Origin: a virus
Strand: one strand, 5' to 3'
Virus record (IMG/VR): IMGVR_UViG_3300028388_002189
Location: 17,259-81,258 of that record
Length of the DNA: 64,000 nucleotides
The translations under genes were made by a program, and so were the position numbers. Shown piece after piece: positions 1 to 64,000 of this stretch (position 1 is its first letter; every line of letters begins with the position of its first letter). The notes under the pieces are model-generated. The model was given only the letters and a program-made list of their open reading frames with translations, made no database searches and had not been told where the DNA came from.

Positions 1-114
1 ACTAGCGTCTAAACTCTTGAAGACTGAATAATCTAAAACAACGTCTTTCACTTCTGAGTCTAGAATACTTTGAAGTCTGTCTTCTCTGACAACTCCACTA
101 AGACATACCCTCAT
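1..114 (-). CDS. partial CDS running off the left edge (MRVCLSGVVREDRLQSILDSEVKDVVLDYSVFKSLDAS...)
   Basis: ATG at 114, open to position 1, preceded by the TATA-rich element that also precedes other operon starts; not in the ORF track because it is truncated. Confidence 0.6.
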   Translation of the reverse strand, partial: MRVCLSGVVREDRLQSILDSEVKDVVLDYSVFKSLDAS

Positions 115-120
115 GTCACA

Positions 121-165
121 ACTCTCTTATATAGTCTGTCTTATATATATATATAATATATTAGT
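121..165 (-). promoter_or_regulatory. TATA-rich repeated element (copy 1)
   Basis: minus strand TATATTATATATATATATAAGA-CAGA-CTATATAAGAGAG just before the ATG at 114; similar elements at 15601-15650 and 55841-55890. Confidence 0.55.
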
Positions 166-172
166 GCCGACC

Positions 173-275
173 GTTAAAATCTATCGATGTTTTTTAGGCA
201 AAACACACTTTTTGATAAAATGTATCGATGTTTTTTATCGTCTCAGAGTACGGTAAAATCTATCGATAGATTTTA
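173..275. repeat. three AAAAT(C/G)TATCGAT repeats, the third a perfect 22-bp palindrome (operator- or iteron-like)
   Basis: copies at about 176-196, 217-238 and 254-275 (TAAAATCTATCGATAGATTTTA); TATCGATGTTTTTTAT recurs at 15321-15336. Confidence 0.75.
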
Positions 276-292
276 ACGATATATTTTATACA

Positions 293-670
293 TTATCTCT
301 TCTTAGTCTGTTCATCTGCACGCTTCATTTTGCGATCAACGGACTCTGCCCACCTTTTTCCAGCATCACCCCCCCAAAGCGACCAAGCAATTTTTCCAGC
401 ACCTGGTGTTCCGTCTGGTTTACGAGAGTTCTTGTTTCTCTCATGACGTGCAAAGAAACTCTTCATCCTTCGGATCGTCTGAGGAGAAACTTTATTGCCA
501 TTCTTCAGATTAACGGCACGTTGAACACCCGAACCAATACCTTGTTCAGATGCTTGTTTGTTTGAGAGACCTCCGCGACCGTATTTTTTACGGTCTTTTA
601 GACCTCTCTCCGCTGCACGTTGAACACCCTTTGGGGGAACAAACCATTCGTCTTTGTATTTCTTAGCCAT
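293..670 (-). CDS. basic phage protein with a GxIAWxLWGGDAG motif
   Basis: 125 aa, K/R-rich, contains RMKSFFARH and GKIAWSLWGGDAGKRWA, a motif I recognise from phage head-associated hypothetical proteins; GGAGG RBS. Confidence 0.75.
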   Translation of the reverse strand: MAKKYKDEWFVPPKGVQRAAERGLKDRKKYGRGGLSNKQASEQGIGSGVQRAVNLKNGNKVSPQTIRRMKSFFARHERNKNSRKPDGTPGAGKIAWSLWGGDAGKRWAESVDRKMKRADEQTKKR

Positions 671-717
671 AACTTGACCTCCTTGTCATAGGAGTATCTC
701 ATTATGGTCATATACAT

Positions 718-1143
718 TCAACTCTCGGAACTATCTCCACTGACGTTCTGATTCATCTTAACGTTCAAGAGTTCAGCAATTCCTTTAAGAGAAGATTGGT
801 TCAGATGTTGGAAGATCTGAGCAAGTTCCCCAACGATACGAATCGCACCAATTTGGTCTTGAACGTCCGCACACATACGAAGAACTTCATGTGCATTTGC
901 TTGTCTATCCATCTTCAAAGACTGAAGGTTGGTGACAGGCAAAACAGCGCCCTGTCTGTTTTTCACCAAAAGAACGGCAGTGACAATATCTTCGTCGATA
1001 TCGTTCTCGCCTAAGTTAGAGTTCGTAGGGTTGAACTCTGTATCCTCGTTTACCTCAACAGGCTCTTTTGGTGCCTCAGTGGTTTCTGTATCTGTAGTTG
1101 TGTCGTCGATGAAGTTATCTTCATTCTCTCTGTAATCAGACAT
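718..1143 (-). CDS. hypothetical protein with an acidic N-terminus
   Basis: 141 aa ORF overlapping the upstream gene in a co-oriented operon. Confidence 0.7.
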   Translation of the reverse strand: MSDYRENEDNFIDDTTTDTETTEAPKEPVEVNEDTEFNPTNSNLGENDIDEDIVTAVLLVKNRQGAVLPVTNLQSLKMDRQANAHEVLRMCADVQDQIGAIRIVGELAQIFQHLNQSSLKGIAELLNVKMNQNVSGDSSES

Positions 1144-1459
1144 ATAGCTTACTCCATGTGTCTTCTGTTGGTGTGAATTGTACTTTGTGACCAGATGTTT
1201 CTAATAGAACCCTAGAGCATTGAACTCTTCCGTGGTCTCGTTGAGCAACTAAGTAATCAGTTATACACGCCCAAGCGCCAAGGCAAGCCTCTTCTGGAGT
1301 TCTTCTTGGTGCTTCGGGGTCTTCCCACCACTTAACAAGTGCGTCCTTAAGGCTAGGCGCATTACACGCCTCACCCTCTTTTAGCTCAGTAACCATTAGG
1401 TCTATTTCAAACATAAGGATACCCGAAGGCATCTGCATTTTATATGTTACGGTAAACAT
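1136..1459 (-). CDS. hypothetical protein (weak resemblance to a T-fold/QueD C-terminus)
   Basis: 107 aa, coupled to neighbours; RTPEE...W...RVLLET pattern is only suggestive. Confidence 0.6.
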   Translation of the reverse strand: MFTVTYKMQMPSGILMFEIDLMVTELKEGEACNAPSLKDALVKWWEDPEAPRRTPEEACLGAWACITDYLVAQRDHGRVQCSRVLLETSGHKVQFTPTEDTWSKLYV

Positions 1460-1728
1460 TAGCTTTGCTTTATAAAGATCCTCATAGCTGTCTTCTCTTC
1501 ACCACTGATAATCTCAGTAGCAAATCCGCTAGTAAAGTATAAGTCTTTACCACCGCTTGCTGACATTGAACGCGCTATGGTAACTGCTTTTAACATTTGA
1601 TTAACAGCACCTGCACCAATGGCAGTCAAAGATACTTGTGTACCTTCGTTGATGTTTTTAACTATACTACCCGCTACTGAACTAGGGTCAGATCGACCAG
1701 CTACTTTCAAGTTTATGTCTTCAGCCAT
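1459..1728 (-). CDS. spoVS: stage V sporulation protein S (SpoVS) family, Alba-like nucleic-acid-binding protein
   Basis: LKVAGRSDPSSVAGSI...AIGAGAVNQMLKAVTIAR...GEEKTAM aligns over its full length with the Bacillus SpoVS pattern LKVSAKSSPNSVAGAL...AIGAGALNQAVKAVAIAR...GEERTAI. Confidence 0.9.
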   Translation of the reverse strand: MAEDINLKVAGRSDPSSVAGSIVKNINEGTQVSLTAIGAGAVNQMLKAVTIARSMSASGGKDLYFTSGFATEIISGEEKTAMRIFIKQS

Positions 1729-2185
1729 CTCTAAGATTCCTCTCGTTATGTCTTCTTGTTATCTCTCTGCTTATAGCAGAATTCTTAAGATCATAACCGA
1801 TGAGGATAGATTTTAACACTTTTAGATCTGCTTCTATCGTTGTGACGCGAACTTTCATAGCTCTAAGCATCTTAGACGCCCCTAGAGCAATCTTGCGCTC
1901 TGAGATACTACTACCTTGCTTGTTATACAAACGTAAGTCGTATTCTTGGTCATATTCATTCTTAGCATGAATAAGCGCACCTTCAAGAACGGCAACCTTT
2001 TGGTGAGCATACGCTGTCATTGAAGCCCAATAACTAAGGTGCTCTGCAATCTCTTGATCACTAAGTCTACTCAAGTCACTTGGGAAGATTAACTCGATAC
2101 CAGGAGAAGCAGGTGCTTGGAGACCGAGCGCAGATATTAACTGTCTACTGTGTAGACCAAAGTCTACTACCTTCTGATCTACCAT
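1721..2185 (-). CDS. coiled-coil protein, putative UvsY-like recombination mediator
   Basis: 154 aa, helical, ends AISREITRR; lies in the RecA/nuclease module. Confidence 0.5.
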   Translation of the reverse strand: MVDQKVVDFGLHSRQLISALGLQAPASPGIELIFPSDLSRLSDQEIAEHLSYWASMTAYAHQKVAVLEGALIHAKNEYDQEYDLRLYNKQGSSISERKIALGASKMLRAMKVRVTTIEADLKVLKSILIGYDLKNSAISREITRRHNERNLRDG

Positions 2186-2193
2186 GACTTACC

Positions 2194-3021
2194 TCAAGAA
2201 AAGCATACGCTACAAGCAATGCAATCTTTTGCTCGTTTTGATCGGTTAGACTTACAGTCATCTACTCGCATAGGAATGACCTCTGACTCTAAAGAGTCAA
2301 TCGCTACATCAATCTGTTCAAGCAAAGGATCGACAATCGAAGTGTCGTTCTCAATAAATAAGTCTAGTTCTTCGCCCGTATCTTTATTGACGTACAAGAT
2401 AAAAGCACCTTCAAACTTAGGCTTCTTCTCTAGGTCATGTGGTGCCATCATATATAACTGAGCCTGTCGCTTGTGGTAAGGTCGTGGCTCTCTTGTGCGC
2501 TTCAGATACCTAAACGATTGATCATTACTGCTCTTGATCTCTAACAGGTACCATCTGCCATTAATCATTAGGAACCCGTCGCAGTAACCGCTAATCCTTT
2601 TGTCAGTCCACCAAATACGAGGCTCGACATATGCCCACTCTGGGGAAGGTTGAAACCCTTCTACCTCGGTGTCACCTAACTTCCACTTGCCATATAAGAT
2701 ACCCGCAGGTCCAAGAACCTTATCTTGGTAAAGAGAGTGGATAGAATGACCGTGTTCAAAGATACGCAATAGAGAAGTCTCATGTGGTTCTGGGCGCAAC
2801 AGGGTGATCCCTAGTTCTTCACGCTTCATCACCAAGTAGTATGCCCTAGGACATACACCCCAATAACTGATACTGCTAGGATGAAAGCGTGTTAGACGGT
2901 CTTCAAACTTCTCTTGATCAAACTCTTTCGACTTACGAAGAAAGAACTTCTCTATCTCAGCGCCAAGCGAAGGTCGATCGCCTGCATTGTGGATGCTTTT
3001 CATTAAGTCCATTAAACTCAT
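2194..3021 (-). CDS. Cas4-like PD-(D/E)XK exonuclease with Fe-S cysteines
   Basis: HPSSI..CPR, ISGYCDG, LLEIKS, QAQLYM, C-terminal cysteine cluster; start placed at ATG 3021 by ATGA overlap. Confidence 0.85.
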   Translation of the reverse strand: MSLMDLMKSIHNAGDRPSLGAEIEKFFLRKSKEFDQEKFEDRLTRFHPSSISYWGVCPRAYYLVMKREELGITLLRPEPHETSLLRIFEHGHSIHSLYQDKVLGPAGILYGKWKLGDTEVEGFQPSPEWAYVEPRIWWTDKRISGYCDGFLMINGRWYLLEIKSSNDQSFRYLKRTREPRPYHKRQAQLYMMAPHDLEKKPKFEGAFILYVNKDTGEELDLFIENDTSIVDPLLEQIDVAIDSLESEVIPMRVDDCKSNRSKRAKDCIACSVCFS

Positions 3022-3932
3022 GAGCGTCTTTGCGCCTCTCCCCAAGCATCAAGACCATGCTCTCCAGCTAAGGTGCGCATAGCGTTAACAAGACTCGCTA
3101 GTTCGCCTTGAGGTAGTTTTGAGAAGTCGATGGCTTGTACCGCTACGCTATACGCAAACCATGCAGAAGGGTCTTGTAACACCTTAGCGCCAACGTCTAG
3201 CATATTAGCAACAATAAGGTTTGAGTTCGCTTCAGCAATCGCCTTTCGATCTGTGAAGTCGCAATCGATCTCCTCTTCATCGTCATCATCTATGTAGATA
3301 GAGTCATCGTCATCACTTAAGACAAAGACTTCCTCTTCGTCAGAGCCAACGTTGTTAATCTGCTCGATCTCGTCTTTGATTGTACGAACAGTCGCACCCT
3401 CTTCAGCGAGTTTGATTAGCGACTCATGATGGTTATGGTCTGCCTCGTTGATCGCTCTCGCCTGGTTTACTGAGATTGAATCTCTGTCTAGTGCGTCTTG
3501 AATCTCAAGCGCCATATCAAGAAGAGCGAGACGTTGTGTGATCAAGGTCTTGGACCACCCAAGAGCTACTCGGAACTCTTCAACGTCTTTTCCTGCAGCC
3601 ATAATGCGCTTGATCGCATAGGCCTCTTCCATAGGTGTTAAGTTCTGTCGAGAGACGTTCTCCTGTAGGTTCATCACCAACAAGTCTGCTTGGTCTTGAG
3701 CAGATACAACTTGAGCGGGGATTGTCTCCCAACCTAACTGCTCACAAGCGCTGAATCGACGAAATCCGTAGATGAGACCATAACTGCCATCGTCACCCAT
3801 AGATACGCCCACAGGGATCTGTAAACCTGTCGCCTCAATCGATTGAACCAAGTCTTCAACATTGACGTTATTTCGACAATTTACAATCAAGTCTTTATGA
3901 ATTTTGCGAAGAGGTATGTTGTGAATTTCCAT
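3018..3932 (-). CDS. ParB/Spo0J-like protein (ParB N-terminal domain + HTH + acidic linker)
   Basis: GLQIPVGV, LIYGFRRFSA (GxxRxxA), ENVSRQNLTPMEEA, HTH; likely start ATG 3932 with AAGGA RBS. Confidence 0.85.
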   Translation of the reverse strand: MEIHNIPLRKIHKDLIVNCRNNVNVEDLVQSIEATGLQIPVGVSMGDDGSYGLIYGFRRFSACEQLGWETIPAQVVSAQDQADLLVMNLQENVSRQNLTPMEEAYAIKRIMAAGKDVEEFRVALGWSKTLITQRLALLDMALEIQDALDRDSISVNQARAINEADHNHHESLIKLAEEGATVRTIKDEIEQINNVGSDEEEVFVLSDDDDSIYIDDDDEEEIDCDFTDRKAIAEANSNLIVANMLDVGAKVLQDPSAWFAYSVAVQAIDFSKLPQGELASLVNAMRTLAGEHGLDAWGEAQRRS

Positions 3933-3945
3933 GTCTGTTCCTTTA

Positions 3946-3957
3946 AGTTGTTGAAAA
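3946..3957 (-). repeat. genome-wide motif TTTTCAACAACT, copy 1 (abuts the ParB-like RBS)
   Basis: AGTTGTTGAAAA on the + strand. Confidence 0.9.
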
Positions 3958-3964
3958 GTATTTT

Positions 3965-4384
3965 TTAGTGTGTCGTGTAGTTGTCTAATAGTTCTGCAAA
4001 TACGGAAGCGGGCACCATTACCCAATCCTTTTCTAAGTGGTTAGGTAAGCCCTCCAAAGTCAAAGCAACCCCCGCCCATTTAGAGTTGAGACTCGCTTGT
4101 CTCTTTAACTCTACTAGCACATCTGAAGTGATTGTAAAACGGTCTTTGTCAGTCAACTTAGCTTGCCATACAAAGAGTTCGTCTTGTAGATCTCCCTTAA
4201 AACTGATGTTAGGTAGAGCCCCGCTGTTTGGAGTTGTCTTACTGCGCAAGACCTCTTGTAAACGATCTTCATGCACAACTGACCTGCTCTTATTGCACAT
4301 AGGCTCTTTATCATCAAAAGTGTTAGGGCGAGGTCTTTTGCCTCCTAGACTGCTTTGTCGCATTAGGTGTCTCCATCCATCCAA
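3965..4384 (-). CDS. Holliday junction resolvase-like PD-(D/E)XK nuclease
   Basis: HE...TPNSGA...KGDL...QAK pattern of phage Hjc-like resolvases; next to RecA. Confidence 0.6.
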   Translation of the reverse strand: MDGWRHLMRQSSLGGKRPRPNTFDDKEPMCNKSRSVVHEDRLQEVLRSKTTPNSGALPNISFKGDLQDELFVWQAKLTDKDRFTITSDVLVELKRQASLNSKWAGVALTLEGLPNHLEKDWVMVPASVFAELLDNYTTH

Positions 4385-5478
4385 TCAACTTCTCTTCGCC
4401 AGATCTCATCCTTCATATCAAAGAAAGTGGGCTCATCGTTGGCAAGAGCTTCCGCAGTCTTGATCAGTCCTTGGTACTTCTCGCCATTAGGTAACTTGTA
4501 CCAAGCACCCGTCTTCTCAACGAGACCCCAATATTCACCAACCGCCACAATCTGTTCGGCGATATTAGACGCACCTGCAACATAGGGCATAGAGTCTCTA
4601 AAGAAGATACTGAAGAGACACGATCTGTTCGGTGGCGCTGTCTTGTTCTTCTGCATAGTAACTTCCATATCTTGACCAAACGGAGCGCTACCCGACTTGT
4701 CCTCGATAAACCCTTTACGTTTAACCTTGCAGATCACACTAGAGGCAAAGTCAATCCCTTTCCCACCAGGTGAAGTTTCGGGCGAACCGTAAATAACGCC
4801 GACTTTATGTCTAATCTGATTGATCAGCAATATGGTAGGTGGAACCACCTTTGTCATGCCCACAGCGTTCTGAGCGCTAACCCACTTACGCATCGCCTTG
4901 TTCATTAATCGAGCATGGACACCAACTTGCCACTTCTCTGAAGACTGCTCTATCTCAACACTCGGTGTAAGGTGAGCAACGGAGTCTACAACAAGTAGGT
5001 CGCACTCGCCCGAACGAATCACGCTGTCTGCGATATCAATGCCCTGTTCAGCGAACTCGGTACGAATGACATAAGTCTTGTCGTTCTTCATGCCTAGTCT
5101 TTCTGCCCAAGAGTTCTGATAAGAACCTTCTGCGTCAAACCAAACAACGCGCATAGACTCTGGATTGTCACAACACGCTACCTCTGCACCATCCTGTACA
5201 ATCTCATTCCAAAGTACAAGAGGCTGACCGCAGTTGCGACACGTTCTCTGAAAAGACGCACCTATACGGTGTGCAAGCGCTGACTTGCCAGAGGAATACT
5301 CACCTTTTAAGGTGATAATCGTACCAAGAGGTATACCGCCGCCTAGCGCAAGATCAAAACTCATGATCCCTGTCTCAATCCGCTTTCTGACGTTTAACTT
5401 GGCAGACTTTGACGCTTGAACAAAGCAATCATCGCCATAGCTCTTGTTGATCTTCTTGATCAGTGAATCAAGGCTCAT
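4363..5478 (-). CDS. recA: RecA/UvsX recombinase with a Cys-rich insertion
   Basis: ETGIMSFDLALGGGIP, Walker A GEYSSGKS, FDAEG, LVVDSVAHL, INQIR, ETSPGG, KNKTAPP, GAWY. Confidence 0.95.
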   Translation of the reverse strand: MSLDSLIKKINKSYGDDCFVQASKSAKLNVRKRIETGIMSFDLALGGGIPLGTIITLKGEYSSGKSALAHRIGASFQRTCRNCGQPLVLWNEIVQDGAEVACCDNPESMRVVWFDAEGSYQNSWAERLGMKNDKTYVIRTEFAEQGIDIADSVIRSGECDLLVVDSVAHLTPSVEIEQSSEKWQVGVHARLMNKAMRKWVSAQNAVGMTKVVPPTILLINQIRHKVGVIYGSPETSPGGKGIDFASSVICKVKRKGFIEDKSGSAPFGQDMEVTMQKNKTAPPNRSCLFSIFFRDSMPYVAGASNIAEQIVAVGEYWGLVEKTGAWYKLPNGEKYQGLIKTAEALANDEPTFFDMKDEIWRREVDWMDGDT

Positions 5479-5687
5479 TGTTTATTACCCTTCATGCCTT
5501 GACGTATCTCAGCCGCTTTAATCTCAAGTTGTCTGTAAACTTCTCCCCAAGCGCGTTCAAACTCTTTGGGAACATCCTTTACGTCACAGGGAAGTTCGAT
5601 GCCCGCTTCAATCCCTGCGCTTTCATAGTTACCAAGGTTAATCTTCAGAGAAGCGTATGCTTTAACTTTTGCTTTGTCATCACTCAT
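5475..5687 (-). CDS. hypothetical phage protein (KINLGNYES motif)
   Basis: small ORF; likely start ATG 5687 after AAGGA. Confidence 0.7.
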   Translation of the reverse strand: MSDDKAKVKAYASLKINLGNYESAGIEAGIELPCDVKDVPKEFERAWGEVYRQLEIKAAEIRQGMKGNKQ

Positions 5688-5691
5688 GTCT

Positions 5692-6264
5692 TTATCCTTC
5701 TTCTGTATATTCACTTGCGGGTACACCACCTACAAGGTTGCTGAACTTCTCTTCTACATACTGACAAAGTTCTTTGGTCACTCGGAACTTGTAGTTGTTT
5801 AGTGTCGCCTGTTTACGGAATCGTTTAAACGCCCTCACCAAGATGTCTACTTGATACTGAGTGTACACTCGCCATCCCTGTGGGTTACGGTAAAGTGCCC
5901 TTGGGATCTTTCTCTGGTAGATCAAGTGCTCCAAGCGCTTCTTGTCGAGCTTTAGCTTCATTGCTACAGCAGTTATCGTGTACATCTTGCAGACATGACC
6001 TTTGGTCTGATCCGCAGATAAAACTTTCATCATGCAGTTGTATTCCACTTCAACCTCTTCGTTACTCGGTAACTCTGGCGCACTTTGGTAACTGTCTTGT
6101 TCTTTCCTAAGACGTGCGGTGCGTCGTTGTCTGTTTACTCTGTTTCGGTATTCTTCATCATTCTGAAAACGCTTCTTACGGTGCGATAAGATACGTTCTT
6201 TATTTTTTAAGTAGTATTCGCGCTGATAGCCTTTTCTACTCTTGGTTTGTACGTCCTCAGACAT
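5692..6264 (-). CDS. DNA-binding protein with a MerR-like HTH
   Basis: basic N-terminal helix; YTITAVA...YRNPQGWRVYTQYQVDIL. Confidence 0.6.
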   Translation of the reverse strand: MSEDVQTKSRKGYQREYYLKNKERILSHRKKRFQNDEEYRNRVNRQRRTARLRKEQDSYQSAPELPSNEEVEVEYNCMMKVLSADQTKGHVCKMYTITAVAMKLKLDKKRLEHLIYQRKIPRALYRNPQGWRVYTQYQVDILVRAFKRFRKQATLNNYKFRVTKELCQYVEEKFSNLVGGVPASEYTEEG

Positions 6265-6644
6265 TATGCGTCTTCCTTTACTGTCAAAGTCTTGATGGTC
6301 TTAACGTCAGAGTATTCTGCGATCTCCATCGGATCGACTAACCCCTCTGCGATCAAGTCCTCAACCTTCTTTAGATCTACCTTTGAGGCTAAGAACTTAG
6401 TTGTGGGTATACCCTTGTGGAGTAATAAATGTTCGATCCCTTCAAGGTCATACTTGACCCTTTGAGATGATGACATCACAGCACTGTAGTGCCCATCTTT
6501 GAACTTGTTTGTGTCTTCTGCGGATAAGGCAAGATCGATCCTCGCCTTTAAGTCTTTTTTCTGTGACTCAAGAATCTTAATTTCTTGGTTCACCTTGTGA
6601 TAATCAATCACTAGTTCTTTGAGTGTCATAGAACCTCCTATCAT
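6264..6644 (-). CDS. hypothetical coiled-coil phage protein
   Basis: ORF with GGAGG RBS before ATG 6629, downstream of a sigma70-like promoter. Confidence 0.7.
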   Translation of the reverse strand: MIGGSMTLKELVIDYHKVNQEIKILESQKKDLKARIDLALSAEDTNKFKDGHYSAVMSSSQRVKYDLEGIEHLLLHKGIPTTKFLASKVDLKKVEDLIAEGLVDPMEIAEYSDVKTIKTLTVKEDA

Positions 6645-6649
6645 TGAGG

Positions 6650-6678
6650 AAGATAGGGCACTCAGTAACGTATGTCAA
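6650..6678 (-). promoter_or_regulatory. sigma70-like promoter for the recombination genes
   Basis: TTGACA (6678-6673) - 17 nt - TATCTT (6655-6650). Confidence 0.6.
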
Positions 6679-7943
6679 ATAAAATAATAACCTAAGTTAG
6701 TGTAGGTCTTCTTCCTTGCATACCAGTAAGCATTCATTATGGGTATGTTGTGGTCTACAAAGTCTACGACAACAGGGTCTTTTTTATCGGGAGCATCCCT
6801 CAGTATACGACCTACACTTTGTGTGATTGATGTTTTCGGTGTAGCTAATATCAGTGTGTCTAGGGCGGGGATGTCAAGTCCCTCTTGCGCCATCGCATAA
6901 GTGCCACAGATGACGTCAGCTTCCGCTGCCCTCTCTCGCTGCGCTTGTTTCATGCCTCCAATGTAGACTGCACAAGTGAAGTCATCACTAACTTTACTTT
7001 TCAACAACTCGCACATCTCTTTTGTGTGCGCGACTCGCTCTGAGAGTATCAGAACTCGTCGTCCCTTCTTTAAAGCTCGATACGCAAAGTCAACGATGCG
7101 ATCAGTTCGACCCTCTACTTTAGAGATCATAGTGACCAACTTTGAAGTGTTCACTTCGCCGTCGTACCTTAAGTATGAGTTCTGTGGGAAAGAGGTATCA
7201 GTGTCTATACGCCAGATAGCAGGCTGACGCTTGTGACCTTCCATCCAATAAACGATAGGACCTATGTGTAAATAAAACACATGATGCAGTCCGTCCTTAC
7301 GCTCTGGAGTTGCGGTTAGTCCTATACGATATGCAGCACCAAAGTTGCTTATCGCATCTTGCCACATAGGAGCAGCGTATCTATGTGTCTCGTCGGCTAC
7401 AATCGTACCAAACATCTCATAGATCTCTTCGGGATACTCACGCCTTGGATTGACAATAGACTGCACCATACCAATGACAATATCTTCATCACCTGTAGGT
7501 ATGGTGTCTCTTTGCCAAAGACCAACCTTAGCGTTAGGAAGAAAAGTAGAAACACGCTCTACCCACTGATCGACCAAGAAAGACTTGTGAACTAAGACAA
7601 GCGCCTTCCGACCAATGCGACGAATCATCTCCAACCCCATGACAGTCTTACCTTTGCCACAGGGCGCAAACAGAATAGCGCCTTTACCTGGTCGGTCTAA
7701 AGCATTAATCACGGCTTCCACCGCAGGCACTTGCTCATCTCTTAAGTTAATAGGTTCCATATCTCTTATGGAGTCACCAAGCCAAAGTTGGCTGTCACCA
7801 TAACTAAAGTCTTGGTAGGCTCTAGGCACCAAGAGTCCGTCTTCGACTTCTCGAAAGACTTCACAACGAAAGTCACCTTCACCAAACGTCAAAGATTCCT
7901 TGTCTAGTTCTGACCAAGAGGTCTTCTTTGCCCAACCTCTCAT
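6675..7943 (-). CDS. superfamily 2 helicase (UvsW/XPB-like)
   Basis: LRDEQ, APCGKGKT, ADETH, GLTATPER, EGLDIP, QSVGRILR. Confidence 0.92.
   Translation of the reverse strand: MRGWAKKTSWSELDKESLTFGEGDFRCEVFREVEDGLLVPRAYQDFSYGDSQLWLGDSIRDMEPINLRDEQVPAVEAVINALDRPGKGAILFAPCGKGKTVMGLEMIRRIGRKALVLVHKSFLVDQWVERVSTFLPNAKVGLWQRDTIPTGDEDIVIGMVQSIVNPRREYPEEIYEMFGTIVADETHRYAAPMWQDAISNFGAAYRIGLTATPERKDGLHHVFYLHIGPIVYWMEGHKRQPAIWRIDTDTSFPQNSYLRYDGEVNTSKLVTMISKVEGRTDRIVDFAYRALKKGRRVLILSERVAHTKEMCELLKSKVSDDFTCAVYIGGMKQAQRERAAEADVICGTYAMAQEGLDIPALDTLILATPKTSITQSVGRILRDAPDKKDPVVVDFVDHNIPIMNAYWYARKKTYTNLGYYFI
6998..7009 (+). repeat. genome-wide motif, copy 2 (inside the helicase, ELLKS register)
   Basis: ACTTTTCAACAACT. 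Confidence 0.9.
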
Positions 7944-9766
7944 TTTGCTTCTCCCCAAGAATCGCCAATACATGGCTCTGCGATAAGAGGTACATCGAGT
8001 TGTACGCAGTTCTCCATCTCATGCTGAAGAGTCGCGCTCACACGCTCTGCTAGATGTTCTTTGACCTCTACAACAACTTCGTCGTGTACTTGCCCGATCA
8101 CTCGGAAGTCAGCGCTTGTAAGACCTTCTGCTCTCAGCCTTCGATAAAAGTTCCTCATACCGATCTTAATCAGATCTGCCGCGCTACCTTGGACTTGGGT
8201 GTTGATTGCTTTGCGCTCGTCACCATTCTTTAGACCGAACTTAGCGCTGTTGATATTAGGCAAAGGACGATGGCGACCTGTGATTGTCCAAGTGAACCCC
8301 TTTCGCCTACATTTAGCGACGAGATTATCTTGGAACTTAGCAACACCGCTGTAGTTTTGGAAGTAACGATCAATGTAGTCTTGAGCCTCAGACTCTGTTT
8401 TACTTATTGCCTTTGCAAGAGTCTTAGCACCCATCTTGTAGATCAACCCAAAGTTGATCGCTTTGGCGTCAAAACGAGCACAGTTACAAGCGTCAGCAGT
8501 CATTTGGTGGATGTCGCCATTCTCTCGATAGATCTTAGACATAATAGGATCGCTAGACAGGTGAGCGGTAACCCTTAGCTCAATCTGAGAATAGTCAGCT
8601 ACGATTAACTTATAGCCTTTCTCAGCAATGAAAGACTTACGAATCAAGTCGCCTTCTTCAGTTCTCGATGAGGGTATGTTTTGCAAGTTTGGGTTAGACG
8701 AAGAGAAGCGCCCTGTACCTGTGCCCCATTGATTGAATGAGCCATGAACGCGCCCTTGAGAGTCTGCCGCATCGACAAGTTTCTTACAGTACGTTGTATA
8801 CAGTTTACTGACCTTGCGATAACGCAATACGTCTTTAGCCACTTGGCGACCAATTTCTGTAGTCCCAGAAGCGTCTCCAATAGACCAATCTTCAAGAGCC
8901 TCTTTATCTGTGCTATAGCAACCGTTTTTCCCCTTAGTGCCCCGCACGCCCCATATCTTACCTACGAGGTTCTCTGAGAGCCATTGAGTAGAACTGATAA
9001 GCGCTCGGTCTCCGAACATCTTTCGGAACTTCGACTCTAGTTGCTCTGTCTCTTCCTTCAAGGCTATGCCCGCAGTATATAGCTTTTCAGTGTCTACCTT
9101 GAACCCGAAGTGCTCCATCTCCTCAACGATTCTCATCATAGGCATCTCTAAGTCATGAAGTACCTTTGACAACTGAGGACTTAACTGTGGATACAGCCTG
9201 TGAGCGAGTTCTAGTAGAAACACAACGTCATCGATGGCGTATTTACCCATAGGACCTACAGGGGCATAAGCGTTCTTTCCATACATCTTAAACTGATTGA
9301 ATGACCCCATCTCTTTACCTAAGACTTTAGGTACTAGGTTCTTTAACCCATGCCCACCTAGTCTTTCGGGTTCAAGCAACCAACTGACAGCAATGGTGTC
9401 CAACACCTCACACTTAAGATTCTCAATATCGAACCCCTCGTTACGAAGTACCTTTAGATCAAACTTAGCGTTATGTATCCAAACGCGATTACCTTCAACG
9501 AACATCGCCTCGATGAGTCTGAAGGCAACGTCTTTGTCTACGTTAGACGGTTCGACAGCGAACAGGTCATCCCCACGCTCATGACGTAAGGGGACATACC
9601 AACCAATATATTGACCTTCATGCTGTACTGCGAATGAGAACCCGATACATATACGGTCATGCGAAAGACCATCGGTCTCTGTGTCAAAAGCAAACTCTTG
9701 ATGAGATTGTATAAAAGACAAGACTTCTCTTACTTGCTCATCGCTTGTAATGATTGAACTTTGCAC
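7940..9766 (-). CDS. polA: family A DNA polymerase (3'-5' exonuclease + polymerase, no 5'-3' exonuclease)
   Basis: FDTET, HNAKFD, YAIDD, TGRFSSSNPNLQNIP, ADYSQIELR, AKAINFGLIY, VHDE. Confidence 0.97.
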   Translation of the reverse strand: MQSSIITSDEQVREVLSFIQSHQEFAFDTETDGLSHDRICIGFSFAVQHEGQYIGWYVPLRHERGDDLFAVEPSNVDKDVAFRLIEAMFVEGNRVWIHNAKFDLKVLRNEGFDIENLKCEVLDTIAVSWLLEPERLGGHGLKNLVPKVLGKEMGSFNQFKMYGKNAYAPVGPMGKYAIDDVVFLLELAHRLYPQLSPQLSKVLHDLEMPMMRIVEEMEHFGFKVDTEKLYTAGIALKEETEQLESKFRKMFGDRALISSTQWLSENLVGKIWGVRGTKGKNGCYSTDKEALEDWSIGDASGTTEIGRQVAKDVLRYRKVSKLYTTYCKKLVDAADSQGRVHGSFNQWGTGTGRFSSSNPNLQNIPSSRTEEGDLIRKSFIAEKGYKLIVADYSQIELRVTAHLSSDPIMSKIYRENGDIHQMTADACNCARFDAKAINFGLIYKMGAKTLAKAISKTESEAQDYIDRYFQNYSGVAKFQDNLVAKCRRKGFTWTITGRHRPLPNINSAKFGLKNGDERKAINTQVQGSAADLIKIGMRNFYRRLRAEGLTSADFRVIGQVHDEVVVEVKEHLAERVSATLQHEMENCVQLDVPLIAEPCIGDSWGEAK

Positions 9767-9788
9767 TTATTTATCCTTGTAAAAGTAA

Positions 9789-9819
9789 ATGCCCCAAAGG
9801 GCTAAGATAGGCGGGGCAT
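9789..9819 (-). terminator. hairpin/terminator downstream of the SSB gene
   Basis: ATGCCCC...GGGGCAT stem followed by TTACTTTT on the minus strand. Confidence 0.45.
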
Positions 9820-9880
9820 CTGTCTTAAGGCACACCCATGCCCCCCTGCGGTGCGGAGAAACCCATGAACTAGGATAGCC

Positions 9881-10666
9881 TTAGAACGGGATTGGATCGC
9901 TTCCGTTGTTACCACTGGTACTACCAAACACTCGGTTCTCTTGTTGAGGTGGCGTGTTGTTGATCGGACTCTGCCAGTTGTTAGCAGGTTCACTTGTCTG
10001 CGCTCCCCAACCATTATGATTAGTAGCACCAAACGAGTTATTGTCGTTACTCTTACCTTGCTTGAAAGGATCATTAGCGTCTGGGTTGAAGATGGCTTCG
10101 ATCTCAGACTTTGACTTTGGCTTCAAGATCTCAAGGTAGTTAAATGGAACATGAACATTTGGATCAAGAGGGAAGTTCTCAGAGTGCTTCTCAAGCATAG
10201 AACCACTGCCTGGAGACTTGTCACCCATGCGACTGACCAAGAAAGTTTGACCGCTTAAGTCCATGCCGCGCTCCATAAATCGCTCAATCTGCTTCCAAAC
10301 CTGTGAAGACCGCTTGACGACATAGAGGCAGAGTTCGTCTCTGTGTGCGACGCCATTTCGATCCGTCCACTCAGCATGGTCGATCGCAGTAAGCACAGCA
10401 ACCTTTGAAGCACGATACCCCATGTCTTTGAGTACATCGTCACTTGGATCAATCGGCTGTGTAAACCAGTTTCTCCAACTGCCGTTAAGTTGGAGTTGAT
10501 ACTCATTGTACTTGAATGGTGTTTGTACCTTGAGTCCATCGAGTTCGATTGTTGGAGTGTCAATGAACGTGATAAGACGCTCGGTGTCATTTGGCATCCA
10601 AAAGCGCTTTGTGTATTTCTTCTGTGTGTTTTGGGCAAAGCCCGCATCGTTATTAAACCAACTCAT
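9881..10666 (-). CDS. single-stranded DNA-binding protein (gp32-like)
   Basis: lies between primase and PolA; RFWMP, low-complexity N/Q/G tail ending DPIPF. Confidence 0.7.
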   Translation of the reverse strand: MSWFNNDAGFAQNTQKKYTKRFWMPNDTERLITFIDTPTIELDGLKVQTPFKYNEYQLQLNGSWRNWFTQPIDPSDDVLKDMGYRASKVAVLTAIDHAEWTDRNGVAHRDELCLYVVKRSSQVWKQIERFMERGMDLSGQTFLVSRMGDKSPGSGSMLEKHSENFPLDPNVHVPFNYLEILKPKSKSEIEAIFNPDANDPFKQGKSNDNNSFGATNHNGWGAQTSEPANNWQSPINNTPPQQENRVFGSTSGNNGSDPIPF

Positions 10667-10733
10667 CTGTGATCCTTTCGTCAACTATGTTGGGAGTAGT
10701 ATTAATACTACAAATGTTAGTGTCATACAATAG

Positions 10734-10745
10734 TTTTCAACAACT
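10734..10745 (+). repeat. genome-wide motif, copy 3 (intergenic, primase-SSB)
   Basis: AGTTTTCAACAACT. Confidence 0.9.
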
Positions 10746-11711
10746 TTATAAAAGAGTGGCAGATTGTATTACAGACACAATCTGCTGAGCAGAGCACTCA
10801 CCGAAGTCCTTCTTTCCCACAGAACCTATATGAGCGACCTTAGCCATCAAACGGGTAGACAGTAAGTCCTTTGCTTTAGCAAGTCCTCTTTGTCCCGCTT
10901 CGTCAGCATCAAGAGCAATCACGACTTGATTGGAACATCGGACTAACAGATTGGCTTGTTGCTCAGTTAAAGTAGCGCCCAAGATGCTCACCACGTTATA
11001 GTCTTCGGAAAGACCTGCTTGATGTATCGCTTGATCTGCTAATAGTGCATCTAAACTACCCTCAACGATGATGGTCGTCTTAGACTTCTTAATGAGATGA
11101 GCGCCAAGTAGTTGAGTGCCTTTCTTCATCTCCCAGTAGTTCATGTACTTGGGTGTTTCATTAGCGTATGAGCGACCTACTGCGCCCCACAACTTGCCAG
11201 AGAAGTCTCTCACAGGGATAACTGCTCTCTTCTGTGATACATCAACTCCTACGCCCCAACGCTTACCTGTCTCTAAAGATATACCTCGCCTTTGAAGATA
11301 CGGAGCAAACTTGCGAGCGAACGGTTCAAACAAACACTCATCGATCGACTTTGGCTTTGGACTATCGTTTCGATATAGACCCATCGCCTTTAGGTTCTGT
11401 ATACCAAGCGCGAGATACTGTTTCTCAAGTTCTAGTACAGCGTCTAAAGCACCACCCCACCTTAAGTCATGACTTGCTAAACGACTAAACAGGTAAGATA
11501 ACTGACCGCTCTTGAATCGACAAGTGAAGCAGTTAACGAGAACTGCACCTTCAGTTACCTTGATACCCATAGAAGGATGACTGTCATAGTTGTTCCTGTG
11601 CAAAGGAGTATAGGGCGCAAGAGGACACGGGATCGACAGGTTTTGGGCACCCTGCCGTACTCGGAAGTTACACTTCTGCAATATGTCTAAAACAGCTTGT
11701 TGCTTGTCCAT
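10746..11711 (-). CDS. DNA primase (Zn finger + Toprim)
   Basis: CPLA..H...PSM...NCFTC, GR, IIVEGSLD, LDADEAG, KDFGE. Confidence 0.92.
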   Translation of the reverse strand: MDKQQAVLDILQKCNFRVRQGAQNLSIPCPLAPYTPLHRNNYDSHPSMGIKVTEGAVLVNCFTCRFKSGQLSYLFSRLASHDLRWGGALDAVLELEKQYLALGIQNLKAMGLYRNDSPKPKSIDECLFEPFARKFAPYLQRRGISLETGKRWGVGVDVSQKRAVIPVRDFSGKLWGAVGRSYANETPKYMNYWEMKKGTQLLGAHLIKKSKTTIIVEGSLDALLADQAIHQAGLSEDYNVVSILGATLTEQQANLLVRCSNQVVIALDADEAGQRGLAKAKDLLSTRLMAKVAHIGSVGKKDFGECSAQQIVSVIQSATLL

Positions 11712-12937
11712 CAGAAACCTACAGGATTCAATCCGCTGTCTTGTACCTCAGAGAACTTCATGTTTGCCATGTCCCAATCAAGTTCAATCTCTGGGCGTGA
11801 ACCTTCACGCTGCTTCAACACTCTTAAGGTCATACGCTTATCAAGTCTCTGATCTTCGTCTTGAAAGAGACCAAGGATCACATCAGCATCCTTAGCAATG
11901 TCACCATAAGCAATATTTGAAGCGTCACCTTTTGCGTTATCAGCGCTTCGGTTAAACTGCACAGTTGCAATGATCGGAATCATCACTCTCTTAGCGAGTC
12001 GCTTCATGTCTCGACTAATGTTACTGATCTTCAGCCAGTTATCTCTAGCTCGCTGATCATCATCCATTAGGTACATACCATCGATAAAGATGATGTCGGG
12101 CTTATGGCGTTCGATCTTCGCCGCGACTTGAGATACGCCACCTGTCTCTTCACCTACGATCATGAGCTTGCCGTTAGGCAATCCATTCTTGACCTTTTGT
12201 CGCCACTCGGTCTCGATGAACGAGTTCAAGTTACCGCTTCGTAAGTCTTGGTAGGGCAGATTATACTCTAGCGCGTCAAAACGTCTCGCGACCTGTTTAG
12301 AAGGCATCTCTTTGGTGAAGTAAAGAACACGCAAACCGTCTTGGTAGTTCTTGTGCGCCATGATGTTTGTTAACCAAGTCTTACCAACACCCTGTCGAGC
12401 AACGACAAGTATAAACTCACCGTCATGCCAACCCTGTGTGGCATTGTCGAGTGTCTGAAAAGGTGTTCGATACCCATCAATACCACCCTTCTTTTGTATA
12501 TCGAGGTAGTCATTGTAGCGATCTTCAGCAGAAGCACCCCAATCAAGATCCGCCTCGCTTGCGGTAGCGTCTTCGATTTTCCTAAGCGCATCTCTTAAGT
12601 CATCAACCGCAGACTCGACTTCACGTTTATTTAAGTTGTCGTAAGCGCTCTGAATACCAACTAAGGTCAAGTTGAATGCGTGTTTACGCTTAAGTTGCTC
12701 TACATAGTAAGAGAGCGGTTCTGGTGCTGGGAAGTCCCAAGAGTATTCTTGGAACTGTGCGGTGATCGCCTCGTCAGTAGGACCTGTCCCATGTGCCTTC
12801 ATGTGCTTGAGAGCGTACTCCCAAATGTCTCTTGCAACGCCACTGAACATTTCGGGTATGACCGCTTGATCGATCGCCTCTGCGTATAAGGCAGTGTTTT
12901 CAGCGCACTTGTCTATAATCTTCTTTTCAATATCCAT
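11711..12937 (-). CDS. dnaB: DnaB-like replicative helicase
   Basis: ARQGVGKT, FTKEM, FIDGMYLM, QFNR, DADVILGL, KQREG. Confidence 0.95.
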   Translation of the reverse strand: MDIEKKIIDKCAENTALYAEAIDQAVIPEMFSGVARDIWEYALKHMKAHGTGPTDEAITAQFQEYSWDFPAPEPLSYYVEQLKRKHAFNLTLVGIQSAYDNLNKREVESAVDDLRDALRKIEDATASEADLDWGASAEDRYNDYLDIQKKGGIDGYRTPFQTLDNATQGWHDGEFILVVARQGVGKTWLTNIMAHKNYQDGLRVLYFTKEMPSKQVARRFDALEYNLPYQDLRSGNLNSFIETEWRQKVKNGLPNGKLMIVGEETGGVSQVAAKIERHKPDIIFIDGMYLMDDDQRARDNWLKISNISRDMKRLAKRVMIPIIATVQFNRSADNAKGDASNIAYGDIAKDADVILGLFQDEDQRLDKRMTLRVLKQREGSRPEIELDWDMANMKFSEVQDSGLNPVGF

Positions 12938-12940
12938 GTC

Positions 12941-13291
12941 TTAGCAATATCTCTTAAGGCTTGATGTGTATAGGACGGTTTCAGATGTAACGAGAGCGGG
13001 ATCGTTCACCACCATCTCAACCGCACGATGATTGCGCCGTAGCGCGTCACGACACTCAGCAAAAGTGTCGAAAGTTAGACTGTCATAGTCTGACAGTAGT
13101 TTGTTAGGTTCTTGTCCAATGTAGACAATGACAGGTCTTAGTAGGTAGGAGACACCCCATAACCAACTTTCATTCTGAAGGGCGTACTTCTTTGGACCCA
13201 CCAAGAAAACTCTCCCCTCGTACTTAAGGACACAATCGCTGTGTATCCAAAGCGTAGGGGATAGAGTGTTTGCGATGCTACCTCTCATCAT
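12941..13291 (-). CDS. hypothetical protein
   Basis: 116 aa, coupled within the replication operon. Confidence 0.65.
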   Translation of the reverse strand: MMRGSIANTLSPTLWIHSDCVLKYEGRVFLVGPKKYALQNESWLWGVSYLLRPVIVYIGQEPNKLLSDYDSLTFDTFAECRDALRRNHRAVEMVVNDPALVTSETVLYTSSLKRYC

Positions 13292-13962
13292 TTGAGCATC
13301 TCCGCAGTCATAGACTGACCAAGGACTTTGCGACGGTCTTGTCCCTTCATCTCACAAGCAACCATACATTCCATAGCCAAAGAAGCCGCAGATTGCTTAT
13401 AGCGCTCTTGAAAAGCCTTTGGAGATAGATTGGTAGTCACAATCGTTGGAAGACACTCTCTTGATCGTTTACGAAGCATATTCTCAAAGCAAAGCTCTGC
13501 AAAGCCACTGCCCTTGCCAGAGTATTCTTTACCGAGATCCTCTAAGAGAAGGAAGTCTACCGACTCAACACGCTGTACAACGGAGTTGTCTCTATCGAAT
13601 CGCTGCCCATCAATGTAAGCAACCTTCAGCACGTCAGATAAGACACAGTATGTTGAGTAACCGCGCTTCTGTATCTCTTTCAGCAGAGCACAGGAAGCAT
13701 GAGTCTTACCCACACCGTTTCCACCATATAGAAAGATACCCCAACCTTGGTTGTAGTTCGCTGTTAAGTCTTTGACGTAGTTCCGAAAGATCTGCTTTGC
13801 ACTGCACTCTTCAACCTGTGACATATCAGCGCTCCAAAAGCGTCTGCCTATGTTCATCCGTGTGAGAGTCGTTTCACTTAGACTTCTTGGCTTTGGGTTT
13901 GTTGTTCTGCTCATCTTCAATAACCTGTATGTTTTGTCTGAGGATACGCCACTTGCGAGCAT
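13288..13962 (-). CDS. DnaC/IstB-like AAA+ helicase loader
   Basis: GGNGVGKT, LLLEDLGKE, PTIVTTNL, GQDRR; probable start ATG 13914. Confidence 0.9.
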   Translation of the reverse strand: MLASGVSSDKTYRLLKMSRTTNPKPRSLSETTLTRMNIGRRFWSADMSQVEECSAKQIFRNYVKDLTANYNQGWGIFLYGGNGVGKTHASCALLKEIQKRGYSTYCVLSDVLKVAYIDGQRFDRDNSVVQRVESVDFLLLEDLGKEYSGKGSGFAELCFENMLRKRSRECLPTIVTTNLSPKAFQERYKQSAASLAMECMVACEMKGQDRRKVLGQSMTAEMLK

Positions 13963-14167
13963 ATTCTCTTGCTTGTCTAGGGATTGATATTGTGGGGTGT
14001 GTTTCTTTTCGGACTAAAGGACGTTTGCCCATCTTCTCGGGACCATATAGTTCTAAGTGTGAACGTGTCTCTTTAAGAATAATCTTCATAGCGTAAAGGC
14101 GACTTAGGTGATTCTTAGGGTCATCTTTAACCACAACGCCAATCTTCTGCTTTTCTAGGTAACTCAT
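13874..14167 (-). CDS. hypothetical basic protein
   Basis: 97 aa, abuts the initiator stop codon. Confidence 0.55.
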   Translation of the reverse strand: MSYLEKQKIGVVVKDDPKNHLSRLYAMKIILKETRSHLELYGPEKMGKRPLVRKETHPTISIPRQAREYARKWRILRQNIQVIEDEQNNKPKAKKSK

Positions 14168-15025
14168 CTACCAACCAATCTCGCCTCCATCTGGGCGACT
14201 GTCTTTTTCGTTGTTGAACTGAGAACCCCACGTCGGTTGACCTTGGAGCTCTCCGTCTATCATAAGGGGGAATAAACTGTTTCGGAACCCCCAAAAGATA
14301 GGCATTGAAGGGTATCCTTTGATATTGAAACGAGGTGCGATCGTTTCCCAATCTTTAACACAGCGCTTGATAACATCAGTCACCACCTCTGCGCTATAGA
14401 TACTGATCAAGTCTTTAGCGTGTTTTAAGTCTCGACCAAAGAACCTTGGCGGAGGAGACTTCCACTTCTCTCTCCACTCAATCGCCATCACGAACTCAAG
14501 ATCTTTAGCGTTGTACTGCTCTGGAGTCTTCTCGTTGAATGCTTGTAGCCTACGCCAATGTTGAGGCTTTGTTTGAACAGGAGTACGTTTCTTAGACTTG
14601 TCACGCGCCATATCGAGGGAAGTGTCGATGAGGTTCTTAAGAGGATCGATCGCTTTATTTGGCTCATCGTGTAGAGGCTTTGTGATCTCCTCTTCAGCAA
14701 CAGGTACACCTGCAAGATCTTTCAATGCACCAAGTAGCGGAGCATAGTCATAGGTCTTCTCGTTAGTCTCTGTTCGTACAGGCGTTAGATAACCCTTATG
14801 GCTAAGTGATCTTAGATAAGCTCTGACGGTCTGACCCGACTTACCAGTCATCTTCGCGAAGTATTCAGCGCTTGGGAAGTCGCGATTCCCAAACCAAGAA
14901 TGGTCTAGTAGGTGAAGCACAAGCATTGCCTCTTCCATCGAGATATTGAGTTTACGATAGTTGGTGAGAAACACACGACTGATAGGCATAAAGCCTTGCT
15001 CTGAAAGGTTAGTGAACTCAATCAT
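14168..15025 (-). CDS. replication initiator (DnaD N-terminal-like winged HTH)
   Basis: YRKLNISMEEAMLVLHL..FPSAEYFAKMTG..VRAYLRSL..KGYL..YDYAPL; upstream of a DnaC-like gene. Confidence 0.8.
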   Translation of the reverse strand: MIEFTNLSEQGFMPISRVFLTNYRKLNISMEEAMLVLHLLDHSWFGNRDFPSAEYFAKMTGKSGQTVRAYLRSLSHKGYLTPVRTETNEKTYDYAPLLGALKDLAGVPVAEEEITKPLHDEPNKAIDPLKNLIDTSLDMARDKSKKRTPVQTKPQHWRRLQAFNEKTPEQYNAKDLEFVMAIEWREKWKSPPPRFFGRDLKHAKDLISIYSAEVVTDVIKRCVKDWETIAPRFNIKGYPSMPIFWGFRNSLFPLMIDGELQGQPTWGSQFNNEKDSRPDGGEIGW

Positions 15026-15272
15026 CAGACTTCACCTCACGATTGTCTTTGAGGTAGTCTTTGAGATCAATCGTAGCTTTAGGCTCTTCACCTTGTACCA
15101 TGCGAGCCATCTGGCGAAGGATTGCTCTGTCTTGATCTGTCTCTGCTCCATACAGATAAACCGCTTGGAGGATCATCTCAGCCAACTGTTGCCCTGTGGG
15201 GTGCTTCAAGTCGATGAGTAGTTTGTTCTTTTTGCTGTCTAGGCGAACCATGTTTTCTCCTTTGTGTACCAT
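15018..15272 (-). CDS. hypothetical protein
   Basis: small ORF, AGGAG RBS before MVRLD. Confidence 0.65.
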   Translation of the reverse strand: MVHKGENMVRLDSKKNKLLIDLKHPTGQQLAEMILQAVYLYGAETDQDRAILRQMARMVQGEEPKATIDLKDYLKDNREVKSDD

Positions 15273-15284
15273 AGACTGTACTCA

Positions 15285-15336
15285 GAGATAATCGTTTGCC
15301 TCCAAAACGTCAATAGATTTTATCGATGTTTTTTAT
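15285..15336 (-). promoter_or_regulatory. candidate promoter of the replication operon with an adjacent TATCGATGTTTTTTAT operator
   Basis: TTGACG (15313-15308) - 17 nt - TATCTC; 16-nt identity of 15321-15336 with 223-238. Confidence 0.5.
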
Positions 15337-15589
15337 ACACACCCATCGTGATCATACTACCCTTGACCTCTGTGGACTGTACCCAACTACCTATTTTGTA
15401 AGGTAAAGCACCTCCACCTACAAGGTGAACGACCGCTAAAGAAAGATCCATTTTTATTTTTAGATCTGAAGATCTACTACAGGTAAGTAGGTACGCATTG
15501 AAGTCTTTCTCAAACTGATCTTCTTTGTTGACCGCTGAGTATTCAATCGACCTAGCTATCAAAAGTTGGTCGTTAACGTTCTCTGTCAT
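15320..15589 (-). CDS. hypothetical protein
   Basis: 89 aa, immediately downstream of the TATA-rich element. Confidence 0.55.
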   Translation of the reverse strand: MTENVNDQLLIARSIEYSAVNKEDQFEKDFNAYLLTCSRSSDLKIKMDLSLAVVHLVGGGALPYKIGSWVQSTEVKGSMITMGVYKKHR

Positions 15590-15600
15590 CTTGGTAGCTC

Positions 15601-15650
15601 CGCTCTTATATATATAGGTTATCTTATAGTATATATAATATATAAGAGCG
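15601..15650 (-). promoter_or_regulatory. TATA-rich repeated element (copy 2), bounded by the inverted repeat CGCTCTTATATAT
   Basis: CGCTCTTATATATATAGG...TATATATAATATATAAGAGCG. Confidence 0.55.
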
Positions 15651-15664
15651 AGTACCTCTAAAAC

Positions 15665-16021
15665 CTACTTCCTTAGACCTGTCCAAGCATAACGCTTCCT
15701 AGTGTCAAGGTAGTTGATATATTCGTCATTGTCGTAGGCTTCCTGCTCAAAGCAGATCATACGATAAGCTGTTTTACCGTCTCTATGCTTCAGTAACCTA
15801 AACAGGTAGTCCGCATAGTAGAGGACGATAAACCCAATAACGCCAGTCTCTAAGAACTGTTGGAAGTGTATTGTCTCATGCCTCTTGGTTCTCTCAGAAA
15901 GTTCACCCCTAGAGAACACAAAGCAAAACAGAGTGATTGCGTTGATCTCTATAGGCGTAAACTTGCTTAACCAAATAGGAACTTTGCTATTCTCAAAGAA
16001 CCAAGGTTTCCAATGTCTCAT
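15665..16021 (-). CDS. small zincin-like HExxH protein
   Basis: AITLF, RHETIHFQQ, FEQEAY. Confidence 0.7.
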   Translation of the reverse strand: MRHWKPWFFENSKVPIWLSKFTPIEINAITLFCFVFSRGELSERTKRHETIHFQQFLETGVIGFIVLYYADYLFRLLKHRDGKTAYRMICFEQEAYDNDEYINYLDTRKRYAWTGLRK

Positions 16022-16023
16022 AA

Positions 16024-16353
16024 CTACACTACCTCGGACTTTTCAACAACTTTTTTGAGTTTTACCAACTCTGACTTAGTTACCATAAGTTCATGTAGTA
16101 AAACATTAATTACGGTTTCTACGTCTAGGTAACCTTCCTCTCCTTCGGGGACTTCTTCAGTAGAAAGTCGGTTTTCACCCGTATACTTGTAACCCCTCGT
16201 ACCAAATAATGCATAAGCAGACTTGTTCTCATAAATAGTCCTACTTGCTTTAGTAAAAGGCAAGTTGGCTTCTTTTGTCCTCTTATGATTAGTAAATGGG
16301 TGCTTCGATTCTTTAGGTTTCTTTATACTTTTCAAGTGTTTATTACCTTTCAA
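16024..16353 (-). CDS. hypothetical protein (basic N-terminus, C-terminal coiled coil)
   Basis: 109 aa ORF in the operon. Confidence 0.6.
   Translation of the reverse strand: MKGNKHLKSIKKPKESKHPFTNHKRTKEANLPFTKASRTIYENKSAYALFGTRGYKYTGENRLSTEEVPEGEEGYLDVETVINVLLHELMVTKSELVKLKKVVEKSEVV
16040..16051 (+). repeat. genome-wide motif, copy 4 (VVEK register)
   Basis: ACTTTTCAACAACT. Confidence 0.9.
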
Positions 16354-16372
16354 TGTCTATAAAAGTTTGTCT

Positions 16373-17983
16373 TTACTCCACAACAATATAGTCAAGGTCA
16401 GCGGTTGAAGCTGACCCACTTTCAACAGTATATCTAGCAGATAAATATATCCGAGAAGCAGGACCTATTGTATATGTATAAGCACCATCATACGGGGTTT
16501 GTAATCCTGCCGAGGTATACAATCGAGTCCTGCCGTTGTTTTTACTGGAGCTTGCTCTTGCATCTGTTATTTTTAAAAATAAATCCGCTTGACTCTCGTT
16601 AACAATCTCCATCACTGCGCCGTTTAACCATGTAATCGGATAGTAAAAACCCGAAATAAATCCTGTAGTAACTAAAGGCAAGGTGATCGTTTTATTTGTC
16701 GCGCCGCTCTCATGTGCAAGGCGATAGTTCAATATATCACTCTCGCCTGCGATCGTTACATTCGCCGTGAGATCCGTATATTGTAAACCTGTAGCCTTTG
16801 GCACATCTCCGAAAGAGAGAGCACCGTTTCCACTTGTTTGTAGTATTTGATTCGCCGTTCCGTCTGAACTTGGGAATGTATAGGGGAGTGCTCTCATCGC
16901 AAGTTCTGTCGCATTATATGCGAAGACCTCACCCGTCTGTGTCAGCGTGCTTTCGTCAAGTTCTAGCTGTGGAATGATCACATACTCCCACTTATATGTG
17001 CCTGTCGCGATAAGCTCCACTAAGGCGGTACTGTTAATATCTCGCTCTGCGTTATATGTCCCGCTTGACGTGGTGGGGTCTAGGTTAGGTCCCGAGTTAA
17101 GAGAGTTTTCATAGAGCCTAAGAGTCCCCCCTCCCTTATTATAAATCTTGATCCTTTGACCTACTGTGAGCGTCTGGTCTGTAACGATTACGGACGCTCT
17201 AAAAATCTTGTCCGCCTCAGTCTCTACGATATAAAAAGTATCGACACTGTTCGCGTTAAAGTCATAAATGTCATCTCCAGCGTGTGTAGTATCTGCGAGT
17301 GTGATCGTCTCGACCGTCATCCCGCCGCCCACATCGGAAAACGTCACAGCACCCGCCCCGTCTGTGGTGAGTACCTGTCCTGCTGACCCGTCTCCTACAG
17401 GTAACGTATAAACACTCTCAGAACTCTTATTGTCAGTGTCGCCAATAAAGAACTTGCCTTCATCGAGGTTAGGCGTAGCAGCGGTACGTCCCGCACCTCC
17501 GACTTTTATAATACCTGCGCTACTGTGTTCTCTTACGATTTGACCTATATTTTGCAACTTAGCAGAACTACCCGCAGGTTTGTCGATTGTAATTTGTCCT
17601 GGTGTCGTCCCAATAAATACAGACCGACCAACAATAGACTCAACAGGGTTTGTTGTGTTCAATGAAGCGGTGTCAAGTCCTGTTAGGTTACCAAAACTAA
17701 CGACAAACACTTCGGCGCTTGCATTTGCTGCGCTTTCAGTTAAGCCAATCGCAGGGACAGTACCTGCCCCATCAGCATCAGCGAGTTTAACCTCTGGTAC
17801 ATCTCCACTTACGCCACTAATGTAAACAGCCTGTCCTTTTGACAGAGCGGTGGTTTCAGCATTTTTGCACTTAAACCTAAGAGATCCGTCCATCGCACCC
17901 ACAAACTGTGAAGCATGAATCGCCTCAAAAGGATTGTCTGCGGTTCTTAAGGTATCTTCTAGTTGTTTGCCTTTTATTCTCAT
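16373..17983 (-). CDS. fibre/decoration protein
   Basis: KGQAVYISG...AIGL cement-like domain; two YTLPxxDGxAxQVLxTxGxGxLxF linkers. Confidence 0.65.
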   Translation of the reverse strand: MRIKGKQLEDTLRTADNPFEAIHASQFVGAMDGSLRFKCKNAETTALSKGQAVYISGVSGDVPEVKLADADGAGTVPAIGLTESAANASAEVFVVSFGNLTGLDTASLNTTNPVESIVGRSVFIGTTPGQITIDKPAGSSAKLQNIGQIVREHSSAGIIKVGGAGRTAATPNLDEGKFFIGDTDNKSSESVYTLPVGDGSAGQVLTTDGAGAVTFSDVGGGMTVETITLADTTHAGDDIYDFNANSVDTFYIVETEADKIFRASVIVTDQTLTVGQRIKIYNKGGGTLRLYENSLNSGPNLDPTTSSGTYNAERDINSTALVELIATGTYKWEYVIIPQLELDESTLTQTGEVFAYNATELAMRALPYTFPSSDGTANQILQTSGNGALSFGDVPKATGLQYTDLTANVTIAGESDILNYRLAHESGATNKTITLPLVTTGFISGFYYPITWLNGAVMEIVNESQADLFLKITDARASSSKNNGRTRLYTSAGLQTPYDGAYTYTIGPASRIYLSARYTVESGSASTADLDYIVVE

Positions 17984-18003
17984 TTTAAGTCTCCATACAA
18001 GAA

Positions 18004-18035
18004 AGGGCGAGTCACCATATTGGTAGACCCGCCCT
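18004..18035 (-). terminator. Rho-independent terminator-like hairpin
   Basis: AGGGCG-GTC-ACCA/TGGT-GAC-CGCCCT stem followed by a T-rich tract on the minus strand. Confidence 0.55.
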
Positions 18036-18095
18036 AACTAGTCAATCATAAACAGTGTTTGTTAGATATGACTGCGCGTCACCTACAATACGTTA

Positions 18096-19433
18096 TTAGT
18101 TGATCTTTGCGTAAACAATATCAAGAACGTCTGTGTTGTCTAGCGCGTAAGCAGAAGCACCATTCCAGTAGAGATCGTCACCCGCAGTAATATCAGCGAT
18201 AGCGCGAGCGGTAACACCTGCGTCATTAGTGAAGTAGCAATCCTTAGTTTTAACTCCGTCACCAAGTTCTGCACCAATACCATTAACAAAGATACGAACT
18301 GCGCCGTCAGCCGCAGGAGTATGAGTAATGTTAATAGTAGTGTCGGTGTCGTCAGCAGAAACAGCACCGGGAGTCTGTCCAAGGTCATCGCTAGTCATAA
18401 CAGGAGCAGCTAGACCCGCAGCACCCTTGATCGCGATTGAACCTTCAGCATTAAGACTAACTTTAAGTCCGCTTTCGTCACTTGAGAGTGAAGAGTCTGC
18501 TTTCTTAACTTGTAACTCGTCACTGCTGATCTCAACACCACCTGTCGAAACGACTGCGACGTTTAGGGCACCAGCTGCTGAAGAAAGACCATTACCCGCG
18601 AGAGCGCTTGAGAAGTCTACAACAGACTCACGCTTAGTGCCACCGTCAGCGTCGATGAAGACTAGTTCGTCAGCCGCAACAGCGATGGTGCCATCATCAA
18701 GTTCAGACGCTTGGATCTTAAGACCAGAACCGCTAACTGCTAGACCCGAGTTCAAGTCGAGTGCGACAGAAAGTTCGTTAGCATCTTTTGATAGACCGTC
18801 GCCTGCTGTAATCTGACCTGCGCCCGAGAACTGAGTGAAGGTAAGTGCAGTGGTGTCGAGAGTGATGGTCTCATTAGTGGTGAGGACAAAGCCTTGGTCA
18901 CCATTAGAAGTACCTTCCTCGATGAAGCAAAATGCACCCGAAGAAATATCAGCGTCTGAGTTAAAGTCGTCTGCGCGTGTGAGTTCATATGCGCTAGTAC
19001 CGTCTACACCTACTTGAGTAACAGTATAGATACCATTCTCAGAAGCATCATTAGCAATGCCTTGGTCTTTAACAAGAACACGATCACCGCTTGATAGTGC
19101 AACGCCATCAATAGAGATTGCGCCGTTAGCAGTCGCGGTCAAAACACCGTTAGAATAGGTAACACCTAGTTCTGAAGTGGTTGCTGCGCGTACACTCTCT
19201 TTGATGTCGAGCGCCTGTTTTACACTGTCAACGTAACCCTTGTTAGCTGCGTGACTTGCCTGTGTAGGCGTAGCGACAGAAACAGTACTACTAGACAGAT
19301 CAAAGTCAGTAGTGAGATCGAGTTTACTTGAAGGGATAGAACCTGCAAGTTTTGCTGCCTCGATGGTCGCGTCAGCGATTTTAGCATTGACGATCGTACC
19401 GTCAGCAAGTTGTTTTCCTTTAATAAAAGCCAT
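18096..19433 (-). CDS. structural fibre/decoration protein
   Basis: HAANKGYVD, KESVRAATT, GDRVLVKDQ..ENGIY, LTRADD, FTQFSGAGQITAGDGL are typical phage fibre modules. Confidence 0.75.
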   Translation of the reverse strand: MAFIKGKQLADGTIVNAKIADATIEAAKLAGSIPSSKLDLTTDFDLSSSTVSVATPTQASHAANKGYVDSVKQALDIKESVRAATTSELGVTYSNGVLTATANGAISIDGVALSSGDRVLVKDQGIANDASENGIYTVTQVGVDGTSAYELTRADDFNSDADISSGAFCFIEEGTSNGDQGFVLTTNETITLDTTALTFTQFSGAGQITAGDGLSKDANELSVALDLNSGLAVSGSGLKIQASELDDGTIAVAADELVFIDADGGTKRESVVDFSSALAGNGLSSAAGALNVAVVSTGGVEISSDELQVKKADSSLSSDESGLKVSLNAEGSIAIKGAAGLAAPVMTSDDLGQTPGAVSADDTDTTINITHTPAADGAVRIFVNGIGAELGDGVKTKDCYFTNDAGVTARAIADITAGDDLYWNGASAYALDNTDVLDIVYAKIN

Positions 19434-19475
19434 TTTAGACTCCTTTATAGTTCAACGTTAAGTAAAAAAGTTTTG

Positions 19476-22322
19476 TTAATAAGTAAAGTCGGTGACCAAG
19501 TGCCAAGATCTGTTATCTAAGGCGACAAAAGTATAACGCTTATACTTAGTTAATGTGTAGGTAGCGGGACCATCTATGCGTGCGCCTTGAAGTCCGTACA
19601 CCCGTACACCCGTAGGAATAGACAATTGACTATTATTTTGCCCACCACTTAGTATAAAACTAAATACAAATCTATAGCTGTAGTAATCTGGATTTAGTAA
19701 ATCATTATGCTCCGATTGAGTGGGCAATGTAACAGATACCCCACTAGGAACATTATACAAAAGAAAAGTTGTATTTTGACCGTTCCAAATACTTGCAGTC
19801 AAAGCACCAGAAATTGGAGTGAAAGGAGAAGCGCCTCCTCCACCTGCTTGGTCTACCCAACTTAAAGCGCCACTACCATCAGTCTTGAGGACTTGGTCGG
19901 GAGCGCCTGCATCATCTGGCAAAGTAAGTGTATAGTTTGCTTCAGCATCATGAGCAGGACCTTGAATAGTTACGCCATGACTGTTTTGCTCACAGTTAAG
20001 TTTAATAGCACCGCTAGTAGTAGTGCCCTTTACAGTTAGTAAGTTGTCCTCTTGTAAGTTTATGCTAGATTCGGAAACAATCCATTCGTTGTTCCCGATA
20101 TATGTAAACTTATATAGTACGTTATTATGCACTCTATATCTAAGACTTACTACTTCATAGTAAGAAGAGTTTGTAGTGACAAACTCAGAGCCATTTGGAA
20201 AGATGAATTTGCTATTAGGTAAAGCAAAAATTGCTTTATAAGTAAAAGATGCACTATAGACTGAAATAAAGTTATAGGAGTCACCAACTACAAGATCATT
20301 TGTATTGTCGGGTAAATATATTCTTGGCAGATAATTGCCGTCCAAGATAAATAGAGAGTCTTTATTTGCTAACCAGTCAGCATATTGAAGATAGTTAACT
20401 GCGCTATCAGAAAGAGCATTCCTAATAATCTTGGGGAAAGAAGACCAAGAAGTACCATCATAGAAAAGTCTATCTTCAGTGCTAGGGTTAGCAGCATCTA
20501 CATCTGATAAGTCACCTAATGCTATATTAGCGGCTGTAGAACTAACAGGCTCTGGTCTCCAATAACCGCCATCAGAATCTTCATAAGTAAGAACATATCC
20601 ATCGGTGAGAGTAGCACTGGTTGCATATAGGTCTACATCTGAAAGAGAAGTTAGATTCATGCTTACAGTACCATTAATACTAGAACCATCACTTAGCTGA
20701 GTCGCGACTGTATTGTTACTAATGGCTAGAGTAGTAACTGAAGCGCCTGCTGCACCTGCGGGACCTTGCGCACCATCTGCACCATTGATACCGTTAGCAC
20801 CCGCCTCACCTTGAATACCTTGCGGACCTTGTGGTCCAACCTCGCCCTGTAGTCCTTGTGGACCTTGTGGTCCTTGTTCGCCTTGGAGACCTTGTGGTCC
20901 TTGTGGTCCAACCTCGCCCTGTGGACCTTGTGGACCAACCGCACCGTCAGCACCCGCAGGACCTTGGGGACCTTGTATTGATCCACCACTAACAAAGCTA
21001 GTACCGTCATGAATGTGTAAACTGTCATCTGCTTGTACTAAATAAGCGTCCCCTTGTGACGCTTGTGCAGGTAAGTCATTTACGGTTGCAACGCTACCTT
21101 GGAAAGTTACACCACTTCCCGCAACACCTTGGATACCCTGTGGACCGACTTCGCCCTGTGGACCTTGTGGACCAACCGCACCCTGTGGTCCTGCTTCGCC
21201 TTGTGGTCCTTGTGGACCTGCGGAACCTTGAAGACCTTGAATCCCCTGCTCACCTTGTGGACCTGCTTCGCCTTGTGGTCCTTGTGGACCTGCGGGACCT
21301 ACTTCACCTTGTGGACCTTGTGGACCAACCGCGCCATCAGCGCCATCAGCACCAGAAAGACCCTGTGGTCCTTGAATACCTTGGATACCTTGTAGACCTT
21401 GCTCACCTTGTGGTCCTTGTTCACCCTGTGGACCTTGTGGTCCTTGTGGACCTTGTGGTCCTTGTGGACCTTGCTCACCTTGTGGTCCTTGTGGTCCTGC
21501 CACAGCATTGGTAAAGGTCGCGGATGCAATCAAAACTTCTGGAGCTACGTCCTCTTTGGTTGCAATCGTCTTAGTCTCTAAGTCTTTTACAAACTGTAGG
21601 GAATCGCCGTTTACAGAGAGCGCAGCATCGCCAATGTAAAGAGTGTTTCCGCTCATATATAAGTCACGGATCTTATTAGCAGGTGAACCGATGTCATACT
21701 GACTGTCTAGGGTAGGCACTAGGTGGTTGTTAGCCACACTCCAGTTAGTAGCGTTAAACCCTCCTACTCCATCAGCAACTTGAACGGTACCTTGAGCTCC
21801 ATTACTGTCACTTCCGCCTCCACCTGTAGAAGCAATCGTTACGCCGTTAGCATTAGAGGTAATGGTGACATTATCTCCCGCATTAAGGAACTTGTTAACA
21901 AAGTCGCCGTTGCCATCTCGGACTAGAACTTGCCCCGCTTGTGGACCTGCTAGAGACACGTCATTAAGGTCGTTTAGGTTAGCAACTTCTCCGCTACCAG
22001 GTACACTTCCGTAAATGGTTTTAGGAGAGTACCAAACGATCAGTTCTTCGCCTGCCTCAAGAGGGATAGCACTAATCCAAGTGATCACACTTCCATCAAG
22101 AGTAAAGTCTTCGCCGTATACAGAAGCGGTACTGTTAAAGGTGACTTGAAGCACGAAGTCGCCATCTCGATCTACGGCAACCTCTTGACCAATGTCAAAA
22201 GTATTAACCACAGGATCGGGTACTGTAAAAGTAACCTTCTCCCAAGTCGCCTCTACAGGTACTGAGATCGGGTTCTCATAGACTTCAACATTTGTAATAT
22301 TTGGGTATACGTCAACTTTCAT
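19476..22322 (-). CDS. collagen-like tail fibre protein
   Basis: two Gly-X-Y tracts (about 42 and 26 triplets), LNDLNDV repeats, YDIGS..IRDLY, variable C-terminal domains. Confidence 0.85.
20739..21497 (-). repeat. collagen-coding 9-nt-period repeats (21120-21497 and 20739-20972)
   Basis: ccttgtgg(a/t) repeats encoding GPQ/GEQ triplets. Confidence 0.9.
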
Positions 22323-22672
22323 CGTGTCACTTCTCCTTCGATCCTACAGCGTCCCTTTAGTAACTTAGTTCTTACACCTTCGGGTGAGGTGACCTCTAAG
22401 TCATAAACCGCAACAGATGGCGGCAAGTTTTCTGTTTGTTCATAACCAATCGTTAAGTTGATTGCGCCTTGGTTCTCGTAGATCTGGATCTGATCTGAAT
22501 CTTCACTAGATAGTTCTAGTAAGACTACACTTGCGCCCGTCGATGCCCTAATCTGCATTTTAGCAGAATAGTTCACCAACGGTATAGGTCTGTTTGCGCT
22601 ATTCTTCCAATAGAGAGCTAACTTATAGGTAGAACCTTGCTCAATCGTAATATTATAAATGCCAGAGATCAT
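22319..22672 (-). CDS. BppU-like/adaptor structural protein
   Basis: [32 protein letters not shown]. Confidence 0.65.
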
Positions 22673-22932
22673 TATTCACCCTCCAAACACATATTAAGAG
22701 CACTACCGAGTCTACGCTCCATGTCCATCCGTTCTACCATCCAACCCTTAGACACAGTGAAAGTCCCATCGGGGTTCTCCACTATGTCTGAGTTTTCAAC
22801 AACTATTACAGGGTCACTTTCTAGATCGGGTCTTGGCTTTAAGCAGCAAGCGCTCAAGAGAAGCGTCATGGCGCTTCCAAGAAGCGTCAACTTGAACAGT
22901 GCTTTTAGCCCTATACAGTTTCTTAACTTCAT
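22672..22932 (-). CDS. lipoprotein, putative o-spanin
   Basis: signal peptide with lipobox LLSA-C, C-terminal Cys; overlaps an upstream TM ORF; follows the holin. Confidence 0.6.
   Translation of the reverse strand: MKLRNCIGLKALFKLTLLGSAMTLLLSACCLKPRPDLESDPVIVVENSDIVENPDGTFTVSKGWMVERMDMERRLGSALNMCLEGE
22793..22804 (+). repeat. genome-wide motif, copy 5 (VVEN register)
   Basis: AGTTTTCAACAACT. Confidence 0.9.
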
Positions 22933-23032
22933 TCGTGTCTCTCCTCGGCATAGTTGGCTTCATTCTATCAGATAAAGCCTCCATTATAATAGGGATTATT
23001 GCCGAGAGGAGTGCAGTAAATACAGTGATCAA
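22814..23032 (-). CDS. putative i-spanin (N-terminal TM, basic tail)
   Basis: 72 aa, hydrophobic N-terminus, 119-nt out-of-frame overlap with the lipoprotein gene. Confidence 0.5.
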   Translation of the reverse strand: MITVFTALLSAIIPIIMEALSDRMKPTMPRRDTNEVKKLYRAKSTVQVDASWKRHDASLERLLLKAKTRSRK

Positions 23033-23397
23033 ACGTCTAAACCCTTGTCGCCGCTAGAACCGACACCCTTAATAGATCCTAGTTCTTCGTCGATAAGATT
23101 ATCGAGTTCGTCTGAAGTAAGGTCGGGGAACATTGCCTTAATACGACCATGTACCCAAAGCGCCTTCTCTGCTCCTTCAACTGAACGCTCTTCGATCTTT
23201 GCTTTACGGTGCGCCCACTCTTCAGCGCCAGAGATCGCTTTACGGATCGCGAGACGCATGAGAATTTGGTGCTCCTCGTTAAGCTGAATCTTGTAACGCT
23301 TAGTAAGCAAAGATACGCCGTAAGTAGCAAGCGCGGTTAATAGAGCTCCCAAGACAGGAAGTACTTCTTTAATAATGTGCTGTGCGATCTCTTCCAT
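23029..23397 (-). CDS. holin (LL-H-like)
   Basis: single N-terminal TM, AISGAEE, GAEKAL, LDNLIDE. Confidence 0.65.
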   Translation of the reverse strand: MEEIAQHIIKEVLPVLGALLTALATYGVSLLTKRYKIQLNEEHQILMRLAIRKAISGAEEWAHRKAKIEERSVEGAEKALWVHGRIKAMFPDLTSDELDNLIDEELGSIKGVGSSGDKGLDV

Positions 23398-23408
23398 CGT
23401 CAGCCTCC

Positions 23409-26400
23409 TTATTTAGTGCTAGGAATAGAGTAAGTGTTGATAGGATCATCATCACTGTTCATCGTGACGCCATAGTGAACGTTGCTTTGAGCAGTTGAGT
23501 TTGTTCGCTCTGAAGGTCGGTTGATCTCCAAAGTCGCTGTTAAGTGACAACCCGCAACAGGTGGAATATTCTCAATGGAAACTTCGTCGTTCGTATCGAA
23601 CATCTTAGCTCCATAGTGACCTGTATATAAAACGAATACTAACTCATGATCGCCTGGTAGAGTTAGTTCATTAGCTGTAGGCATCATAGATTGGAAAGAT
23701 AACCCTGTAACAGAGTCTACTTCATCTAAGTTGTGTACGTCTGGAGAACTATGAATCGCTTGCAGTTCACTTAAGATATCTACCTCGATACCAGAGTTCT
23801 TTTCTAAGAGATCATGCTCACGAAGTGGATTGTCTGCCCCTAATACAAATTCATTTAGCGCATAATCAAATGGGTCAGCAGCATATGTGTCACCCATTGA
23901 AGCGGTCTTTACAATCGCATTAGAATAATCAAGAGAAGTCGTCTCTGAGTTTGGATAGTAAGTAAAGCCTTCACTTGTCGGTCCACCCGTAGAATCACTC
24001 ACCATTGGGTATAAGTGGTCTATCTGATTCTTGTTTGGGAAGTTTGCTTGAGTAGCAGGATGCGTAGACATTAAGTGAATAAATGGCTTCTTTGTTGGAC
24101 CACTTGGTGTAAAGTTTAACTGCTTGTTACCATTACTAATACGGTCTTTGACAAGGAACATCTCTGTTAAACTCTTAGGCGCAGTAGATGCCCCTTGGTT
24201 TACAGAACCCGATGGTCTTGCATGAAGAACTCGGAAAGAACAGTTCCACATTAACTTCTGCTGTAGTCCCATATTCGCAATAGAACTGAAACTGACAAAT
24301 AGACCCGTCGAAGGAGGGTTAGCCACTGCGATTTCAAAGTAATCTCGCGCACAAACACCTCCGTTGGGAACAAGACCGCTGTTGTCCACAGGTACACCAA
24401 AAGCCAAAGGACTAATAAACCCTTTTCGATTACTAAACCCGCCTAGCGCTGTCCCCGTATCACCCACAAATAAGGTGTCTAATGGGTTATCGGGACCAAC
24501 ACCTGGCACTTGGTTACTAGGAGCAGCGCTAATAGGCATTGTGAATGAATAGTCGCTGCTGAGAGTGACCGTCTCTAAACCTGTTTCAAAAGAGGTTCTA
24601 ACAAGATCAACAATCCCCGAAACAGTGTTTGTAGAGATAGAAGCTCTCAAAACGGGGGTAGACCAAGAAGAATATTCTCTTTGGAAAGCAAATGGCAACT
24701 CCGCCGCGCCCCCAGCTTCCAACTCATAGTATGTTGACTTTTCATCGTATGGGAAGTTGTCCTCTTCTAACGAAGAAACGTCATTCCATTGTGAAAATAA
24801 TGAGTCCGTCATCAAAGGATTAAATCCGACATCTAACTCGGTAGCAGAACCTGTCTGTTGTGCATAAACTCTACCCGCAGGTATGAAAACAGGCGTAGGG
24901 GTCAAAGGATCGCTATGAGTGCCAATTGCTGGGAATGTTATTTGGTTATTCCTAACAGTAATAGAACCCGTATCTGCACTATAACTTGTCGTACCTGTAT
25001 CGCTAGAAGGATTAGTACCATGATAAGGGTAAGGGATTATGGGAGAACCGTCTACCAAACCTGTTGCGTCGGTCTCGTTGCTAATATCTACGGTAAAGCC
25101 TTGTTTTACATCAGACTCTGAAGAGTCTCCAATCCTAGTCGGGAAAGTTTCATAATTGTTTTCCCTAGTTATAGGGAAAACGTGTGACTGGACGCTGTCA
25201 TCATATAATCTTTTTTCAAAGATAGAGGGAACAAGTGCAGGAACAATCAAGGACCTTCGACCAAACTTAGGATATACCGTTATGTCGTAGTCTAAATTGT
25301 CGCTGTTGGTATATTTTGTATTAGTCCCATCGGGATGTGGCGCTTTGATCTTGTGCATCATTGGGTGGTACCAATGAACAAAAGGCTGCTTATAGTGCTC
25401 AAAAGGTAAGTTAAGTGGGTCTACATCGCCCACTGATCTTGATTGGTAGTCTCCGCCTTCTGATAAAGAAGGAGAACTATCTTGAATCAAAGGCTGGTTA
25501 GAACCATTTACCAACTTCTGCGTATCACCAAGTCCGTGAGATACTTTTAGGAGAGCTTCGATACCTTCAGCAAAAGATATCGAGTTCTCAAGGATTGAGT
25601 GTTGGTGCTTAGGCATGGTCATCCAGTGCGCAAGACTGAGCGGCTCTACCTTCATGAACAAGTTCATAGAGTCTACAAGTAGATTCCGAGGTACTCCTCT
25701 GCTGTCAAGCTCTCCTGGGTAGAAGTCCCCTACATGATAACGAAGTCTCATTGCAGTACATCGGTTCTGCCAAAGATCATTAACAACAGTTAGAGGGTCG
25801 CCATTAGAGGTGAAGTTAGCGGAGTTAACAATATCAAGCTGATTGAACCTATTCCAAGGACCATAGTTTTTGTTAACCGTTCTATCTTGATTAGAAATAC
25901 CCGTAAATCCTTTAACACCTCCTGTTGGTTGATAGTTACTCAATAAAGGTTTTACGGAAAACTCAGTTAAGTTGGTTGGTATAAAGTTAGAAGGCAGATA
26001 GTCAGAATCCGACTCATCTGTTCTCCCAACAGCACTATAAGAGTCTATAAATAGGTTACCACTATAGTCCCTTGTTTGATCGTCGGGGATCATAAGTGCC
26101 GAAGTAATTGCATCTTGAGGTCTTACTGCACCAATATCAGAGTTAATCTGAGCGGGTTGCTCACTAATCGTAAACAAGTCCATGCTCTTATGTGCGGTAG
26201 TCTTGATCGCCAATTTACGGAAGTTAATACCTTGTTGGAAGGCAGTCGCTTGCGCCATACCTTCTTCCCACCCACGAAGAGTCAAGTCACTCTTGTTTGT
26301 AACAGGGTCAACAAGTTTACTGTCTTCTTTCTTGTATAGACTCCAACCCAAGTCTTCGTCGTAAACGTTTACAGTGTGCGAACTTCTGTTACCTTTGTCT

Positions 26401-28295
26401 CTTAAAAGGTAAGAAGAAGACCCTGTTAAGAATGATCCTATCGTACCCGCAGTTACTGTAGCCGCAGAAATAGGACTAAGCATCTTGATCGCGCCTAACC
26501 CTGTACCAGACTGCGCAACAGAAGCCGTTGTGTTAGCAAGCGTAAAGTCAATCGCAGAAGGGATCGCATCGCCAAGACGTGTCTGTCCTTGCGCAGAACC
26601 TAAACCTGTGTAGCCAAGTAACATTTGGTCGATCATCGAGAGATGCGAGTTAACTGAAGGGAAGACTAAGGGTGTGTTCGTGTTAGTACCGTAGATGATA
26701 CCGCCACGAAGTCCGTGAAGAGTACGACTCTTCATGTTGTCTGCGCTCAAGTCTGCTTGAGTATGGAAGACCCTAGAGGGTGCTTTGAATGTTGCAGGAA
26801 CTGCATTACTGTCAATACCTTCAAATGCACTACCCGTAGATAACCAAGCGTGTACAAGAGGCTGAACAGAGGTATCCGTGACTGCGCCAGGAACAAAGTA
26901 TTCGCTTAGCGACTCTTGATCAGCTTGGTTTGATGTAGACTTACTCTCACTGTTAAATACGTTGAGTACTACAAAGTCATTGTAATCAGAGCCACTAATC
27001 TTAAGGAATAGCGCCTTTAGGAAAGACCAATACATACGGTCAATGGCGTTCTCTTCTGCCCCAAAGAAGTGCATAGGAGTAAGTCCAAGATCCGCATAAG
27101 GCGATTCTTGGTCGCTTAAGAAGTTTGAACTTCGGACACCTTGAGAGTTTGTTTGCGCCCAAAACTGAGATTGCTCATAAGCGTTGTGCTGACTTGCGTT
27201 AGCGTCCACCGAATCAAGCAATACTTGGTAATCTACAAACTTGTTATCTGCAAGCAAAGCAAAGATGTGCTCTTGGCTCAATGCTGAAGTTACACCTTGA
27301 TAATTAGGGTCATTGTCAATCGATGACCGAACCATAGCGACACGCGCACACCACCTAAGTTGAGACCTATGTGTCGTTTCAAAACCAAGAGCGCTTGATT
27401 GGATTTCTGTATCCTCGATTGAAGATACGTCTTCTTCAAATACTTGGATATAAGTAACAAGTCTTGGTAAACCGCCGATGCCTTCACTTTTACTAGCCGC
27501 TTGATCGACGGCACTGTCATAAAGAGATCTGTATTCTTCAAGAGTGTTTGGTGGAAGGATCACATACTCACTGCCGACTTCAGCAGGTGATGGTAGGTTA
27601 CACGTTACATTAGTTGCGGACGCACCTAGAATATCGAACTCTTGCCCTGCAAGATTGCCTGTTAAGAATCTTACTCGACACGCCCCTTCTTGTACTTGAA
27701 CAACATGGTCATTTGTCGCCCGTGTAAACGAAGGTGTAGTTGTAGAAGATACGTTAGCGTAACTTGGACTGACAACTTCTACATGACTCATCAGTGTCAA
27801 GCGATGCTCTGGAGAAAAGTTCTTTTCACTATCAACGATCTTATTAGTAGTCGATTCACTAACAACACCTTTGAAGAGGTAATTCTCATATGGGCGGTCA
27901 GAGGTGTCAGTCGCTACATTGTCAACAATCTTACCGTAGTCAAAGATGATCGAAGGGGATAGATTGTCCGAACTCCTAAACGAAGAAGTATCAATGACAC
28001 CTTTGCGAGTATCAAGACGACCAAGCGTTAGCGCAAAGTTGTCTTTGTTACGATCAGATAATGGAGTTACGCCATCAACAGCAGTCATCGCCCACTCGCG
28101 ATAGTCTAACTGACTAGGACCGTAACCCATCTTCTCAATCAACGCTGAAGTAGCTTGCGCTTGGAGCGCTGCACTCATATCGTTGAGGTCTACATCAAGG
28201 ATAGGCTTACCTTGCTGAAACACTACCTTGTTATACTGCTTTGTCTTATCGAACTCATGGTTCGGATTACTTAGATTCGGTGATGAAGCCATCAT
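23409..28295 (-). CDS. large baseplate/tail fibre protein with a DUF6519-like N-terminus
   Basis: FDKTKQYNKVVFQQGKPILDVDLND and ETTHRSQLRW resemble DUF6519 motifs of CIS loci; 1628 aa. Confidence 0.7.
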   Translation of the reverse strand: MMASSPNLSNPNHEFDKTKQYNKVVFQQGKPILDVDLNDMSAALQAQATSALIEKMGYGPSQLDYREWAMTAVDGVTPLSDRNKDNFALTLGRLDTRKGVIDTSSFRSSDNLSPSIIFDYGKIVDNVATDTSDRPYENYLFKGVVSESTTNKIVDSEKNFSPEHRLTLMSHVEVVSPSYANVSSTTTPSFTRATNDHVVQVQEGACRVRFLTGNLAGQEFDILGASATNVTCNLPSPAEVGSEYVILPPNTLEEYRSLYDSAVDQAASKSEGIGGLPRLVTYIQVFEEDVSSIEDTEIQSSALGFETTHRSQLRWCARVAMVRSSIDNDPNYQGVTSALSQEHIFALLADNKFVDYQVLLDSVDANASQHNAYEQSQFWAQTNSQGVRSSNFLSDQESPYADLGLTPMHFFGAEENAIDRMYWSFLKALFLKISGSDYNDFVVLNVFNSESKSTSNQADQESLSEYFVPGAVTDTSVQPLVHAWLSTGSAFEGIDSNAVPATFKAPSRVFHTQADLSADNMKSRTLHGLRGGIIYGTNTNTPLVFPSVNSHLSMIDQMLLGYTGLGSAQGQTRLGDAIPSAIDFTLANTTASVAQSGTGLGAIKMLSPISAATVTAGTIGSFLTGSSSYLLRDKGNRSSHTVNVYDEDLGWSLYKKEDSKLVDPVTNKSDLTLRGWEEGMAQATAFQQGINFRKLAIKTTAHKSMDLFTISEQPAQINSDIGAVRPQDAITSALMIPDDQTRDYSGNLFIDSYSAVGRTDESDSDYLPSNFIPTNLTEFSVKPLLSNYQPTGGVKGFTGISNQDRTVNKNYGPWNRFNQLDIVNSANFTSNGDPLTVVNDLWQNRCTAMRLRYHVGDFYPGELDSRGVPRNLLVDSMNLFMKVEPLSLAHWMTMPKHQHSILENSISFAEGIEALLKVSHGLGDTQKLVNGSNQPLIQDSSPSLSEGGDYQSRSVGDVDPLNLPFEHYKQPFVHWYHPMMHKIKAPHPDGTNTKYTNSDNLDYDITVYPKFGRRSLIVPALVPSIFEKRLYDDSVQSHVFPITRENNYETFPTRIGDSSESDVKQGFTVDISNETDATGLVDGSPIIPYPYHGTNPSSDTGTTSYSADTGSITVRNNQITFPAIGTHSDPLTPTPVFIPAGRVYAQQTGSATELDVGFNPLMTDSLFSQWNDVSSLEEDNFPYDEKSTYYELEAGGAAELPFAFQREYSSWSTPVLRASISTNTVSGIVDLVRTSFETGLETVTLSSDYSFTMPISAAPSNQVPGVGPDNPLDTLFVGDTGTALGGFSNRKGFISPLAFGVPVDNSGLVPNGGVCARDYFEIAVANPPSTGLFVSFSSIANMGLQQKLMWNCSFRVLHARPSGSVNQGASTAPKSLTEMFLVKDRISNGNKQLNFTPSGPTKKPFIHLMSTHPATQANFPNKNQIDHLYPMVSDSTGGPTSEGFTYYPNSETTSLDYSNAIVKTASMGDTYAADPFDYALNEFVLGADNPLREHDLLEKNSGIEVDILSELQAIHSSPDVHNLDEVDSVTGLSFQSMMPTANELTLPGDHELVFVLYTGHYGAKMFDTNDEVSIENIPPVAGCHLTATLEINRPSERTNSTAQSNVHYGVTMNSDDDPINTYSIPSTK

Positions 28296-28861
28296 TAACT
28301 CCTGTTGATTGAGAACTGAATGTCGATCACTCGCTCAATAACTAGCGTAGCGTCTTTTTGAATGAGAGGATGTGTAATCCAATTAAACATGATCCCAGAG
28401 TCGTCAGCGACGGTAGCGTCCCCTCCAAATAACCCAAACTCCCTTAAGTCACCATTTGCGTCATTCTCTCCGAGTATACGAATAATCTTGAATCGAGGAC
28501 TGAGCTCTTGAGGGTCAAGAACAGAACCGCTTTGGTTTAAGAACTGAAAGTCGTCTGCGGCAAGGGCAAACCTAGTAAGTTCGTTTGTTAGTGAAGTCTG
28601 TGTTACAGGTTTCACCACATTATTGGGATCAGAGTCCCACGAAGGATTACCTGTGCCAAGCGCGAGGTAACGGATCGGACTAAAGTTGTTGAAAAGTCCC
28701 GATGTAGTGTCTTCTACCCCTGCAACAGAACCTGCGATCTGCAAGAGTGCGGAGTCTTGGATTTGGTTGAAAGACCAACCCCGATCTTCAATACGCTCTG
28801 ATCCTGTGTGAGACTTCCATCTCAGCCTATCTCTAAACTTACCTACCATGTGTAACTGCAT
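28295..28861 (-). CDS. tail collar/fibre-attachment protein
   Basis: YLALGTG, LTNELTR, ANGDLREFGLFGG. Confidence 0.7.
   Translation of the reverse strand: MQLHMVGKFRDRLRWKSHTGSERIEDRGWSFNQIQDSALLQIAGSVAGVEDTTSGLFNNFSPIRYLALGTGNPSWDSDPNNVVKPVTQTSLTNELTRFALAADDFQFLNQSGSVLDPQELSPRFKIIRILGENDANGDLREFGLFGGDATVADDSGIMFNWITHPLIQKDATLVIERVIDIQFSINRS
28684..28695 (-). repeat. genome-wide motif, copy 6 (LFNNF register)
   Basis: AGTTGTTGAAAAGT on the + strand. Confidence 0.9.
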
Positions 28862-30307
28862 TTATAATCCCTCGTTTAATACGTTGTGGTAAAGTCTACC
28901 AACATTACCAACAGCAGAGGAGTCCCAAGTGATATTAGTAGCCGACTCGTTACTGTCAGAGTGTGGGTAAGTATATAATACACCTGTATTACTTTCATTA
29001 GAAATTGACTCGGTGATTATGAGGTCTCCCGATTCGTCAGCGCCTCTACTTCTTGAATCATCAAAGGACTCTGAGACTGAAAGAGTCAAAGACTCATTGT
29101 ATATGTCAGCTACTTGGACGCTAAAGTTTGCATAGTGAATCGCCAAGTAATCTAGGAGCCTTTCAATCTTTTCTTTAGCCAAGTCCCTTAGAAGAGGAGA
29201 CCCATTACTAAGAGGAGAAGATAGATTAATCAAAACACCAAAGATGTTTAACCAAGTACTACCATCATGGATTACTCTGAATGGAGAAGAACTAGAGCCT
29301 GGGGTATATCCGTGATTAGGGTTAGACAGATCGGGAGTGCCATTAAAAGGACTCGCGTTTACTTGATCCGCCCAAACACCATCCACCTGCTCATCCCAAT
29401 CAGAAGGTGGGGTATTAGGATCTAATGCGTCTTCAGCAGTCGCTGTCGTGATCACATAGTCATAGCCAGACACCAACTCAACGTCCCAACCTGTGATCCT
29501 TTGAAGCACTAGCTCAAAAGCGTCGTTCGTACCCTTACTCTTCCAAACATTTACTGCGTCAGCAGTCTCAGATCTCCTTCTAGACTCTTTAAGTTCAAAG
29601 TTGGTGGGCCAACCTAGAATATTATCTATGTAAGGAATAAAAGCTGCGTCAACTTCGTTGATATCGAAACGCTTGCCTTTATATTGATTAATTCTCTCTT
29701 TGACTTCATCAAGAGGCTTACCCAATATTTGGCATAGTCTATACAGAGTGTCTGAGCCTTCAGACTTGTCTTTTATACGGATACCTCTTGGGAAGTAGTC
29801 AAACATCTGTTGACCTAGACTAGAGGAACCAGAGCTCAACGGAAACGCACGATCATGTCCATTAATAGGAGAGAATAACCAAGAAGTTACTCCTTGGTCA
29901 CTTATCGCCTCGTAAAAGACAGTATAGTACCAAACTGTTCTTTCCTTACTGACGTCATGGTCGAGTAGGAGTTGATACTCGTTCAGTGTTAATCCAGATA
30001 AGTCTTGATCAAGCACAACGCTCGCTTGACTATCCGCAAAAGACCTAGGGAACTCTTTTGGTTTCTTAAGGATCTTAGTGTTACCCGTAAGCGTGTAACC
30101 TTGTGGAGATGTCGGGAAAGCATAATTTACCCTTATATGGTCTCCGTTGACTACAACGTTAGGCTGATCCTCTTCGGGAATAGCACCAACAGTTAAGTTC
30201 GACTCTTCTACTTTAAGAGGAGCGTTAAAACCTAGTCTTGGCACTGCTATCGTGCCGTCACCTATCTCTCGGACAAAAGCAAACTGCCAATATTCATGTG
30301 TAGCCAT
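28862..30307 (-). CDS. baseplate wedge protein (P2 gpI-like tail protein)
   Basis: FIPYIDNILGW...RR...WKSKGT...ITGW. Confidence 0.75.
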   Translation of the reverse strand: MATHEYWQFAFVREIGDGTIAVPRLGFNAPLKVEESNLTVGAIPEEDQPNVVVNGDHIRVNYAFPTSPQGYTLTGNTKILKKPKEFPRSFADSQASVVLDQDLSGLTLNEYQLLLDHDVSKERTVWYYTVFYEAISDQGVTSWLFSPINGHDRAFPLSSGSSSLGQQMFDYFPRGIRIKDKSEGSDTLYRLCQILGKPLDEVKERINQYKGKRFDINEVDAAFIPYIDNILGWPTNFELKESRRRSETADAVNVWKSKGTNDAFELVLQRITGWDVELVSGYDYVITTATAEDALDPNTPPSDWDEQVDGVWADQVNASPFNGTPDLSNPNHGYTPGSSSSPFRVIHDGSTWLNIFGVLINLSSPLSNGSPLLRDLAKEKIERLLDYLAIHYANFSVQVADIYNESLTLSVSESFDDSRSRGADESGDLIITESISNESNTGVLYTYPHSDSNESATNITWDSSAVGNVGRLYHNVLNEGL

Positions 30308-32208
30308 TAGATGCCCCCTAGATAGGTGAGCTTAAACTGACTCTGAATAAGTCTCCCATCATTTTGGATGGGTGCAACAACGATCTCATGTGGTCGAGTT
30401 TCAATGTTCCCTAAATAGTTATCAACAGAGAACTCCCAACTATCCCCATAAGAAGGAGTAACAACGCCTACATCAATCGCAATCTTAAACTGATCTTCTT
30501 GAGAAGGCTCTGTTTCACTTGGACTTTGGTTGTAGATGGACACCAAGTTGCTTGCTTGGGTTAAGAAGGTCTCAATGTTACCGTTGATATCTGTGACAAG
30601 ATTACCATCAGACTTCCTAAGTCTAAACGAGTCTGCGTTTAACCACTCTACTGTGTAGGTCTCTCTGCGCATCTGGGGTTTGATGTCCGTCACGTTCAAA
30701 GTTGCGCCTTCAAAGGCGACTTCGTTCCCACTCAAAAATCTAAGTCGGGGTAACCTATGGAATGCAGTGACATTCACATAGTCCACACCTCTAGTATTTT
30801 CGATAGCCTGTACGACAGCAGACATTGGAATATCCTCGCCAAAGTCGTCTGTGATCTTGTTGAATAAGACTTGTAATGCTTGGTCAACATCAAACTCTAC
30901 GGTCTGCCTTAGCAAGTTCGGATAAACATGGATGGTAGCCTCTAAGAAAGGATTGACCGCTGTTGGCTTTAATACCGACAAGCGTGTGGGTACAGGTTTC
31001 TTTTGATTTAACCACCGACCGACTGCGCCTACCGTCCCATACCCATTTTGAAGACGATCAAACCACTTACCGTCGGGTATCGGATTTTCCCCTTCGACAG
31101 CGACATATACATTAACCTCTAAAGGAGAGTCTCCTTGAACGGCTCTAGCAGTTCTAATCGCACGACCAGGTGTTTGAAGAGATAGTGTCTCAAAGTCTTC
31201 TAGAGTTACGCAACGGTCAAGCGCCCTAAGAGTCAAAGGTGCTCGTTTCTTTGCAGTGACAATATCTTCGGGATCGCTGCCCCCAGAAGGTTGACTCACG
31301 TTGTAGACTTCAGTCACTCCTTCTAAGTTGTCGTACTCTATGATGCTACCAATGCCCGCTCTGTTGGTGAACTCACCCCCATCAACACGATAAGAGGCTA
31401 TGATTGTAGAGTTCACAGAAGGAATACGACCATTAACACCATCGCCAAACTTGATCAGAACTTCCTGTGTATCTAAGAATCGATACACAAACACATTATC
31501 ATCGGGTTCTGTTCCTAAGAATGATGTTCTTGCTTCATAGATATCCCCATTTATGATCACTTTTATAGACTCGGCACCATTGACACCTAAGCACACAGGA
31601 GAACTTGGTAGAAGGAATACTTGATCGGGATTACCGTTCGATACTCCAATACCTTCTGTTACAGACCTCCCTGCGACAAAGATTAAACGATCGTCTACTG
31701 CGCTTGGCTCAGCAAAGATCCTAGTAACTTTGGACTGCTCGTAAGATAAGCAATATAAGCCCGCAGGTCCTAGTTGGACGTCTTCAGTCAGTTCATATTC
31801 TAAAGGATCAACATCTCCACCTTCAGACGTCCTAACCTTAAACCCTGTCGGCAAGGTAACATTATCAAGATTAGTGCGAACCACCATACCTACAGTCGCA
31901 GGAGTCGCTGGCGCGAGTTCGTAACCAATCAGCCTTAATAAGTCTACAACAGCTTCTCTAGTCTGTGCAGTTGCAAGATAGGATTCGTTTTGAGCTCTAT
32001 CTAGTTGGTACGAGAGAATGTCTGCGACATATGCCATAGACTCGATCAGAGTAACTCCGATATCACCAGGTTCTCTATCCGTCCATTCGGGAGTCAAGGT
32101 ATCGGCTAACTTCAACATCTCCGCTCTTAGAGCATCATAATCTCTAGCGGTATAGTCGATCTGAATAGGCAATCCACCTAGCGAGGTCGTTGGATTTCTT
32201 AAAGGCAT
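30307..32208 (-). CDS. baseplate wedge protein (gpJ/gp6/Afp11-like)
   Basis: IDYTARDY, PEWTD, DIGVTLIE, NESYLATA, IKFGDGVNGRIP, GGSDPE, RCVTLEDF. Confidence 0.9.
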   Translation of the reverse strand: MPLRNPTTSLGGLPIQIDYTARDYDALRAEMLKLADTLTPEWTDREPGDIGVTLIESMAYVADILSYQLDRAQNESYLATAQTREAVVDLLRLIGYELAPATPATVGMVVRTNLDNVTLPTGFKVRTSEGGDVDPLEYELTEDVQLGPAGLYCLSYEQSKVTRIFAEPSAVDDRLIFVAGRSVTEGIGVSNGNPDQVFLLPSSPVCLGVNGAESIKVIINGDIYEARTSFLGTEPDDNVFVYRFLDTQEVLIKFGDGVNGRIPSVNSTIIASYRVDGGEFTNRAGIGSIIEYDNLEGVTEVYNVSQPSGGSDPEDIVTAKKRAPLTLRALDRCVTLEDFETLSLQTPGRAIRTARAVQGDSPLEVNVYVAVEGENPIPDGKWFDRLQNGYGTVGAVGRWLNQKKPVPTRLSVLKPTAVNPFLEATIHVYPNLLRQTVEFDVDQALQVLFNKITDDFGEDIPMSAVVQAIENTRGVDYVNVTAFHRLPRLRFLSGNEVAFEGATLNVTDIKPQMRRETYTVEWLNADSFRLRKSDGNLVTDINGNIETFLTQASNLVSIYNQSPSETEPSQEDQFKIAIDVGVVTPSYGDSWEFSVDNYLGNIETRPHEIVVAPIQNDGRLIQSQFKLTYLGGI

Positions 32209-32217
32209 GGTCTTCTC

Positions 32218-32583
32218 CTATAGGTAGAACGTCAAGTTCTCAAACTCGGTACTCGTATCTAGTTTGATGGTCATGTTAACGATTAACTGCCCATCAATGT
32301 CTGGTTGCGCTAACTCCACATCGAGAACGGATACCCTACTCTCTCCCGCTTCAACGCCCATTCTTATTCTGTGCTTCAACAGTTGACTCTCTGAGAAGTC
32401 TAAGTTTCTAAATAAGGCTTGATGACCTAAAGACCCCACTGAGGGGTTCATCAAACGCTCCCCAATGGAGGTTAAAACAATGGCTCTTATGTTCTCTTTG
32501 ATCTTATCAACACCTTCAGATGTGCGCAAAGATCCTCGACTATTGAACCTAAGAGGAAAGGATAACCCTTTTAGTAATGGCAT
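32218..32583 (-). CDS. GPW/gp25 family baseplate protein
   Basis: GLSFPL, ILT-like IVLTSIGERLMNP, ESRV. Confidence 0.9.
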   Translation of the reverse strand: MPLLKGLSFPLRFNSRGSLRTSEGVDKIKENIRAIVLTSIGERLMNPSVGSLGHQALFRNLDFSESQLLKHRIRMGVEAGESRVSVLDVELAQPDIDGQLIVNMTIKLDTSTEFENLTFYL

Positions 32584-32594
32584 AGTAAGTCTCC

Positions 32595-33872
32595 TTAAGC
32601 CTCAAAGTTGTTAGCATTATAGTCGTCTGGTCGGTTAACGTCAGTCCGAATAAGACTTGTAGGGAATCTCTCCGCCGCTCTGTCTAAGGTATCTTCTACT
32701 TGATCAACTTCTTTGACGAACGACTTAAACATATTAACAATATTTTCATAGTTCACAGTTGGATTAGGTGCTTGGACATGGAGAAGCACAGCACCACTAT
32801 AGAGTATTTCTTTACCCGTCCTTAACTTTTCGTCAGTAACAATACCTCTATCACGAAGGAGATCTTCGACTTTATTACTTAACGAGGACTGAGGATAGTT
32901 AGGATGGTTAACGCTGTTCATCAATGCCCGACTAAAGTCTTGATCTTTACCAGTGCCAGATAGCACTAAAACGGCGTTCGCATCCCCAAAAGCAAACAGT
33001 TGAGCGATACCGTTTATAGCGTCAAGGATTGCTTGTACCCTATTAGATATAATGTTTACCCTACGTCGTGCAAGTTCAAGTATTTCACTTATGGCATCAA
33101 GTCTCGACTTGGCGCTTGATAGACCATTGATTGCCTCTGTAAGTGCGACAACTAAGTTTTTTATCGCCCCAAACTCTAAGAGGTCTATCTTGTAGTTGAA
33201 GTCGGGAGCAGAACCTTGTCCGCCCTTCAAAACACTATCGAGGTCTAAGACCTCCGTGACTGCGCTGTACTTTGTAGACGTAAAACCATCGAACAGGTCT
33301 TCACCTATCCCCTCAATCTGACTCTTTAGCCTACCAAATACATTTAATAACTCTTCTATATTAGGAAGACTCCAAAGGGCAAGGAGAGCTACTGCGGAAG
33401 TATCTGATACTGTGACAGGTCTATTACCATCCTCTAGGTCTGTATACGCATTAGCTACGTCATAGAGGATTTCGTCGGGAGTACGCCTTGACTTTGGACT
33501 GCTTGGGAAGTGGTAAAGTGTGCTTATGGATAACCCTGTAAATAAGTTTAGAATACCTGTCACTACTTCTCTGAGAGCAGTTATGAAGGCGGAAAAGGCA
33601 TCTGTAGCAAAGCCTAATGCGATCGCCACAATATCAACAATAACCTCTAGGGTTTCAATCAAAGCGTTGATTGTAAATGCTACGTTATCTACGCCTTCTA
33701 CTACGCTGGCAATTGAATCTACGTCTATCCCTATGACCTCAAGAACCTCTGAGAGATTTATCCCTTTACCCCATCGCAATTCAAAAGGAGTATCTCCGTA
33801 CTCTTTGACGTATTCTTTCCAAGTTGACTCCCTAGTCAACCCTCTCTGTCTTGATTCTATGGGACTTGTCAT
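32595..33872 (-). CDS. hypothetical helical protein in the baseplate module
   Basis: 425 aa, long amphipathic/hydrophobic helices. Confidence 0.65.
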   Translation of the reverse strand: MTSPIESRQRGLTRESTWKEYVKEYGDTPFELRWGKGINLSEVLEVIGIDVDSIASVVEGVDNVAFTINALIETLEVIVDIVAIALGFATDAFSAFITALREVVTGILNLFTGLSISTLYHFPSSPKSRRTPDEILYDVANAYTDLEDGNRPVTVSDTSAVALLALWSLPNIEELLNVFGRLKSQIEGIGEDLFDGFTSTKYSAVTEVLDLDSVLKGGQGSAPDFNYKIDLLEFGAIKNLVVALTEAINGLSSAKSRLDAISEILELARRRVNIISNRVQAILDAINGIAQLFAFGDANAVLVLSGTGKDQDFSRALMNSVNHPNYPQSSLSNKVEDLLRDRGIVTDEKLRTGKEILYSGAVLLHVQAPNPTVNYENIVNMFKSFVKEVDQVEDTLDRAAERFPTSLIRTDVNRPDDYNANNFEA

Positions 33873-34146
33873 GTGGTTTTCTGCCTTGCGCCTTCATTAA
33901 ATGTGCTCGTATGAGGGCGACCGCAGAAGTCATCTCCTTCTTTGCGCTTGCCCAAGCAATAAACTCTAGTGTGTCTTTAACTGTTGATTTTACTATCGTA
34001 GCGTCGGTACGTCTACCATTGATCAGATCGTTTACTGCATTAAGGCGAGAAGTTAAGTCTTCTGCATACGACTCCATTGATAAGCCGCGTTGATCCCAAG
34101 GTGTGGGAATACAGTTCTCTAATTTCTTTATTGTATCTTCGTCCAT
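33832..34146 (-). CDS. hypothetical protein
   Basis: 104 aa in the operon. Confidence 0.6.
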   Translation of the reverse strand: MDEDTIKKLENCIPTPWDQRGLSMESYAEDLTSRLNAVNDLINGRRTDATIVKSTVKDTLEFIAWASAKKEMTSAVALIRAHLMKAQGRKPHDKSHRIKTERVD

Positions 34147-34155
34147 GACTCACCG

Positions 34156-34167
34156 AGTTGTTGAAAA
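34156..34167 (-). repeat. genome-wide motif, copy 7 (intergenic)
   Basis: AGTTGTTGAAAAGT in a 24-nt gap between genes. Confidence 0.9.
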
Positions 34168-34170
34168 GTT

Positions 34171-34500
34171 TTAACTTAGCGTACCTATGCCTGTGCCAGT
34201 ACCTGTCGCTGTTCCTATGATTGGTGCAGGATTTGACTGTGCAACCGCTGTACCTGTTACGTTAACAGTACCTGTTGGATTAGTAGTCGTCGAGGTAGTT
34301 GTCACGTTGGTGTTTACAGTAGCGGTCAATATCCAAGCATGAATCGCTGTGGCATACGCTTGTGATCTTTGTTCTATAGCTGTTAACGTTACGGGATCTA
34401 TCACAGGTGGAATAGCGCCCCTCGCTGCATACTGTTGATTAAGAAAGTTAATATCTACTTGAGCTAACGCCTGTCCTAAAGTTACGGGATTCAAAGCCAT
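34171..34500 (-). CDS. small Thr/Gly-rich protein after the spike gene (possible spike tip)
   Basis: ends GTATGTGTGIGTLS; directly follows the gpV/gp5-like gene. Confidence 0.55.
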   Translation of the reverse strand: MALNPVTLGQALAQVDINFLNQQYAARGAIPPVIDPVTLTAIEQRSQAYATAIHAWILTATVNTNVTTTSTTTNPTGTVNVTGTAVAQSNPAPIIGTATGTGTGIGTLS

Positions 34501-34503
34501 GTC

Positions 34504-35895
34504 TTATGCCTTACTTAAATATACACACTCTGAGAGTATTAGAGGTTGTGTGGGAGTTGGAGTTAAGAAGGTCGCCCTTGCGCTAGTGATTGCTGTTTGG
34601 GCAGCGATAGAGGCAGTAGCTAAAACAGGGTTAGGACCGCCAAAACCAGGAGTTACGCCACCAGAACTCATCGTTGAGAAGAAAACGTCAAGCGAAGACA
34701 ATAAAGCCTCCATGAATAGTTGGAGTTGAGTACCCATAACCGCAGGTTCTTTGATTAAAGGAACGCTTGTTGCACCCATTAAAGGAATCGTGTTTAGTAA
34801 GTTACCTAGATAAACATGACCGCCTAGTGCAGCAGGTACACCACCTCTTAAGTTAATACCATATCTTGCAATACCTGCGATATCCGCACTCGATATCGTG
34901 ACATTTCCGTTAAGTCCTTGAACAGACAACGAGTCCTGTGCAAAGATTCCTGTAGTAATAGAAGTCGCATTAGAGAAACTCATAAACCCTTTGGACGCGC
35001 TAACAAGATCAATGTTACCAAAAGAGTTAACAGATAGGTCGCCCCCAGAAGACAGATCTAATAAGTTAGCCATTGTCGCTTTCAAAGACCCACCGTCTAC
35101 TTGAACTAGACCTTCAATCGTCGCTTGAAGGCTGTCAGAAGAAGAAACAACAGGTCCAGACACATCTACTTGTTTTGTCCCAAGTATCTGCGAGGTGTAG
35201 TTGCCATCCACAGTTTCTGTATGAGAGCCCACCTCTTCTACTCGGTTATCAATTACGACCTCTTTACGATGCTTTGATCTTGTTAGCACCTTAGACTCTG
35301 TAACAATATTGATGGAACCGTCGGGCAGAATCTCAATATGAGCGCCATTCGCATGGTGTAGTTGTATACGCTCTCCGCCATCAGTGTCGTCGAACTCAAG
35401 ACGGTGACCTGTCTTAGTCTGTAAGATTGTAACCTCACCATACTCCCCTTCAAAAGAAGAAGTCGGTACACCATAACGACCTTTCAAAGCACCGTAGTCC
35501 GACCCGTCAAAGTGCCCTCGACCATGAGCAGGAACTGAGCTCGGTTCGCGCTGAAACGCATCACTCTGTTCTAAGTCAGATCCGTCACTTAGATGTCCAT
35601 CTGTTACCAGATCAAAGTAACCACCCGAATAAATAGGGTAAGAAGTTAAACCTTCTTCACACTCAATCCAAACAACAGAACCGACAGGAGGGACTGAGAA
35701 AAACCCACAATCACGACCTCCGTAAAAAGGCATACAAGGAAGTGCCCAAGGCGACTCACCCGCTCCATAGAGCTCTACATTTTCAACCTTTATTCGACCT
35801 CTACGCTCTGGGTCTTGATTGTTAGAGACCCTCGCTTTTCTCTTACCGTATACACGCCCATAATAGCGTCTTTCGTATTCATTCTCGTCTATCAT
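34504..35895 (-). CDS. baseplate spike protein (gpV/gp5/VgrG OB-fold)
   Basis: YGKRKARVSNNQDPERRGRIKV, WALPCMP, GFFSVPPVGSVVWIECEEG..YPIY, GHRLEFDDT. Confidence 0.9.
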   Translation of the reverse strand: MIDENEYERRYYGRVYGKRKARVSNNQDPERRGRIKVENVELYGAGESPWALPCMPFYGGRDCGFFSVPPVGSVVWIECEEGLTSYPIYSGGYFDLVTDGHLSDGSDLEQSDAFQREPSSVPAHGRGHFDGSDYGALKGRYGVPTSSFEGEYGEVTILQTKTGHRLEFDDTDGGERIQLHHANGAHIEILPDGSINIVTESKVLTRSKHRKEVVIDNRVEEVGSHTETVDGNYTSQILGTKQVDVSGPVVSSSDSLQATIEGLVQVDGGSLKATMANLLDLSSGGDLSVNSFGNIDLVSASKGFMSFSNATSITTGIFAQDSLSVQGLNGNVTISSADIAGIARYGINLRGGVPAALGGHVYLGNLLNTIPLMGATSVPLIKEPAVMGTQLQLFMEALLSSLDVFFSTMSSGGVTPGFGGPNPVLATASIAAQTAITSARATFLTPTPTQPLILSECVYLSKA

Positions 35896-35897
35896 AT

Positions 35898-38366
35898 TTA
35901 TAACAAGTCCCTTGTAGCAGAATACCTAGTAGCCTCAACTCGACCTTGAGTCTGCAACCTTGCCTCTTCTTTTTTAGCTTCAGCTTCGATCTTTGCTCTT
36001 TCTTTATCCTGTTCTCTTGCTATAGCATCCATATCTCTTATCTGAATCTTATCCTCTGAATTCGGTCTCTCATCGCCCGCAGCTTTACGAGTTGAATCAC
36101 TGCCCTTAGAGGTATTCCGACCTGTACCACTTATCCGAGATTTACCATAAGAGTTCTTCTGTTTAGCCGTTGCTTTTCGACATACGATCCGAGTGTTAAA
36201 ACCACTAGTTGAGATAGAGTGCTCTTCCTTAGCAATGTACCACACACCATCTAGCTTCTCATATAGATCAACAATTTCAATCAACTTACCAACGCGCATG
36301 GTCCAATCGCCTGCTTTAAGGTCAACGGTTAACTTAGTGACTGCCTTTTTACTACGCCCTGTTCCACTCCCACGCTTTTGGGAAACAGGTTCAAAAGAAG
36401 CAGCACCTACGCTACCATCTGTAGACGACGTAGTATCTGAAGTGTTCTTTTCTTGTTCCCCATCCTTAGCATTAGGTTTACTTGGATCTTTTCTAGTCTT
36501 AGTAGGCACACTCCGTGTTTGTATTTCTATCTGCGCTTGAGTATAAGTCCCCTTTTGAAACTGCCTTACACGATATTTGAAGGAGCCATCTTTATTAAGT
36601 TCTTTCGCCTGTTCCTGTAATGCTTGGAGTTCTTCTCTATAGTCGTCACCCCTCTCAGTGTTTAGGTACTCAGTCCTAACCAAAGTGGCTTTAGTTTGAG
36701 GTGCCCTTTCCCAAACATAAACGTCTTCTGTCTCTTCACCTTCGGGAGCATCTTCATCCCCTGTAGGTTTGGCTTCAACAGTAGTCGTCGGCGGGGTATT
36801 GTCTTTCTTCTGTTTATCTTCTTCCTTTTTCTCTCTCGCTTCTTTCTGTTCGGGAGTTTCTTTGCCTATCGTGTATTGAACTAGTCTAACCTTACCCTCC
36901 TCAGTTACACCCAAGATCTTACCAATGACATTACCCGCAATAACTCCCCTAACAAATGTTTTGTACCCCTCTGCGCCAAGTACCTTTTCTTCGGATTCTA
37001 GAATCCGATGACCTTTAGGTAACTTGGTTACCTTTTTAACTACAACTGACGTTAGATATACATCGGCAGGGTCTGTTTCGGGTGTACCATTCTGAGTATT
37101 GAAAACTTCTACTCTGTAGCCGTCTTCTGCCTTCCAAACCTTAGCGGCATTCAAAAGCACATTTGCATCGCTTGGTTCTTTAGTTCTGTCGTCATTCTTA
37201 CCACTATCGTTTGTAGGATATCTACTAAACCTCCAATATCCCTTAGCTTGACCAGAAGCACTACTGGGACCTAGTTCAAAGCGAGTGTTATTGTATACTA
37301 CAGGTCCTGCAACCACTACTGTAAACGTCGTGTTAGGAGCACTTCCGTCACCCTTCGCCCAAGTTTGATTTAAGGGCTTAGACCCTTTCGGTGAAGTTCC
37401 TTTCTTCTTAGGAAACTTCGTACTTAAAGATACTTTTGAGATATTAGAAGCAGGGTAACCGTAAAGCATCTTAGTGGGCTTCTGCCCACGTTTGACTAGC
37501 TCTTTTTTGAAAGGTGTTGAAAATTTCAAAGCGCCAAGTTCTGGATTAAAAAACATCTCTACGTCAGCTAACTGAGTCGCCACAGTTAATCCAAAACCTA
37601 AATCTTGTCCCGATAGCGTGATCGGTCTTGTTTGCTCGTCTATGATTCTTTGGTATTCCTCTTCTAAGAGTTGACTGTAATCTGTACTAATATCTACTAG
37701 AGACGCAATCGTGTCTACGGCAGACAAGCCATACTCATTGCTAAACACTTCGGCGCTTGTTGTTGCTGATAAGCGACTACCTATCGCACCTTTAACACTT
37801 AGTATGGCAGTACCTTCATCAAACTTAATACCTCGCTCGACGACACGCAAGTTACGCCAACGTGTATGCGCTTTAGAATACCCCCACTTTACACTGAACC
37901 TTTTACCTATGCGGAACTTATCCAAATTATTGGCAGTCGAAGCGCCATCTTTATATAAAGCACCAACCTCTAGTTTGTTCTTGTAGTCTGGGATATATAG
38001 TTCAAAGGCGACCGTAGGGTACTTACCAACCTCATTAGTAAAGGAGATCGACTTTAAAGAATAAGTTGTCGGACGATAAGAACCACCCTTAGAACCAAAC
38101 AACTGAAAGGAAGCGTCAAACTCTTCCTCGCTGTCTAAAGTCACCCAAGCATAAGGTTCTAGATCTAACTCACCTATTTGACTATGTAGAGGCAGATTAA
38201 ACCGATCGTTTTCACCTAAATAGTTACGATCTTCGATTTCCGCTTCTATATTTATAGGTATGTAAGACTTCTTAGTCTTTGCGAAAACTCGCCTTCTACT
38301 CTTTCGGGGAGTCCTCTTCTTAGTCGTGACTTTAGCCTTTGGCTTTTTGGGTGTTGGTTTTCCCAT
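35898..38366 (-). CDS. baseplate hub / late-control D-like protein with a large insertion
   Basis: FSVKWGY N-terminal part; C-terminal GDWTMRVGKLIEI..DGVWYI...HSI..GFNT. Confidence 0.65.
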   Translation of the reverse strand: MGKPTPKKPKAKVTTKKRTPRKSRRRVFAKTKKSYIPINIEAEIEDRNYLGENDRFNLPLHSQIGELDLEPYAWVTLDSEEEFDASFQLFGSKGGSYRPTTYSLKSISFTNEVGKYPTVAFELYIPDYKNKLEVGALYKDGASTANNLDKFRIGKRFSVKWGYSKAHTRWRNLRVVERGIKFDEGTAILSVKGAIGSRLSATTSAEVFSNEYGLSAVDTIASLVDISTDYSQLLEEEYQRIIDEQTRPITLSGQDLGFGLTVATQLADVEMFFNPELGALKFSTPFKKELVKRGQKPTKMLYGYPASNISKVSLSTKFPKKKGTSPKGSKPLNQTWAKGDGSAPNTTFTVVVAGPVVYNNTRFELGPSSASGQAKGYWRFSRYPTNDSGKNDDRTKEPSDANVLLNAAKVWKAEDGYRVEVFNTQNGTPETDPADVYLTSVVVKKVTKLPKGHRILESEEKVLGAEGYKTFVRGVIAGNVIGKILGVTEEGKVRLVQYTIGKETPEQKEAREKKEEDKQKKDNTPPTTTVEAKPTGDEDAPEGEETEDVYVWERAPQTKATLVRTEYLNTERGDDYREELQALQEQAKELNKDGSFKYRVRQFQKGTYTQAQIEIQTRSVPTKTRKDPSKPNAKDGEQEKNTSDTTSSTDGSVGAASFEPVSQKRGSGTGRSKKAVTKLTVDLKAGDWTMRVGKLIEIVDLYEKLDGVWYIAKEEHSISTSGFNTRIVCRKATAKQKNSYGKSRISGTGRNTSKGSDSTRKAAGDERPNSEDKIQIRDMDAIAREQDKERAKIEAEAKKEEARLQTQGRVEATRYSATRDLL

Positions 38367-38376
38367 ATATACCCCC

Positions 38377-38706
38377 TTAGTAAGCGTTTACTTCAGTATT
38401 AGGAGGAATCATAACCTTATCACCCTCTTTTAAGTAAGAGGCATCGATTAAAGGATTATAGTCAGCGATAAACCACCATAAACGAGCGTCTCCGTAGTAA
38501 TGAAGCGCTAACTTGTGGATCGTTTCACCTTGCTTTACTGTATGGTTGAGAAGTTCAAGGACAGATCTGTAGGTAGTAGGTCTTAAGAGACAAGTTAAAA
38601 CTTCCTTCTCGGGTGCGCTCTCAATAGACCTAGCCTCTTCCTTGTACTCAAAGTAAGTCACAAAACCGTATTCTTTATAACGACTCTTTCGTGTAATGAG
38701 ACTCAT
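38377..38706 (-). CDS. LysM/tail X protein
   Basis: SRY, HTVKQGETIHKLALHYYGDARLWWFIADYN. Confidence 0.88.
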   Translation of the reverse strand: MSLITRKSRYKEYGFVTYFEYKEEARSIESAPEKEVLTCLLRPTTYRSVLELLNHTVKQGETIHKLALHYYGDARLWWFIADYNPLIDASYLKEGDKVMIPPNTEVNAY

Positions 38707-39218
38707 GAATAACCCCCTTGTACTTTCAACATAGAGACATCAGTAGACAACCCAGAACTTATCACAGTACATTCTATGGCAGCCGTTAGTCGTATCGGAG
38801 CTAAAGTTGTCTTATGATACTGAGTGGTCGTTATATCAATACGATCAATCGCCACATGGAACATCCCATATTGTTTAAGATCTAGTAAGTATTTATGAGG
38901 CTTGACCTGTTCATAATAAGTTAAACGAGTAATATGCTTAGGTAGCGTCAGTCTTCTAAGACTTTTTAACTGCTTAGTCACGCCTGTGTGATCAAACATA
39001 AACAGTTCAAAAGATAACTTTGTAGGTTCCGCCATACCATATTGAGCAAGAGGCATCATCTGACCTTGACCTTCTGAGTAGTTGTACTTAACACCTCTCT
39101 GCTCAGAGATACTCGATGGGTTAAAATCAAATATTAGTTCATGATTCTCTTGATTAGTACTGTTGGTAACGGAGAGAAGCCGACCCTTAGTAGATTTTGG
39201 CTGTGCGCTAGAGATCAT
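38703..39218 (-). CDS. tail tube initiator (CIS tube-like)
   Basis: FDFNPSSI, QY, LSFELFMFD, PIR. Confidence 0.75.
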   Translation of the reverse strand: MISSAQPKSTKGRLLSVTNSTNQENHELIFDFNPSSISEQRGVKYNYSEGQGQMMPLAQYGMAEPTKLSFELFMFDHTGVTKQLKSLRRLTLPKHITRLTYYEQVKPHKYLLDLKQYGMFHVAIDRIDITTTQYHKTTLAPIRLTAAIECTVISSGLSTDVSMLKVQGGYS

Positions 39219-39236
39219 TTATAACTCCTAAGTTGC

Positions 39237-42200
39237 TCATGTGGTACCTGTCGCTATTCCGTCTGCCTGTAGATTAGCAAGAACAGTGGATACCTCTTCG
39301 GGACTATCCACCTTTATTTCCAAATTGCTAATGTTGTACTTATTCCCTTGAACATTCTCTTTGATGTTCTGTGTACTCCCACCAGCAGAGGAGGTATTGG
39401 CATAGTAACTAGTAGAGTTATTGACCATAGGTTGGGTAGTGGAAGGACTACTGCTGTAAGTACCCGCATTACCACTATTTAGACTATCCATAGTACTTTG
39501 AGTAGACATAGCCACTTGATTAATGGTCTTTATAGGAGTAGCCTCAGCAGTTTTTGCCAAAGAAGCCGTTTCTTCAGTATCCGTCGAGTCGCTAAAGTAC
39601 GAAAACAAAGAAGCAAGACCATATATTGCAAGACCGATACCAGCGATCCAACCAAAGGCAGCGGCTACGCTAAGACCAAATACAGTCATAACAGTCGATG
39701 CTAGTTGTATAATAGGTATTAAGAATAACATAGCACCGCCTACGGTGGTCAAAGCGTCACCTATACCATATAAAGCGCTTCCTTCTTGAGAAAAGCTCTT
39801 AATCCCTGCGCCTACTGTTAAGAAGCCAGCACCTGCTGCGGCTAAACCTGTATTCATCTTACTAAGAGTACCTACTAAAGCCTGTTTCTTGGTGAGAAAT
39901 TGATCCGAAACACTCGTAGACTGACTAACAGCCCTATTATAGTTATCTACTTTCCCTCTTAGCGCATCATACTTCAACTTCAACCTCTCAAGGAAGGTGA
40001 GTTGTTTTTGACTAGTATTTTGAGCCGAGTTCATAGCGATGCTCATTTTATTCAGTCGAGTCCCAGCACCCTCTAAAGAACCTGTCAATGCTTTGAACTT
40101 GGTACCCATCAAAGTGATCATACTTGTGAAGAAAGTATAAGACTTAAAGATAAGCATACCACTCAACAAGATACCAAGTGCGCCACCTACAAGTCTCAAT
40201 GCAAAAGCCGTCACGGATGCTTCATCACTCGCACCAGAGAAGATAACGGCTAAGAACTTAAACGGCATTAACATTAAGTTGAGAGCGCCGCCCACTAAAG
40301 TAAAGATGACATGGAGAGACATCATAACAGGTACTAACATACCTTCGGCAATTCTACCGAATCCCATAAAGAGACTTCTCATGATGTCCATAGCAGAGCC
40401 TAAACTATAGACAAGACCCTCAAGTCCGTAAGTTTGCATGAACTGCATACCTTCTCTACCACTTGTCCCAATAGCAGAGTTAAGAGAGTTAAGTCGGTCT
40501 TCTAACTTTTTGATAGCATCTTCTTGTTTTGTGTAAACAGGTGAACCCTTTTGCATACCTAAAAGAGATTGTTGCGCTGTGTCTATTTGGTTCCTCAAAG
40601 AGAAGAACTGTTTCGATAACTCTTTTACACTTTTACCTTGTAGATCCTTACTGAACATCGCTTGGAATAAACCACCGACAGACTTAGCAGCATTCTTGAT
40701 TCTCTCTAGGATGATCGCGAAACCTTCACCGATAGTCTCTGCGCCAGAGAAGTACTTCATCACAGCCACGATAGCTACGCCTAATAGGAATAAACCTCCT
40801 GTTAACTGTACGACAACCGCTAAAGTAGGTGCTAGGAACACTTTACCAAAGGCAGACATGGTTGCGCCGAGACCTTTTGCTGCACCACCTGCTTGCGTCA
40901 TCGAGTGCCTCAGTGCAATACTAAAGGTTGCCGATGCCGTTAACATGAACCCAAGATTAGTACCTATACCTGTTAGCATCTGTAGACTTCGCCCTAAGAA
41001 CGAAGTCGTTGACGCTAAAGTTTGGTTGTTCGTCATCAACGTACCTGTTGCTTTAACAAGTTCAGTATAAGTGTCAAGACCTGCCCTAGCATAAACATCG
41101 TGCTTAAAGATTGCTTCAGACAATGCAGATTCAGCAGACTCAGATAACTTGATTCGCTTATCTAGCGTTTTTAGAGCATCTGCTTGAGCTCTATCTAGCT
41201 CTCCTAAATCGTTATTAATCCCTTTGGCATATTCTTTGAGACTAGTGCCTCTCTTTTTCAAGAAGAGGTCTAATGCTTTGATTGTTTGAGAACCAGACTC
41301 TGTACCAAATGCTTGTTTTAATGTTGCCTGTGCTTCGACTACACCCTTCTGTTTTGCGATCTGCCTATATCTATTTAGCAAGTCTGTACCAAAGTCTTCA
41401 ACACTCTTTAATGCACGTTTCCCTGTTTCTGAATCTATTGTGAAAAGTTGCTCTATAGCATATTCGTTTCTGGCTCGCATGACTCCTGCATAGTTATATT
41501 TAAGAGCATCTGCGACACTTTTGTAATTTTTTTCTAACGCCTTATTTATATATCCTATATCTAAGTCACTAGCGCCTGTTAGTCTTTGAATAGCTATATT
41601 CTTTAAGTTAGACCTCTTTGAGAGTTTACCTGTCGCTTGTAATTTTCTATCTAAACTTTTTAAGTTGTTATACATCGACAATATAGAACCACCAAAGTTC
41701 TTAAACTTTAGACCTGCATTAGCCGCAGATTCACCACCTTCCATAAGAGCAGCGATGAAGGTATTAATGGTGGCTTCTCGCAGCTCAGACTTAGCAAAAT
41801 ACTGTGCGCCTATTCTTAAACCACTTAACGATTCCCTAATCCCATCGAAACCTAAACTTGTATCAGTAGTAACTTTGTATAACGAGTTTAGATTCTTGCC
41901 CATATTCTTAGTGTCACCACCAAGTGTCTTAAAGGTAAGTGTTGTTATCTTTGCAGCTTCTTCAAGAGATAACATACCACCCGAAGCAGTAGCGAACTGT
42001 AGAGTGTCTCCAATAACACCAAGAGTATCATCTAGGCTGAGTCCGTCTTGCTTCATGCTTTGGAAAGCACCCGCAATCTCTGCCTTGGTGTACTCAGTAG
42101 TCATTGCTAGTCGGCTAATTGTATCTTCTGCCTTCGTGAAGTCTCCAAGCGCAGAAATTTCAGTCTCTCCTGCAAGTCCCATAGTACTCTTTAACAAGTT

Positions 42201-42500
42201 CATGGCGGTCTCAGTCTTCGCAAAACCTTTCTGCATACTCTCAAACACGTTGTTAATCTTAACATTCATGTTCAATAAGTAAGTAGACAACTGGACAAGA
42301 CCCGCTTGGATATTAGCAAGACCCTGGTCTGACAACTTCCTAGCGGACTCTCGATTTTGGTTTTGGTTTTTACGTGTAGTTAAAAGGGCTTCCGAATACT
42401 TTCGATTAGAGTTCTCTAACTGCTTTATGGCAGAAACCATCTGTTGTGTGCCTAAGATTTGTAGTTGTAACGTCTGTTTTAATGTTTGACCATCTGCCAT
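39237..42500 (-). CDS. tape measure protein
   Basis: 1087 aa, TTEYTKAEIA, AFGTES, Ala/Gly-rich helical repeats, TM stretches; follows the chaperone gene. Confidence 0.92.
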   Translation of the reverse strand: MADGQTLKQTLQLQILGTQQMVSAIKQLENSNRKYSEALLTTRKNQNQNRESARKLSDQGLANIQAGLVQLSTYLLNMNVKINNVFESMQKGFAKTETAMNLLKSTMGLAGETEISALGDFTKAEDTISRLAMTTEYTKAEIAGAFQSMKQDGLSLDDTLGVIGDTLQFATASGGMLSLEEAAKITTLTFKTLGGDTKNMGKNLNSLYKVTTDTSLGFDGIRESLSGLRIGAQYFAKSELREATINTFIAALMEGGESAANAGLKFKNFGGSILSMYNNLKSLDRKLQATGKLSKRSNLKNIAIQRLTGASDLDIGYINKALEKNYKSVADALKYNYAGVMRARNEYAIEQLFTIDSETGKRALKSVEDFGTDLLNRYRQIAKQKGVVEAQATLKQAFGTESGSQTIKALDLFLKKRGTSLKEYAKGINNDLGELDRAQADALKTLDKRIKLSESAESALSEAIFKHDVYARAGLDTYTELVKATGTLMTNNQTLASTTSFLGRSLQMLTGIGTNLGFMLTASATFSIALRHSMTQAGGAAKGLGATMSAFGKVFLAPTLAVVVQLTGGLFLLGVAIVAVMKYFSGAETIGEGFAIILERIKNAAKSVGGLFQAMFSKDLQGKSVKELSKQFFSLRNQIDTAQQSLLGMQKGSPVYTKQEDAIKKLEDRLNSLNSAIGTSGREGMQFMQTYGLEGLVYSLGSAMDIMRSLFMGFGRIAEGMLVPVMMSLHVIFTLVGGALNLMLMPFKFLAVIFSGASDEASVTAFALRLVGGALGILLSGMLIFKSYTFFTSMITLMGTKFKALTGSLEGAGTRLNKMSIAMNSAQNTSQKQLTFLERLKLKYDALRGKVDNYNRAVSQSTSVSDQFLTKKQALVGTLSKMNTGLAAAGAGFLTVGAGIKSFSQEGSALYGIGDALTTVGGAMLFLIPIIQLASTVMTVFGLSVAAAFGWIAGIGLAIYGLASLFSYFSDSTDTEETASLAKTAEATPIKTINQVAMSTQSTMDSLNSGNAGTYSSSPSTTQPMVNNSTSYYANTSSAGGSTQNIKENVQGNKYNISNLEIKVDSPEEVSTVLANLQADGIATGTT

Positions 42501-42505
42501 AACTA

Positions 42506-42733
42506 CTATCTCCTACGCGCAGCTTCTTGTTCTTTTTCTATGATTTCTTCATATAACTCTAAGTATATAGCCCTTTGGCGAGTGGGTAAACTAAGTATAT
42601 CATACCTTGTCCAATGCCAACGTTCAGCAACTGCGACAACGGTCTGTATTAGTGCCTTTTGCGTTTTCTCCGCCCAGTCTTCCCAACGCTTGATGGCTTC
42701 GGGGTCTTTGACTGCCCCAAATTGGAAAAACCC
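42506..42733 (-). CDS. -1 frameshift extension of the tail assembly chaperone (DUF6760-like), absent from the ORF track
   Basis: slippery G GGT TTT at 42733-42727; the -1 frame reads GFFQFGAVKDPEAIKRWEDWAEKTQKALIQTVVAVAERWHWTRYDILSLPTRQRAIYLELYEEIIEKEQEAARRR* to 42506. Confidence 0.85.
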   Translation of the reverse strand, partial: GFFQFGAVKDPEAIKRWEDWAEKTQKALIQTVVAVAERWHWTRYDILSLPTRQRAIYLELYEEIIEKEQEAARRR

Positions 42734-43476
42734 ACCGTGTTGACCTCCGTATGGAACTCATGCCCACAGGACTCGCAAGCGATATCAATCTTAGTATCAA
42801 CACCAACCGCGTTCTCTACAATTGCGTTAGCAAACGCATTGCGGTCTCTGATACTTAACTTGCGGACATCATCGGGCGAAGGAATAGTATCTAAACCGTC
42901 TACTTGCTTGAGTCCAATCGCGATCAAGTTAGTACCGATCTCGTTCTCTGGTAGAGAAGCAATACGTTCTTGGCTAAATCCTTTTAGGAATCCCCAAACA
43001 ACGTGCTTCTTATACTCGCTAGATTTGTGGTCGTAGAAACCTCTAGCGAGCTCCACGTCTAACTCTACAGGGGAGTTTTCGTCCCACTCATAAACGTCCA
43101 TGTCTTTTAGATCGACCAACTCATCGTGAGAACTCCCACAACTTGGGCAATCTACCGAAGTGAGAATCTCAGAATCTCCACTAAGGACACGGATACATAG
43201 AACCAAGAAGTCCCGATCGGCTACATACATATTGCGTACCAGTTGTTCACTAATAAGTGATAGCGGATCCGTCTTGCGCTCTAACACTCCTGGCACTTCT
43301 TGAATACATCTCCTAAGAAGGAGTGTAATCGCTTTAGCACCATTGTTCTTAACTTTACGAGAAGACAGATTCTCTTCATCGAGTCCTGTCATCTCGTCAA
43401 TATAAACCTCTCGGTAACGAACACCGTTGTACTCGATACCGATAGGTAGAATTACCTTGTCGCTGTCTGTAATCAT
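42649..43476 (-). CDS. tail assembly chaperone (T4 gp26-like, two CxxC)
   Basis: lies between tube and TMP; EMTGLDEE, VADRDFL, CPSC, CESC. Confidence 0.85.
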   Translation of the reverse strand: MITDSDKVILPIGIEYNGVRYREVYIDEMTGLDEENLSSRKVKNNGAKAITLLLRRCIQEVPGVLERKTDPLSLISEQLVRNMYVADRDFLVLCIRVLSGDSEILTSVDCPSCGSSHDELVDLKDMDVYEWDENSPVELDVELARGFYDHKSSEYKKHVVWGFLKGFSQERIASLPENEIGTNLIAIGLKQVDGLDTIPSPDDVRKLSIRDRNAFANAIVENAVGVDTKIDIACESCGHEFHTEVNTVGFSNLGQSKTPKPSSVGKTGRRKRKRH

Positions 43477-43496
43477 ATTATTACCTATGTTTTAAA

Positions 43497-43508
43497 AGTT
43501 GTTGAAAA
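43497..43508 (-). repeat. genome-wide motif, copy 8 (intergenic)
   Basis: AGTTGTTGAAAACT. Confidence 0.9.
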
Positions 43509-43554
43509 CTATTTTATAGTGTGTGTCTTGGTGTAACTAAGCAGTACGCCGTTA

Positions 43555-44070
43555 TTAGCTTACTTGGTTAGTCTCTTCAATGCCGTGGTGCTGTAAGACT
43601 AGGCTAGAGATCACAACGTCATTTGAAGTGGCGTCAAAGTCACCAATCGTATACTCACTTGGGAAAGCGTCTTTTAGTTTATATTTCTTTACGGCTTCGC
43701 CTTGCTTGTTGTGGAGTGTAATCTCCACATCACAGCGATAACCATTAGCCCCAAAGTCTGGTCTACCGCTATTCGGGACAACGTCGCCCGCATTAGAAAC
43801 CACGTCACAAACACGTTTCATCCATGTGTTGAAGTCGTCGTCATGGGAGATACCGCGCTCTAGCGTAACAGAGTCATAGGTCATCATTCCTGCGAACTTC
43901 TCCATACGATCGGGCATATTACCCTCACGGTACTCAACGACCTCTACAGAGGACTTCATGCCTGTTACCTTTTGAAAGGCTCCTCTAGCAAAATTGAACT
44001 GAGAATCTTGTGACAAAATCTGAACAGAGAACTTAAAGCCTCTATATACGTCTTTTGATAATACTGGCAT
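43555..44070 (-). CDS. tail tube protein (T4 gp19/Afp1-like)
   Basis: FKFSV, FQKVTGM, VEYREG, VTLERG, AFPSEY, DFDATSNDV. Confidence 0.95.
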   Translation of the reverse strand: MPVLSKDVYRGFKFSVQILSQDSQFNFARGAFQKVTGMKSSVEVVEYREGNMPDRMEKFAGMMTYDSVTLERGISHDDDFNTWMKRVCDVVSNAGDVVPNSGRPDFGANGYRCDVEITLHNKQGEAVKKYKLKDAFPSEYTIGDFDATSNDVVISSLVLQHHGIEETNQVS

Positions 44071-44083
44071 TTTCTATAACTCC

Positions 44084-45913
44084 TTAGTTAGCTTGGATCT
44101 GACTGAAGCGGAAGATGATGAACTCCGCAGGACGGAGAAGCGCAACACCGATCTCGCCGACCAAGATACCTTGTCGAATGTTATCAGCCGTGTTGGTCTC
44201 AGAATCGATCTTAATGAAGAACGCCTCGCTCTTGGCGTTACCCGCAAGTTCACCATTCTCAAAGCGCTTAGTTAGGAAAGAATCAATCTCGCTCGTAAGT
44301 TGTGCCCATAGGATAGGACTATTGTTACGGAACAAGCTACGCTCACCGATCTGTTTAACATTCTTCTCGATGAATGTCATCATACGTCGAACGTTGATAT
44401 AACGGAAGTCAAGCGTACTACTCAAGGTTCTAGCGCCAAGTACGTTTACGCTAGGAAGACCTGTTGCTCGATCAACTACACGAAGACAGTTGATACCCAT
44501 AACGTTTAGATCACCGTGAGCGCTGTCGCTCACTTCTACCTCAACGCCACTAAGACCTTGAAGTTGTCCTAACTCGTCGAAACCCGCAGGCGAACTTGAA
44601 ACGCCACCTCTTGGAGCAGGTGTTGAATCGACCTTAGAGTACAAACCAGCAACCGCACCACTTGGTGGAACAGTGATCAACTGAGTGCCGCCAATGACTT
44701 TAGGCATCTTGACGTTTGGATAGTAAAGAGCACCCCAATAAGTGTCGATACCTAGAGTGGTTGTGCGGTACTCACCAACACTACCTGCCCCTGTTGACTT
44801 AGCATCCAAACCTACAGGAGCGTCTAGGATAGCGAACATATCCATACGGTTTCCGCAGAACTCTAGCATAGCTGCATGGAGAACAGGTACGTCCGTTGAA
44901 GGAATCTTACCACCTACAGTATCTAGTGAAGGCGGTACAGAAAGTAGGTTAATCGCTCGCTTGCTAGATAGTTTAGGAAGCGCTGAGTCGATCAAGTCTG
45001 CTTGAAGATCGAAGTTAGCAATCTCATCTTCACCGTTCAGTAGAAGTTGATAGTTGCCTTGCATAAGGAGCTCTCTATCGTTTGAGATAAGAGAACCTGT
45101 CTCAAGATCTTCAGCCAAGATATATCGTGAACCAACTTGCTCGTCATTGATCACAGTCTCGATGTAACGATCTGACTCTGGGTTCATGGTCAAACGGTCA
45201 AAAGACTCTAAAGTCTCTCCATCAAGAATGACCTTAAGGTCATATGCAAGCAGAGATACAGAAGAACCTGCCGCAGCGATGGCGGCTGCCGCGCTAGAAG
45301 ATACTTCTACTTGGCGAACAATCGAACCTGCCTCAACTACCGAACTAGACTTAACTACCTTGAAGTATGAGTCAGCGTTAGCTGCGTCAGTGACTTTGAT
45401 AATGTCGCCTTCGATAAGACCGTTAGTCGAGTTCAACTTAAGAACCGTATCACCAATCGCAACGTCTGCTGATAGTGACGTTGGCGCAAAAGAACCATTG
45501 AGTCTAAAGTCAACGATCAAGTTGCGACCCGCAGAGCCGTATGAAGGCAATCCACGGTAACCCGCTGAGAACTTTAAGAAGTCAGCGCCATCTGCATTAT
45601 CTACAAGTTGATTTGCTGCGATAACAGTTGCGCCTGCGCCTTCAGTAGCGCTTACATCGATCATACGAACGATGTAACACGCGGCACCGCCATTCTCAAA
45701 GAATGAGCGAACGCTGTAGTAGAGAGACTCACCCTCAACAGCATCACCAAAAGTGCTCTTAAATGCAGAGAAACTATTGATGAAAATAGGTTGGTTAGCA
45801 GGACCTCTTTGAGCAAAGCCCAAGAAAGCTGCAATACTTGTTGAAACACCTGTAGGTGCGATCTCGGGCGTGAGAATCTCTTCAACATAAACATCTGGGC
45901 GAGTATACGCCAT
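44084..45913 (-). CDS. contractile tail sheath protein
   Basis: PDVYVEE, AFLGFAQRGP, FFENGG, ALYYP, PPSGAVAG, GARTL, YINVRR, PAEFIIFR. Confidence 0.97.
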   Translation of the reverse strand: MAYTRPDVYVEEILTPEIAPTGVSTSIAAFLGFAQRGPANQPIFINSFSAFKSTFGDAVEGESLYYSVRSFFENGGAACYIVRMIDVSATEGAGATVIAANQLVDNADGADFLKFSAGYRGLPSYGSAGRNLIVDFRLNGSFAPTSLSADVAIGDTVLKLNSTNGLIEGDIIKVTDAANADSYFKVVKSSSVVEAGSIVRQVEVSSSAAAAIAAAGSSVSLLAYDLKVILDGETLESFDRLTMNPESDRYIETVINDEQVGSRYILAEDLETGSLISNDRELLMQGNYQLLLNGEDEIANFDLQADLIDSALPKLSSKRAINLLSVPPSLDTVGGKIPSTDVPVLHAAMLEFCGNRMDMFAILDAPVGLDAKSTGAGSVGEYRTTTLGIDTYWGALYYPNVKMPKVIGGTQLITVPPSGAVAGLYSKVDSTPAPRGGVSSSPAGFDELGQLQGLSGVEVEVSDSAHGDLNVMGINCLRVVDRATGLPSVNVLGARTLSSTLDFRYINVRRMMTFIEKNVKQIGERSLFRNNSPILWAQLTSEIDSFLTKRFENGELAGNAKSEAFFIKIDSETNTADNIRQGILVGEIGVALLRPAEFIIFRFSQIQAN

Positions 45914-45921
45914 AATTCACC

Positions 45922-46641
45922 TCACTTTTTATTAGGAAACCAATATTTTTGGTCGTCAAAGGCAATAACACGATGTAAGGTCTTTGCTGCTTCTTGGGCG
46001 GTGTCTGCGTCTTTAGGTGCATCATACTTGTAAGTAGTGTGTTGATTGCCGATAGGTTCGATAGTCTTAGGTACTGTCTTAACGACGTTAGATTCTATTC
46101 TAACCTCATTTACGCCTTTTTGGTAGACATCATTGTCAGTGTCTTCAATATCTGCCTTGATACTAAACGTCCAAGTCTTTTCATAGATCACTGTATCTAC
46201 ATCCACAGAGTCGCTGACAGTAAAAGACTCTCTGAATACATGGTAAGCGTCACCATTTACTTCGATTGAATCTCTAGGTAGCAAACGAGACTCAACCCAA
46301 CGAGTCAACTCTCGATCTTCCCAGGCGCTAAGCGAGTAACTTGTAACTTCATAGGTGATGTCATAGTACTCAGCCATGCGCCTCATCACAAAAGTTGGAG
46401 GTGTCGTATTAAAGTCTACGTCTACAACCCGATCCATATCAGAGTCGTACAATTCAGTATCGGGTACCATGCCTTGGAATAATACTGAGATTGAAGGGAA
46501 CCTTCTTTCGGGTGCTTCTTCTAGGTCGGGGTAGTCTACAAAGACAGGGACACCAATCTCCCGACCATTACGATCTCTCATTACTTTACCTGCGAAGCGA
46601 TTAACAAACGCTTCTTCTAGCTTCCAAAAGGGCACCGCCAT
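45922..46641 (-). CDS. tail terminator/neck protein
   Basis: FPSISV, YDITYEV; directly upstream of the sheath gene. Confidence 0.65.
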   Translation of the reverse strand: MAVPFWKLEEAFVNRFAGKVMRDRNGREIGVPVFVDYPDLEEAPERRFPSISVLFQGMVPDTELYDSDMDRVVDVDFNTTPPTFVMRRMAEYYDITYEVTSYSLSAWEDRELTRWVESRLLPRDSIEVNGDAYHVFRESFTVSDSVDVDTVIYEKTWTFSIKADIEDTDNDVYQKGVNEVRIESNVVKTVPKTIEPIGNQHTTYKYDAPKDADTAQEAAKTLHRVIAFDDQKYWFPNKK

Positions 46642-46642
46642 C

Positions 46643-47218
46643 TTACTTGCCCTCTCTCAGATACTTTTTAAATCGAGCAGTCATCGTCTTTTGACTCTGT
46701 GTTAGCCATATATCTAAGATCTTATCTTTATGACCTTCTTGGAAGTAAGGCAAACAAGTAGCGTCAAGTCTGCTTAATACAGTAGATACCCTTGCTACGG
46801 TGTCCATCTCATAGTGGAAGTTTGCTTTTGCGTCACGCTTGTTCCCACCATTACGCAAATTCATAGTGACCTTTAACTTATCACCATCAACCACAATACC
46901 GTAGTGCATATGAGCTTTGAAGATATATGAAATTGGGTTGGGGTTATCGTAGTGAGGTTTGTGACTACCATGTGAAGAGTTTTCAAACTGCCGAGTACCT
47001 ACAGTCCCTTTGTAGTTACCATCGATAAGACGACTTTTTAATACAGGTAGCCTCTTCTTCTTCAATACATCCCTAAACATAGGCATGATGATCTTCAAGA
47101 AGTCTGGGCGACCAAGTTTGGTTTTAGCCATTTCCTTTGCAAAACGAGGACCTGTAGTATTAATCTTAACACCAAGCCATGATCCCGAAGTACTAATGTG
47201 AAAATTTCTTTTACTCAT
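46643..47218 (-). CDS. neck/tail completion protein (putative)
   Basis: basic protein in the head-tail joining position; likely start ATG 47218. Confidence 0.5.
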   Translation of the reverse strand: MSKRNFHISTSGSWLGVKINTTGPRFAKEMAKTKLGRPDFLKIIMPMFRDVLKKKRLPVLKSRLIDGNYKGTVGTRQFENSSHGSHKPHYDNPNPISYIFKAHMHYGIVVDGDKLKVTMNLRNGGNKRDAKANFHYEMDTVARVSTVLSRLDATCLPYFQEGHKDKILDIWLTQSQKTMTARFKKYLREGK

Positions 47219-47648
47219 AGTCTTCCTCCTTAGCGCCAAGTTTCTCTCTAAGAAGAATATACATGAGGAGAGGTTCATCTCCAACTCTGCTTGTGAAAGA
47301 TGCTTGAGTGATCCTCCACACACGGTTGTCGAAGACAATAAGATCACTCGTAGTGACCATCTCCTTTAGAGCCGTAGACCTACCAAACAGTTCTCTTAGG
47401 AAAGCAACAGGTACGGTAATCTCTGCGTTCCTTTCAGAACTATCTCCAACAGGTCCCATACGCTCTTCGTTTGGGTGGCGAGCAACTTTTACTTTTAAGT
47501 CATACGGCGCTTCATATATGCGCTTTCTCTGACGGTAGATACCACCTGTAGCAGAAGGCACATACTTTAATAGTCTAACGACCTCGCCATATGTTTTATG
47601 AGTGCGGATTATCGCCTTTTCCGCCCTGCCCTCTATCGACCTACTCAT
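47211..47648 (-). CDS. head closure protein (putative)
   Basis: position; DLIVFDNRVWRI beta-rich pattern. Confidence 0.6.
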   Translation of the reverse strand: MSRSIEGRAEKAIIRTHKTYGEVVRLLKYVPSATGGIYRQRKRIYEAPYDLKVKVARHPNEERMGPVGDSSERNAEITVPVAFLRELFGRSTALKEMVTTSDLIVFDNRVWRITQASFTSRVGDEPLLMYILLREKLGAKEEDYE

Positions 47649-48436
47649 GTCAAGTCTACACTTGCAGACTCTGTGTAAGACACCAAGTCGTTAGAGTTGT
47701 ATATTGCTAAACGATAATAATACACTTGACCAAAACTTGGCTGATCAAAGTAAATATTGTCGTGATTATCGCTAGAAGCAAAGACCGAAGAAGTTGTTGA
47801 AAAGTCGGGAGACGTACTACGTTGCAAGGTGTAGTAGTTGAAGTATTCGTCATAGACAATACCCCAAGTAACTTGAACCTTTTGACCTATAACCGATACC
47901 GCAAAACCCTCTGGAGGTGCGATAGGTTTGTCATAGACATATGGCATACGGCGACCTGTTCTCAGCGACATACGCGACATGGTGTATTGCTGAATCTCTG
48001 CGCCCTCTTCACCACGATCTTGAAGACGTGCAAGAGCAGACAAGTACTCTTCTTCCAACTTTGCCGCTAGACGCAACCAATACTTTGGTCCGTCTAAAGG
48101 CATTTGCTGTCGCTGTACCGTCAGTTGAGGCACAGTGACAATCTGATCGGGGACATCGGGGAAGTCTTCAACATCTGAAGACGCCCCTTCTGCACCACGA
48201 ACGTAACACATATTAACTGTAGCGCGAACTTCTGCCAAGTATTCGTACTTCACAGGAAGTGTCGCGACAGTATAGTTGCTGTCTAAGTCGAGGTTAATCC
48301 GACCAAGACCACTTTGGATAGAGTCTATATAGTACTCATCCAAATAAAGAGGACGACCATCCTCGCGAGAGGTATGACTGACATTATCATGTACTCGCGC
48401 TCTAATGCGCCTTATCAGTGAGTTAACATCAGCCAT
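47645..48436 (-). CDS. head-tail adaptor with a C-terminal FN3-like domain
   Basis: LIRRIRARVHD N-terminus; VTW..YTLQRS..YFD..YYYRL FN3 signature. Confidence 0.65.
   Translation of the reverse strand: MADVNSLIRRIRARVHDNVSHTSREDGRPLYLDEYYIDSIQSGLGRINLDLDSNYTVATLPVKYEYLAEVRATVNMCYVRGAEGASSDVEDFPDVPDQIVTVPQLTVQRQQMPLDGPKYWLRLAAKLEEEYLSALARLQDRGEEGAEIQQYTMSRMSLRTGRRMPYVYDKPIAPPEGFAVSVIGQKVQVTWGIVYDEYFNYYTLQRSTSPDFSTTSSVFASSDNHDNIYFDQPSFGQVYYYRLAIYNSNDLVSYTESASVDLT
47792..47803 (-). repeat. genome-wide motif, copy 9 (FSTT register)
   Basis: AGTTGTTGAAAAGT. Confidence 0.9.
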
Positions 48437-48449
48437 AGGTCAACCTCTC

Positions 48450-48755
48450 TTATATAACACGCCCTAAGTCCATAAGCCACTTAGCAAGTGGCTCGGGGAA
48501 CGTGTAAATCTCGCCTGCTTTAATGTCGTAGTTGTAGCGATGATAGCGACCCTTCATCGAAGTGGTCGCCTTCACCTTTATGTTACGAACAGGCGATTTC
48601 CTAGCAACAGGTACTTCTGCCACGGGCGCTGCTACCTTGACCTCCTCTTTAGAAGACTTCTCTGCCTTCTTCTTAGGACTCTCAGTCGCAACGACGGAAG
48701 CAATCTCTTGTGCGACAACTACAACTTCGTCTGTTTTAGTTTTCTTGCGTGACAT
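48450..48755 (-). CDS. hypothetical protein downstream of the capsid gene
   Basis: 101 aa, small C-terminal domain ending LAKWLMDLGRVI. Confidence 0.65.
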   Translation of the reverse strand: MSRKKTKTDEVVVVAQEIASVVATESPKKKAEKSSKEEVKVAAPVAEVPVARKSPVRNIKVKATTSMKGRYHRYNYDIKAGEIYTFPEPLAKWLMDLGRVI

Positions 48756-48778
48756 ATTCTATATCCTAGTAGTCGCTA

Positions 48779-49744
48779 TTAGGCAGTGAGGATGCTTACT
48801 GCATACTCTGGCTTGAGACACTCAACACCGAAGATTGAGTACCATGCAAGACCATGGGTACGACCGAAGTCCTCAACGCCGTTGTCACGGAGTTCAACAG
48901 GGAGGCTGTCCGCGATATAGAGGCACTGATCAGCGAAGACGCACGCCTTGTAACCGTCAGTAGCCATTCCTGCTTGACCAGAAACGAGAGCAGGGTCATG
49001 ACCAGGAGCGGTAGCAGCAGCAGCACCATTAGGAGCGTGAGTGGTAACGACAAAGATAACGTCTTCCCAACGACCAATCTCGCCGTTGAAGAGGTTACGA
49101 GTACCAACATACTGGTGAGCGTTAACCCAATCTGGGTCACGTCGGAGATATGCTGCTTGGTGTGGGTGGAGGAAACAGACGTAGTAGTCACCAAAGAACT
49201 TAGGTGCGTCATTGGTCTGAAGAATCTCAACTGCGTCACGGATGTGCTCGATCGTCATTGTCTCAGAAGCATCAAGATCAGCAGTACCTGCTGCGGAGGT
49301 ATCATCAGCAGCAGCGCTAATTTGACTCGCAGCACCTGCGAAAAGTGCATCACGAATCGCGAGATCGCGAGTAACAGCATAGTCACGACCGAGGAGAGTA
49401 GCTGCCTCGCCCATAACATCGTCCCAAGAAAGCTGAAGGAGCTTCTCAGAAACGTTAATCGCGTTACCCCATTCAGTAACAGTGATTGACTTCTGAGTAG
49501 CACTCATCGCGTTAGCGGAGAGAGAAACGTTCTCTGTCAACTGACCGTTACGAGCAATGTCGTCATAGATGGTGAACTTAACTACTTCACCAGGAGCAGC
49601 GAGAAGTTCTTGCTTACGAACAGCGAATTCCTCAAAGCGCATGATGCCTTGAGCGTTGTGAAGAATATCAAGGCTAAATACTTCAAGCATAGCCTGTGGA
49701 AGAGCAGTTAATCCGTTTGCTCCCGAAATTCCATTAATAGCCAT
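48779..49744 (-). CDS. major capsid protein (N4-gp56 family)
   Basis: RFEEFA, ITVTEWGNA, YVCFLHPHQ..LRRD, GEIGRWEDV, DFGRTHGLAWY. Confidence 0.93.
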   Translation of the reverse strand: MAINGISGANGLTALPQAMLEVFSLDILHNAQGIMRFEEFAVRKQELLAAPGEVVKFTIYDDIARNGQLTENVSLSANAMSATQKSITVTEWGNAINVSEKLLQLSWDDVMGEAATLLGRDYAVTRDLAIRDALFAGAASQISAAADDTSAAGTADLDASETMTIEHIRDAVEILQTNDAPKFFGDYYVCFLHPHQAAYLRRDPDWVNAHQYVGTRNLFNGEIGRWEDVIFVVTTHAPNGAAAATAPGHDPALVSGQAGMATDGYKACVFADQCLYIADSLPVELRDNGVEDFGRTHGLAWYSIFGVECLKPEYAVSILTA

Positions 49745-49775
49745 AATTGACTCCTAACTAATATTTAATTTTTAT

Positions 49776-50522
49776 TTATCTGCGAACTGAATCCATAGCT
49801 TGCGCCATGAGTTTTTGACGATACGCTTGGTACTCATCACGACTCATTTTAGAGATACGATAACGATCAGCAGTAGCGTTAACTTGTGACTGCTCGCCAT
49901 AAGGAGACATAGGGCGAGGAACATCCTGCGCCTTCTCGCTCCGTAAGCGATCTTCCACTTGCTGTCTAACAGACTGCTCACGCTCTTTGAGCATGGCAAT
50001 AGAAGCGTCAATCTCCTCGGGAGTTGACCCTTTCACCATCTCAGGGAACAGTAAACCGCTCTGCTCAATCTGCTTCTGACGATAAGACTTCACTTCACTT
50101 TCACGCACACGCGCTTCAGCCTGCTGTGAGACTTGCTCAAGTTGGCTCTTTAGAAGATTGTTCTGTTCGGCGAGCAGTTCGATCTGCTTGTTTACTTTCT
50201 CGATATCGCTCATGTTTGAGTCCTGTAAAGTGTCTAGCTTGTCCTTAGCTAGTTTTAATTCATCTAACACCTTGTCGCGCTCGGCTTGTAGGTTCTGTGA
50301 CTCTGCTTTTGTCTTCTCAAGAGACTTATACAGTTTGTCCTTTTCCTCTTGCCTAGCCTTCTTAAGCATTTCCTCTAACTGACTCTTGGTATACACATCC
50401 TCAGATTGTGCTTTCTCTACCTTTGCTTCAGTCTTGGGTGCTTCTTCAGCTTGTGGGGGTTGCTGTGCGCTCGCTTGACTAGATTCTGTGTTCGCTGGCG
50501 TAGTGTTTGTCGTATCATTCAT
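49776..50522 (-). CDS. capsid scaffolding protein
   Basis: coiled coil, ARQEEKDKLY, KMSRDEYQAYRQKL; directly upstream of the MCP. Confidence 0.85.
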   Translation of the reverse strand: MNDTTNTTPANTESSQASAQQPPQAEEAPKTEAKVEKAQSEDVYTKSQLEEMLKKARQEEKDKLYKSLEKTKAESQNLQAERDKVLDELKLAKDKLDTLQDSNMSDIEKVNKQIELLAEQNNLLKSQLEQVSQQAEARVRESEVKSYRQKQIEQSGLLFPEMVKGSTPEEIDASIAMLKEREQSVRQQVEDRLRSEKAQDVPRPMSPYGEQSQVNATADRYRISKMSRDEYQAYRQKLMAQAMDSVRR

Positions 50523-50567
50523 CTGTCTATTAGCCCTTTAATATTTCGCTAGGTGTTGAATCAAAAC

Positions 50568-50771
50568 TTAGCGGAGGATGTCAACCTTTGGCGCTCGTCG
50601 TGAGTGCATACCCTCAATGTTTGAATACATAACAAGTGATCCACCCTCGACCTTAGCTTTGTTAGGGCGGTTTCTCATGTTGAAGTAATCAGTCTGACCA
50701 CGGTCGCGAGTAGTAGAGTCTTGACCTGGACGGTTTGAAGGCTGTGAACGGTTAGTTGATTGCATAGGCAT
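50568..50771 (-). CDS. small basic hypothetical protein
   Basis: 67 aa, GGAGG RBS, follows a promoter. Confidence 0.6.
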   Translation of the reverse strand: MPMQSTNRSQPSNRPGQDSTTRDRGQTDYFNMRNRPNKAKVEGGSLVMYSNIEGMHSRRAPKVDILR

Positions 50772-50810
50772 AGCCTACCTCCGATCTAAAAATGTGAACG
50801 ATTAATTTGC

Positions 50811-50839
50811 ATTATGGAACATATTACTATGCTCGTCAA
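50811..50839 (-). promoter_or_regulatory. sigma70-like promoter upstream of the scaffold/capsid genes
   Basis: TTGACG (50839-50834) - 17 nt - CATAAT (50816-50811). Confidence 0.6.
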
Positions 50840-50845
50840 ATAGGA

Positions 50846-51817
50846 TTATATCACAAGCGGTTCAATACTGCACATACAGTTAGGGTGGGGCAAGTCGGGC
50901 AAACTGCTAGAAGTATACAAACCATTCAAAGACCCAGAGAAACCACTTGGTATACTACTACTAACGTCTGATCCTGTAGAAACAGACAAAACTTCGCAAA
51001 TTTCTGTACCGCCATAACTCTTGTGCGCCGCGCTCAATCTCCAATAAAAGAAAGAAACACCAATCGCTCGCATCGCTTCGACTGTTGCTCTCTGCATTGC
51101 TCTGTTCTGCTCAGTACGGTTGATCCTACTCATGGTCTTGGCGACACACGCCCTATTAGATCCTTTGGGGTCTACTAAAGACTTCTTTAGCTTAGAACGG
51201 TCTTTGATCCGATCAAGCATTCCCATTTCCATGCGCTTCTTTAACTCTGCCTCCATTCGACCACCAACTGAAGCAAGCCTTTGTGCAGTGTTCATACCAC
51301 TCTTACCTGTGGGTTGATTATAGATCCTCCGCGCTTCTGTACGCGCAAGTTGTCTTATGGTCGCCATAGGTAATAAGTCTTTATTTGGGAGAGATCGTCT
51401 AACGCCTATAAGATAGGTCTTCACAGAACCTTCCAAGTTATCAAGTATCTGATCTCTAGCCTCATTCAGCGTCTCTCGCACCACCTGCTCTAGCTGCCTA
51501 CCTAACTCAGACTTTTCAACAACTCTAAGTTCCCCTGTAGTTCGGTTTCTGCGTCGATCAAAACGCATATATGCTTGCTCTGCTTTGCTGATCCCTTTGA
51601 GCATTAGAGTACGAACTTTACCCTCTTGGGTAGGTAGTCGATTCAAGATACGACGCTTAGCGTCTGCTATCTCAAAGTTACGCTCACCCTTTTTCACACT
51701 TGCAGGTCTTGCCTCTAACTCAAGCGTAGCACCTGTGACGGTCTTAACCTTATGAGTATTAGAAAGTAGACCACTGCCTTTAGAGGTGGCTTGAGGTGTA
51801 AACTTCTTTCTAGCCAT
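50846..51817 (-). CDS. head morphogenesis protein (Mu gpF/SPP1 gp7-like)
   Basis: RINRTEQNRA, WRLSAAH, ICE, PHPNCMC. Confidence 0.8.
   Translation of the reverse strand: MARKKFTPQATSKGSGLLSNTHKVKTVTGATLELEARPASVKKGERNFEIADAKRRILNRLPTQEGKVRTLMLKGISKAEQAYMRFDRRRNRTTGELRVVEKSELGRQLEQVVRETLNEARDQILDNLEGSVKTYLIGVRRSLPNKDLLPMATIRQLARTEARRIYNQPTGKSGMNTAQRLASVGGRMEAELKKRMEMGMLDRIKDRSKLKKSLVDPKGSNRACVAKTMSRINRTEQNRAMQRATVEAMRAIGVSFFYWRLSAAHKSYGGTEICEVLSVSTGSDVSSSIPSGFSGSLNGLYTSSSLPDLPHPNCMCSIEPLVI
51513..51524 (+). repeat. genome-wide motif, copy 10 (VVEK register)
   Basis: ACTTTTCAACAACT. Confidence 0.9.
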
Positions 51818-53420
51818 CTAACATTTCCGAAGTCTTAGTATTAGAAATCGCCATACCCGCCGAGTCTGGGTTAGGTCTACGAGGGTTTGGGTTACCGCTA
51901 GGTGGTTTAGGTCCTTCATCAAGAGACGGGATTTCAACCTCTTCAACTTCGGTCTCATCCATAAACTTTTGACCGATCGAAAACTCTAACTCTGCCAACT
52001 CTTCTCGCTCTTCTTGTATGTCTTCCTTAATCTTCTCTATCTCTCTTTGAGACATACCCATCTTCTGCATCTCAAATCTCTTAGAAGTTAGGTTCAGATC
52101 AAGACGCTTAGTCGCTCGGTCTAACTCAACACTCTCGTCTCTCGGTAGAGGAGAAGGGAAGACAATCTCGTTACGATATTTATTGCTCTCGTTGAGACGA
52201 TCAAACTTCCTACCAAACTCATTAGACGTCAACGCTGTAATCTTCATGATCAAACGATTAATCAAGCGTAGACCTGCACCGTAAGTCTGTACCTTTACCT
52301 GTCGAGCTTCTAACATAGGCATATATCGCATAGATACTGAAGCGCCTGTCTCTCGATTGTTAATATTAGACGTGAGCGCAATCTCTGGGACACCTCCCAC
52401 CTCATGCATCGCTTTCTTAATACGATCAAGATACTCCATACTTGGCGCGAGTTCGCCATTCAAAGCTAAGTTCTCTACAGAAGCATTTTCGGGCAAACCC
52501 CACATACGATTAGCACCACGCTCTAGTTGTGTTAGTTTCGCACCCTTGACAATCGTTACGGGTGAACCATGGTAGTTGATCACATCAGAGATGTCTGTCG
52601 CCTTCTCGTTATATTCACGCTGAAGGTTGATTACATCTGCCAGATCAGAGCGACCATAGAACTCACCCGCTACAGGGTAGTTAGGGATATGAACGATCGG
52701 GATCTCGCCAAGAGGGTTTGGTCTTTCACGCTCACCGCCATGGGGGTCATACTCAATAACCTTGTCAGCGAACCAACGCTCTCCATACCACTCCACATTA
52801 TGTGAAGGTATATCACCAAAACGATTGGTCGAAGAAGCATCGCCATTCTTGAACCGAGGGAACAGTATTAAGATAGAGTTAACCTTCTTACGGTCTACTC
52901 CATGAGGTCCGCCAAATGAAGGGAATACATACTGACTCGGCAAGACATCAACACGCGCATAAGGCGCTTCGATGGGGTCGCTATCCTCCCATGAGACACG
53001 GACAAAGACGTCGCCTGTAATAGCGCCCATCTGCGCCATCTCAAAAGCAACTAACTCTCGCCTGTTCTTCATCCAAGTAGCTTCTAACATAAGACGAACA
53101 AACTCTCTGTCTTCGTCTTCTTTAGCTGGCGTCGCAGGATCATCGGGAATCGTTACCGAAAAGCCACCCTTCATCAAGAAGTTGACGTTAGCATCAACGA
53201 ATCTTCGGCAGTAGTTCATTGTCACAAAAGGTTCATTAACGTCTCTCGTATGATCCCAATGCTTACCACTGTAAAATCGCTTAAACTCTCTGTACCGCTG
53301 AAGACGTGCTGAGTGTTCAAGTTCTGTTGAAGTCACAAGTTGATAAACGTTCGCGTCAGAACTGCCATACGGTGTACCCGCGATGATACCTCTACTGATT
53401 AAAGCCATATTCAATCCCAC
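51810..53420 (-). CDS. portal protein (SPP1 gp6-like)
   Basis: FYSGKHW, NYCRRFVD, TGDVF, NPLGEIPIVHIPN, GRSDL, follows TerL. Confidence 0.92.
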   Translation of the reverse strand: MGLNMALISRGIIAGTPYGSSDANVYQLVTSTELEHSARLQRYREFKRFYSGKHWDHTRDVNEPFVTMNYCRRFVDANVNFLMKGGFSVTIPDDPATPAKEDEDREFVRLMLEATWMKNRRELVAFEMAQMGAITGDVFVRVSWEDSDPIEAPYARVDVLPSQYVFPSFGGPHGVDRKKVNSILILFPRFKNGDASSTNRFGDIPSHNVEWYGERWFADKVIEYDPHGGERERPNPLGEIPIVHIPNYPVAGEFYGRSDLADVINLQREYNEKATDISDVINYHGSPVTIVKGAKLTQLERGANRMWGLPENASVENLALNGELAPSMEYLDRIKKAMHEVGGVPEIALTSNINNRETGASVSMRYMPMLEARQVKVQTYGAGLRLINRLIMKITALTSNEFGRKFDRLNESNKYRNEIVFPSPLPRDESVELDRATKRLDLNLTSKRFEMQKMGMSQREIEKIKEDIQEEREELAELEFSIGQKFMDETEVEEVEIPSLDEGPKPPSGNPNPRRPNPDSAGMAISNTKTSEMLDG

Positions 53421-53629
53421 TTTCTATGTACGATAGGTTCGCGATCTTTCCGTAAGCCGACGCGAGTCTTAGGTGCGCTCATTTTAATCTGTATTGACGA
53501 TTTAAGCCACTCTCCTACGCACTTTGGTGACTGGTCTAATAAATCACCATTGGATAGCGCTTTCTTAACGTAGCGCTCAGATAGACCGCTTAGTTCACAT
53601 ATCTGCTCTAGACTTAACTTACCATCCAT
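53411..53629 (-). CDS. small HTH protein between TerL and portal
   Basis: LSLEQICELSGLSERYVKKAL; likely start ATG 53629. Confidence 0.55.
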   Translation of the reverse strand: MDGKLSLEQICELSGLSERYVKKALSNGDLLDQSPKCVGEWLKSSIQIKMSAPKTRVGLRKDREPIVHRKWD

Positions 53630-55331
53630 CGAACTTCCTCCTCGCCCTACCTGGTTTGATCTGCGAAGAATAACGCCTTCTCGTATCACTCACAGCGTTA
53701 CCCAAGAAAGGATTACTTGCAGTCTCCGCTGAGATCATCTTCCTGTTCACCAAGTAACACAACATCATCAAAGAGTCACTGTAGTCATCATGCCCCTCAG
53801 ACTTGCCCTTCTTACCTCCTGTTGGAGCTTTGACGTCCATGTACTTCCCACGCCAATCCTTCTGTAACTCGTACATCTCACGAACAAACTTCTGCCAACG
53901 CTTATAGCTTTTAGAGTGATCGCTTGCAGGATATGTTAAACGCTGTACCTTCATCTCTTGATACATGATCGTGTACCCCTCATGCTTTGATCGCTGAGAG
54001 AAGATAAATGGGTGAACATCAATCCCGTCTTCGTACAAGTCCGCTTTAAGTCGATCAAAGATCGGATCACCTCTACCTGTAGCGTCAACAATCATAGAAC
54101 CAATCTTGTAGTTACTAAGGAAGTCTAAGATCTGTGGGTACTGTGTCTCATGGTCGTCTCCTTGGATCTCTAACCAGTTGACAACATGAAGATGATAACG
54201 GTCTTCGCCTGCAAACATGATGGGGTTGTCCCACCATACTTTACCCACGGTGACTACTGTTGAGTCGTTTGAACGCCCAATGTCGATCGAAGCAACCATA
54301 TTCTCAGTCGCATTGTCGTTGTAATAATGACTCTCGTTGCGCTTGAAGTGGACATACTTGCCTTTCTTCTTTACGCGCAACCTATCGGTCTTACGGATGC
54401 CACACGCATCGAAGATCTCTGGCGCAATAAAGTGCCCTCGCTCCAACATCCAATGTAGGCGGTAGGACATTCGGAACTCGTCAGAGTCATATCCTAAACG
54501 CTCTATCTCCTTCTCTATGTATGCCCCATACCTAGGGTTGTATTTAGCAGGATATTCATAGTCGTACTGAAAGTGATTAGGTAGATCGTTAGGTCCTAGA
54601 GCCGCCGTCTTCTTACGGTTGCGCTCGCAAGCATCAAAGAACTCATTTTTCTGTGCGTTAGGTGTACCAATCTTGATCATTGTCGCGTTGGTGCTCGCAC
54701 CCATGGGGTGGATCGACTTACGGATCTTGTAGTTTGAGATGTCCTGGGTCTCTTCACAAATAAGTAGATGGTAGGTCTTACCTTCAATGTTGGACTGAGG
54801 ACCTGCACTGTTAGCGTCTACAAAACTACCATTAGGTAGTCGTAACACCTTGCGCCCACCTTGTAAGTCAATGCCTAACTCTGGGTCTTTCAAAACTTGT
54901 AACATGGTCTCAGACTGCATACGGTTTGCCATTCGACTATGCATGACACCCGCAAGTTCATAGTTAGGTGCAAATATGCCTACCCATAACCCATTCTTGA
55001 ACTTGTTAATGCGATCATCCTCTTTGAGACCTGCGGTCTTGGCTAAGGTAGGTAAGATCACGCTCAAACCAACGATCGCCACTGAAACACTTTCAGTCTT
55101 ACCAGACTGACGGGCGAACAAAGCGGTGATCTCTTCACCGTCTTCAAGGATAACTGATTGGCAGATACGGCGAGCAAATGCTTCTTGGTATGGATAAAGA
55201 GATACGCCTGTCGCTTCTATACAAAACTGAAAACATTTCTCTGCGATATCTAGTAGTTCTTTTCGCGTTAAAGGATGTGAAGGACCTTTAGGTTTCCTAC
55301 CTCCTCTGCGCTTCTTTATCTCAGTGCCCAT
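53619..55331 (-). CDS. terL: terminase large subunit
   Basis: LYPYQ, ARQSGKT, LLICEETQD, IGTP, SIDIG..DSTV, VDATG.GD, HDDYSDS. Confidence 0.95.
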   Translation of the reverse strand: MGTEIKKRRGGRKPKGPSHPLTRKELLDIAEKCFQFCIEATGVSLYPYQEAFARRICQSVILEDGEEITALFARQSGKTESVSVAIVGLSVILPTLAKTAGLKEDDRINKFKNGLWVGIFAPNYELAGVMHSRMANRMQSETMLQVLKDPELGIDLQGGRKVLRLPNGSFVDANSAGPQSNIEGKTYHLLICEETQDISNYKIRKSIHPMGASTNATMIKIGTPNAQKNEFFDACERNRKKTAALGPNDLPNHFQYDYEYPAKYNPRYGAYIEKEIERLGYDSDEFRMSYRLHWMLERGHFIAPEIFDACGIRKTDRLRVKKKGKYVHFKRNESHYYNDNATENMVASIDIGRSNDSTVVTVGKVWWDNPIMFAGEDRYHLHVVNWLEIQGDDHETQYPQILDFLSNYKIGSMIVDATGRGDPIFDRLKADLYEDGIDVHPFIFSQRSKHEGYTIMYQEMKVQRLTYPASDHSKSYKRWQKFVREMYELQKDWRGKYMDVKAPTGGKKGKSEGHDDYSDSLMMLCYLVNRKMISAETASNPFLGNAVSDTRRRYSSQIKPGRARRKFDGW

Positions 55332-55335
55332 ACGT

Positions 55336-55827
55336 TTACTTCTTCTTCCTATTCTTCATAATCTTCCGAGCCCTAACGTGAAGTTCTTTGTCCGCAGTCT
55401 TAGTGGTCTTTCCCCCTTGAACAAAAGACAACACCCTCGCCCTAGACCATGCCGCTTGAGAAGCACCAGGTCTTCTACCTGTAGCCCAAGCCCTAGCACC
55501 TCTTTCATGAACTTGTCTAAGGATACCTAAAGGATACCCTGTAGCCTTTGCGACAGCCTTTAAGTAAGCCTCTTTGCCTTTACCGTTCATGTTCTCTTGT
55601 ATCTTCTTCTTTAGACCACTCTTCTGTGCTTGACGTGTGTAACGCCCTGTCTTGGGTTTAGCTTTGTTGTCTCCCGCCATAGGTCCGTAGTTAGGCTTAC
55701 CTTCCCTAGACGCCTTGGCTCTACGTCGTATCTGCTTCTCTCTCTCTTCTTTGTCTTTCTTAGAGAGACCTGCGGTGTACTTCTTCGGGACTTTGGTCTT
55801 TTTAGTTTTAGAAGGACGTTTAGCCAT
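55336..55827 (-). CDS. basic DUF5824-like protein
   Basis: VPKKY, LRQVHERGARAWATGRRPGASQAAWSRARVLSFVQGGKT..ADKEL. Confidence 0.7.
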   Translation of the reverse strand: MAKRPSKTKKTKVPKKYTAGLSKKDKEEREKQIRRRAKASREGKPNYGPMAGDNKAKPKTGRYTRQAQKSGLKKKIQENMNGKGKEAYLKAVAKATGYPLGILRQVHERGARAWATGRRPGASQAAWSRARVLSFVQGGKTTKTADKELHVRARKIMKNRKKK

Positions 55828-55840
55828 GATGTTTCCCTTG

Positions 55841-55890
55841 CACTTATATATAGAGTGATTCTTATATATATATACTATATAAGATCGAGA
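55841..55890 (-). promoter_or_regulatory. TATA-rich repeated element (copy 3) at the head of the packaging/structural operon
   Basis: CACTTATATATAGAGTGATTCTTATATATATATACTATATAAGA. Confidence 0.55.
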
Positions 55891-55910
55891 CTAAAGAAAC
55901 GAGAGGGCAT

Positions 55911-56234
55911 ATGACAACTAAAGAAGCATTTCTCAGTGTAATGCATGACCACCCTATCTCAGACTTTTCAACAACTTTTTACCCAAACGGGGAACAAGAC
56001 TTGAGCAAAGAAACAGCAGATAACGATAAAGTAAACCACCCAAAACACTACAGACCAGGAACGTATGAGGCAATAAACGTCATAAACGCATGGGAACTAG
56101 GCTTTGCCCTAGGTAATGCACTCAAGTACATTTGTAGAGCAGGACGTAAAGATCCAAACACTCAAGTACAAGATCTTGAGAAAGCAATCTTCTACCTTAA
56201 GCATGAGATCAAAACCATCAAAGATCAAAAGTAG
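55911..56234 (+). CDS. DUF3310 / T7 gp1.7-like nucleotide kinase
   Basis: DKVNHPKHY, EAINVI, GFALGNALKYICRAGRK, DLEKAIFYL. Confidence 0.85.
   Translation: MTTKEAFLSVMHDHPISDFSTTFYPNGEQDLSKETADNDKVNHPKHYRPGTYEAINVINAWELGFALGNALKYICRAGRKDPNTQVQDLEKAIFYLKHEIKTIKDQK
55965..55976 (+). repeat. genome-wide motif, copy 11
   Basis: ACTTTTCAACAACT. Confidence 0.9.
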
Positions 56235-56560
56235 TCTTCGTAGATCCCGTATAAGTCATCTAACTGCTCCATAACCTCTTCAATGTGATCACCTACCACA
56301 TAAGGCGACCAATAACCGCCAAGGTCTAAACGAGCAAAGATATGATCACTGTCTACGCGCTTCACATTAGTCATAGGCAATAAGAAGTCTTCGTAAGCCT
56401 CTGCTGCTTCACTGATCAACTCAAGCTGTTCTTCATTGAGCTTTGCACCTGTCTTAGAAGGTAACTCTATACTCAAGTCTAGTTGCTTGTCTGTGAGTGC
56501 CATCTCACCACCTGCATGAGTGATAACCACACCTGCTGAATACTTCTTTTCAATCTTCAC
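56225..56560 (-). CDS. acidic hypothetical protein
   Basis: 111 aa, GTGA-coupled to the upstream small ORF. Confidence 0.6.
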   Translation of the reverse strand: MKIEKKYSAGVVITHAGGEMALTDKQLDLSIELPSKTGAKLNEEQLELISEAAEAYEDFLLPMTNVKRVDSDHIFARLDLGGYWSPYVVGDHIEEVMEQLDDLYGIYEDYF

Positions 56561-56712
56561 TTCTTGTATCCTTTTTTACCGTAACTTTTCTTACCTTTAC
56601 GGGACATCGATGCTCTTATCGCCGCGCCTTGCGCTTCTGCTTCTTTGCGCGTTTTATAGATCTTCCCACTCTTGCCCCAACGGTAACCACCTTTGACTTT
56701 GTACACAGGCAT
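56557..56712 (-). CDS. 51-aa basic phage protein, absent from the ORF track
   Basis: MPVYKVKGGYRWGKSGKIYKTRKEAEAQGAAIRASMSRKGKKSYGKKGYKK*; TAATG and GTGA coupling on both sides. Confidence 0.75.
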   Translation of the reverse strand: MPVYKVKGGYRWGKSGKIYKTRKEAEAQGAAIRASMSRKGKKSYGKKGYKK

Positions 56713-57038
56713 TATCGGTTATCCCCACTTCCACCTAGAACGCCACGCTTTGCGCGACTCTCTAGCTTTTCTACGTTCTTGTTAGCTACAAAGTCCAAAG
56801 ACAAGTTCAGTTCAAAACTGAGGTTAGCTATGTACCAGAGGACATCCCCTAGTTCTTTACCAATCTCTTCTCGATCGCTCTCAGTAAACTTACCGCCCTT
56901 GTCGCGAATGATCTTCTTAACCTTGTCAGCAACTTCTCCCGCTTCACCTGTTAAACCAAGCGCACAGTAAGCAATGCCTTGCTCTACAGGGTACATCGCT
57001 GTTTCTCTTGCCTTATGTTGGTAATCATTAATATCCAT
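56712..57038 (-). CDS. mazG: MazG-like NTP pyrophosphohydrolase
   Basis: LGLTGEAGEVADKVKK, KELGDVLWY, NVEKLESR. Confidence 0.92.
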   Translation of the reverse strand: MDINDYQHKARETAMYPVEQGIAYCALGLTGEAGEVADKVKKIIRDKGGKFTESDREEIGKELGDVLWYIANLSFELNLSLDFVANKNVEKLESRAKRGVLGGSGDNR

Positions 57039-57285
57039 TTGGTAAACCTTGTTTCATCTTTAGTTCGATAATGTCGATGCTTAACTCATTGATCTGTCTC
57101 TCAAGATCTTTTGCATGAACCTCTTCAGATTCTTCAATAAGAATAGGCAATCGCTTAATTACATTACGCTTAGACGGCATGGCAAGCGGTAAACAAGATT
57201 CTTGCCGTATGTATGACTGATATAAACAAGCGGCAAAAATCCAAACGATAACGAGAGCGAACCCTCTCCAAGATCTACTTAGCAT
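57028..57285 (-). CDS. membrane protein
   Basis: N-terminal TM + coiled coil. Confidence 0.55.
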   Translation of the reverse strand: MLSRSWRGFALVIVWIFAACLYQSYIRQESCLPLAMPSKRNVIKRLPILIEESEEVHAKDLERQINELSIDIIELKMKQGLPNGY

Positions 57286-57535
57286 TTTTAATATCCGTTA
57301 AGAGATCTTTCATAAAGTTTATGGTAGTTACCATGCTCTTAAGTGCTATTTGGTTCTCTTGAACACCCGCCAAGATCTTCTCTTGGCGAGTCTCTACTTT
57401 CTCTAGCCGAGCTTTATTTGAGTCAAGTTCACGCTTCAATAACGCAATATCGACTGACAAAGAGTTGATCCAGACCATAGACGGAATCAAACACACACTC
57501 AATACCTTAAAAACAAGATCTGTATTAACATTCAT
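57275..57535 (-). CDS. membrane protein with a coiled coil
   Basis: N-terminal TM, GAGG RBS. Confidence 0.6.
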   Translation of the reverse strand: MNVNTDLVFKVLSVCLIPSMVWINSLSVDIALLKRELDSNKARLEKVETRQEKILAGVQENQIALKSMVTTINFMKDLLTDIKNAK

Positions 57536-57681
57536 ATCCCACCTCGGTAACGGTCATATAGGGCTTTTAAGCATTATACACTATTACAACTCTCATACCA
57601 ACCTACTAAGTTTTGCTTGTAATATGTTTTGACCCATGATAGTGATGCATTATTCAACGTGTACGCACAAAGGAAACAAAA

Positions 57682-57870
57682 ATGACGACACCACCAAAGT
57701 GGACAGTTAGGCTCATCACGCCTAACTACCTCCAAGCTAAGAACGAAGTAGACCATTGGATCGCACAAGGGTACTCAACACATTACTCTCAAGCTAAGAA
57801 ACAGGTCATGATCAAGAAGACGGGTCCTGGACAAACACTCTTCACCGTAAGGACAAGGGTCAAGTCATGA
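57682..57870 (+). CDS. hypothetical protein
   Basis: AAGGA RBS, ATGA-coupled to the next gene. Confidence 0.65.
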   Translation: MTTPPKWTVRLITPNYLQAKNEVDHWIAQGYSTHYSQAKKQVMIKKTGPGQTLFTVRTRVKS

Positions 57871-58088
57871 AAGAAACAATCAACATCAAGTACGACCCAA
57901 AGAAAAATGCGTATGAGTGGGTAATCCTCTTCAATCCCGACTCTGAAGAGAAAGAAACAATCGCAGAGTTCGATTGCTTTTACGAAGCCACTCGCTTCAT
58001 GAACGACGAAGGATATTCCATTGTGTATCTCGATGACGATCGAAAGAACAAAGGACAGTTTTGGGGAGTCCGTAAGTGGAAAGCATAA
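57867..58088 (+). CDS. hypothetical protein
   Basis: coupled ORF. Confidence 0.65.
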   Translation: MKETINIKYDPKKNAYEWVILFNPDSEEKETIAEFDCFYEATRFMNDEGYSIVYLDDDRKNKGQFWGVRKWKA

Positions 58089-58468
58089 CCATTACACTAC
58101 TCGGTACGCCTGTACCCAAAGGTAGACCAAGGTTTGGTAACGGTCGAGCTTACACACCTAAGCGCACCAAAGACTATGAGAACGCACTAAAAGCACTCAT
58201 CAAAGAACAAAACATCACAGGTCCCATCGAAGTATCAATCAATGCAGTCTTCCCTAGACCACAGAGACTAAAGCCTAAGAAGTACCCCGACGGTCTCATC
58301 CTACATACAAAAAGACCAGACCTTGACAACATCATCAAAGCCGTCTTAGACGCACTCAATAAGACCTTACAAGACGATGCTCAAGTTTGCACAATACACG
58401 CTTACAAATATTACGCAGAACGCAGCGGTGACGCTCGTACTGAAGTCACCATAAAGGAAGCACTATGA
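58076..58468 (+). CDS. rusA: RusA family Holliday junction resolvase
   Basis: PVPKGRPR, YTPKRT, KRPDLDNIIKAVLDAL, DDAQV. Confidence 0.92.
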   Translation: MESITITLLGTPVPKGRPRFGNGRAYTPKRTKDYENALKALIKEQNITGPIEVSINAVFPRPQRLKPKKYPDGLILHTKRPDLDNIIKAVLDALNKTLQDDAQVCTIHAYKYYAERSGDARTEVTIKEAL

Positions 58469-58953
58469 ACATCACCAATATGTGTTGGGTTGTTATGCTC
58501 AACATCTTATCTCCCAACGCTTCAAAGTCATATCAACGCAAGATCGCACGATCCATCCCAAGTCGCATGGAAGTGTGTCGAGAAGTCGGCAAAGAAGCGA
58601 TTCGACAAAAGGTCAACCCTCGACTGGCAATCGCAGTCGCTTATGAAGAAACTCGTTTTGAAAACATTGACTCATTCAAAGGCGCAAAAGGACCTCTTGG
58701 GGTTATCCCTAAATACCACTGCCCCGCTAAAGGTAAGTGCAACTACACAAAAGCAGGTATACAGGCACTTAAGAAGTTCCTAGATCGAAACAACGGTAAA
58801 CTCTGCAAAAGCCTCGCTCAATACAATCGAGGACTCAACGGTAAATGCATACAGGGACGATCAGAATACTTATACGCACATAGAGTCATCGATATGTACA
58901 ACGAAGTGAAGTACTATAACCAAGAGAAGTGCTTCAGCACTCCAATAAAGTGA
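58465..58953 (+). CDS. SLT-like lytic transglycosylase
   Basis: PRLAIAVAYEETRF, GAKGPLGV, LAQYN, Y..RV; Cys-rich. Confidence 0.75.
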   Translation: MNITNMCWVVMLNILSPNASKSYQRKIARSIPSRMEVCREVGKEAIRQKVNPRLAIAVAYEETRFENIDSFKGAKGPLGVIPKYHCPAKGKCNYTKAGIQALKKFLDRNNGKLCKSLAQYNRGLNGKCIQGRSEYLYAHRVIDMYNEVKYYNQEKCFSTPIK

Positions 58954-58958
58954 AGTAA

Positions 58959-59031
58959 TATCAACCACTTACAAAAAAAGAATATTTTTCAAAGAAAGTT
59001 GTTGACGTGCGAAAGGTAGTAATGGTACCTC
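58959..59031 (+). promoter_or_regulatory. candidate early promoter with an upstream IHF-consensus site
   Basis: TATCAACCACTTA (58959-58971) matches WATCAANNNNTTR; TTGACG at 59002, TGnTACCTC at 59023-59031. Confidence 0.5.
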
Positions 59032-59078
59032 TTATACATCGCTAAGGCGAATCACTCACAACTCTAAGGAGAACACTC

Positions 59079-59393
59079 ATGGCAACGCTCTTCAATCACT
59101 TCCAGTCAGCACTTCACTCTTTCACAAAAGAAGTTCACGACCGTGTGATCAACAACGCCAAGTGCGTCATCGAAGACTCTGGCGCGTCAAAGAACGCTTT
59201 CTACATCAAAGCATACCGCGCTGACATCGAAGTCAAAGTCGAATGCTTCATCTTCCTCGTCTCTGAGAGACGTGTCAGCGTCTCCTTTACCGTCAACTGC
59301 CCCTTCACAGGTCAACACAAACACGAATGGACCTGTCTACCTGTTGACCTAGATGCTGAAAAACTCGCCGCTTCCATCAACTGCTACCTCTAA
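59079..59393 (+). CDS. hypothetical protein
   Basis: strong TAAGGAG RBS. Confidence 0.75.
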   Translation: MATLFNHFQSALHSFTKEVHDRVINNAKCVIEDSGASKNAFYIKAYRADIEVKVECFIFLVSERRVSVSFTVNCPFTGQHKHEWTCLPVDLDAEKLAASINCYL

Positions 59394-59643
59394 TACCTCT
59401 AAGGACTTTATTGTGAACCCGCCCTTCTACGTCGCCATCACCCTCAAAGACGATCCCGTCTTCATGACATTGCCCTTCATCGACGCTGACACGCTCACAC
59501 AAGCACAAGACAAAGCACTCTATTGGTTCAACGTTTACAACCGAAAACCGTCACACATCACCGCCCAAGACTTTAAGTTCAATCAAGAAGTCTTCACAGA
59601 CGATAAAAGATACTGTTTCGTTATCCAACAATACCCCTTCTAA
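59353..59643 (+). CDS. hypothetical protein
   Basis: ORF in the operon; TAAGGA before a likely GTG at 59413. Confidence 0.6.
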   Translation: MLKNSPLPSTATSNTSKDFIVNPPFYVAITLKDDPVFMTLPFIDADTLTQAQDKALYWFNVYNRKPSHITAQDFKFNQEVFTDDKRYCFVIQQYPF

Positions 59644-59654
59644 GGAATATACCT

Positions 59655-60050
59655 ATGTACTTCTCCATCAAAACACACGTCCAAGTCTCTTACGAAACCC
59701 TCGTAGACATCATGTCCGTCGCCTTCTTACAAGGTGCCTGTTCGTCATGGGCAACCATCTCGCCCTCTTCTACATACGCCGAAGCGTCAAACATCGACTG
59801 GTCAAACACAAACAAAAACGCCGTCGAAGACGCACTCGTTAACGTCTATCACCCCGAATGGGAAGTCGCCATCAATGACTTTCAAGGACGGTTCATCAAA
59901 GACGTTAACGTCACTGAAATCGTCTCCGCAATCCAAACCATCGCCCGCAAATATCCCGCTCACTTCCACATGATCAAGAACAATAACATCACCCCAGATA
60001 TCGCTGAAATGGTTCTACAATACACCATGTTCGGTGCCGTAAGATACTAA
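59655..60050 (+). CDS. hypothetical phage protein
   Basis: TAAGGA RBS; ends VLQYTMFGAVRY. Confidence 0.75.
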   Translation: MYFSIKTHVQVSYETLVDIMSVAFLQGACSSWATISPSSTYAEASNIDWSNTNKNAVEDALVNVYHPEWEVAINDFQGRFIKDVNVTEIVSAIQTIARKYPAHFHMIKNNNITPDIAEMVLQYTMFGAVRY

Positions 60051-60056
60051 CCACGC

Positions 60057-60068
60057 TTTTCAACAACT
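60057..60068 (+). repeat. genome-wide motif, copy 12 (between convergent genes)
   Basis: GCTTTTCAACAACT. Confidence 0.9.
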
Positions 60069-60393
60069 AAAGCGCGTTATACTCCCTCATATACTCTCGA
60101 CCATAGTCGGGATGACGCTCTCGCCATATCCGCATACGCGATAACTGTCGAGCTCGCATCTCAGCATCATGCAACGCACGCTCCTCAACCGACATCCCCA
60201 CAAGATTCGGCTTGCGATAACCACGCTGCGAAAATACCCCCCGACACCACACGTTCACCGTGTAATACCCATACGCTCGACCCGTTAACTCATTCACACA
60301 CCCTCGCACCGATAACTGGTCAACAATCTCTCTCACCGTTAAACCTCGACGCTTTAACACCACACTCAACGCCTCAACCTCAACACGGTTCAT
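60067..60393 (-). CDS. HTH-like DNA-binding protein
   Basis: RRGLTVREIVDQL..G...TGRAY; basic C-terminus. Confidence 0.55.
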   Translation of the reverse strand: MNRVEVEALSVVLKRRGLTVREIVDQLSVRGCVNELTGRAYGYYTVNVWCRGVFSQRGYRKPNLVGMSVEERALHDAEMRARQLSRMRIWRERHPDYGREYMREYNAL

Positions 60394-61272
60394 CTACCTC
60401 TCCCAACCATTAAACTCAATCACACGCTCCCAATCCACAATCCCCCACAAACTCTCCTTCAAACGACTCCTGGTCCTCACCCCATTCTGCGTGTTCCCCT
60501 CTATCGTCTGCACTCGATCTCCATCGTCCCACAACACAATCCCAATATGACCCCCACGAATCTTCGCCCCATCACCATCGTCTCCGTCTGAACCCGAACC
60601 ACTCCGAGGCATCACAAATAACTCACCAGGTAAACAATGACCTATCTCAGACTTACGCCTCAATCCACCCTCCACTCGATCTCCCCACTTCATCGTCTGG
60701 GTCACTCCGCCAAACCAATTCTCAAACGGAATCTCAGACCAACTCTCCGCCTCAAAATATTCCGCCATCCAACTCGATACCGAAATCGCACACCACGGCG
60801 GAAAAAACTTCATGTTCCCAATACCCCAATGACGCTTGTACTCACTAAACTCTATACTCTCCACCCCCGTAATCCGCGTGCCCTGCACCAAATGACTTAT
60901 CTCCTTGCCCTTGTTACGACCCCAAGGATTCTCCTCCTTACCCAAATCCCTAATCGCTACTTTGCACAAACCAATCCCGTCCTCACTCGCTCCCTCCACC
61001 GCCTCCAAACGCTCCCCTAACAAAATCGGCGTACGGCGCTTCACAAATACACCACCCTTGTTCAATCCCTTAGATTGCATCAAACAACCCCACGTCTGGT
61101 CTCCACATATACCGTCCACCTTCAAGTTCCACGCAAACTGAAAGTCCCGCAATACACGCTCCGTTATACGACCAAATATCCCGTCCTGCCCCAAATAATG
61201 ACCATGGCAGTTCAATCGCTCCTGCAATAACGCCACAAACGTTCCCTTGTCTCCTCGTCTCACTACAATCAT
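60394..61272 (-). CDS. endolysin: PG-binding domain + CHAP peptidase
   Basis: GDKG..V..LQ..L....DGIFG..T...FQ....VDGICG..TW; PWCA, GHIGIV, TIEGNT. Confidence 0.85.
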   Translation of the reverse strand: MIVVRRGDKGTFVALLQERLNCHGHYLGQDGIFGRITERVLRDFQFAWNLKVDGICGDQTWGCLMQSKGLNKGGVFVKRRTPILLGERLEAVEGASEDGIGLCKVAIRDLGKEENPWGRNKGKEISHLVQGTRITGVESIEFSEYKRHWGIGNMKFFPPWCAISVSSWMAEYFEAESWSEIPFENWFGGVTQTMKWGDRVEGGLRRKSEIGHCLPGELFVMPRSGSGSDGDDGDGAKIRGGHIGIVLWDDGDRVQTIEGNTQNGVRTRSRLKESLWGIVDWERVIEFNGWER

Positions 61273-61544
61273 CTCTCACCTCTTTCTCTTTCATTCATAC
61301 ACACACAGTAAACACAACACACACTCAAAACTCAACCCCCCACACACACCCTTTTAGGGACATAATAAACACAAATCTTGCAAAAGTGTAAAGGTTGGTT
61401 GCGTGATCGGTGGGGTGCGCCCCTTTGGGGTACTTGAACCTACCCACCGCCGAGGCCGACGCCGAGCGCACGCGCGAATCTGAGCACGATTCGGGCCGCT
61501 AGTCCCTCGCTTCGGTCTCGGCGAACGATTGATTCGGTCTCATG

Positions 61545-61570
61545 ACATACTGAACACACGTTCAGTATGT
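61545..61570. promoter_or_regulatory. 11-bp inverted repeat containing a Myxococcus-type LexA box
   Basis: ACATACTGAAC-ACAC-GTTCAGTATGT; the minus strand CTGAACGTGTGTTCAG fits CTRHAMRYBYGTTCAG. Confidence 0.6.
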
Positions 61571-61809
61571 GGCTAGCTCAGCACCCCATGAGCAACGGCG
61601 CGTCAAGGGCGACCTCTACCCCTTGCCAGTACCCCCTCATTTTTTTTTCAGCCAAAAAACTCAATGATTCCAGATACTTAGGGGACAAACCGCTCGGAGT
61701 TCTCACTTTTTTTGAGATACCCCTTGACTTGTTGAACGTCATTTGAGAGTGTACATACATAAGGCGATCAACCGGTCGCCCTTAACCCTCAACTCTTAGG
61801 AGTAAACAC

Positions 61810-61863
61810 ATGATCTTTCTAATCACTCTAACCGTCATCTCTATCTCGATCGTCTTCTTATGA
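61810..61863 (+). CDS. 17-aa hydrophobic peptide MIFLITLTVISISIVFL
   Basis: TAGGAG RBS, ATGA-coupled to the next ORF. Confidence 0.5.
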   Translation: MIFLITLTVISISIVFL

Positions 61864-61958
61864 TCGTCTTCACTATCAAGACTCTCATCCTCTTAATCAC
61901 TTATCACACATTAGGACTTAACGGCGTTATCATCGCAGTATACGCGCTATTCCTCTAA
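61860..61958 (+). CDS. 32-aa membrane peptide
   Basis: MIVFTIKTLILLITYHTLGLNGVIIAVYALFL. Confidence 0.5.
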   Translation: MIVFTIKTLILLITYHTLGLNGVIIAVYALFL

Positions 61959-61975
61959 ACCTCTTAGGAGACAAT

Positions 61976-62116
61976 ATGAAACTAACATACAGACAACACC
62001 GCAGACTACTAGAAACGCTTGAGCTTGCGCTAGGCTTCATCACGCTACTTTCAACCGTCGTCATCTTCTGCCTAACGGTGAAAGGGGCCTTATGGCTCTT
62101 AGGGGTAGCACCATGA
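61976..62116 (+). CDS. 46-aa single-TM protein
   Basis: TAGGAG RBS; MKLTYRQHRRLLETLELALGFITLLSTVVIFCLTVKGALWLLGVAP. Confidence 0.65.
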   Translation: MKLTYRQHRRLLETLELALGFITLLSTVVIFCLTVKGALWLLGVAP

Positions 62117-62262
62117 CTAAGACACACCTTGTACTTGCTCTGTTCACCGCTTGTTTCCTCTTCTTTGTCTTCATATATCAGTGGGTCACCTTCGGACTAG
62201 AGACCGCTGAACTGTTCATCCTAAACGCCTTCATCTTGCTCTTTGTAGCACTCATGTACTAA
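62113..62262 (+). CDS. 49-aa two-TM protein
   Basis: ATGA-coupled; MTKTHLVLALFTACFLFFVFIYQWVTFGLETAELFILNAFILLFVALMY. Confidence 0.6.
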   Translation: MTKTHLVLALFTACFLFFVFIYQWVTFGLETAELFILNAFILLFVALMY

Positions 62263-62274
62263 GGAACACACACG

Positions 62275-63006
62275 ATGATAATTAAACAACTAACAATCTT
62301 TGACGATCTAGCGCTTCTAGCGCGTTCTGCTGCTTTTGGGGATAGCCTCAGCAACCGCAAGACTAAACCATCTCACGCGGCCCTTAACGGGCTGAATTGG
62401 GTTGAATTCGTGATCCTACCGCTTGATCCTGTAGAAGCGGGGATAGGCGCGTTAACGAGGACTATGCTGCGTTGTTGCTCTATGTCTTGTCGCTTTCTAC
62501 CTAAAGCGATCAAGCCTGAGCTCTACAGGAGCTTTAAGGGTACTTGTAATCAAGCGCGCGCTGTCAATCATTGGACGGCTCAAATTGAGCGCTTAAAGGG
62601 TTCAACTCACCTCATGAGTCTTAACACTGAGCTTACACCAATTGAGAGTCGCTTGACTTCGTTTGGTGATATAGGGCGCCTTAATGATGAAGGACTAGAC
62701 CACATTCACCACATCATCAAAGCGTCATCTCGTCATCATGCTTACACGGCCTCATGGCGTGATAGTCGGTTATCTCGGTTCGGTGGACAAGTCCAGGCTT
62801 CCGTAGGTCTCTTAAGTGAAGCAATAGAGGCTTACGAACTCGGCTTTATGCCGTACGGACTAAGCAGAGAAGACAACCTCAAATTCAGACTCTTAACCGG
62901 TGTACCCGCTTATGCTTGCCCGTACACAACAGAGACCTCAAGGGGGTGCTCTACATGTGCCTTGTCTTGTGACGGTACCAGAGCCATAAGCCTATCTAAC
63001 CATTAA
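62275..63006 (+). CDS. Cys-rich phage protein (DUF7227/gp88-like, tentative)
   Basis: SNRKT, CCxxxC..C, RLTSFGD, AYTASW, QASV, CP...CSTCALSC. Confidence 0.55.
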   Translation: MIIKQLTIFDDLALLARSAAFGDSLSNRKTKPSHAALNGLNWVEFVILPLDPVEAGIGALTRTMLRCCSMSCRFLPKAIKPELYRSFKGTCNQARAVNHWTAQIERLKGSTHLMSLNTELTPIESRLTSFGDIGRLNDEGLDHIHHIIKASSRHHAYTASWRDSRLSRFGGQVQASVGLLSEAIEAYELGFMPYGLSREDNLKFRLLTGVPAYACPYTTETSRGCSTCALSCDGTRAISLSNH

Positions 63007-63036
63007 ATAGCTCACATGAGCCAATAAGGAAACACC

Positions 63037-63348
63037 ATGAATAGACCACTAACCAACAAAGACCTACATGAGTTCAATACAGATATGCTAACACTGGTTT
63101 TATGCTTCCTATACTTCAAGGTAAAACAGCATCAGTCAATTTTTGACTATAAGATGAGCGCGTACGTTGAAGTACAATCTAAGCTCAAGTTTGAACTGGT
63201 TACAAAGGATAATGAGGAGTTAATTCTGATAACGCATGAAAAGTGTGATCTCACACTTACAAAAGAAGACATAGAACAGGTAAAGAGAGAGCACGACTTA
63301 CACCTAGCGACACTTTACAGAGAGACCGATTATTTAGACTTCGTTTAA
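63037..63348 (+). CDS. hypothetical protein
   Basis: TAAGGA RBS. Confidence 0.7.
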   Translation: MNRPLTNKDLHEFNTDMLTLVLCFLYFKVKQHQSIFDYKMSAYVEVQSKLKFELVTKDNEELILITHEKCDLTLTKEDIEQVKREHDLHLATLYRETDYLDFV

Positions 63349-63352
63349 TAGC

Positions 63353-63381
63353 TCACATGAGCCATTAAATGGCTCATGTGA
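63353..63381. terminator. 13-bp hairpin after the last + strand gene
   Basis: TCACATGAGCCAT-TAA-ATGGCTCATGTGA; the left arm is duplicated near 63007-63024. Confidence 0.5.
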
Positions 63382-63382
63382 C

Positions 63383-63398
63383 CTATACACTTGTTCAG
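63383..63398 (+). promoter_or_regulatory. second Myxococcus-type LexA box
   Basis: CTATACACTTGTTCAG fits CTRHAMRYBYGTTCAG. Confidence 0.55.
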
Positions 63399-63455
63399 TA
63401 AAATCCGTTCAGTGCCAAGCCGCTTGCGAAGTCCCCTAAAAGCATCAACTACCTA

Positions 63456-63529
63456 TTTATTGTAAAATCGCCATACAAATTTTTTCCAAGCCTAAAACCC
63501 TTTATTGTAAAATCGCTCTACAAATTTTT
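63456..63529. repeat. 29-bp direct repeat x2, each with a TTGTA-N9-TACAA dyad
   Basis: TTTATTGTAAAATCGC(CA/TC)TACAAATTTTT at 63456 and 63501. Confidence 0.8.
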
Positions 63530-64000
63530 CCCAAAGGTATATCCCTAGATGTCTGTCTAGGTATGTGTCTCTTATATAGTCTTTGGTCAAAGTATGGGGT
63601 CCTCAAACTTTTTGGCTAAGTTTGTTACTTTGCTGAAATTGAATGTACGCTGAGCGGTCTTTGGGCGCTCCTCGTCGCTGCGCTCCTCTTCGCTCGCCAT
63701 ATATGGCAGCGCTCCTCGCTGCGCTCGTCACCAGACGAAGCGGGTGTGTGGACTCCTCGCTGTGCTCGTCGCGTCGCGACTCCTCTTGGCGCGTAGCGCT
63801 CATCCCCTCTTCGGTGCTCACCCTGTCTTGGTGTGTGGGGTGCAAGTATGACCTGCCTTAGTGTGTGGCGTGTCTGTGGGTGGTGTGTGTGTCCCCTTAG
63901 CCCCTCTCCTCGCCGGTGCCCCAACCGTGGCGCAGTGTGTGTGTCCTGTATGGGCGTCGCTCCCCTCCCATATGTCGTGACCCCCTAATACGTTTTGGGT

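Follow-up and report, generated by a model that had tools for sequence, protein, structure and literature searches.

Evenly spaced copies of a conserved 12-bp motif form a putative genome-wide array of protein-binding sites in an uncultured marine phage

We analysed a 64,000-nt stretch of DNA (the window), which corresponds to bases 17259-81258 of the 81,258-bp myovirus contig (G000) of an uncultured marine tailed phage. The initial annotation had described 12 exact copies of TTTTCAACAACT in this window, and all were confirmed in coordinate and strand, whereas 100 dinucleotide-preserving shuffles gave 0. The whole record contains 20 exact copies, 14 on the + strand and 6 on the - strand, an average of about one site per 4 kb across the whole genome. 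The 12-mer is usually preceded directly by A[CG]; in the window this extension was found, as claimed, in 11 of the 12 copies, the one at 60057 having GC instead. A further element, CTA, lies 7-9 nt upstream of the 12-mer, with variable spacing, at 14 of the 20 sites. The site is asymmetric, with 4-5 of 7 dyad pairs complementary.

The copy at 3946-3957 (-) lies 13 nt upstream of the ATG of a gene at 3018-3932 (-), and the stop codon of the upstream ORF falls inside its CTA element. This gene encodes an orphan ParB/Noc-family CTPase of 304 aa with GFRR and ENVSR motifs, a ParB-type HTH, and Pfam ParB_N and HTH_ParB matches, which makes it a candidate reader of the motif. The copy at 6998-7009 (+) is antisense within a ResIII/DEAD helicase gene (register ELLKS), and that at 10734-10745 (+), also antisense, occupies a 61-nt gap after the primase gene, directly behind a terminator-like hairpin of the gene strand. 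Two further antisense copies are found at 16040-16051 (+), in the final codons of a 109-aa gene (KVVEK) with the next start codon 18 nt on, and at 22793-22804 (+), within an 86-aa ORF (IVVEN) at a position kept in the relatives G002, G003, and G005. The copy at 28684-28695 (-) is sense within a 188-aa baseplate-region gene (LFNNF), whereas that at 34156-34167 (-) occupies an intergenic gap of 24 nt and ends 9 nt short of the ATG of a gene for 104 aa.

The copy at 43497-43508 (-) separates the tail-tube gene from a 275-aa gene, with 20 nt between it and the ATG, and its position is also seen in G002, G001, G003, G005, L144, L145, L146, and L150. The sense copy at 47792-47803 (-) is within a 263-aa gene (FSTT); in G001, L144, L145, and L150 the residues are F-P-T-T, which fits the motif variant of those relatives. 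An antisense copy common to G002 only is located at 51513-51524 (+), within a 323-aa gene adjoining the portal gene (RVVEK). The last two copies lie at 55965-55976 (+), just upstream of the terminase gene block at a switch in gene direction, and at 60057-60068 (+), between convergent genes and 6 nt past the end of the + strand gene. The coding registers noted earlier (ELLK[ST], VVE[KN], LFNNF, and FSTT) were thus all recovered. When one mismatch was allowed, the only addition was TTTTCAACACCT at 37512-37523 (-), the copy previously reported there; it is within an 822-aa gene (FSTP) without an upstream CTA, and its membership is doubtful. The partial copy reported near 59002 corresponds to GTTGTTGAC at 58998-59006 (+), which is in reverse orientation and overlaps a -35-like hexamer, TTGACG, with TAGTAA 9 nt downstream.

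The layout had been called dispersed, with gaps of about 3-9 kb; the measured gaps in the window were 3,052 to 9,341 bp, with a coefficient of variation of 0.35 versus 0.93 for random placement (p = 0.00025). Spacing was also more even than random placement in the whole record (coefficient of variation 0.49, p = 0.0004) and in G005 (p = 0.003), a distant relative with a partly independent set of sites. Half of the copies (10/20) fall in the 16% of DNA outside our crude gene calls (binomial p = 0.0004). Site orientation is unrelated to gene direction, with approximately 9 sense, 8 antisense, and 3 ambiguous sites in G000, and the 12 exact-core sites of G005 are split 7:5 between strands.

We then compared the sites with codon-preserving shuffles and with related genomes. 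On the crude gene calls, 10 intragenic copies were observed, whereas 300 shuffles averaged 0.43 and never exceeded 3. At the 9 sites common to G000 and G002, a relative at 66% identity (sheath), identity was 0.99 in the 12-mer versus 0.70 in the flanks. These results indicate that selection acts on the DNA itself, as had been proposed.

The array is also present in relatives, which have variant words of their own, TTTCCAAMAACT, TTTTCAAWAACT, and GACTTTTCAACAA. The word TTTTCAACAACT belongs to G000 and G002, TTTCCAA[CAT]AACT to G001, G006, L144, L145, and L150, TTTTCAA[AT]AACT to G003, and (T)GAC-TTTTCAACA(A) to G005 and L168; in L254, motif position 4 occurs as both T and C. The CTA/TAG element was found at 0 of 12 sites in the G005 lineage. 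Positions are partly conserved and partly replaced across relatives. When the 12 G005 sites were mapped on G000, 5 were within 20 nt of a G000 site, 6 were at least 570 nt from any, and 1 gave no hit. The helicase gene has a site in both genomes, in different places and opposite orientations, and site density is kept despite this turnover. The concerted variation of the sites across relatives suggests that a reader exists, encoded by either the phage or the host. The 12-mer is best explained as the central part of a recognition site that is specific to the family and is read on double-stranded DNA.

The sites were said not to look like ordinary promoters. We searched the 20 G000 copies for a -35-like hexamer with TAnnnT at 16-18 nt; since 0/20 showed this geometry and both orientations occur, ordinary promoters can be dismissed as an explanation. 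Separate sigma-70-like promoters are present elsewhere: 13 TTGACN-N16-18-[TC]AnnnT matches were found, 6 of them in the 16% of DNA outside gene calls, and all six were judged to face the gene next to them. The element might alternatively be a promoter specific to the phage, used by a host RNA polymerase in modified form or by a phage factor that escaped recognition, and producing sense and antisense transcripts. Such a promoter would account for the 22 copies that, by our own reading, precede a start codon of the same direction by 9-22 nt, with the Shine-Dalgarno sequence immediately following, in G000, G002, G001, G003, and G005. Copies upstream of start codons favour one orientation (about 6-9 independent positions versus 3, own count), a hint of a direction-dependent role. 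In addition, the reversed element reads TTGAAA-N8-10-TAGTGT, and TAGTGT and TAGAGT are -10 hexamers of a conserved sigma-70-like early promoter. We nevertheless consider a promoter very unlikely, as independently gained sites differ in orientation, convergent genes flank two of the G000 copies, the search for a sigma-70 region 2 found none, and the G005 lineage does without the CTA/TAG element.

The closest isolate, Bacillus phage BCD7 (terminase 40% identical), carries a related word that bears on this question. BCD7 has a similar gene order, with nearly all genes on one strand, and shares a RecB/Cas4-like nuclease with G000; it also encodes an HU-family protein, which is absent from G000. 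Its word ACTTTTACCAACT can be aligned by eye with the marine word, with one gap and 12 of 13 positions matching, and in the form T[TA]TTACCAAC(TAAAA) it is the most over-represented k-mer of the BCD7 genome. In contrast to the mixed orientation in G000, 17 of its 19 copies are on the coding strand; 12 are in the 12-kb early region, and 11 lie between the -35 and -10 hexamers of sigma-A promoters, which would also suit a promoter role for the marine element. The word shifts register by 3 nt in two promoters, and a second degenerate copy is often found approximately 22 nt upstream. Given this placement, register shift, and second copy, the BCD7 word looks like an operator.

As a reader of the marine sites, the ParB-like CTPase is the leading candidate, a putative assignment that we regard as possible rather than probable. 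The best solved relatives of the protein are Noc (7ng0, E = 9e-16) and Spo0J. In 12 of the 12 orthologues for which upstream DNA was available, the ATG of the ParB-like gene is preceded by the motif at a distance of 13-19 nt. The recognition helix reads SKTL.. in the 8 orthologues with CAAC in the upstream site and SKTI.. in the 3 with CAAA; this co-variation may reflect one evolutionary event, and the L/I, I/V, and T/S changes are conservative. There is also a resemblance between the core TTTC(A/C) and the half-sites of parS and NBS. Counting against ParB, no homologue was detectable in BCD7, where canonical host-type parS palindromes are separate elements beside some word copies. The true ParB site could instead be a palindrome of 20-22 bp at window 254-275, which contains an (AT)n tract and is conserved in G002 and G003.

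The initial annotation had likened the layout to Noc NBS, parS, matS, and SlmA SBS. The even genome-wide layout is indeed like that of ParB-family arrays, and the ParB/Noc-family gene directly behind one copy adds to this likeness; the asymmetry of the site does not fit and sets it apart from parS, NBS, matS, and SBS. Known ParB, Noc, and KorB sites are palindromes. Asymmetry is the rule in most lineages, although the G003-lineage site AGTTTTCAAAAACT has 6 of 7 dyad pairs complementary as read. A partition function, also suggested, is unlikely because neither ParA (AAA_31) nor an integrase was found in the G000 record or the complete relative G003; other signs of lysogeny were likewise not found.

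A close parallel with a ParB-family CTPase on replicon-wide sites, as proposed here, is KorB and its OB sites in the IncP plasmid RK2. RK2 has twelve OB sites on about 60 kb, conserved in sequence and position in R751 and located from a few bp to more than 1 kb from promoters (PMC13768133). KorB loads at OB and then slides (PMC11790492). The marine phage similarly has about 20 sites on 81 kb, with positions conserved in relatives and a ParB-family gene beside one of them. Unlike RK2, it is a tailed phage with no ParA found and no sign of lysogeny, and binding of a reader to its sites is a prediction. KorB partners the ParA-type protein IncC in partition. Noc is a ParB-like CTPase without ParA that nucleates on many NBS dispersed over the Bacillus subtilis chromosome, although NBS is a palindrome, unlike the marine site. 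Noc tethers DNA to the membrane via an N-terminal helix. No such helix was seen by eye in the phage protein alignment, and the function of a Noc-like protein in a phage would have to differ from that of Noc.

With its variable spacing, the CTA element is easier to reconcile with a monomer of two domains than with a symmetric dimer. We also considered another phage DNA-binding protein, a two-module monomer reading CTA and the 12-mer, in a system descended from an early-promoter operator like that of BCD7. Its role could be that of a roadblock or of a global regulator, comparable to the stoperators of mycobacteriophages, or that of a stopper of sliding ParB clamps like KorA or TrbA with KorB. 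The asymmetric, bipartite site and the presence of an operator-like word in BCD7 without a ParB gene are consistent with this. Cluster A mycobacteriophages reportedly show site/repressor co-evolution across the cluster (an mBio paper of 2019). Their stoperators resemble the marine sites in being more than 20 exact asymmetric 13-mers genome-wide, at promoters and in short intergenic gaps, and are read by L5 gp71-type repressors, monomers with two DNA-binding domains (PMC9283540). KorA and TrbA lock KorB clamps at operators (PMC11790492; PMC13584720). However, stoperators always face the same way with respect to transcription and cease to work if turned round (PMC9283540), whereas the marine sites are of mixed orientation and many lie within genes. 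Cluster A phages are also temperate, while no integrase, ParA, or repressor was found in the marine phage. No candidate gene emerged when about 66 proteins of the window and of L143 were scanned with Pfam; besides ParB and a DnaD-like protein, the HTH search yielded weak hits in one 476-aa protein only. Such a protein appears rather unlikely as the reader.

Another explanation is that the sites are targets of a phage site-specific nickase, which would leave single-strand interruptions at defined places in the packaged DNA, as is known for T5, phiKMV-like phages, and Pseudomonas phage tf. The 46 kb of phage tf contain 14 sites with a 9-nt consensus, its relatives have similar positions with a consensus one base different, and nickase/site co-evolution is proposed; the phiKMV consensus is likewise bipartite (PMC3517423). 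This pattern of exact short words every few kb matches the density, exactness, synteny, and concerted variation of the marine sites, and one G000 contig end is 9 nt from a copy. The known nick sites of T5, tf, and phiKMV-like phages are all on one strand (PMC3517423), whereas the marine sites are on both (14:6 in G000 and 7:5 in G005). No copy lies within 120-200 nt of either end of G002, G001, or G004 or of the right end of G000; in G005, where the sequence covered reached to 895 bases from the contig end, the last site seen is about 900 nt from that end. As no candidate nickase was identified and most BCD7 copies are parts of promoters, we consider nicking improbable.

Least probable of all is a role of the sites in binding a host protein, for instance DnaA or IHF, or as polar recombination, nuclease-control, or priming signals, for example a Chi-like word for the phage RecB-family nuclease and helicase. 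Host DnaA had been named as an alternative reader; TTTTCAACA matches the quoted consensus TTWTNCACA at 8 of 9 positions, yet this holds in the lineage of G000 only, and by our own comparison the variants TTTTCAAAA and TTTCCAACA of the relatives have two mismatches each, so the case for DnaA is weak. TTTCAA-N4-TT resembles the IHF core consensus, but the required T follows the 12-mer in only 10 of 20 copies. In favour of a Chi-like signal, the sites are as dense as Chi is in E. coli, RecA and helicases are encoded by the phage alongside the RecB/Cas4-like nuclease, and the G000 orientations form 6 runs versus about 9.4 expected (hand calculation). No orientation blocks were found in G005, and known Chi words are, to our knowledge, far shorter than a 12-mer. 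Against priming, sites of known primases are trinucleotides.

On balance, we favour the reading that the sites are a putative array of protein-binding or loading sites. Selection holds about one site per 4 kb chromosome-wide, regardless of transcription direction, placing sites in short intergenic gaps where possible and otherwise writing them into genes. At the sites of the array, a DNA-binding protein encoded by the phage would bind or load with high affinity and so act genome-wide, coating, organising, or silencing the whole phage genome. If the ParB-like protein is the reader, each site may be a loading point for its dimers, which would form clamps dependent on CTP and slide over a few kb, and the copy before its gene would give feedback. 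The even spacing of about 4 kb would let the sliding clamps cover the genome.

The 12-nt word TTTTCAACAACT was found in 12 exact copies in the window and in none of 100 dinucleotide-preserving shuffles. When one mismatch was allowed, a single extra copy was added, at 37512 on the minus strand. A[CG] directly preceded the word in 11 of the 12 window copies. The initial annotation had described a genome-wide, evenly dispersed motif selected at the DNA level, and the positions and strands it assigned to the 12 exact copies, as well as the coding registers it named for intragenic ones, were all correct. The whole 81,258-bp record (G000) contained 20 exact copies, 14 on the plus strand and 6 on the minus strand, and no other 12-mer of the record came near this abundance except the collagen-repeat words of the fibre gene. 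The coefficient of variation of the gaps was 0.35 for the 12 window copies vs 0.93 for random placement (p = 0.00025), and 0.49 for the 20 copies of the record (p = 0.0004). Ten intragenic copies were observed, compared to a mean of 0.43 and a maximum of 3 in 300 within-gene synonymous-codon shuffles. These results bear out both the proposed enrichment over codon-preserving shuffles and a spacing more even than random. A scan of viral contigs with the exact 14-mer ACTTTTCAACAACT returned at least 117 stretches, and all 80 among the matches listed were single matches in unrelated contigs. A literature search found no paper on the TTTTCAACAACT word or on the repeats of Bacillus phage BCD7, which does not prove that none exists.

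A further upstream element, CTA, was located 7-9 nt before 14 of the 20 G000 copies, where its 4.6% background predicted about one. In intergenic copies free of coding constraint the spacer was A+T-rich, as in ACACTATAAAATAG-TTTTCAACAACT-TTT. Half of the copies (10/20) lay outside genes, in 16% of the G000 DNA (p = 0.0004, with crude ORF calls), and several intergenic gaps consisted of a site, a ribosome-binding site and little else. A start codon of matching direction followed six copies at 9-22 nt; two more immediately preceded a start codon but faced the other way, two fell between convergent genes, and the others were inside genes. One copy, at 10734-10745, directly followed a terminator-like hairpin (10759-10785, minus strand; 11 pairs, then a T-rich tail) that closes the primase gene and was the best in window positions 1-20000, where the terminator scan gave 14 hairpins vs 14.9 in shuffles and thus no enrichment. 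At the left contig end (positions 1-21 of L143, a stretch of G000 outside the window), G/T-rich repeated sequence was found with a motif copy 9 nt away. This proximity is either chance or a hint on the physical genome ends; it was seen at the left end of G000 alone and was not repeated at the seven other ends examined. The 77-bp terminal repeat of the complete relative G003 was taken to be the assembly overlap of a circular assembly, uninformative on physical ends.

A family of related uncultured phages was gathered by sheath-based searches. G002 (73 kb, sheath 66% identical) carried 16 exact copies of the motif, and variants were found in the other members: TTTCCAA[CAT]AACT in G001, G006, L144, L145 and L150; TTTTCAA[AT]AACT in G003 (84.9 kb), near-palindromic with its flanks; (T)GAC-TTTTCAACAA, without the CTA element, in G005 (60.9 kb); and the same core as in G005, TTTTCAACA, in a 21-kb locus. 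In G006 (L163/L164, 32 kb), ACAAGCGTTCAGT, a 13-nt word of another kind, occurred 9 times along with words that overlap it, and its 9-10-nt core 13 times. When the sheath alignment was searched against bacterial genomes, one real relative was obtained, a 9-kb contig of 55% GC with six copies of TTCACCAA, one letter off the TTCAACAA core. Its bin was that of a Chitinophagales MAG, which hints weakly at the host. The remaining matches in bacterial genomes were generic contractile-sheath proteins.

In alignments of 218-612 nt, 14 of the 20 G000 sites corresponded to a motif-bearing position in G002 (13 exact, one with one mismatch), and at nine shared sites the 12-mer was 0.99 identical and the flanks 0.70. 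G003 had its own variant at 5 of 10 aligned positions and a degenerate form at the remainder. Among the 12 sites of G005, five coincided with G000 sites, six were at least 570 nt from any and one had no match; their spacing was still even (p = 0.003), and independently gained sites differed in orientation. Within one structural gene, F-S-T-T is encoded by the word; the lineage using TTTCCA has F-P-T-T there, so that word and protein changed together. We conclude that the site array is genuine and old and that selection on it is strong; its conservation, turnover and co-variation are signs of selection for site density as well as sequence, and of a co-evolving reader. We lean, if slightly, towards an array of protein-binding sites, whichever protein reads it.

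The density, synteny and co-variation of the sites are also features of the nick sites of phages tf, T5 and phiKMV. However, the nick sites of those phages all lie on one strand (PMC3517423), whereas the split was 14:6 in G000 and 7:5 among the 12 exact-core sites of G005. That the sites are nicked is rather improbable. Stoperators resemble the phage sites in being asymmetric and exact; they are read by a two-domain monomer, are bound to one orientation and belong to temperate phages (PMC9283540). They keep one orientation to transcription and have a cognate repressor, whereas the orientation here was mixed and neither an integrase nor a repressor was found in G000. As regards polarity by leading or lagging strand or by genome end, orientation runs in G000 numbered 6, compared to about 9.4 expected by hand calculation, and G005 showed no blocks. 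Signals for a host factor, recombination or priming have the slimmest chance among the alternatives. Host DnaA, earlier put forward as an alternative reader through the DnaA box (TTWTNCACA), lost ground, since by our own comparison the G000 word matched 8 of 9 positions and the G003 and G001 variants 7 of 9, and the box was not kept in relatives. An IHF-like core was also rejected, as its required T followed the 12-mer in just 10 of 20 copies.

Among isolates, BCD7 is the closest to this phage, its terminase being 40% identical. In 50,697 phage records, a megablast with 20 kb of sequence gave no match. The top over-represented word of BCD7, T[TA]TTACCAAC(TAAAA), occurred in 19 copies and matched the marine word at 12 of 13 aligned positions, with one gap. 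Seventeen of the 19 copies were on the coding strand and 12 in the early region. In 11 of 19 the word was set between -35 and -10 hexamers; two promoters had the register shifted by 3 nt, and often a further, degenerate copy was present ~22 nt upstream. By these features the BCD7 word resembles an operator placed within early promoters.

We examined whether the marine sites could be promoters themselves. A -35-like hexamer with TAnnnT at 16-18 nt was found at 0 of 20 copies in G000, 0 of 16 in G002, 0 of 11 in G003 and 0 of 12 in G005, and a BCD7-type promoter in forward orientation was rejected because the required geometry was absent from all of these copies. A short-spacer promoter in reverse orientation (TTGAAA-N8-10-TAGTGT) was not adopted, since it would have half of the copies firing antisense and the TAG element is missing in the G005 lineage. 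Promoters are co-oriented with their downstream genes, whereas the G000 copies were about 9 sense and 8 antisense, with 3 ambiguous. The pattern TTGACN-N16-18-[TC]AnnnT gave 13 matches, six of them in uncalled DNA and judged to point towards the neighbouring gene. Sigma-70-like promoters with a 17-nt spacer were located on the minus strand at 50811-50839, 18017-18045 and 6650-6678, in intergenic gaps and co-directional with the genes; one precedes the capsid genes. The sigma-70 promoter scan of window positions 1-20000 gave 24 matches vs 28.9 in shuffles and was not enriched. No sigma-70 region 2 (Sigma70_r2) was found in G000; a search for T7-type RNA_pol gave no signal in the control genomes and is uninformative. 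Because the geometry was missing, sigma-70-like promoters lay elsewhere and gained sites differed in orientation, promoter function was considered very unlikely.

By gene content the record is a contractile-tailed phage. Its structural genes encode sheath, baseplate J, tape measure, collagen-like fibre, portal, capsid and terminase, and its replication and nucleotide genes a DnaD-like protein, DnaC-like loader, DnaB, primase, family A polymerase, helicase, RecA, ParB-like protein, SpoVS, RusA, MazG, ThyX and PhoH, together with a class II ribonucleotide reductase whose intein carries a LAGLIDADG domain (L143 13016-16081, minus strand, outside the window). Nearly all genes are on the minus strand. 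A+T-rich near-palindromic elements, CTCTTATATA...TATAAGAG, were observed at 15590-15664, ahead of the replication gene block, and at 55828-55910, in the gap that precedes the terminase block. A comparable element stood at the start of G002, and these elements may be regulatory regions. Public runs with part of the stretch were marine plankton metagenomes, as assembled contigs, and no RNA run was listed.

The ParB-like gene (3018-3932, minus strand, 304 aa) matched ParB_N (8.5e-10) and HTH_ParB (1.4e-13) in Pfam, and its best PDB matches were Noc and Spo0J. The GFRR and ENVSR motifs were invariant in four orthologues. Judged from its sequence, the protein is a true member of the ParB/Noc family with a predicted N-terminal CTPase fold and HTH. 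A single-protein query against viral contigs gave no relatives, and an alignment query was needed; one contig from that search, L169, was an unrelated high-GC phage. The gene forms one operon with a SpoVS-family gene (1459-1728, minus strand; Pfam 4e-22), whose BCD7 counterpart is 36% identical, and a RecB/Cas4-like nuclease gene. In all 12 orthologues with upstream DNA at hand, the motif was present 13-19 nt before the ATG of the ParB-like gene. The recognition helix was almost invariant, and its variable residue was L with a CAAC upstream site (8) and I with CAAA (3), the comparison covering lineages other than that of TTTCCAAC. This co-variation may be a single evolutionary event.

ParB is a possible, if doubtful, reader of such an array. 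Several points stand against it: the site is asymmetric, the CTA element has flexible spacing, BCD7 has the word without a ParB homologue being found, and a conserved palindrome may itself be the ParB site. In G000, four to five of the seven dyad pairs of A[CG]TTTTCAACAACT were complementary, and the G003-lineage variant AGTTTTCAAAAACT alone reached six of seven. The palindrome, TAAAATCTATCGATAGATTTTA (254-275), is a perfect 22 bp, and an (AT)n tract at 141-156 adjoins it. G002 (30 bp) and G003 (20 bp) retain its core, and L254 and L255 repeat words of it 3-5 times. We regard it as a candidate for the true ParB site or a replication origin. Another phage protein as reader of the array is slightly less likely still.

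Known genome-wide arrays of binding sites organise, silence or position DNA. MatP and SlmA have such arrays on bacterial chromosomes. Others are found on plasmid RK2 (KorB; PMC13768133, PMC11790492) and in temperate mycobacteriophages (PMC9283540), as well as, for Noc, on bacterial chromosomes. As in the ParB-family arrays (parS, Noc NBS and KorB OB), the phage replicon encodes a ParB-family protein and has a site in or next to the parB gene. However, ParB-family sites are 13-16-bp palindromes read by a dimer, and the G000 site is not palindromic. ParABS also has a ParA ATPase partner, and a ParA search with the AAA_31 model detected nothing in G000, G002, G005 or G003, with positive controls in 14 of 14 genomes. 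Neither a tyrosine integrase nor HU was found in G000, nor an integrase in G003. KorB, with twelve OB sites on about 60 kb that are kept in sequence and position, acts as a sliding CTP clamp (PMC13768133, PMC11790492). KorB/OB is the nearest working model, from which the phage departs in palindromy and ParA. BisD shows that clamps of this kind can cover tens of kb and encounter a partner at promoter sites scattered along the DNA (PMC12409273).

In BCD7, which encodes an HU-family protein, perfect host-type parS palindromes were located at 2117 (TGTTTCACGTGAAACA; L170 2117-2132) and 91636 (GTTTCACGTGAAAC; L171 41636-41649), with a near copy at about 89.7 kb. Each of these elements, including the near copy, is followed 14-16 nt downstream by an early promoter with the repeated word. 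An unlikely but specific account is a two-part clamp system over the whole chromosome, in which a putative second, word-binding factor would load or capture ParB clamps, as KorA and TrbA lock KorB on RK2. The clamps would be the phage's own in the marine lineage, and in BCD7 host Spo0J or Noc would be recruited via the canonical parS palindromes beside the word. The whole genome might thereby be coated or silenced, or shielded against host nucleoid proteins and defence systems. The idea of word plus clamp could be tested at the bench, since BCD7 grows on Bacillus cereus.

What is new here is a site that is asymmetric and bipartite and that varies in concert throughout a family of uncultured marine phages, with a related word in the cultured BCD7, adjoining host-type parS, as a bench system. 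A survey of the ParB fold lists many orphan ParB-like phage proteins and assigns them no functions (PMC12704722). If the two-part clamp system were true, ParB clamps would have a role new to them, in a phage without sign of lysogeny. An evenly spaced array, together with a ParB clamp but no ParA, would in a tailed phage showing no sign of lysogeny point to something undescribed. During infection the chromosome would be marked or coated by the phage itself, and compaction, the timing of expression or protection from host defences might be the purpose.
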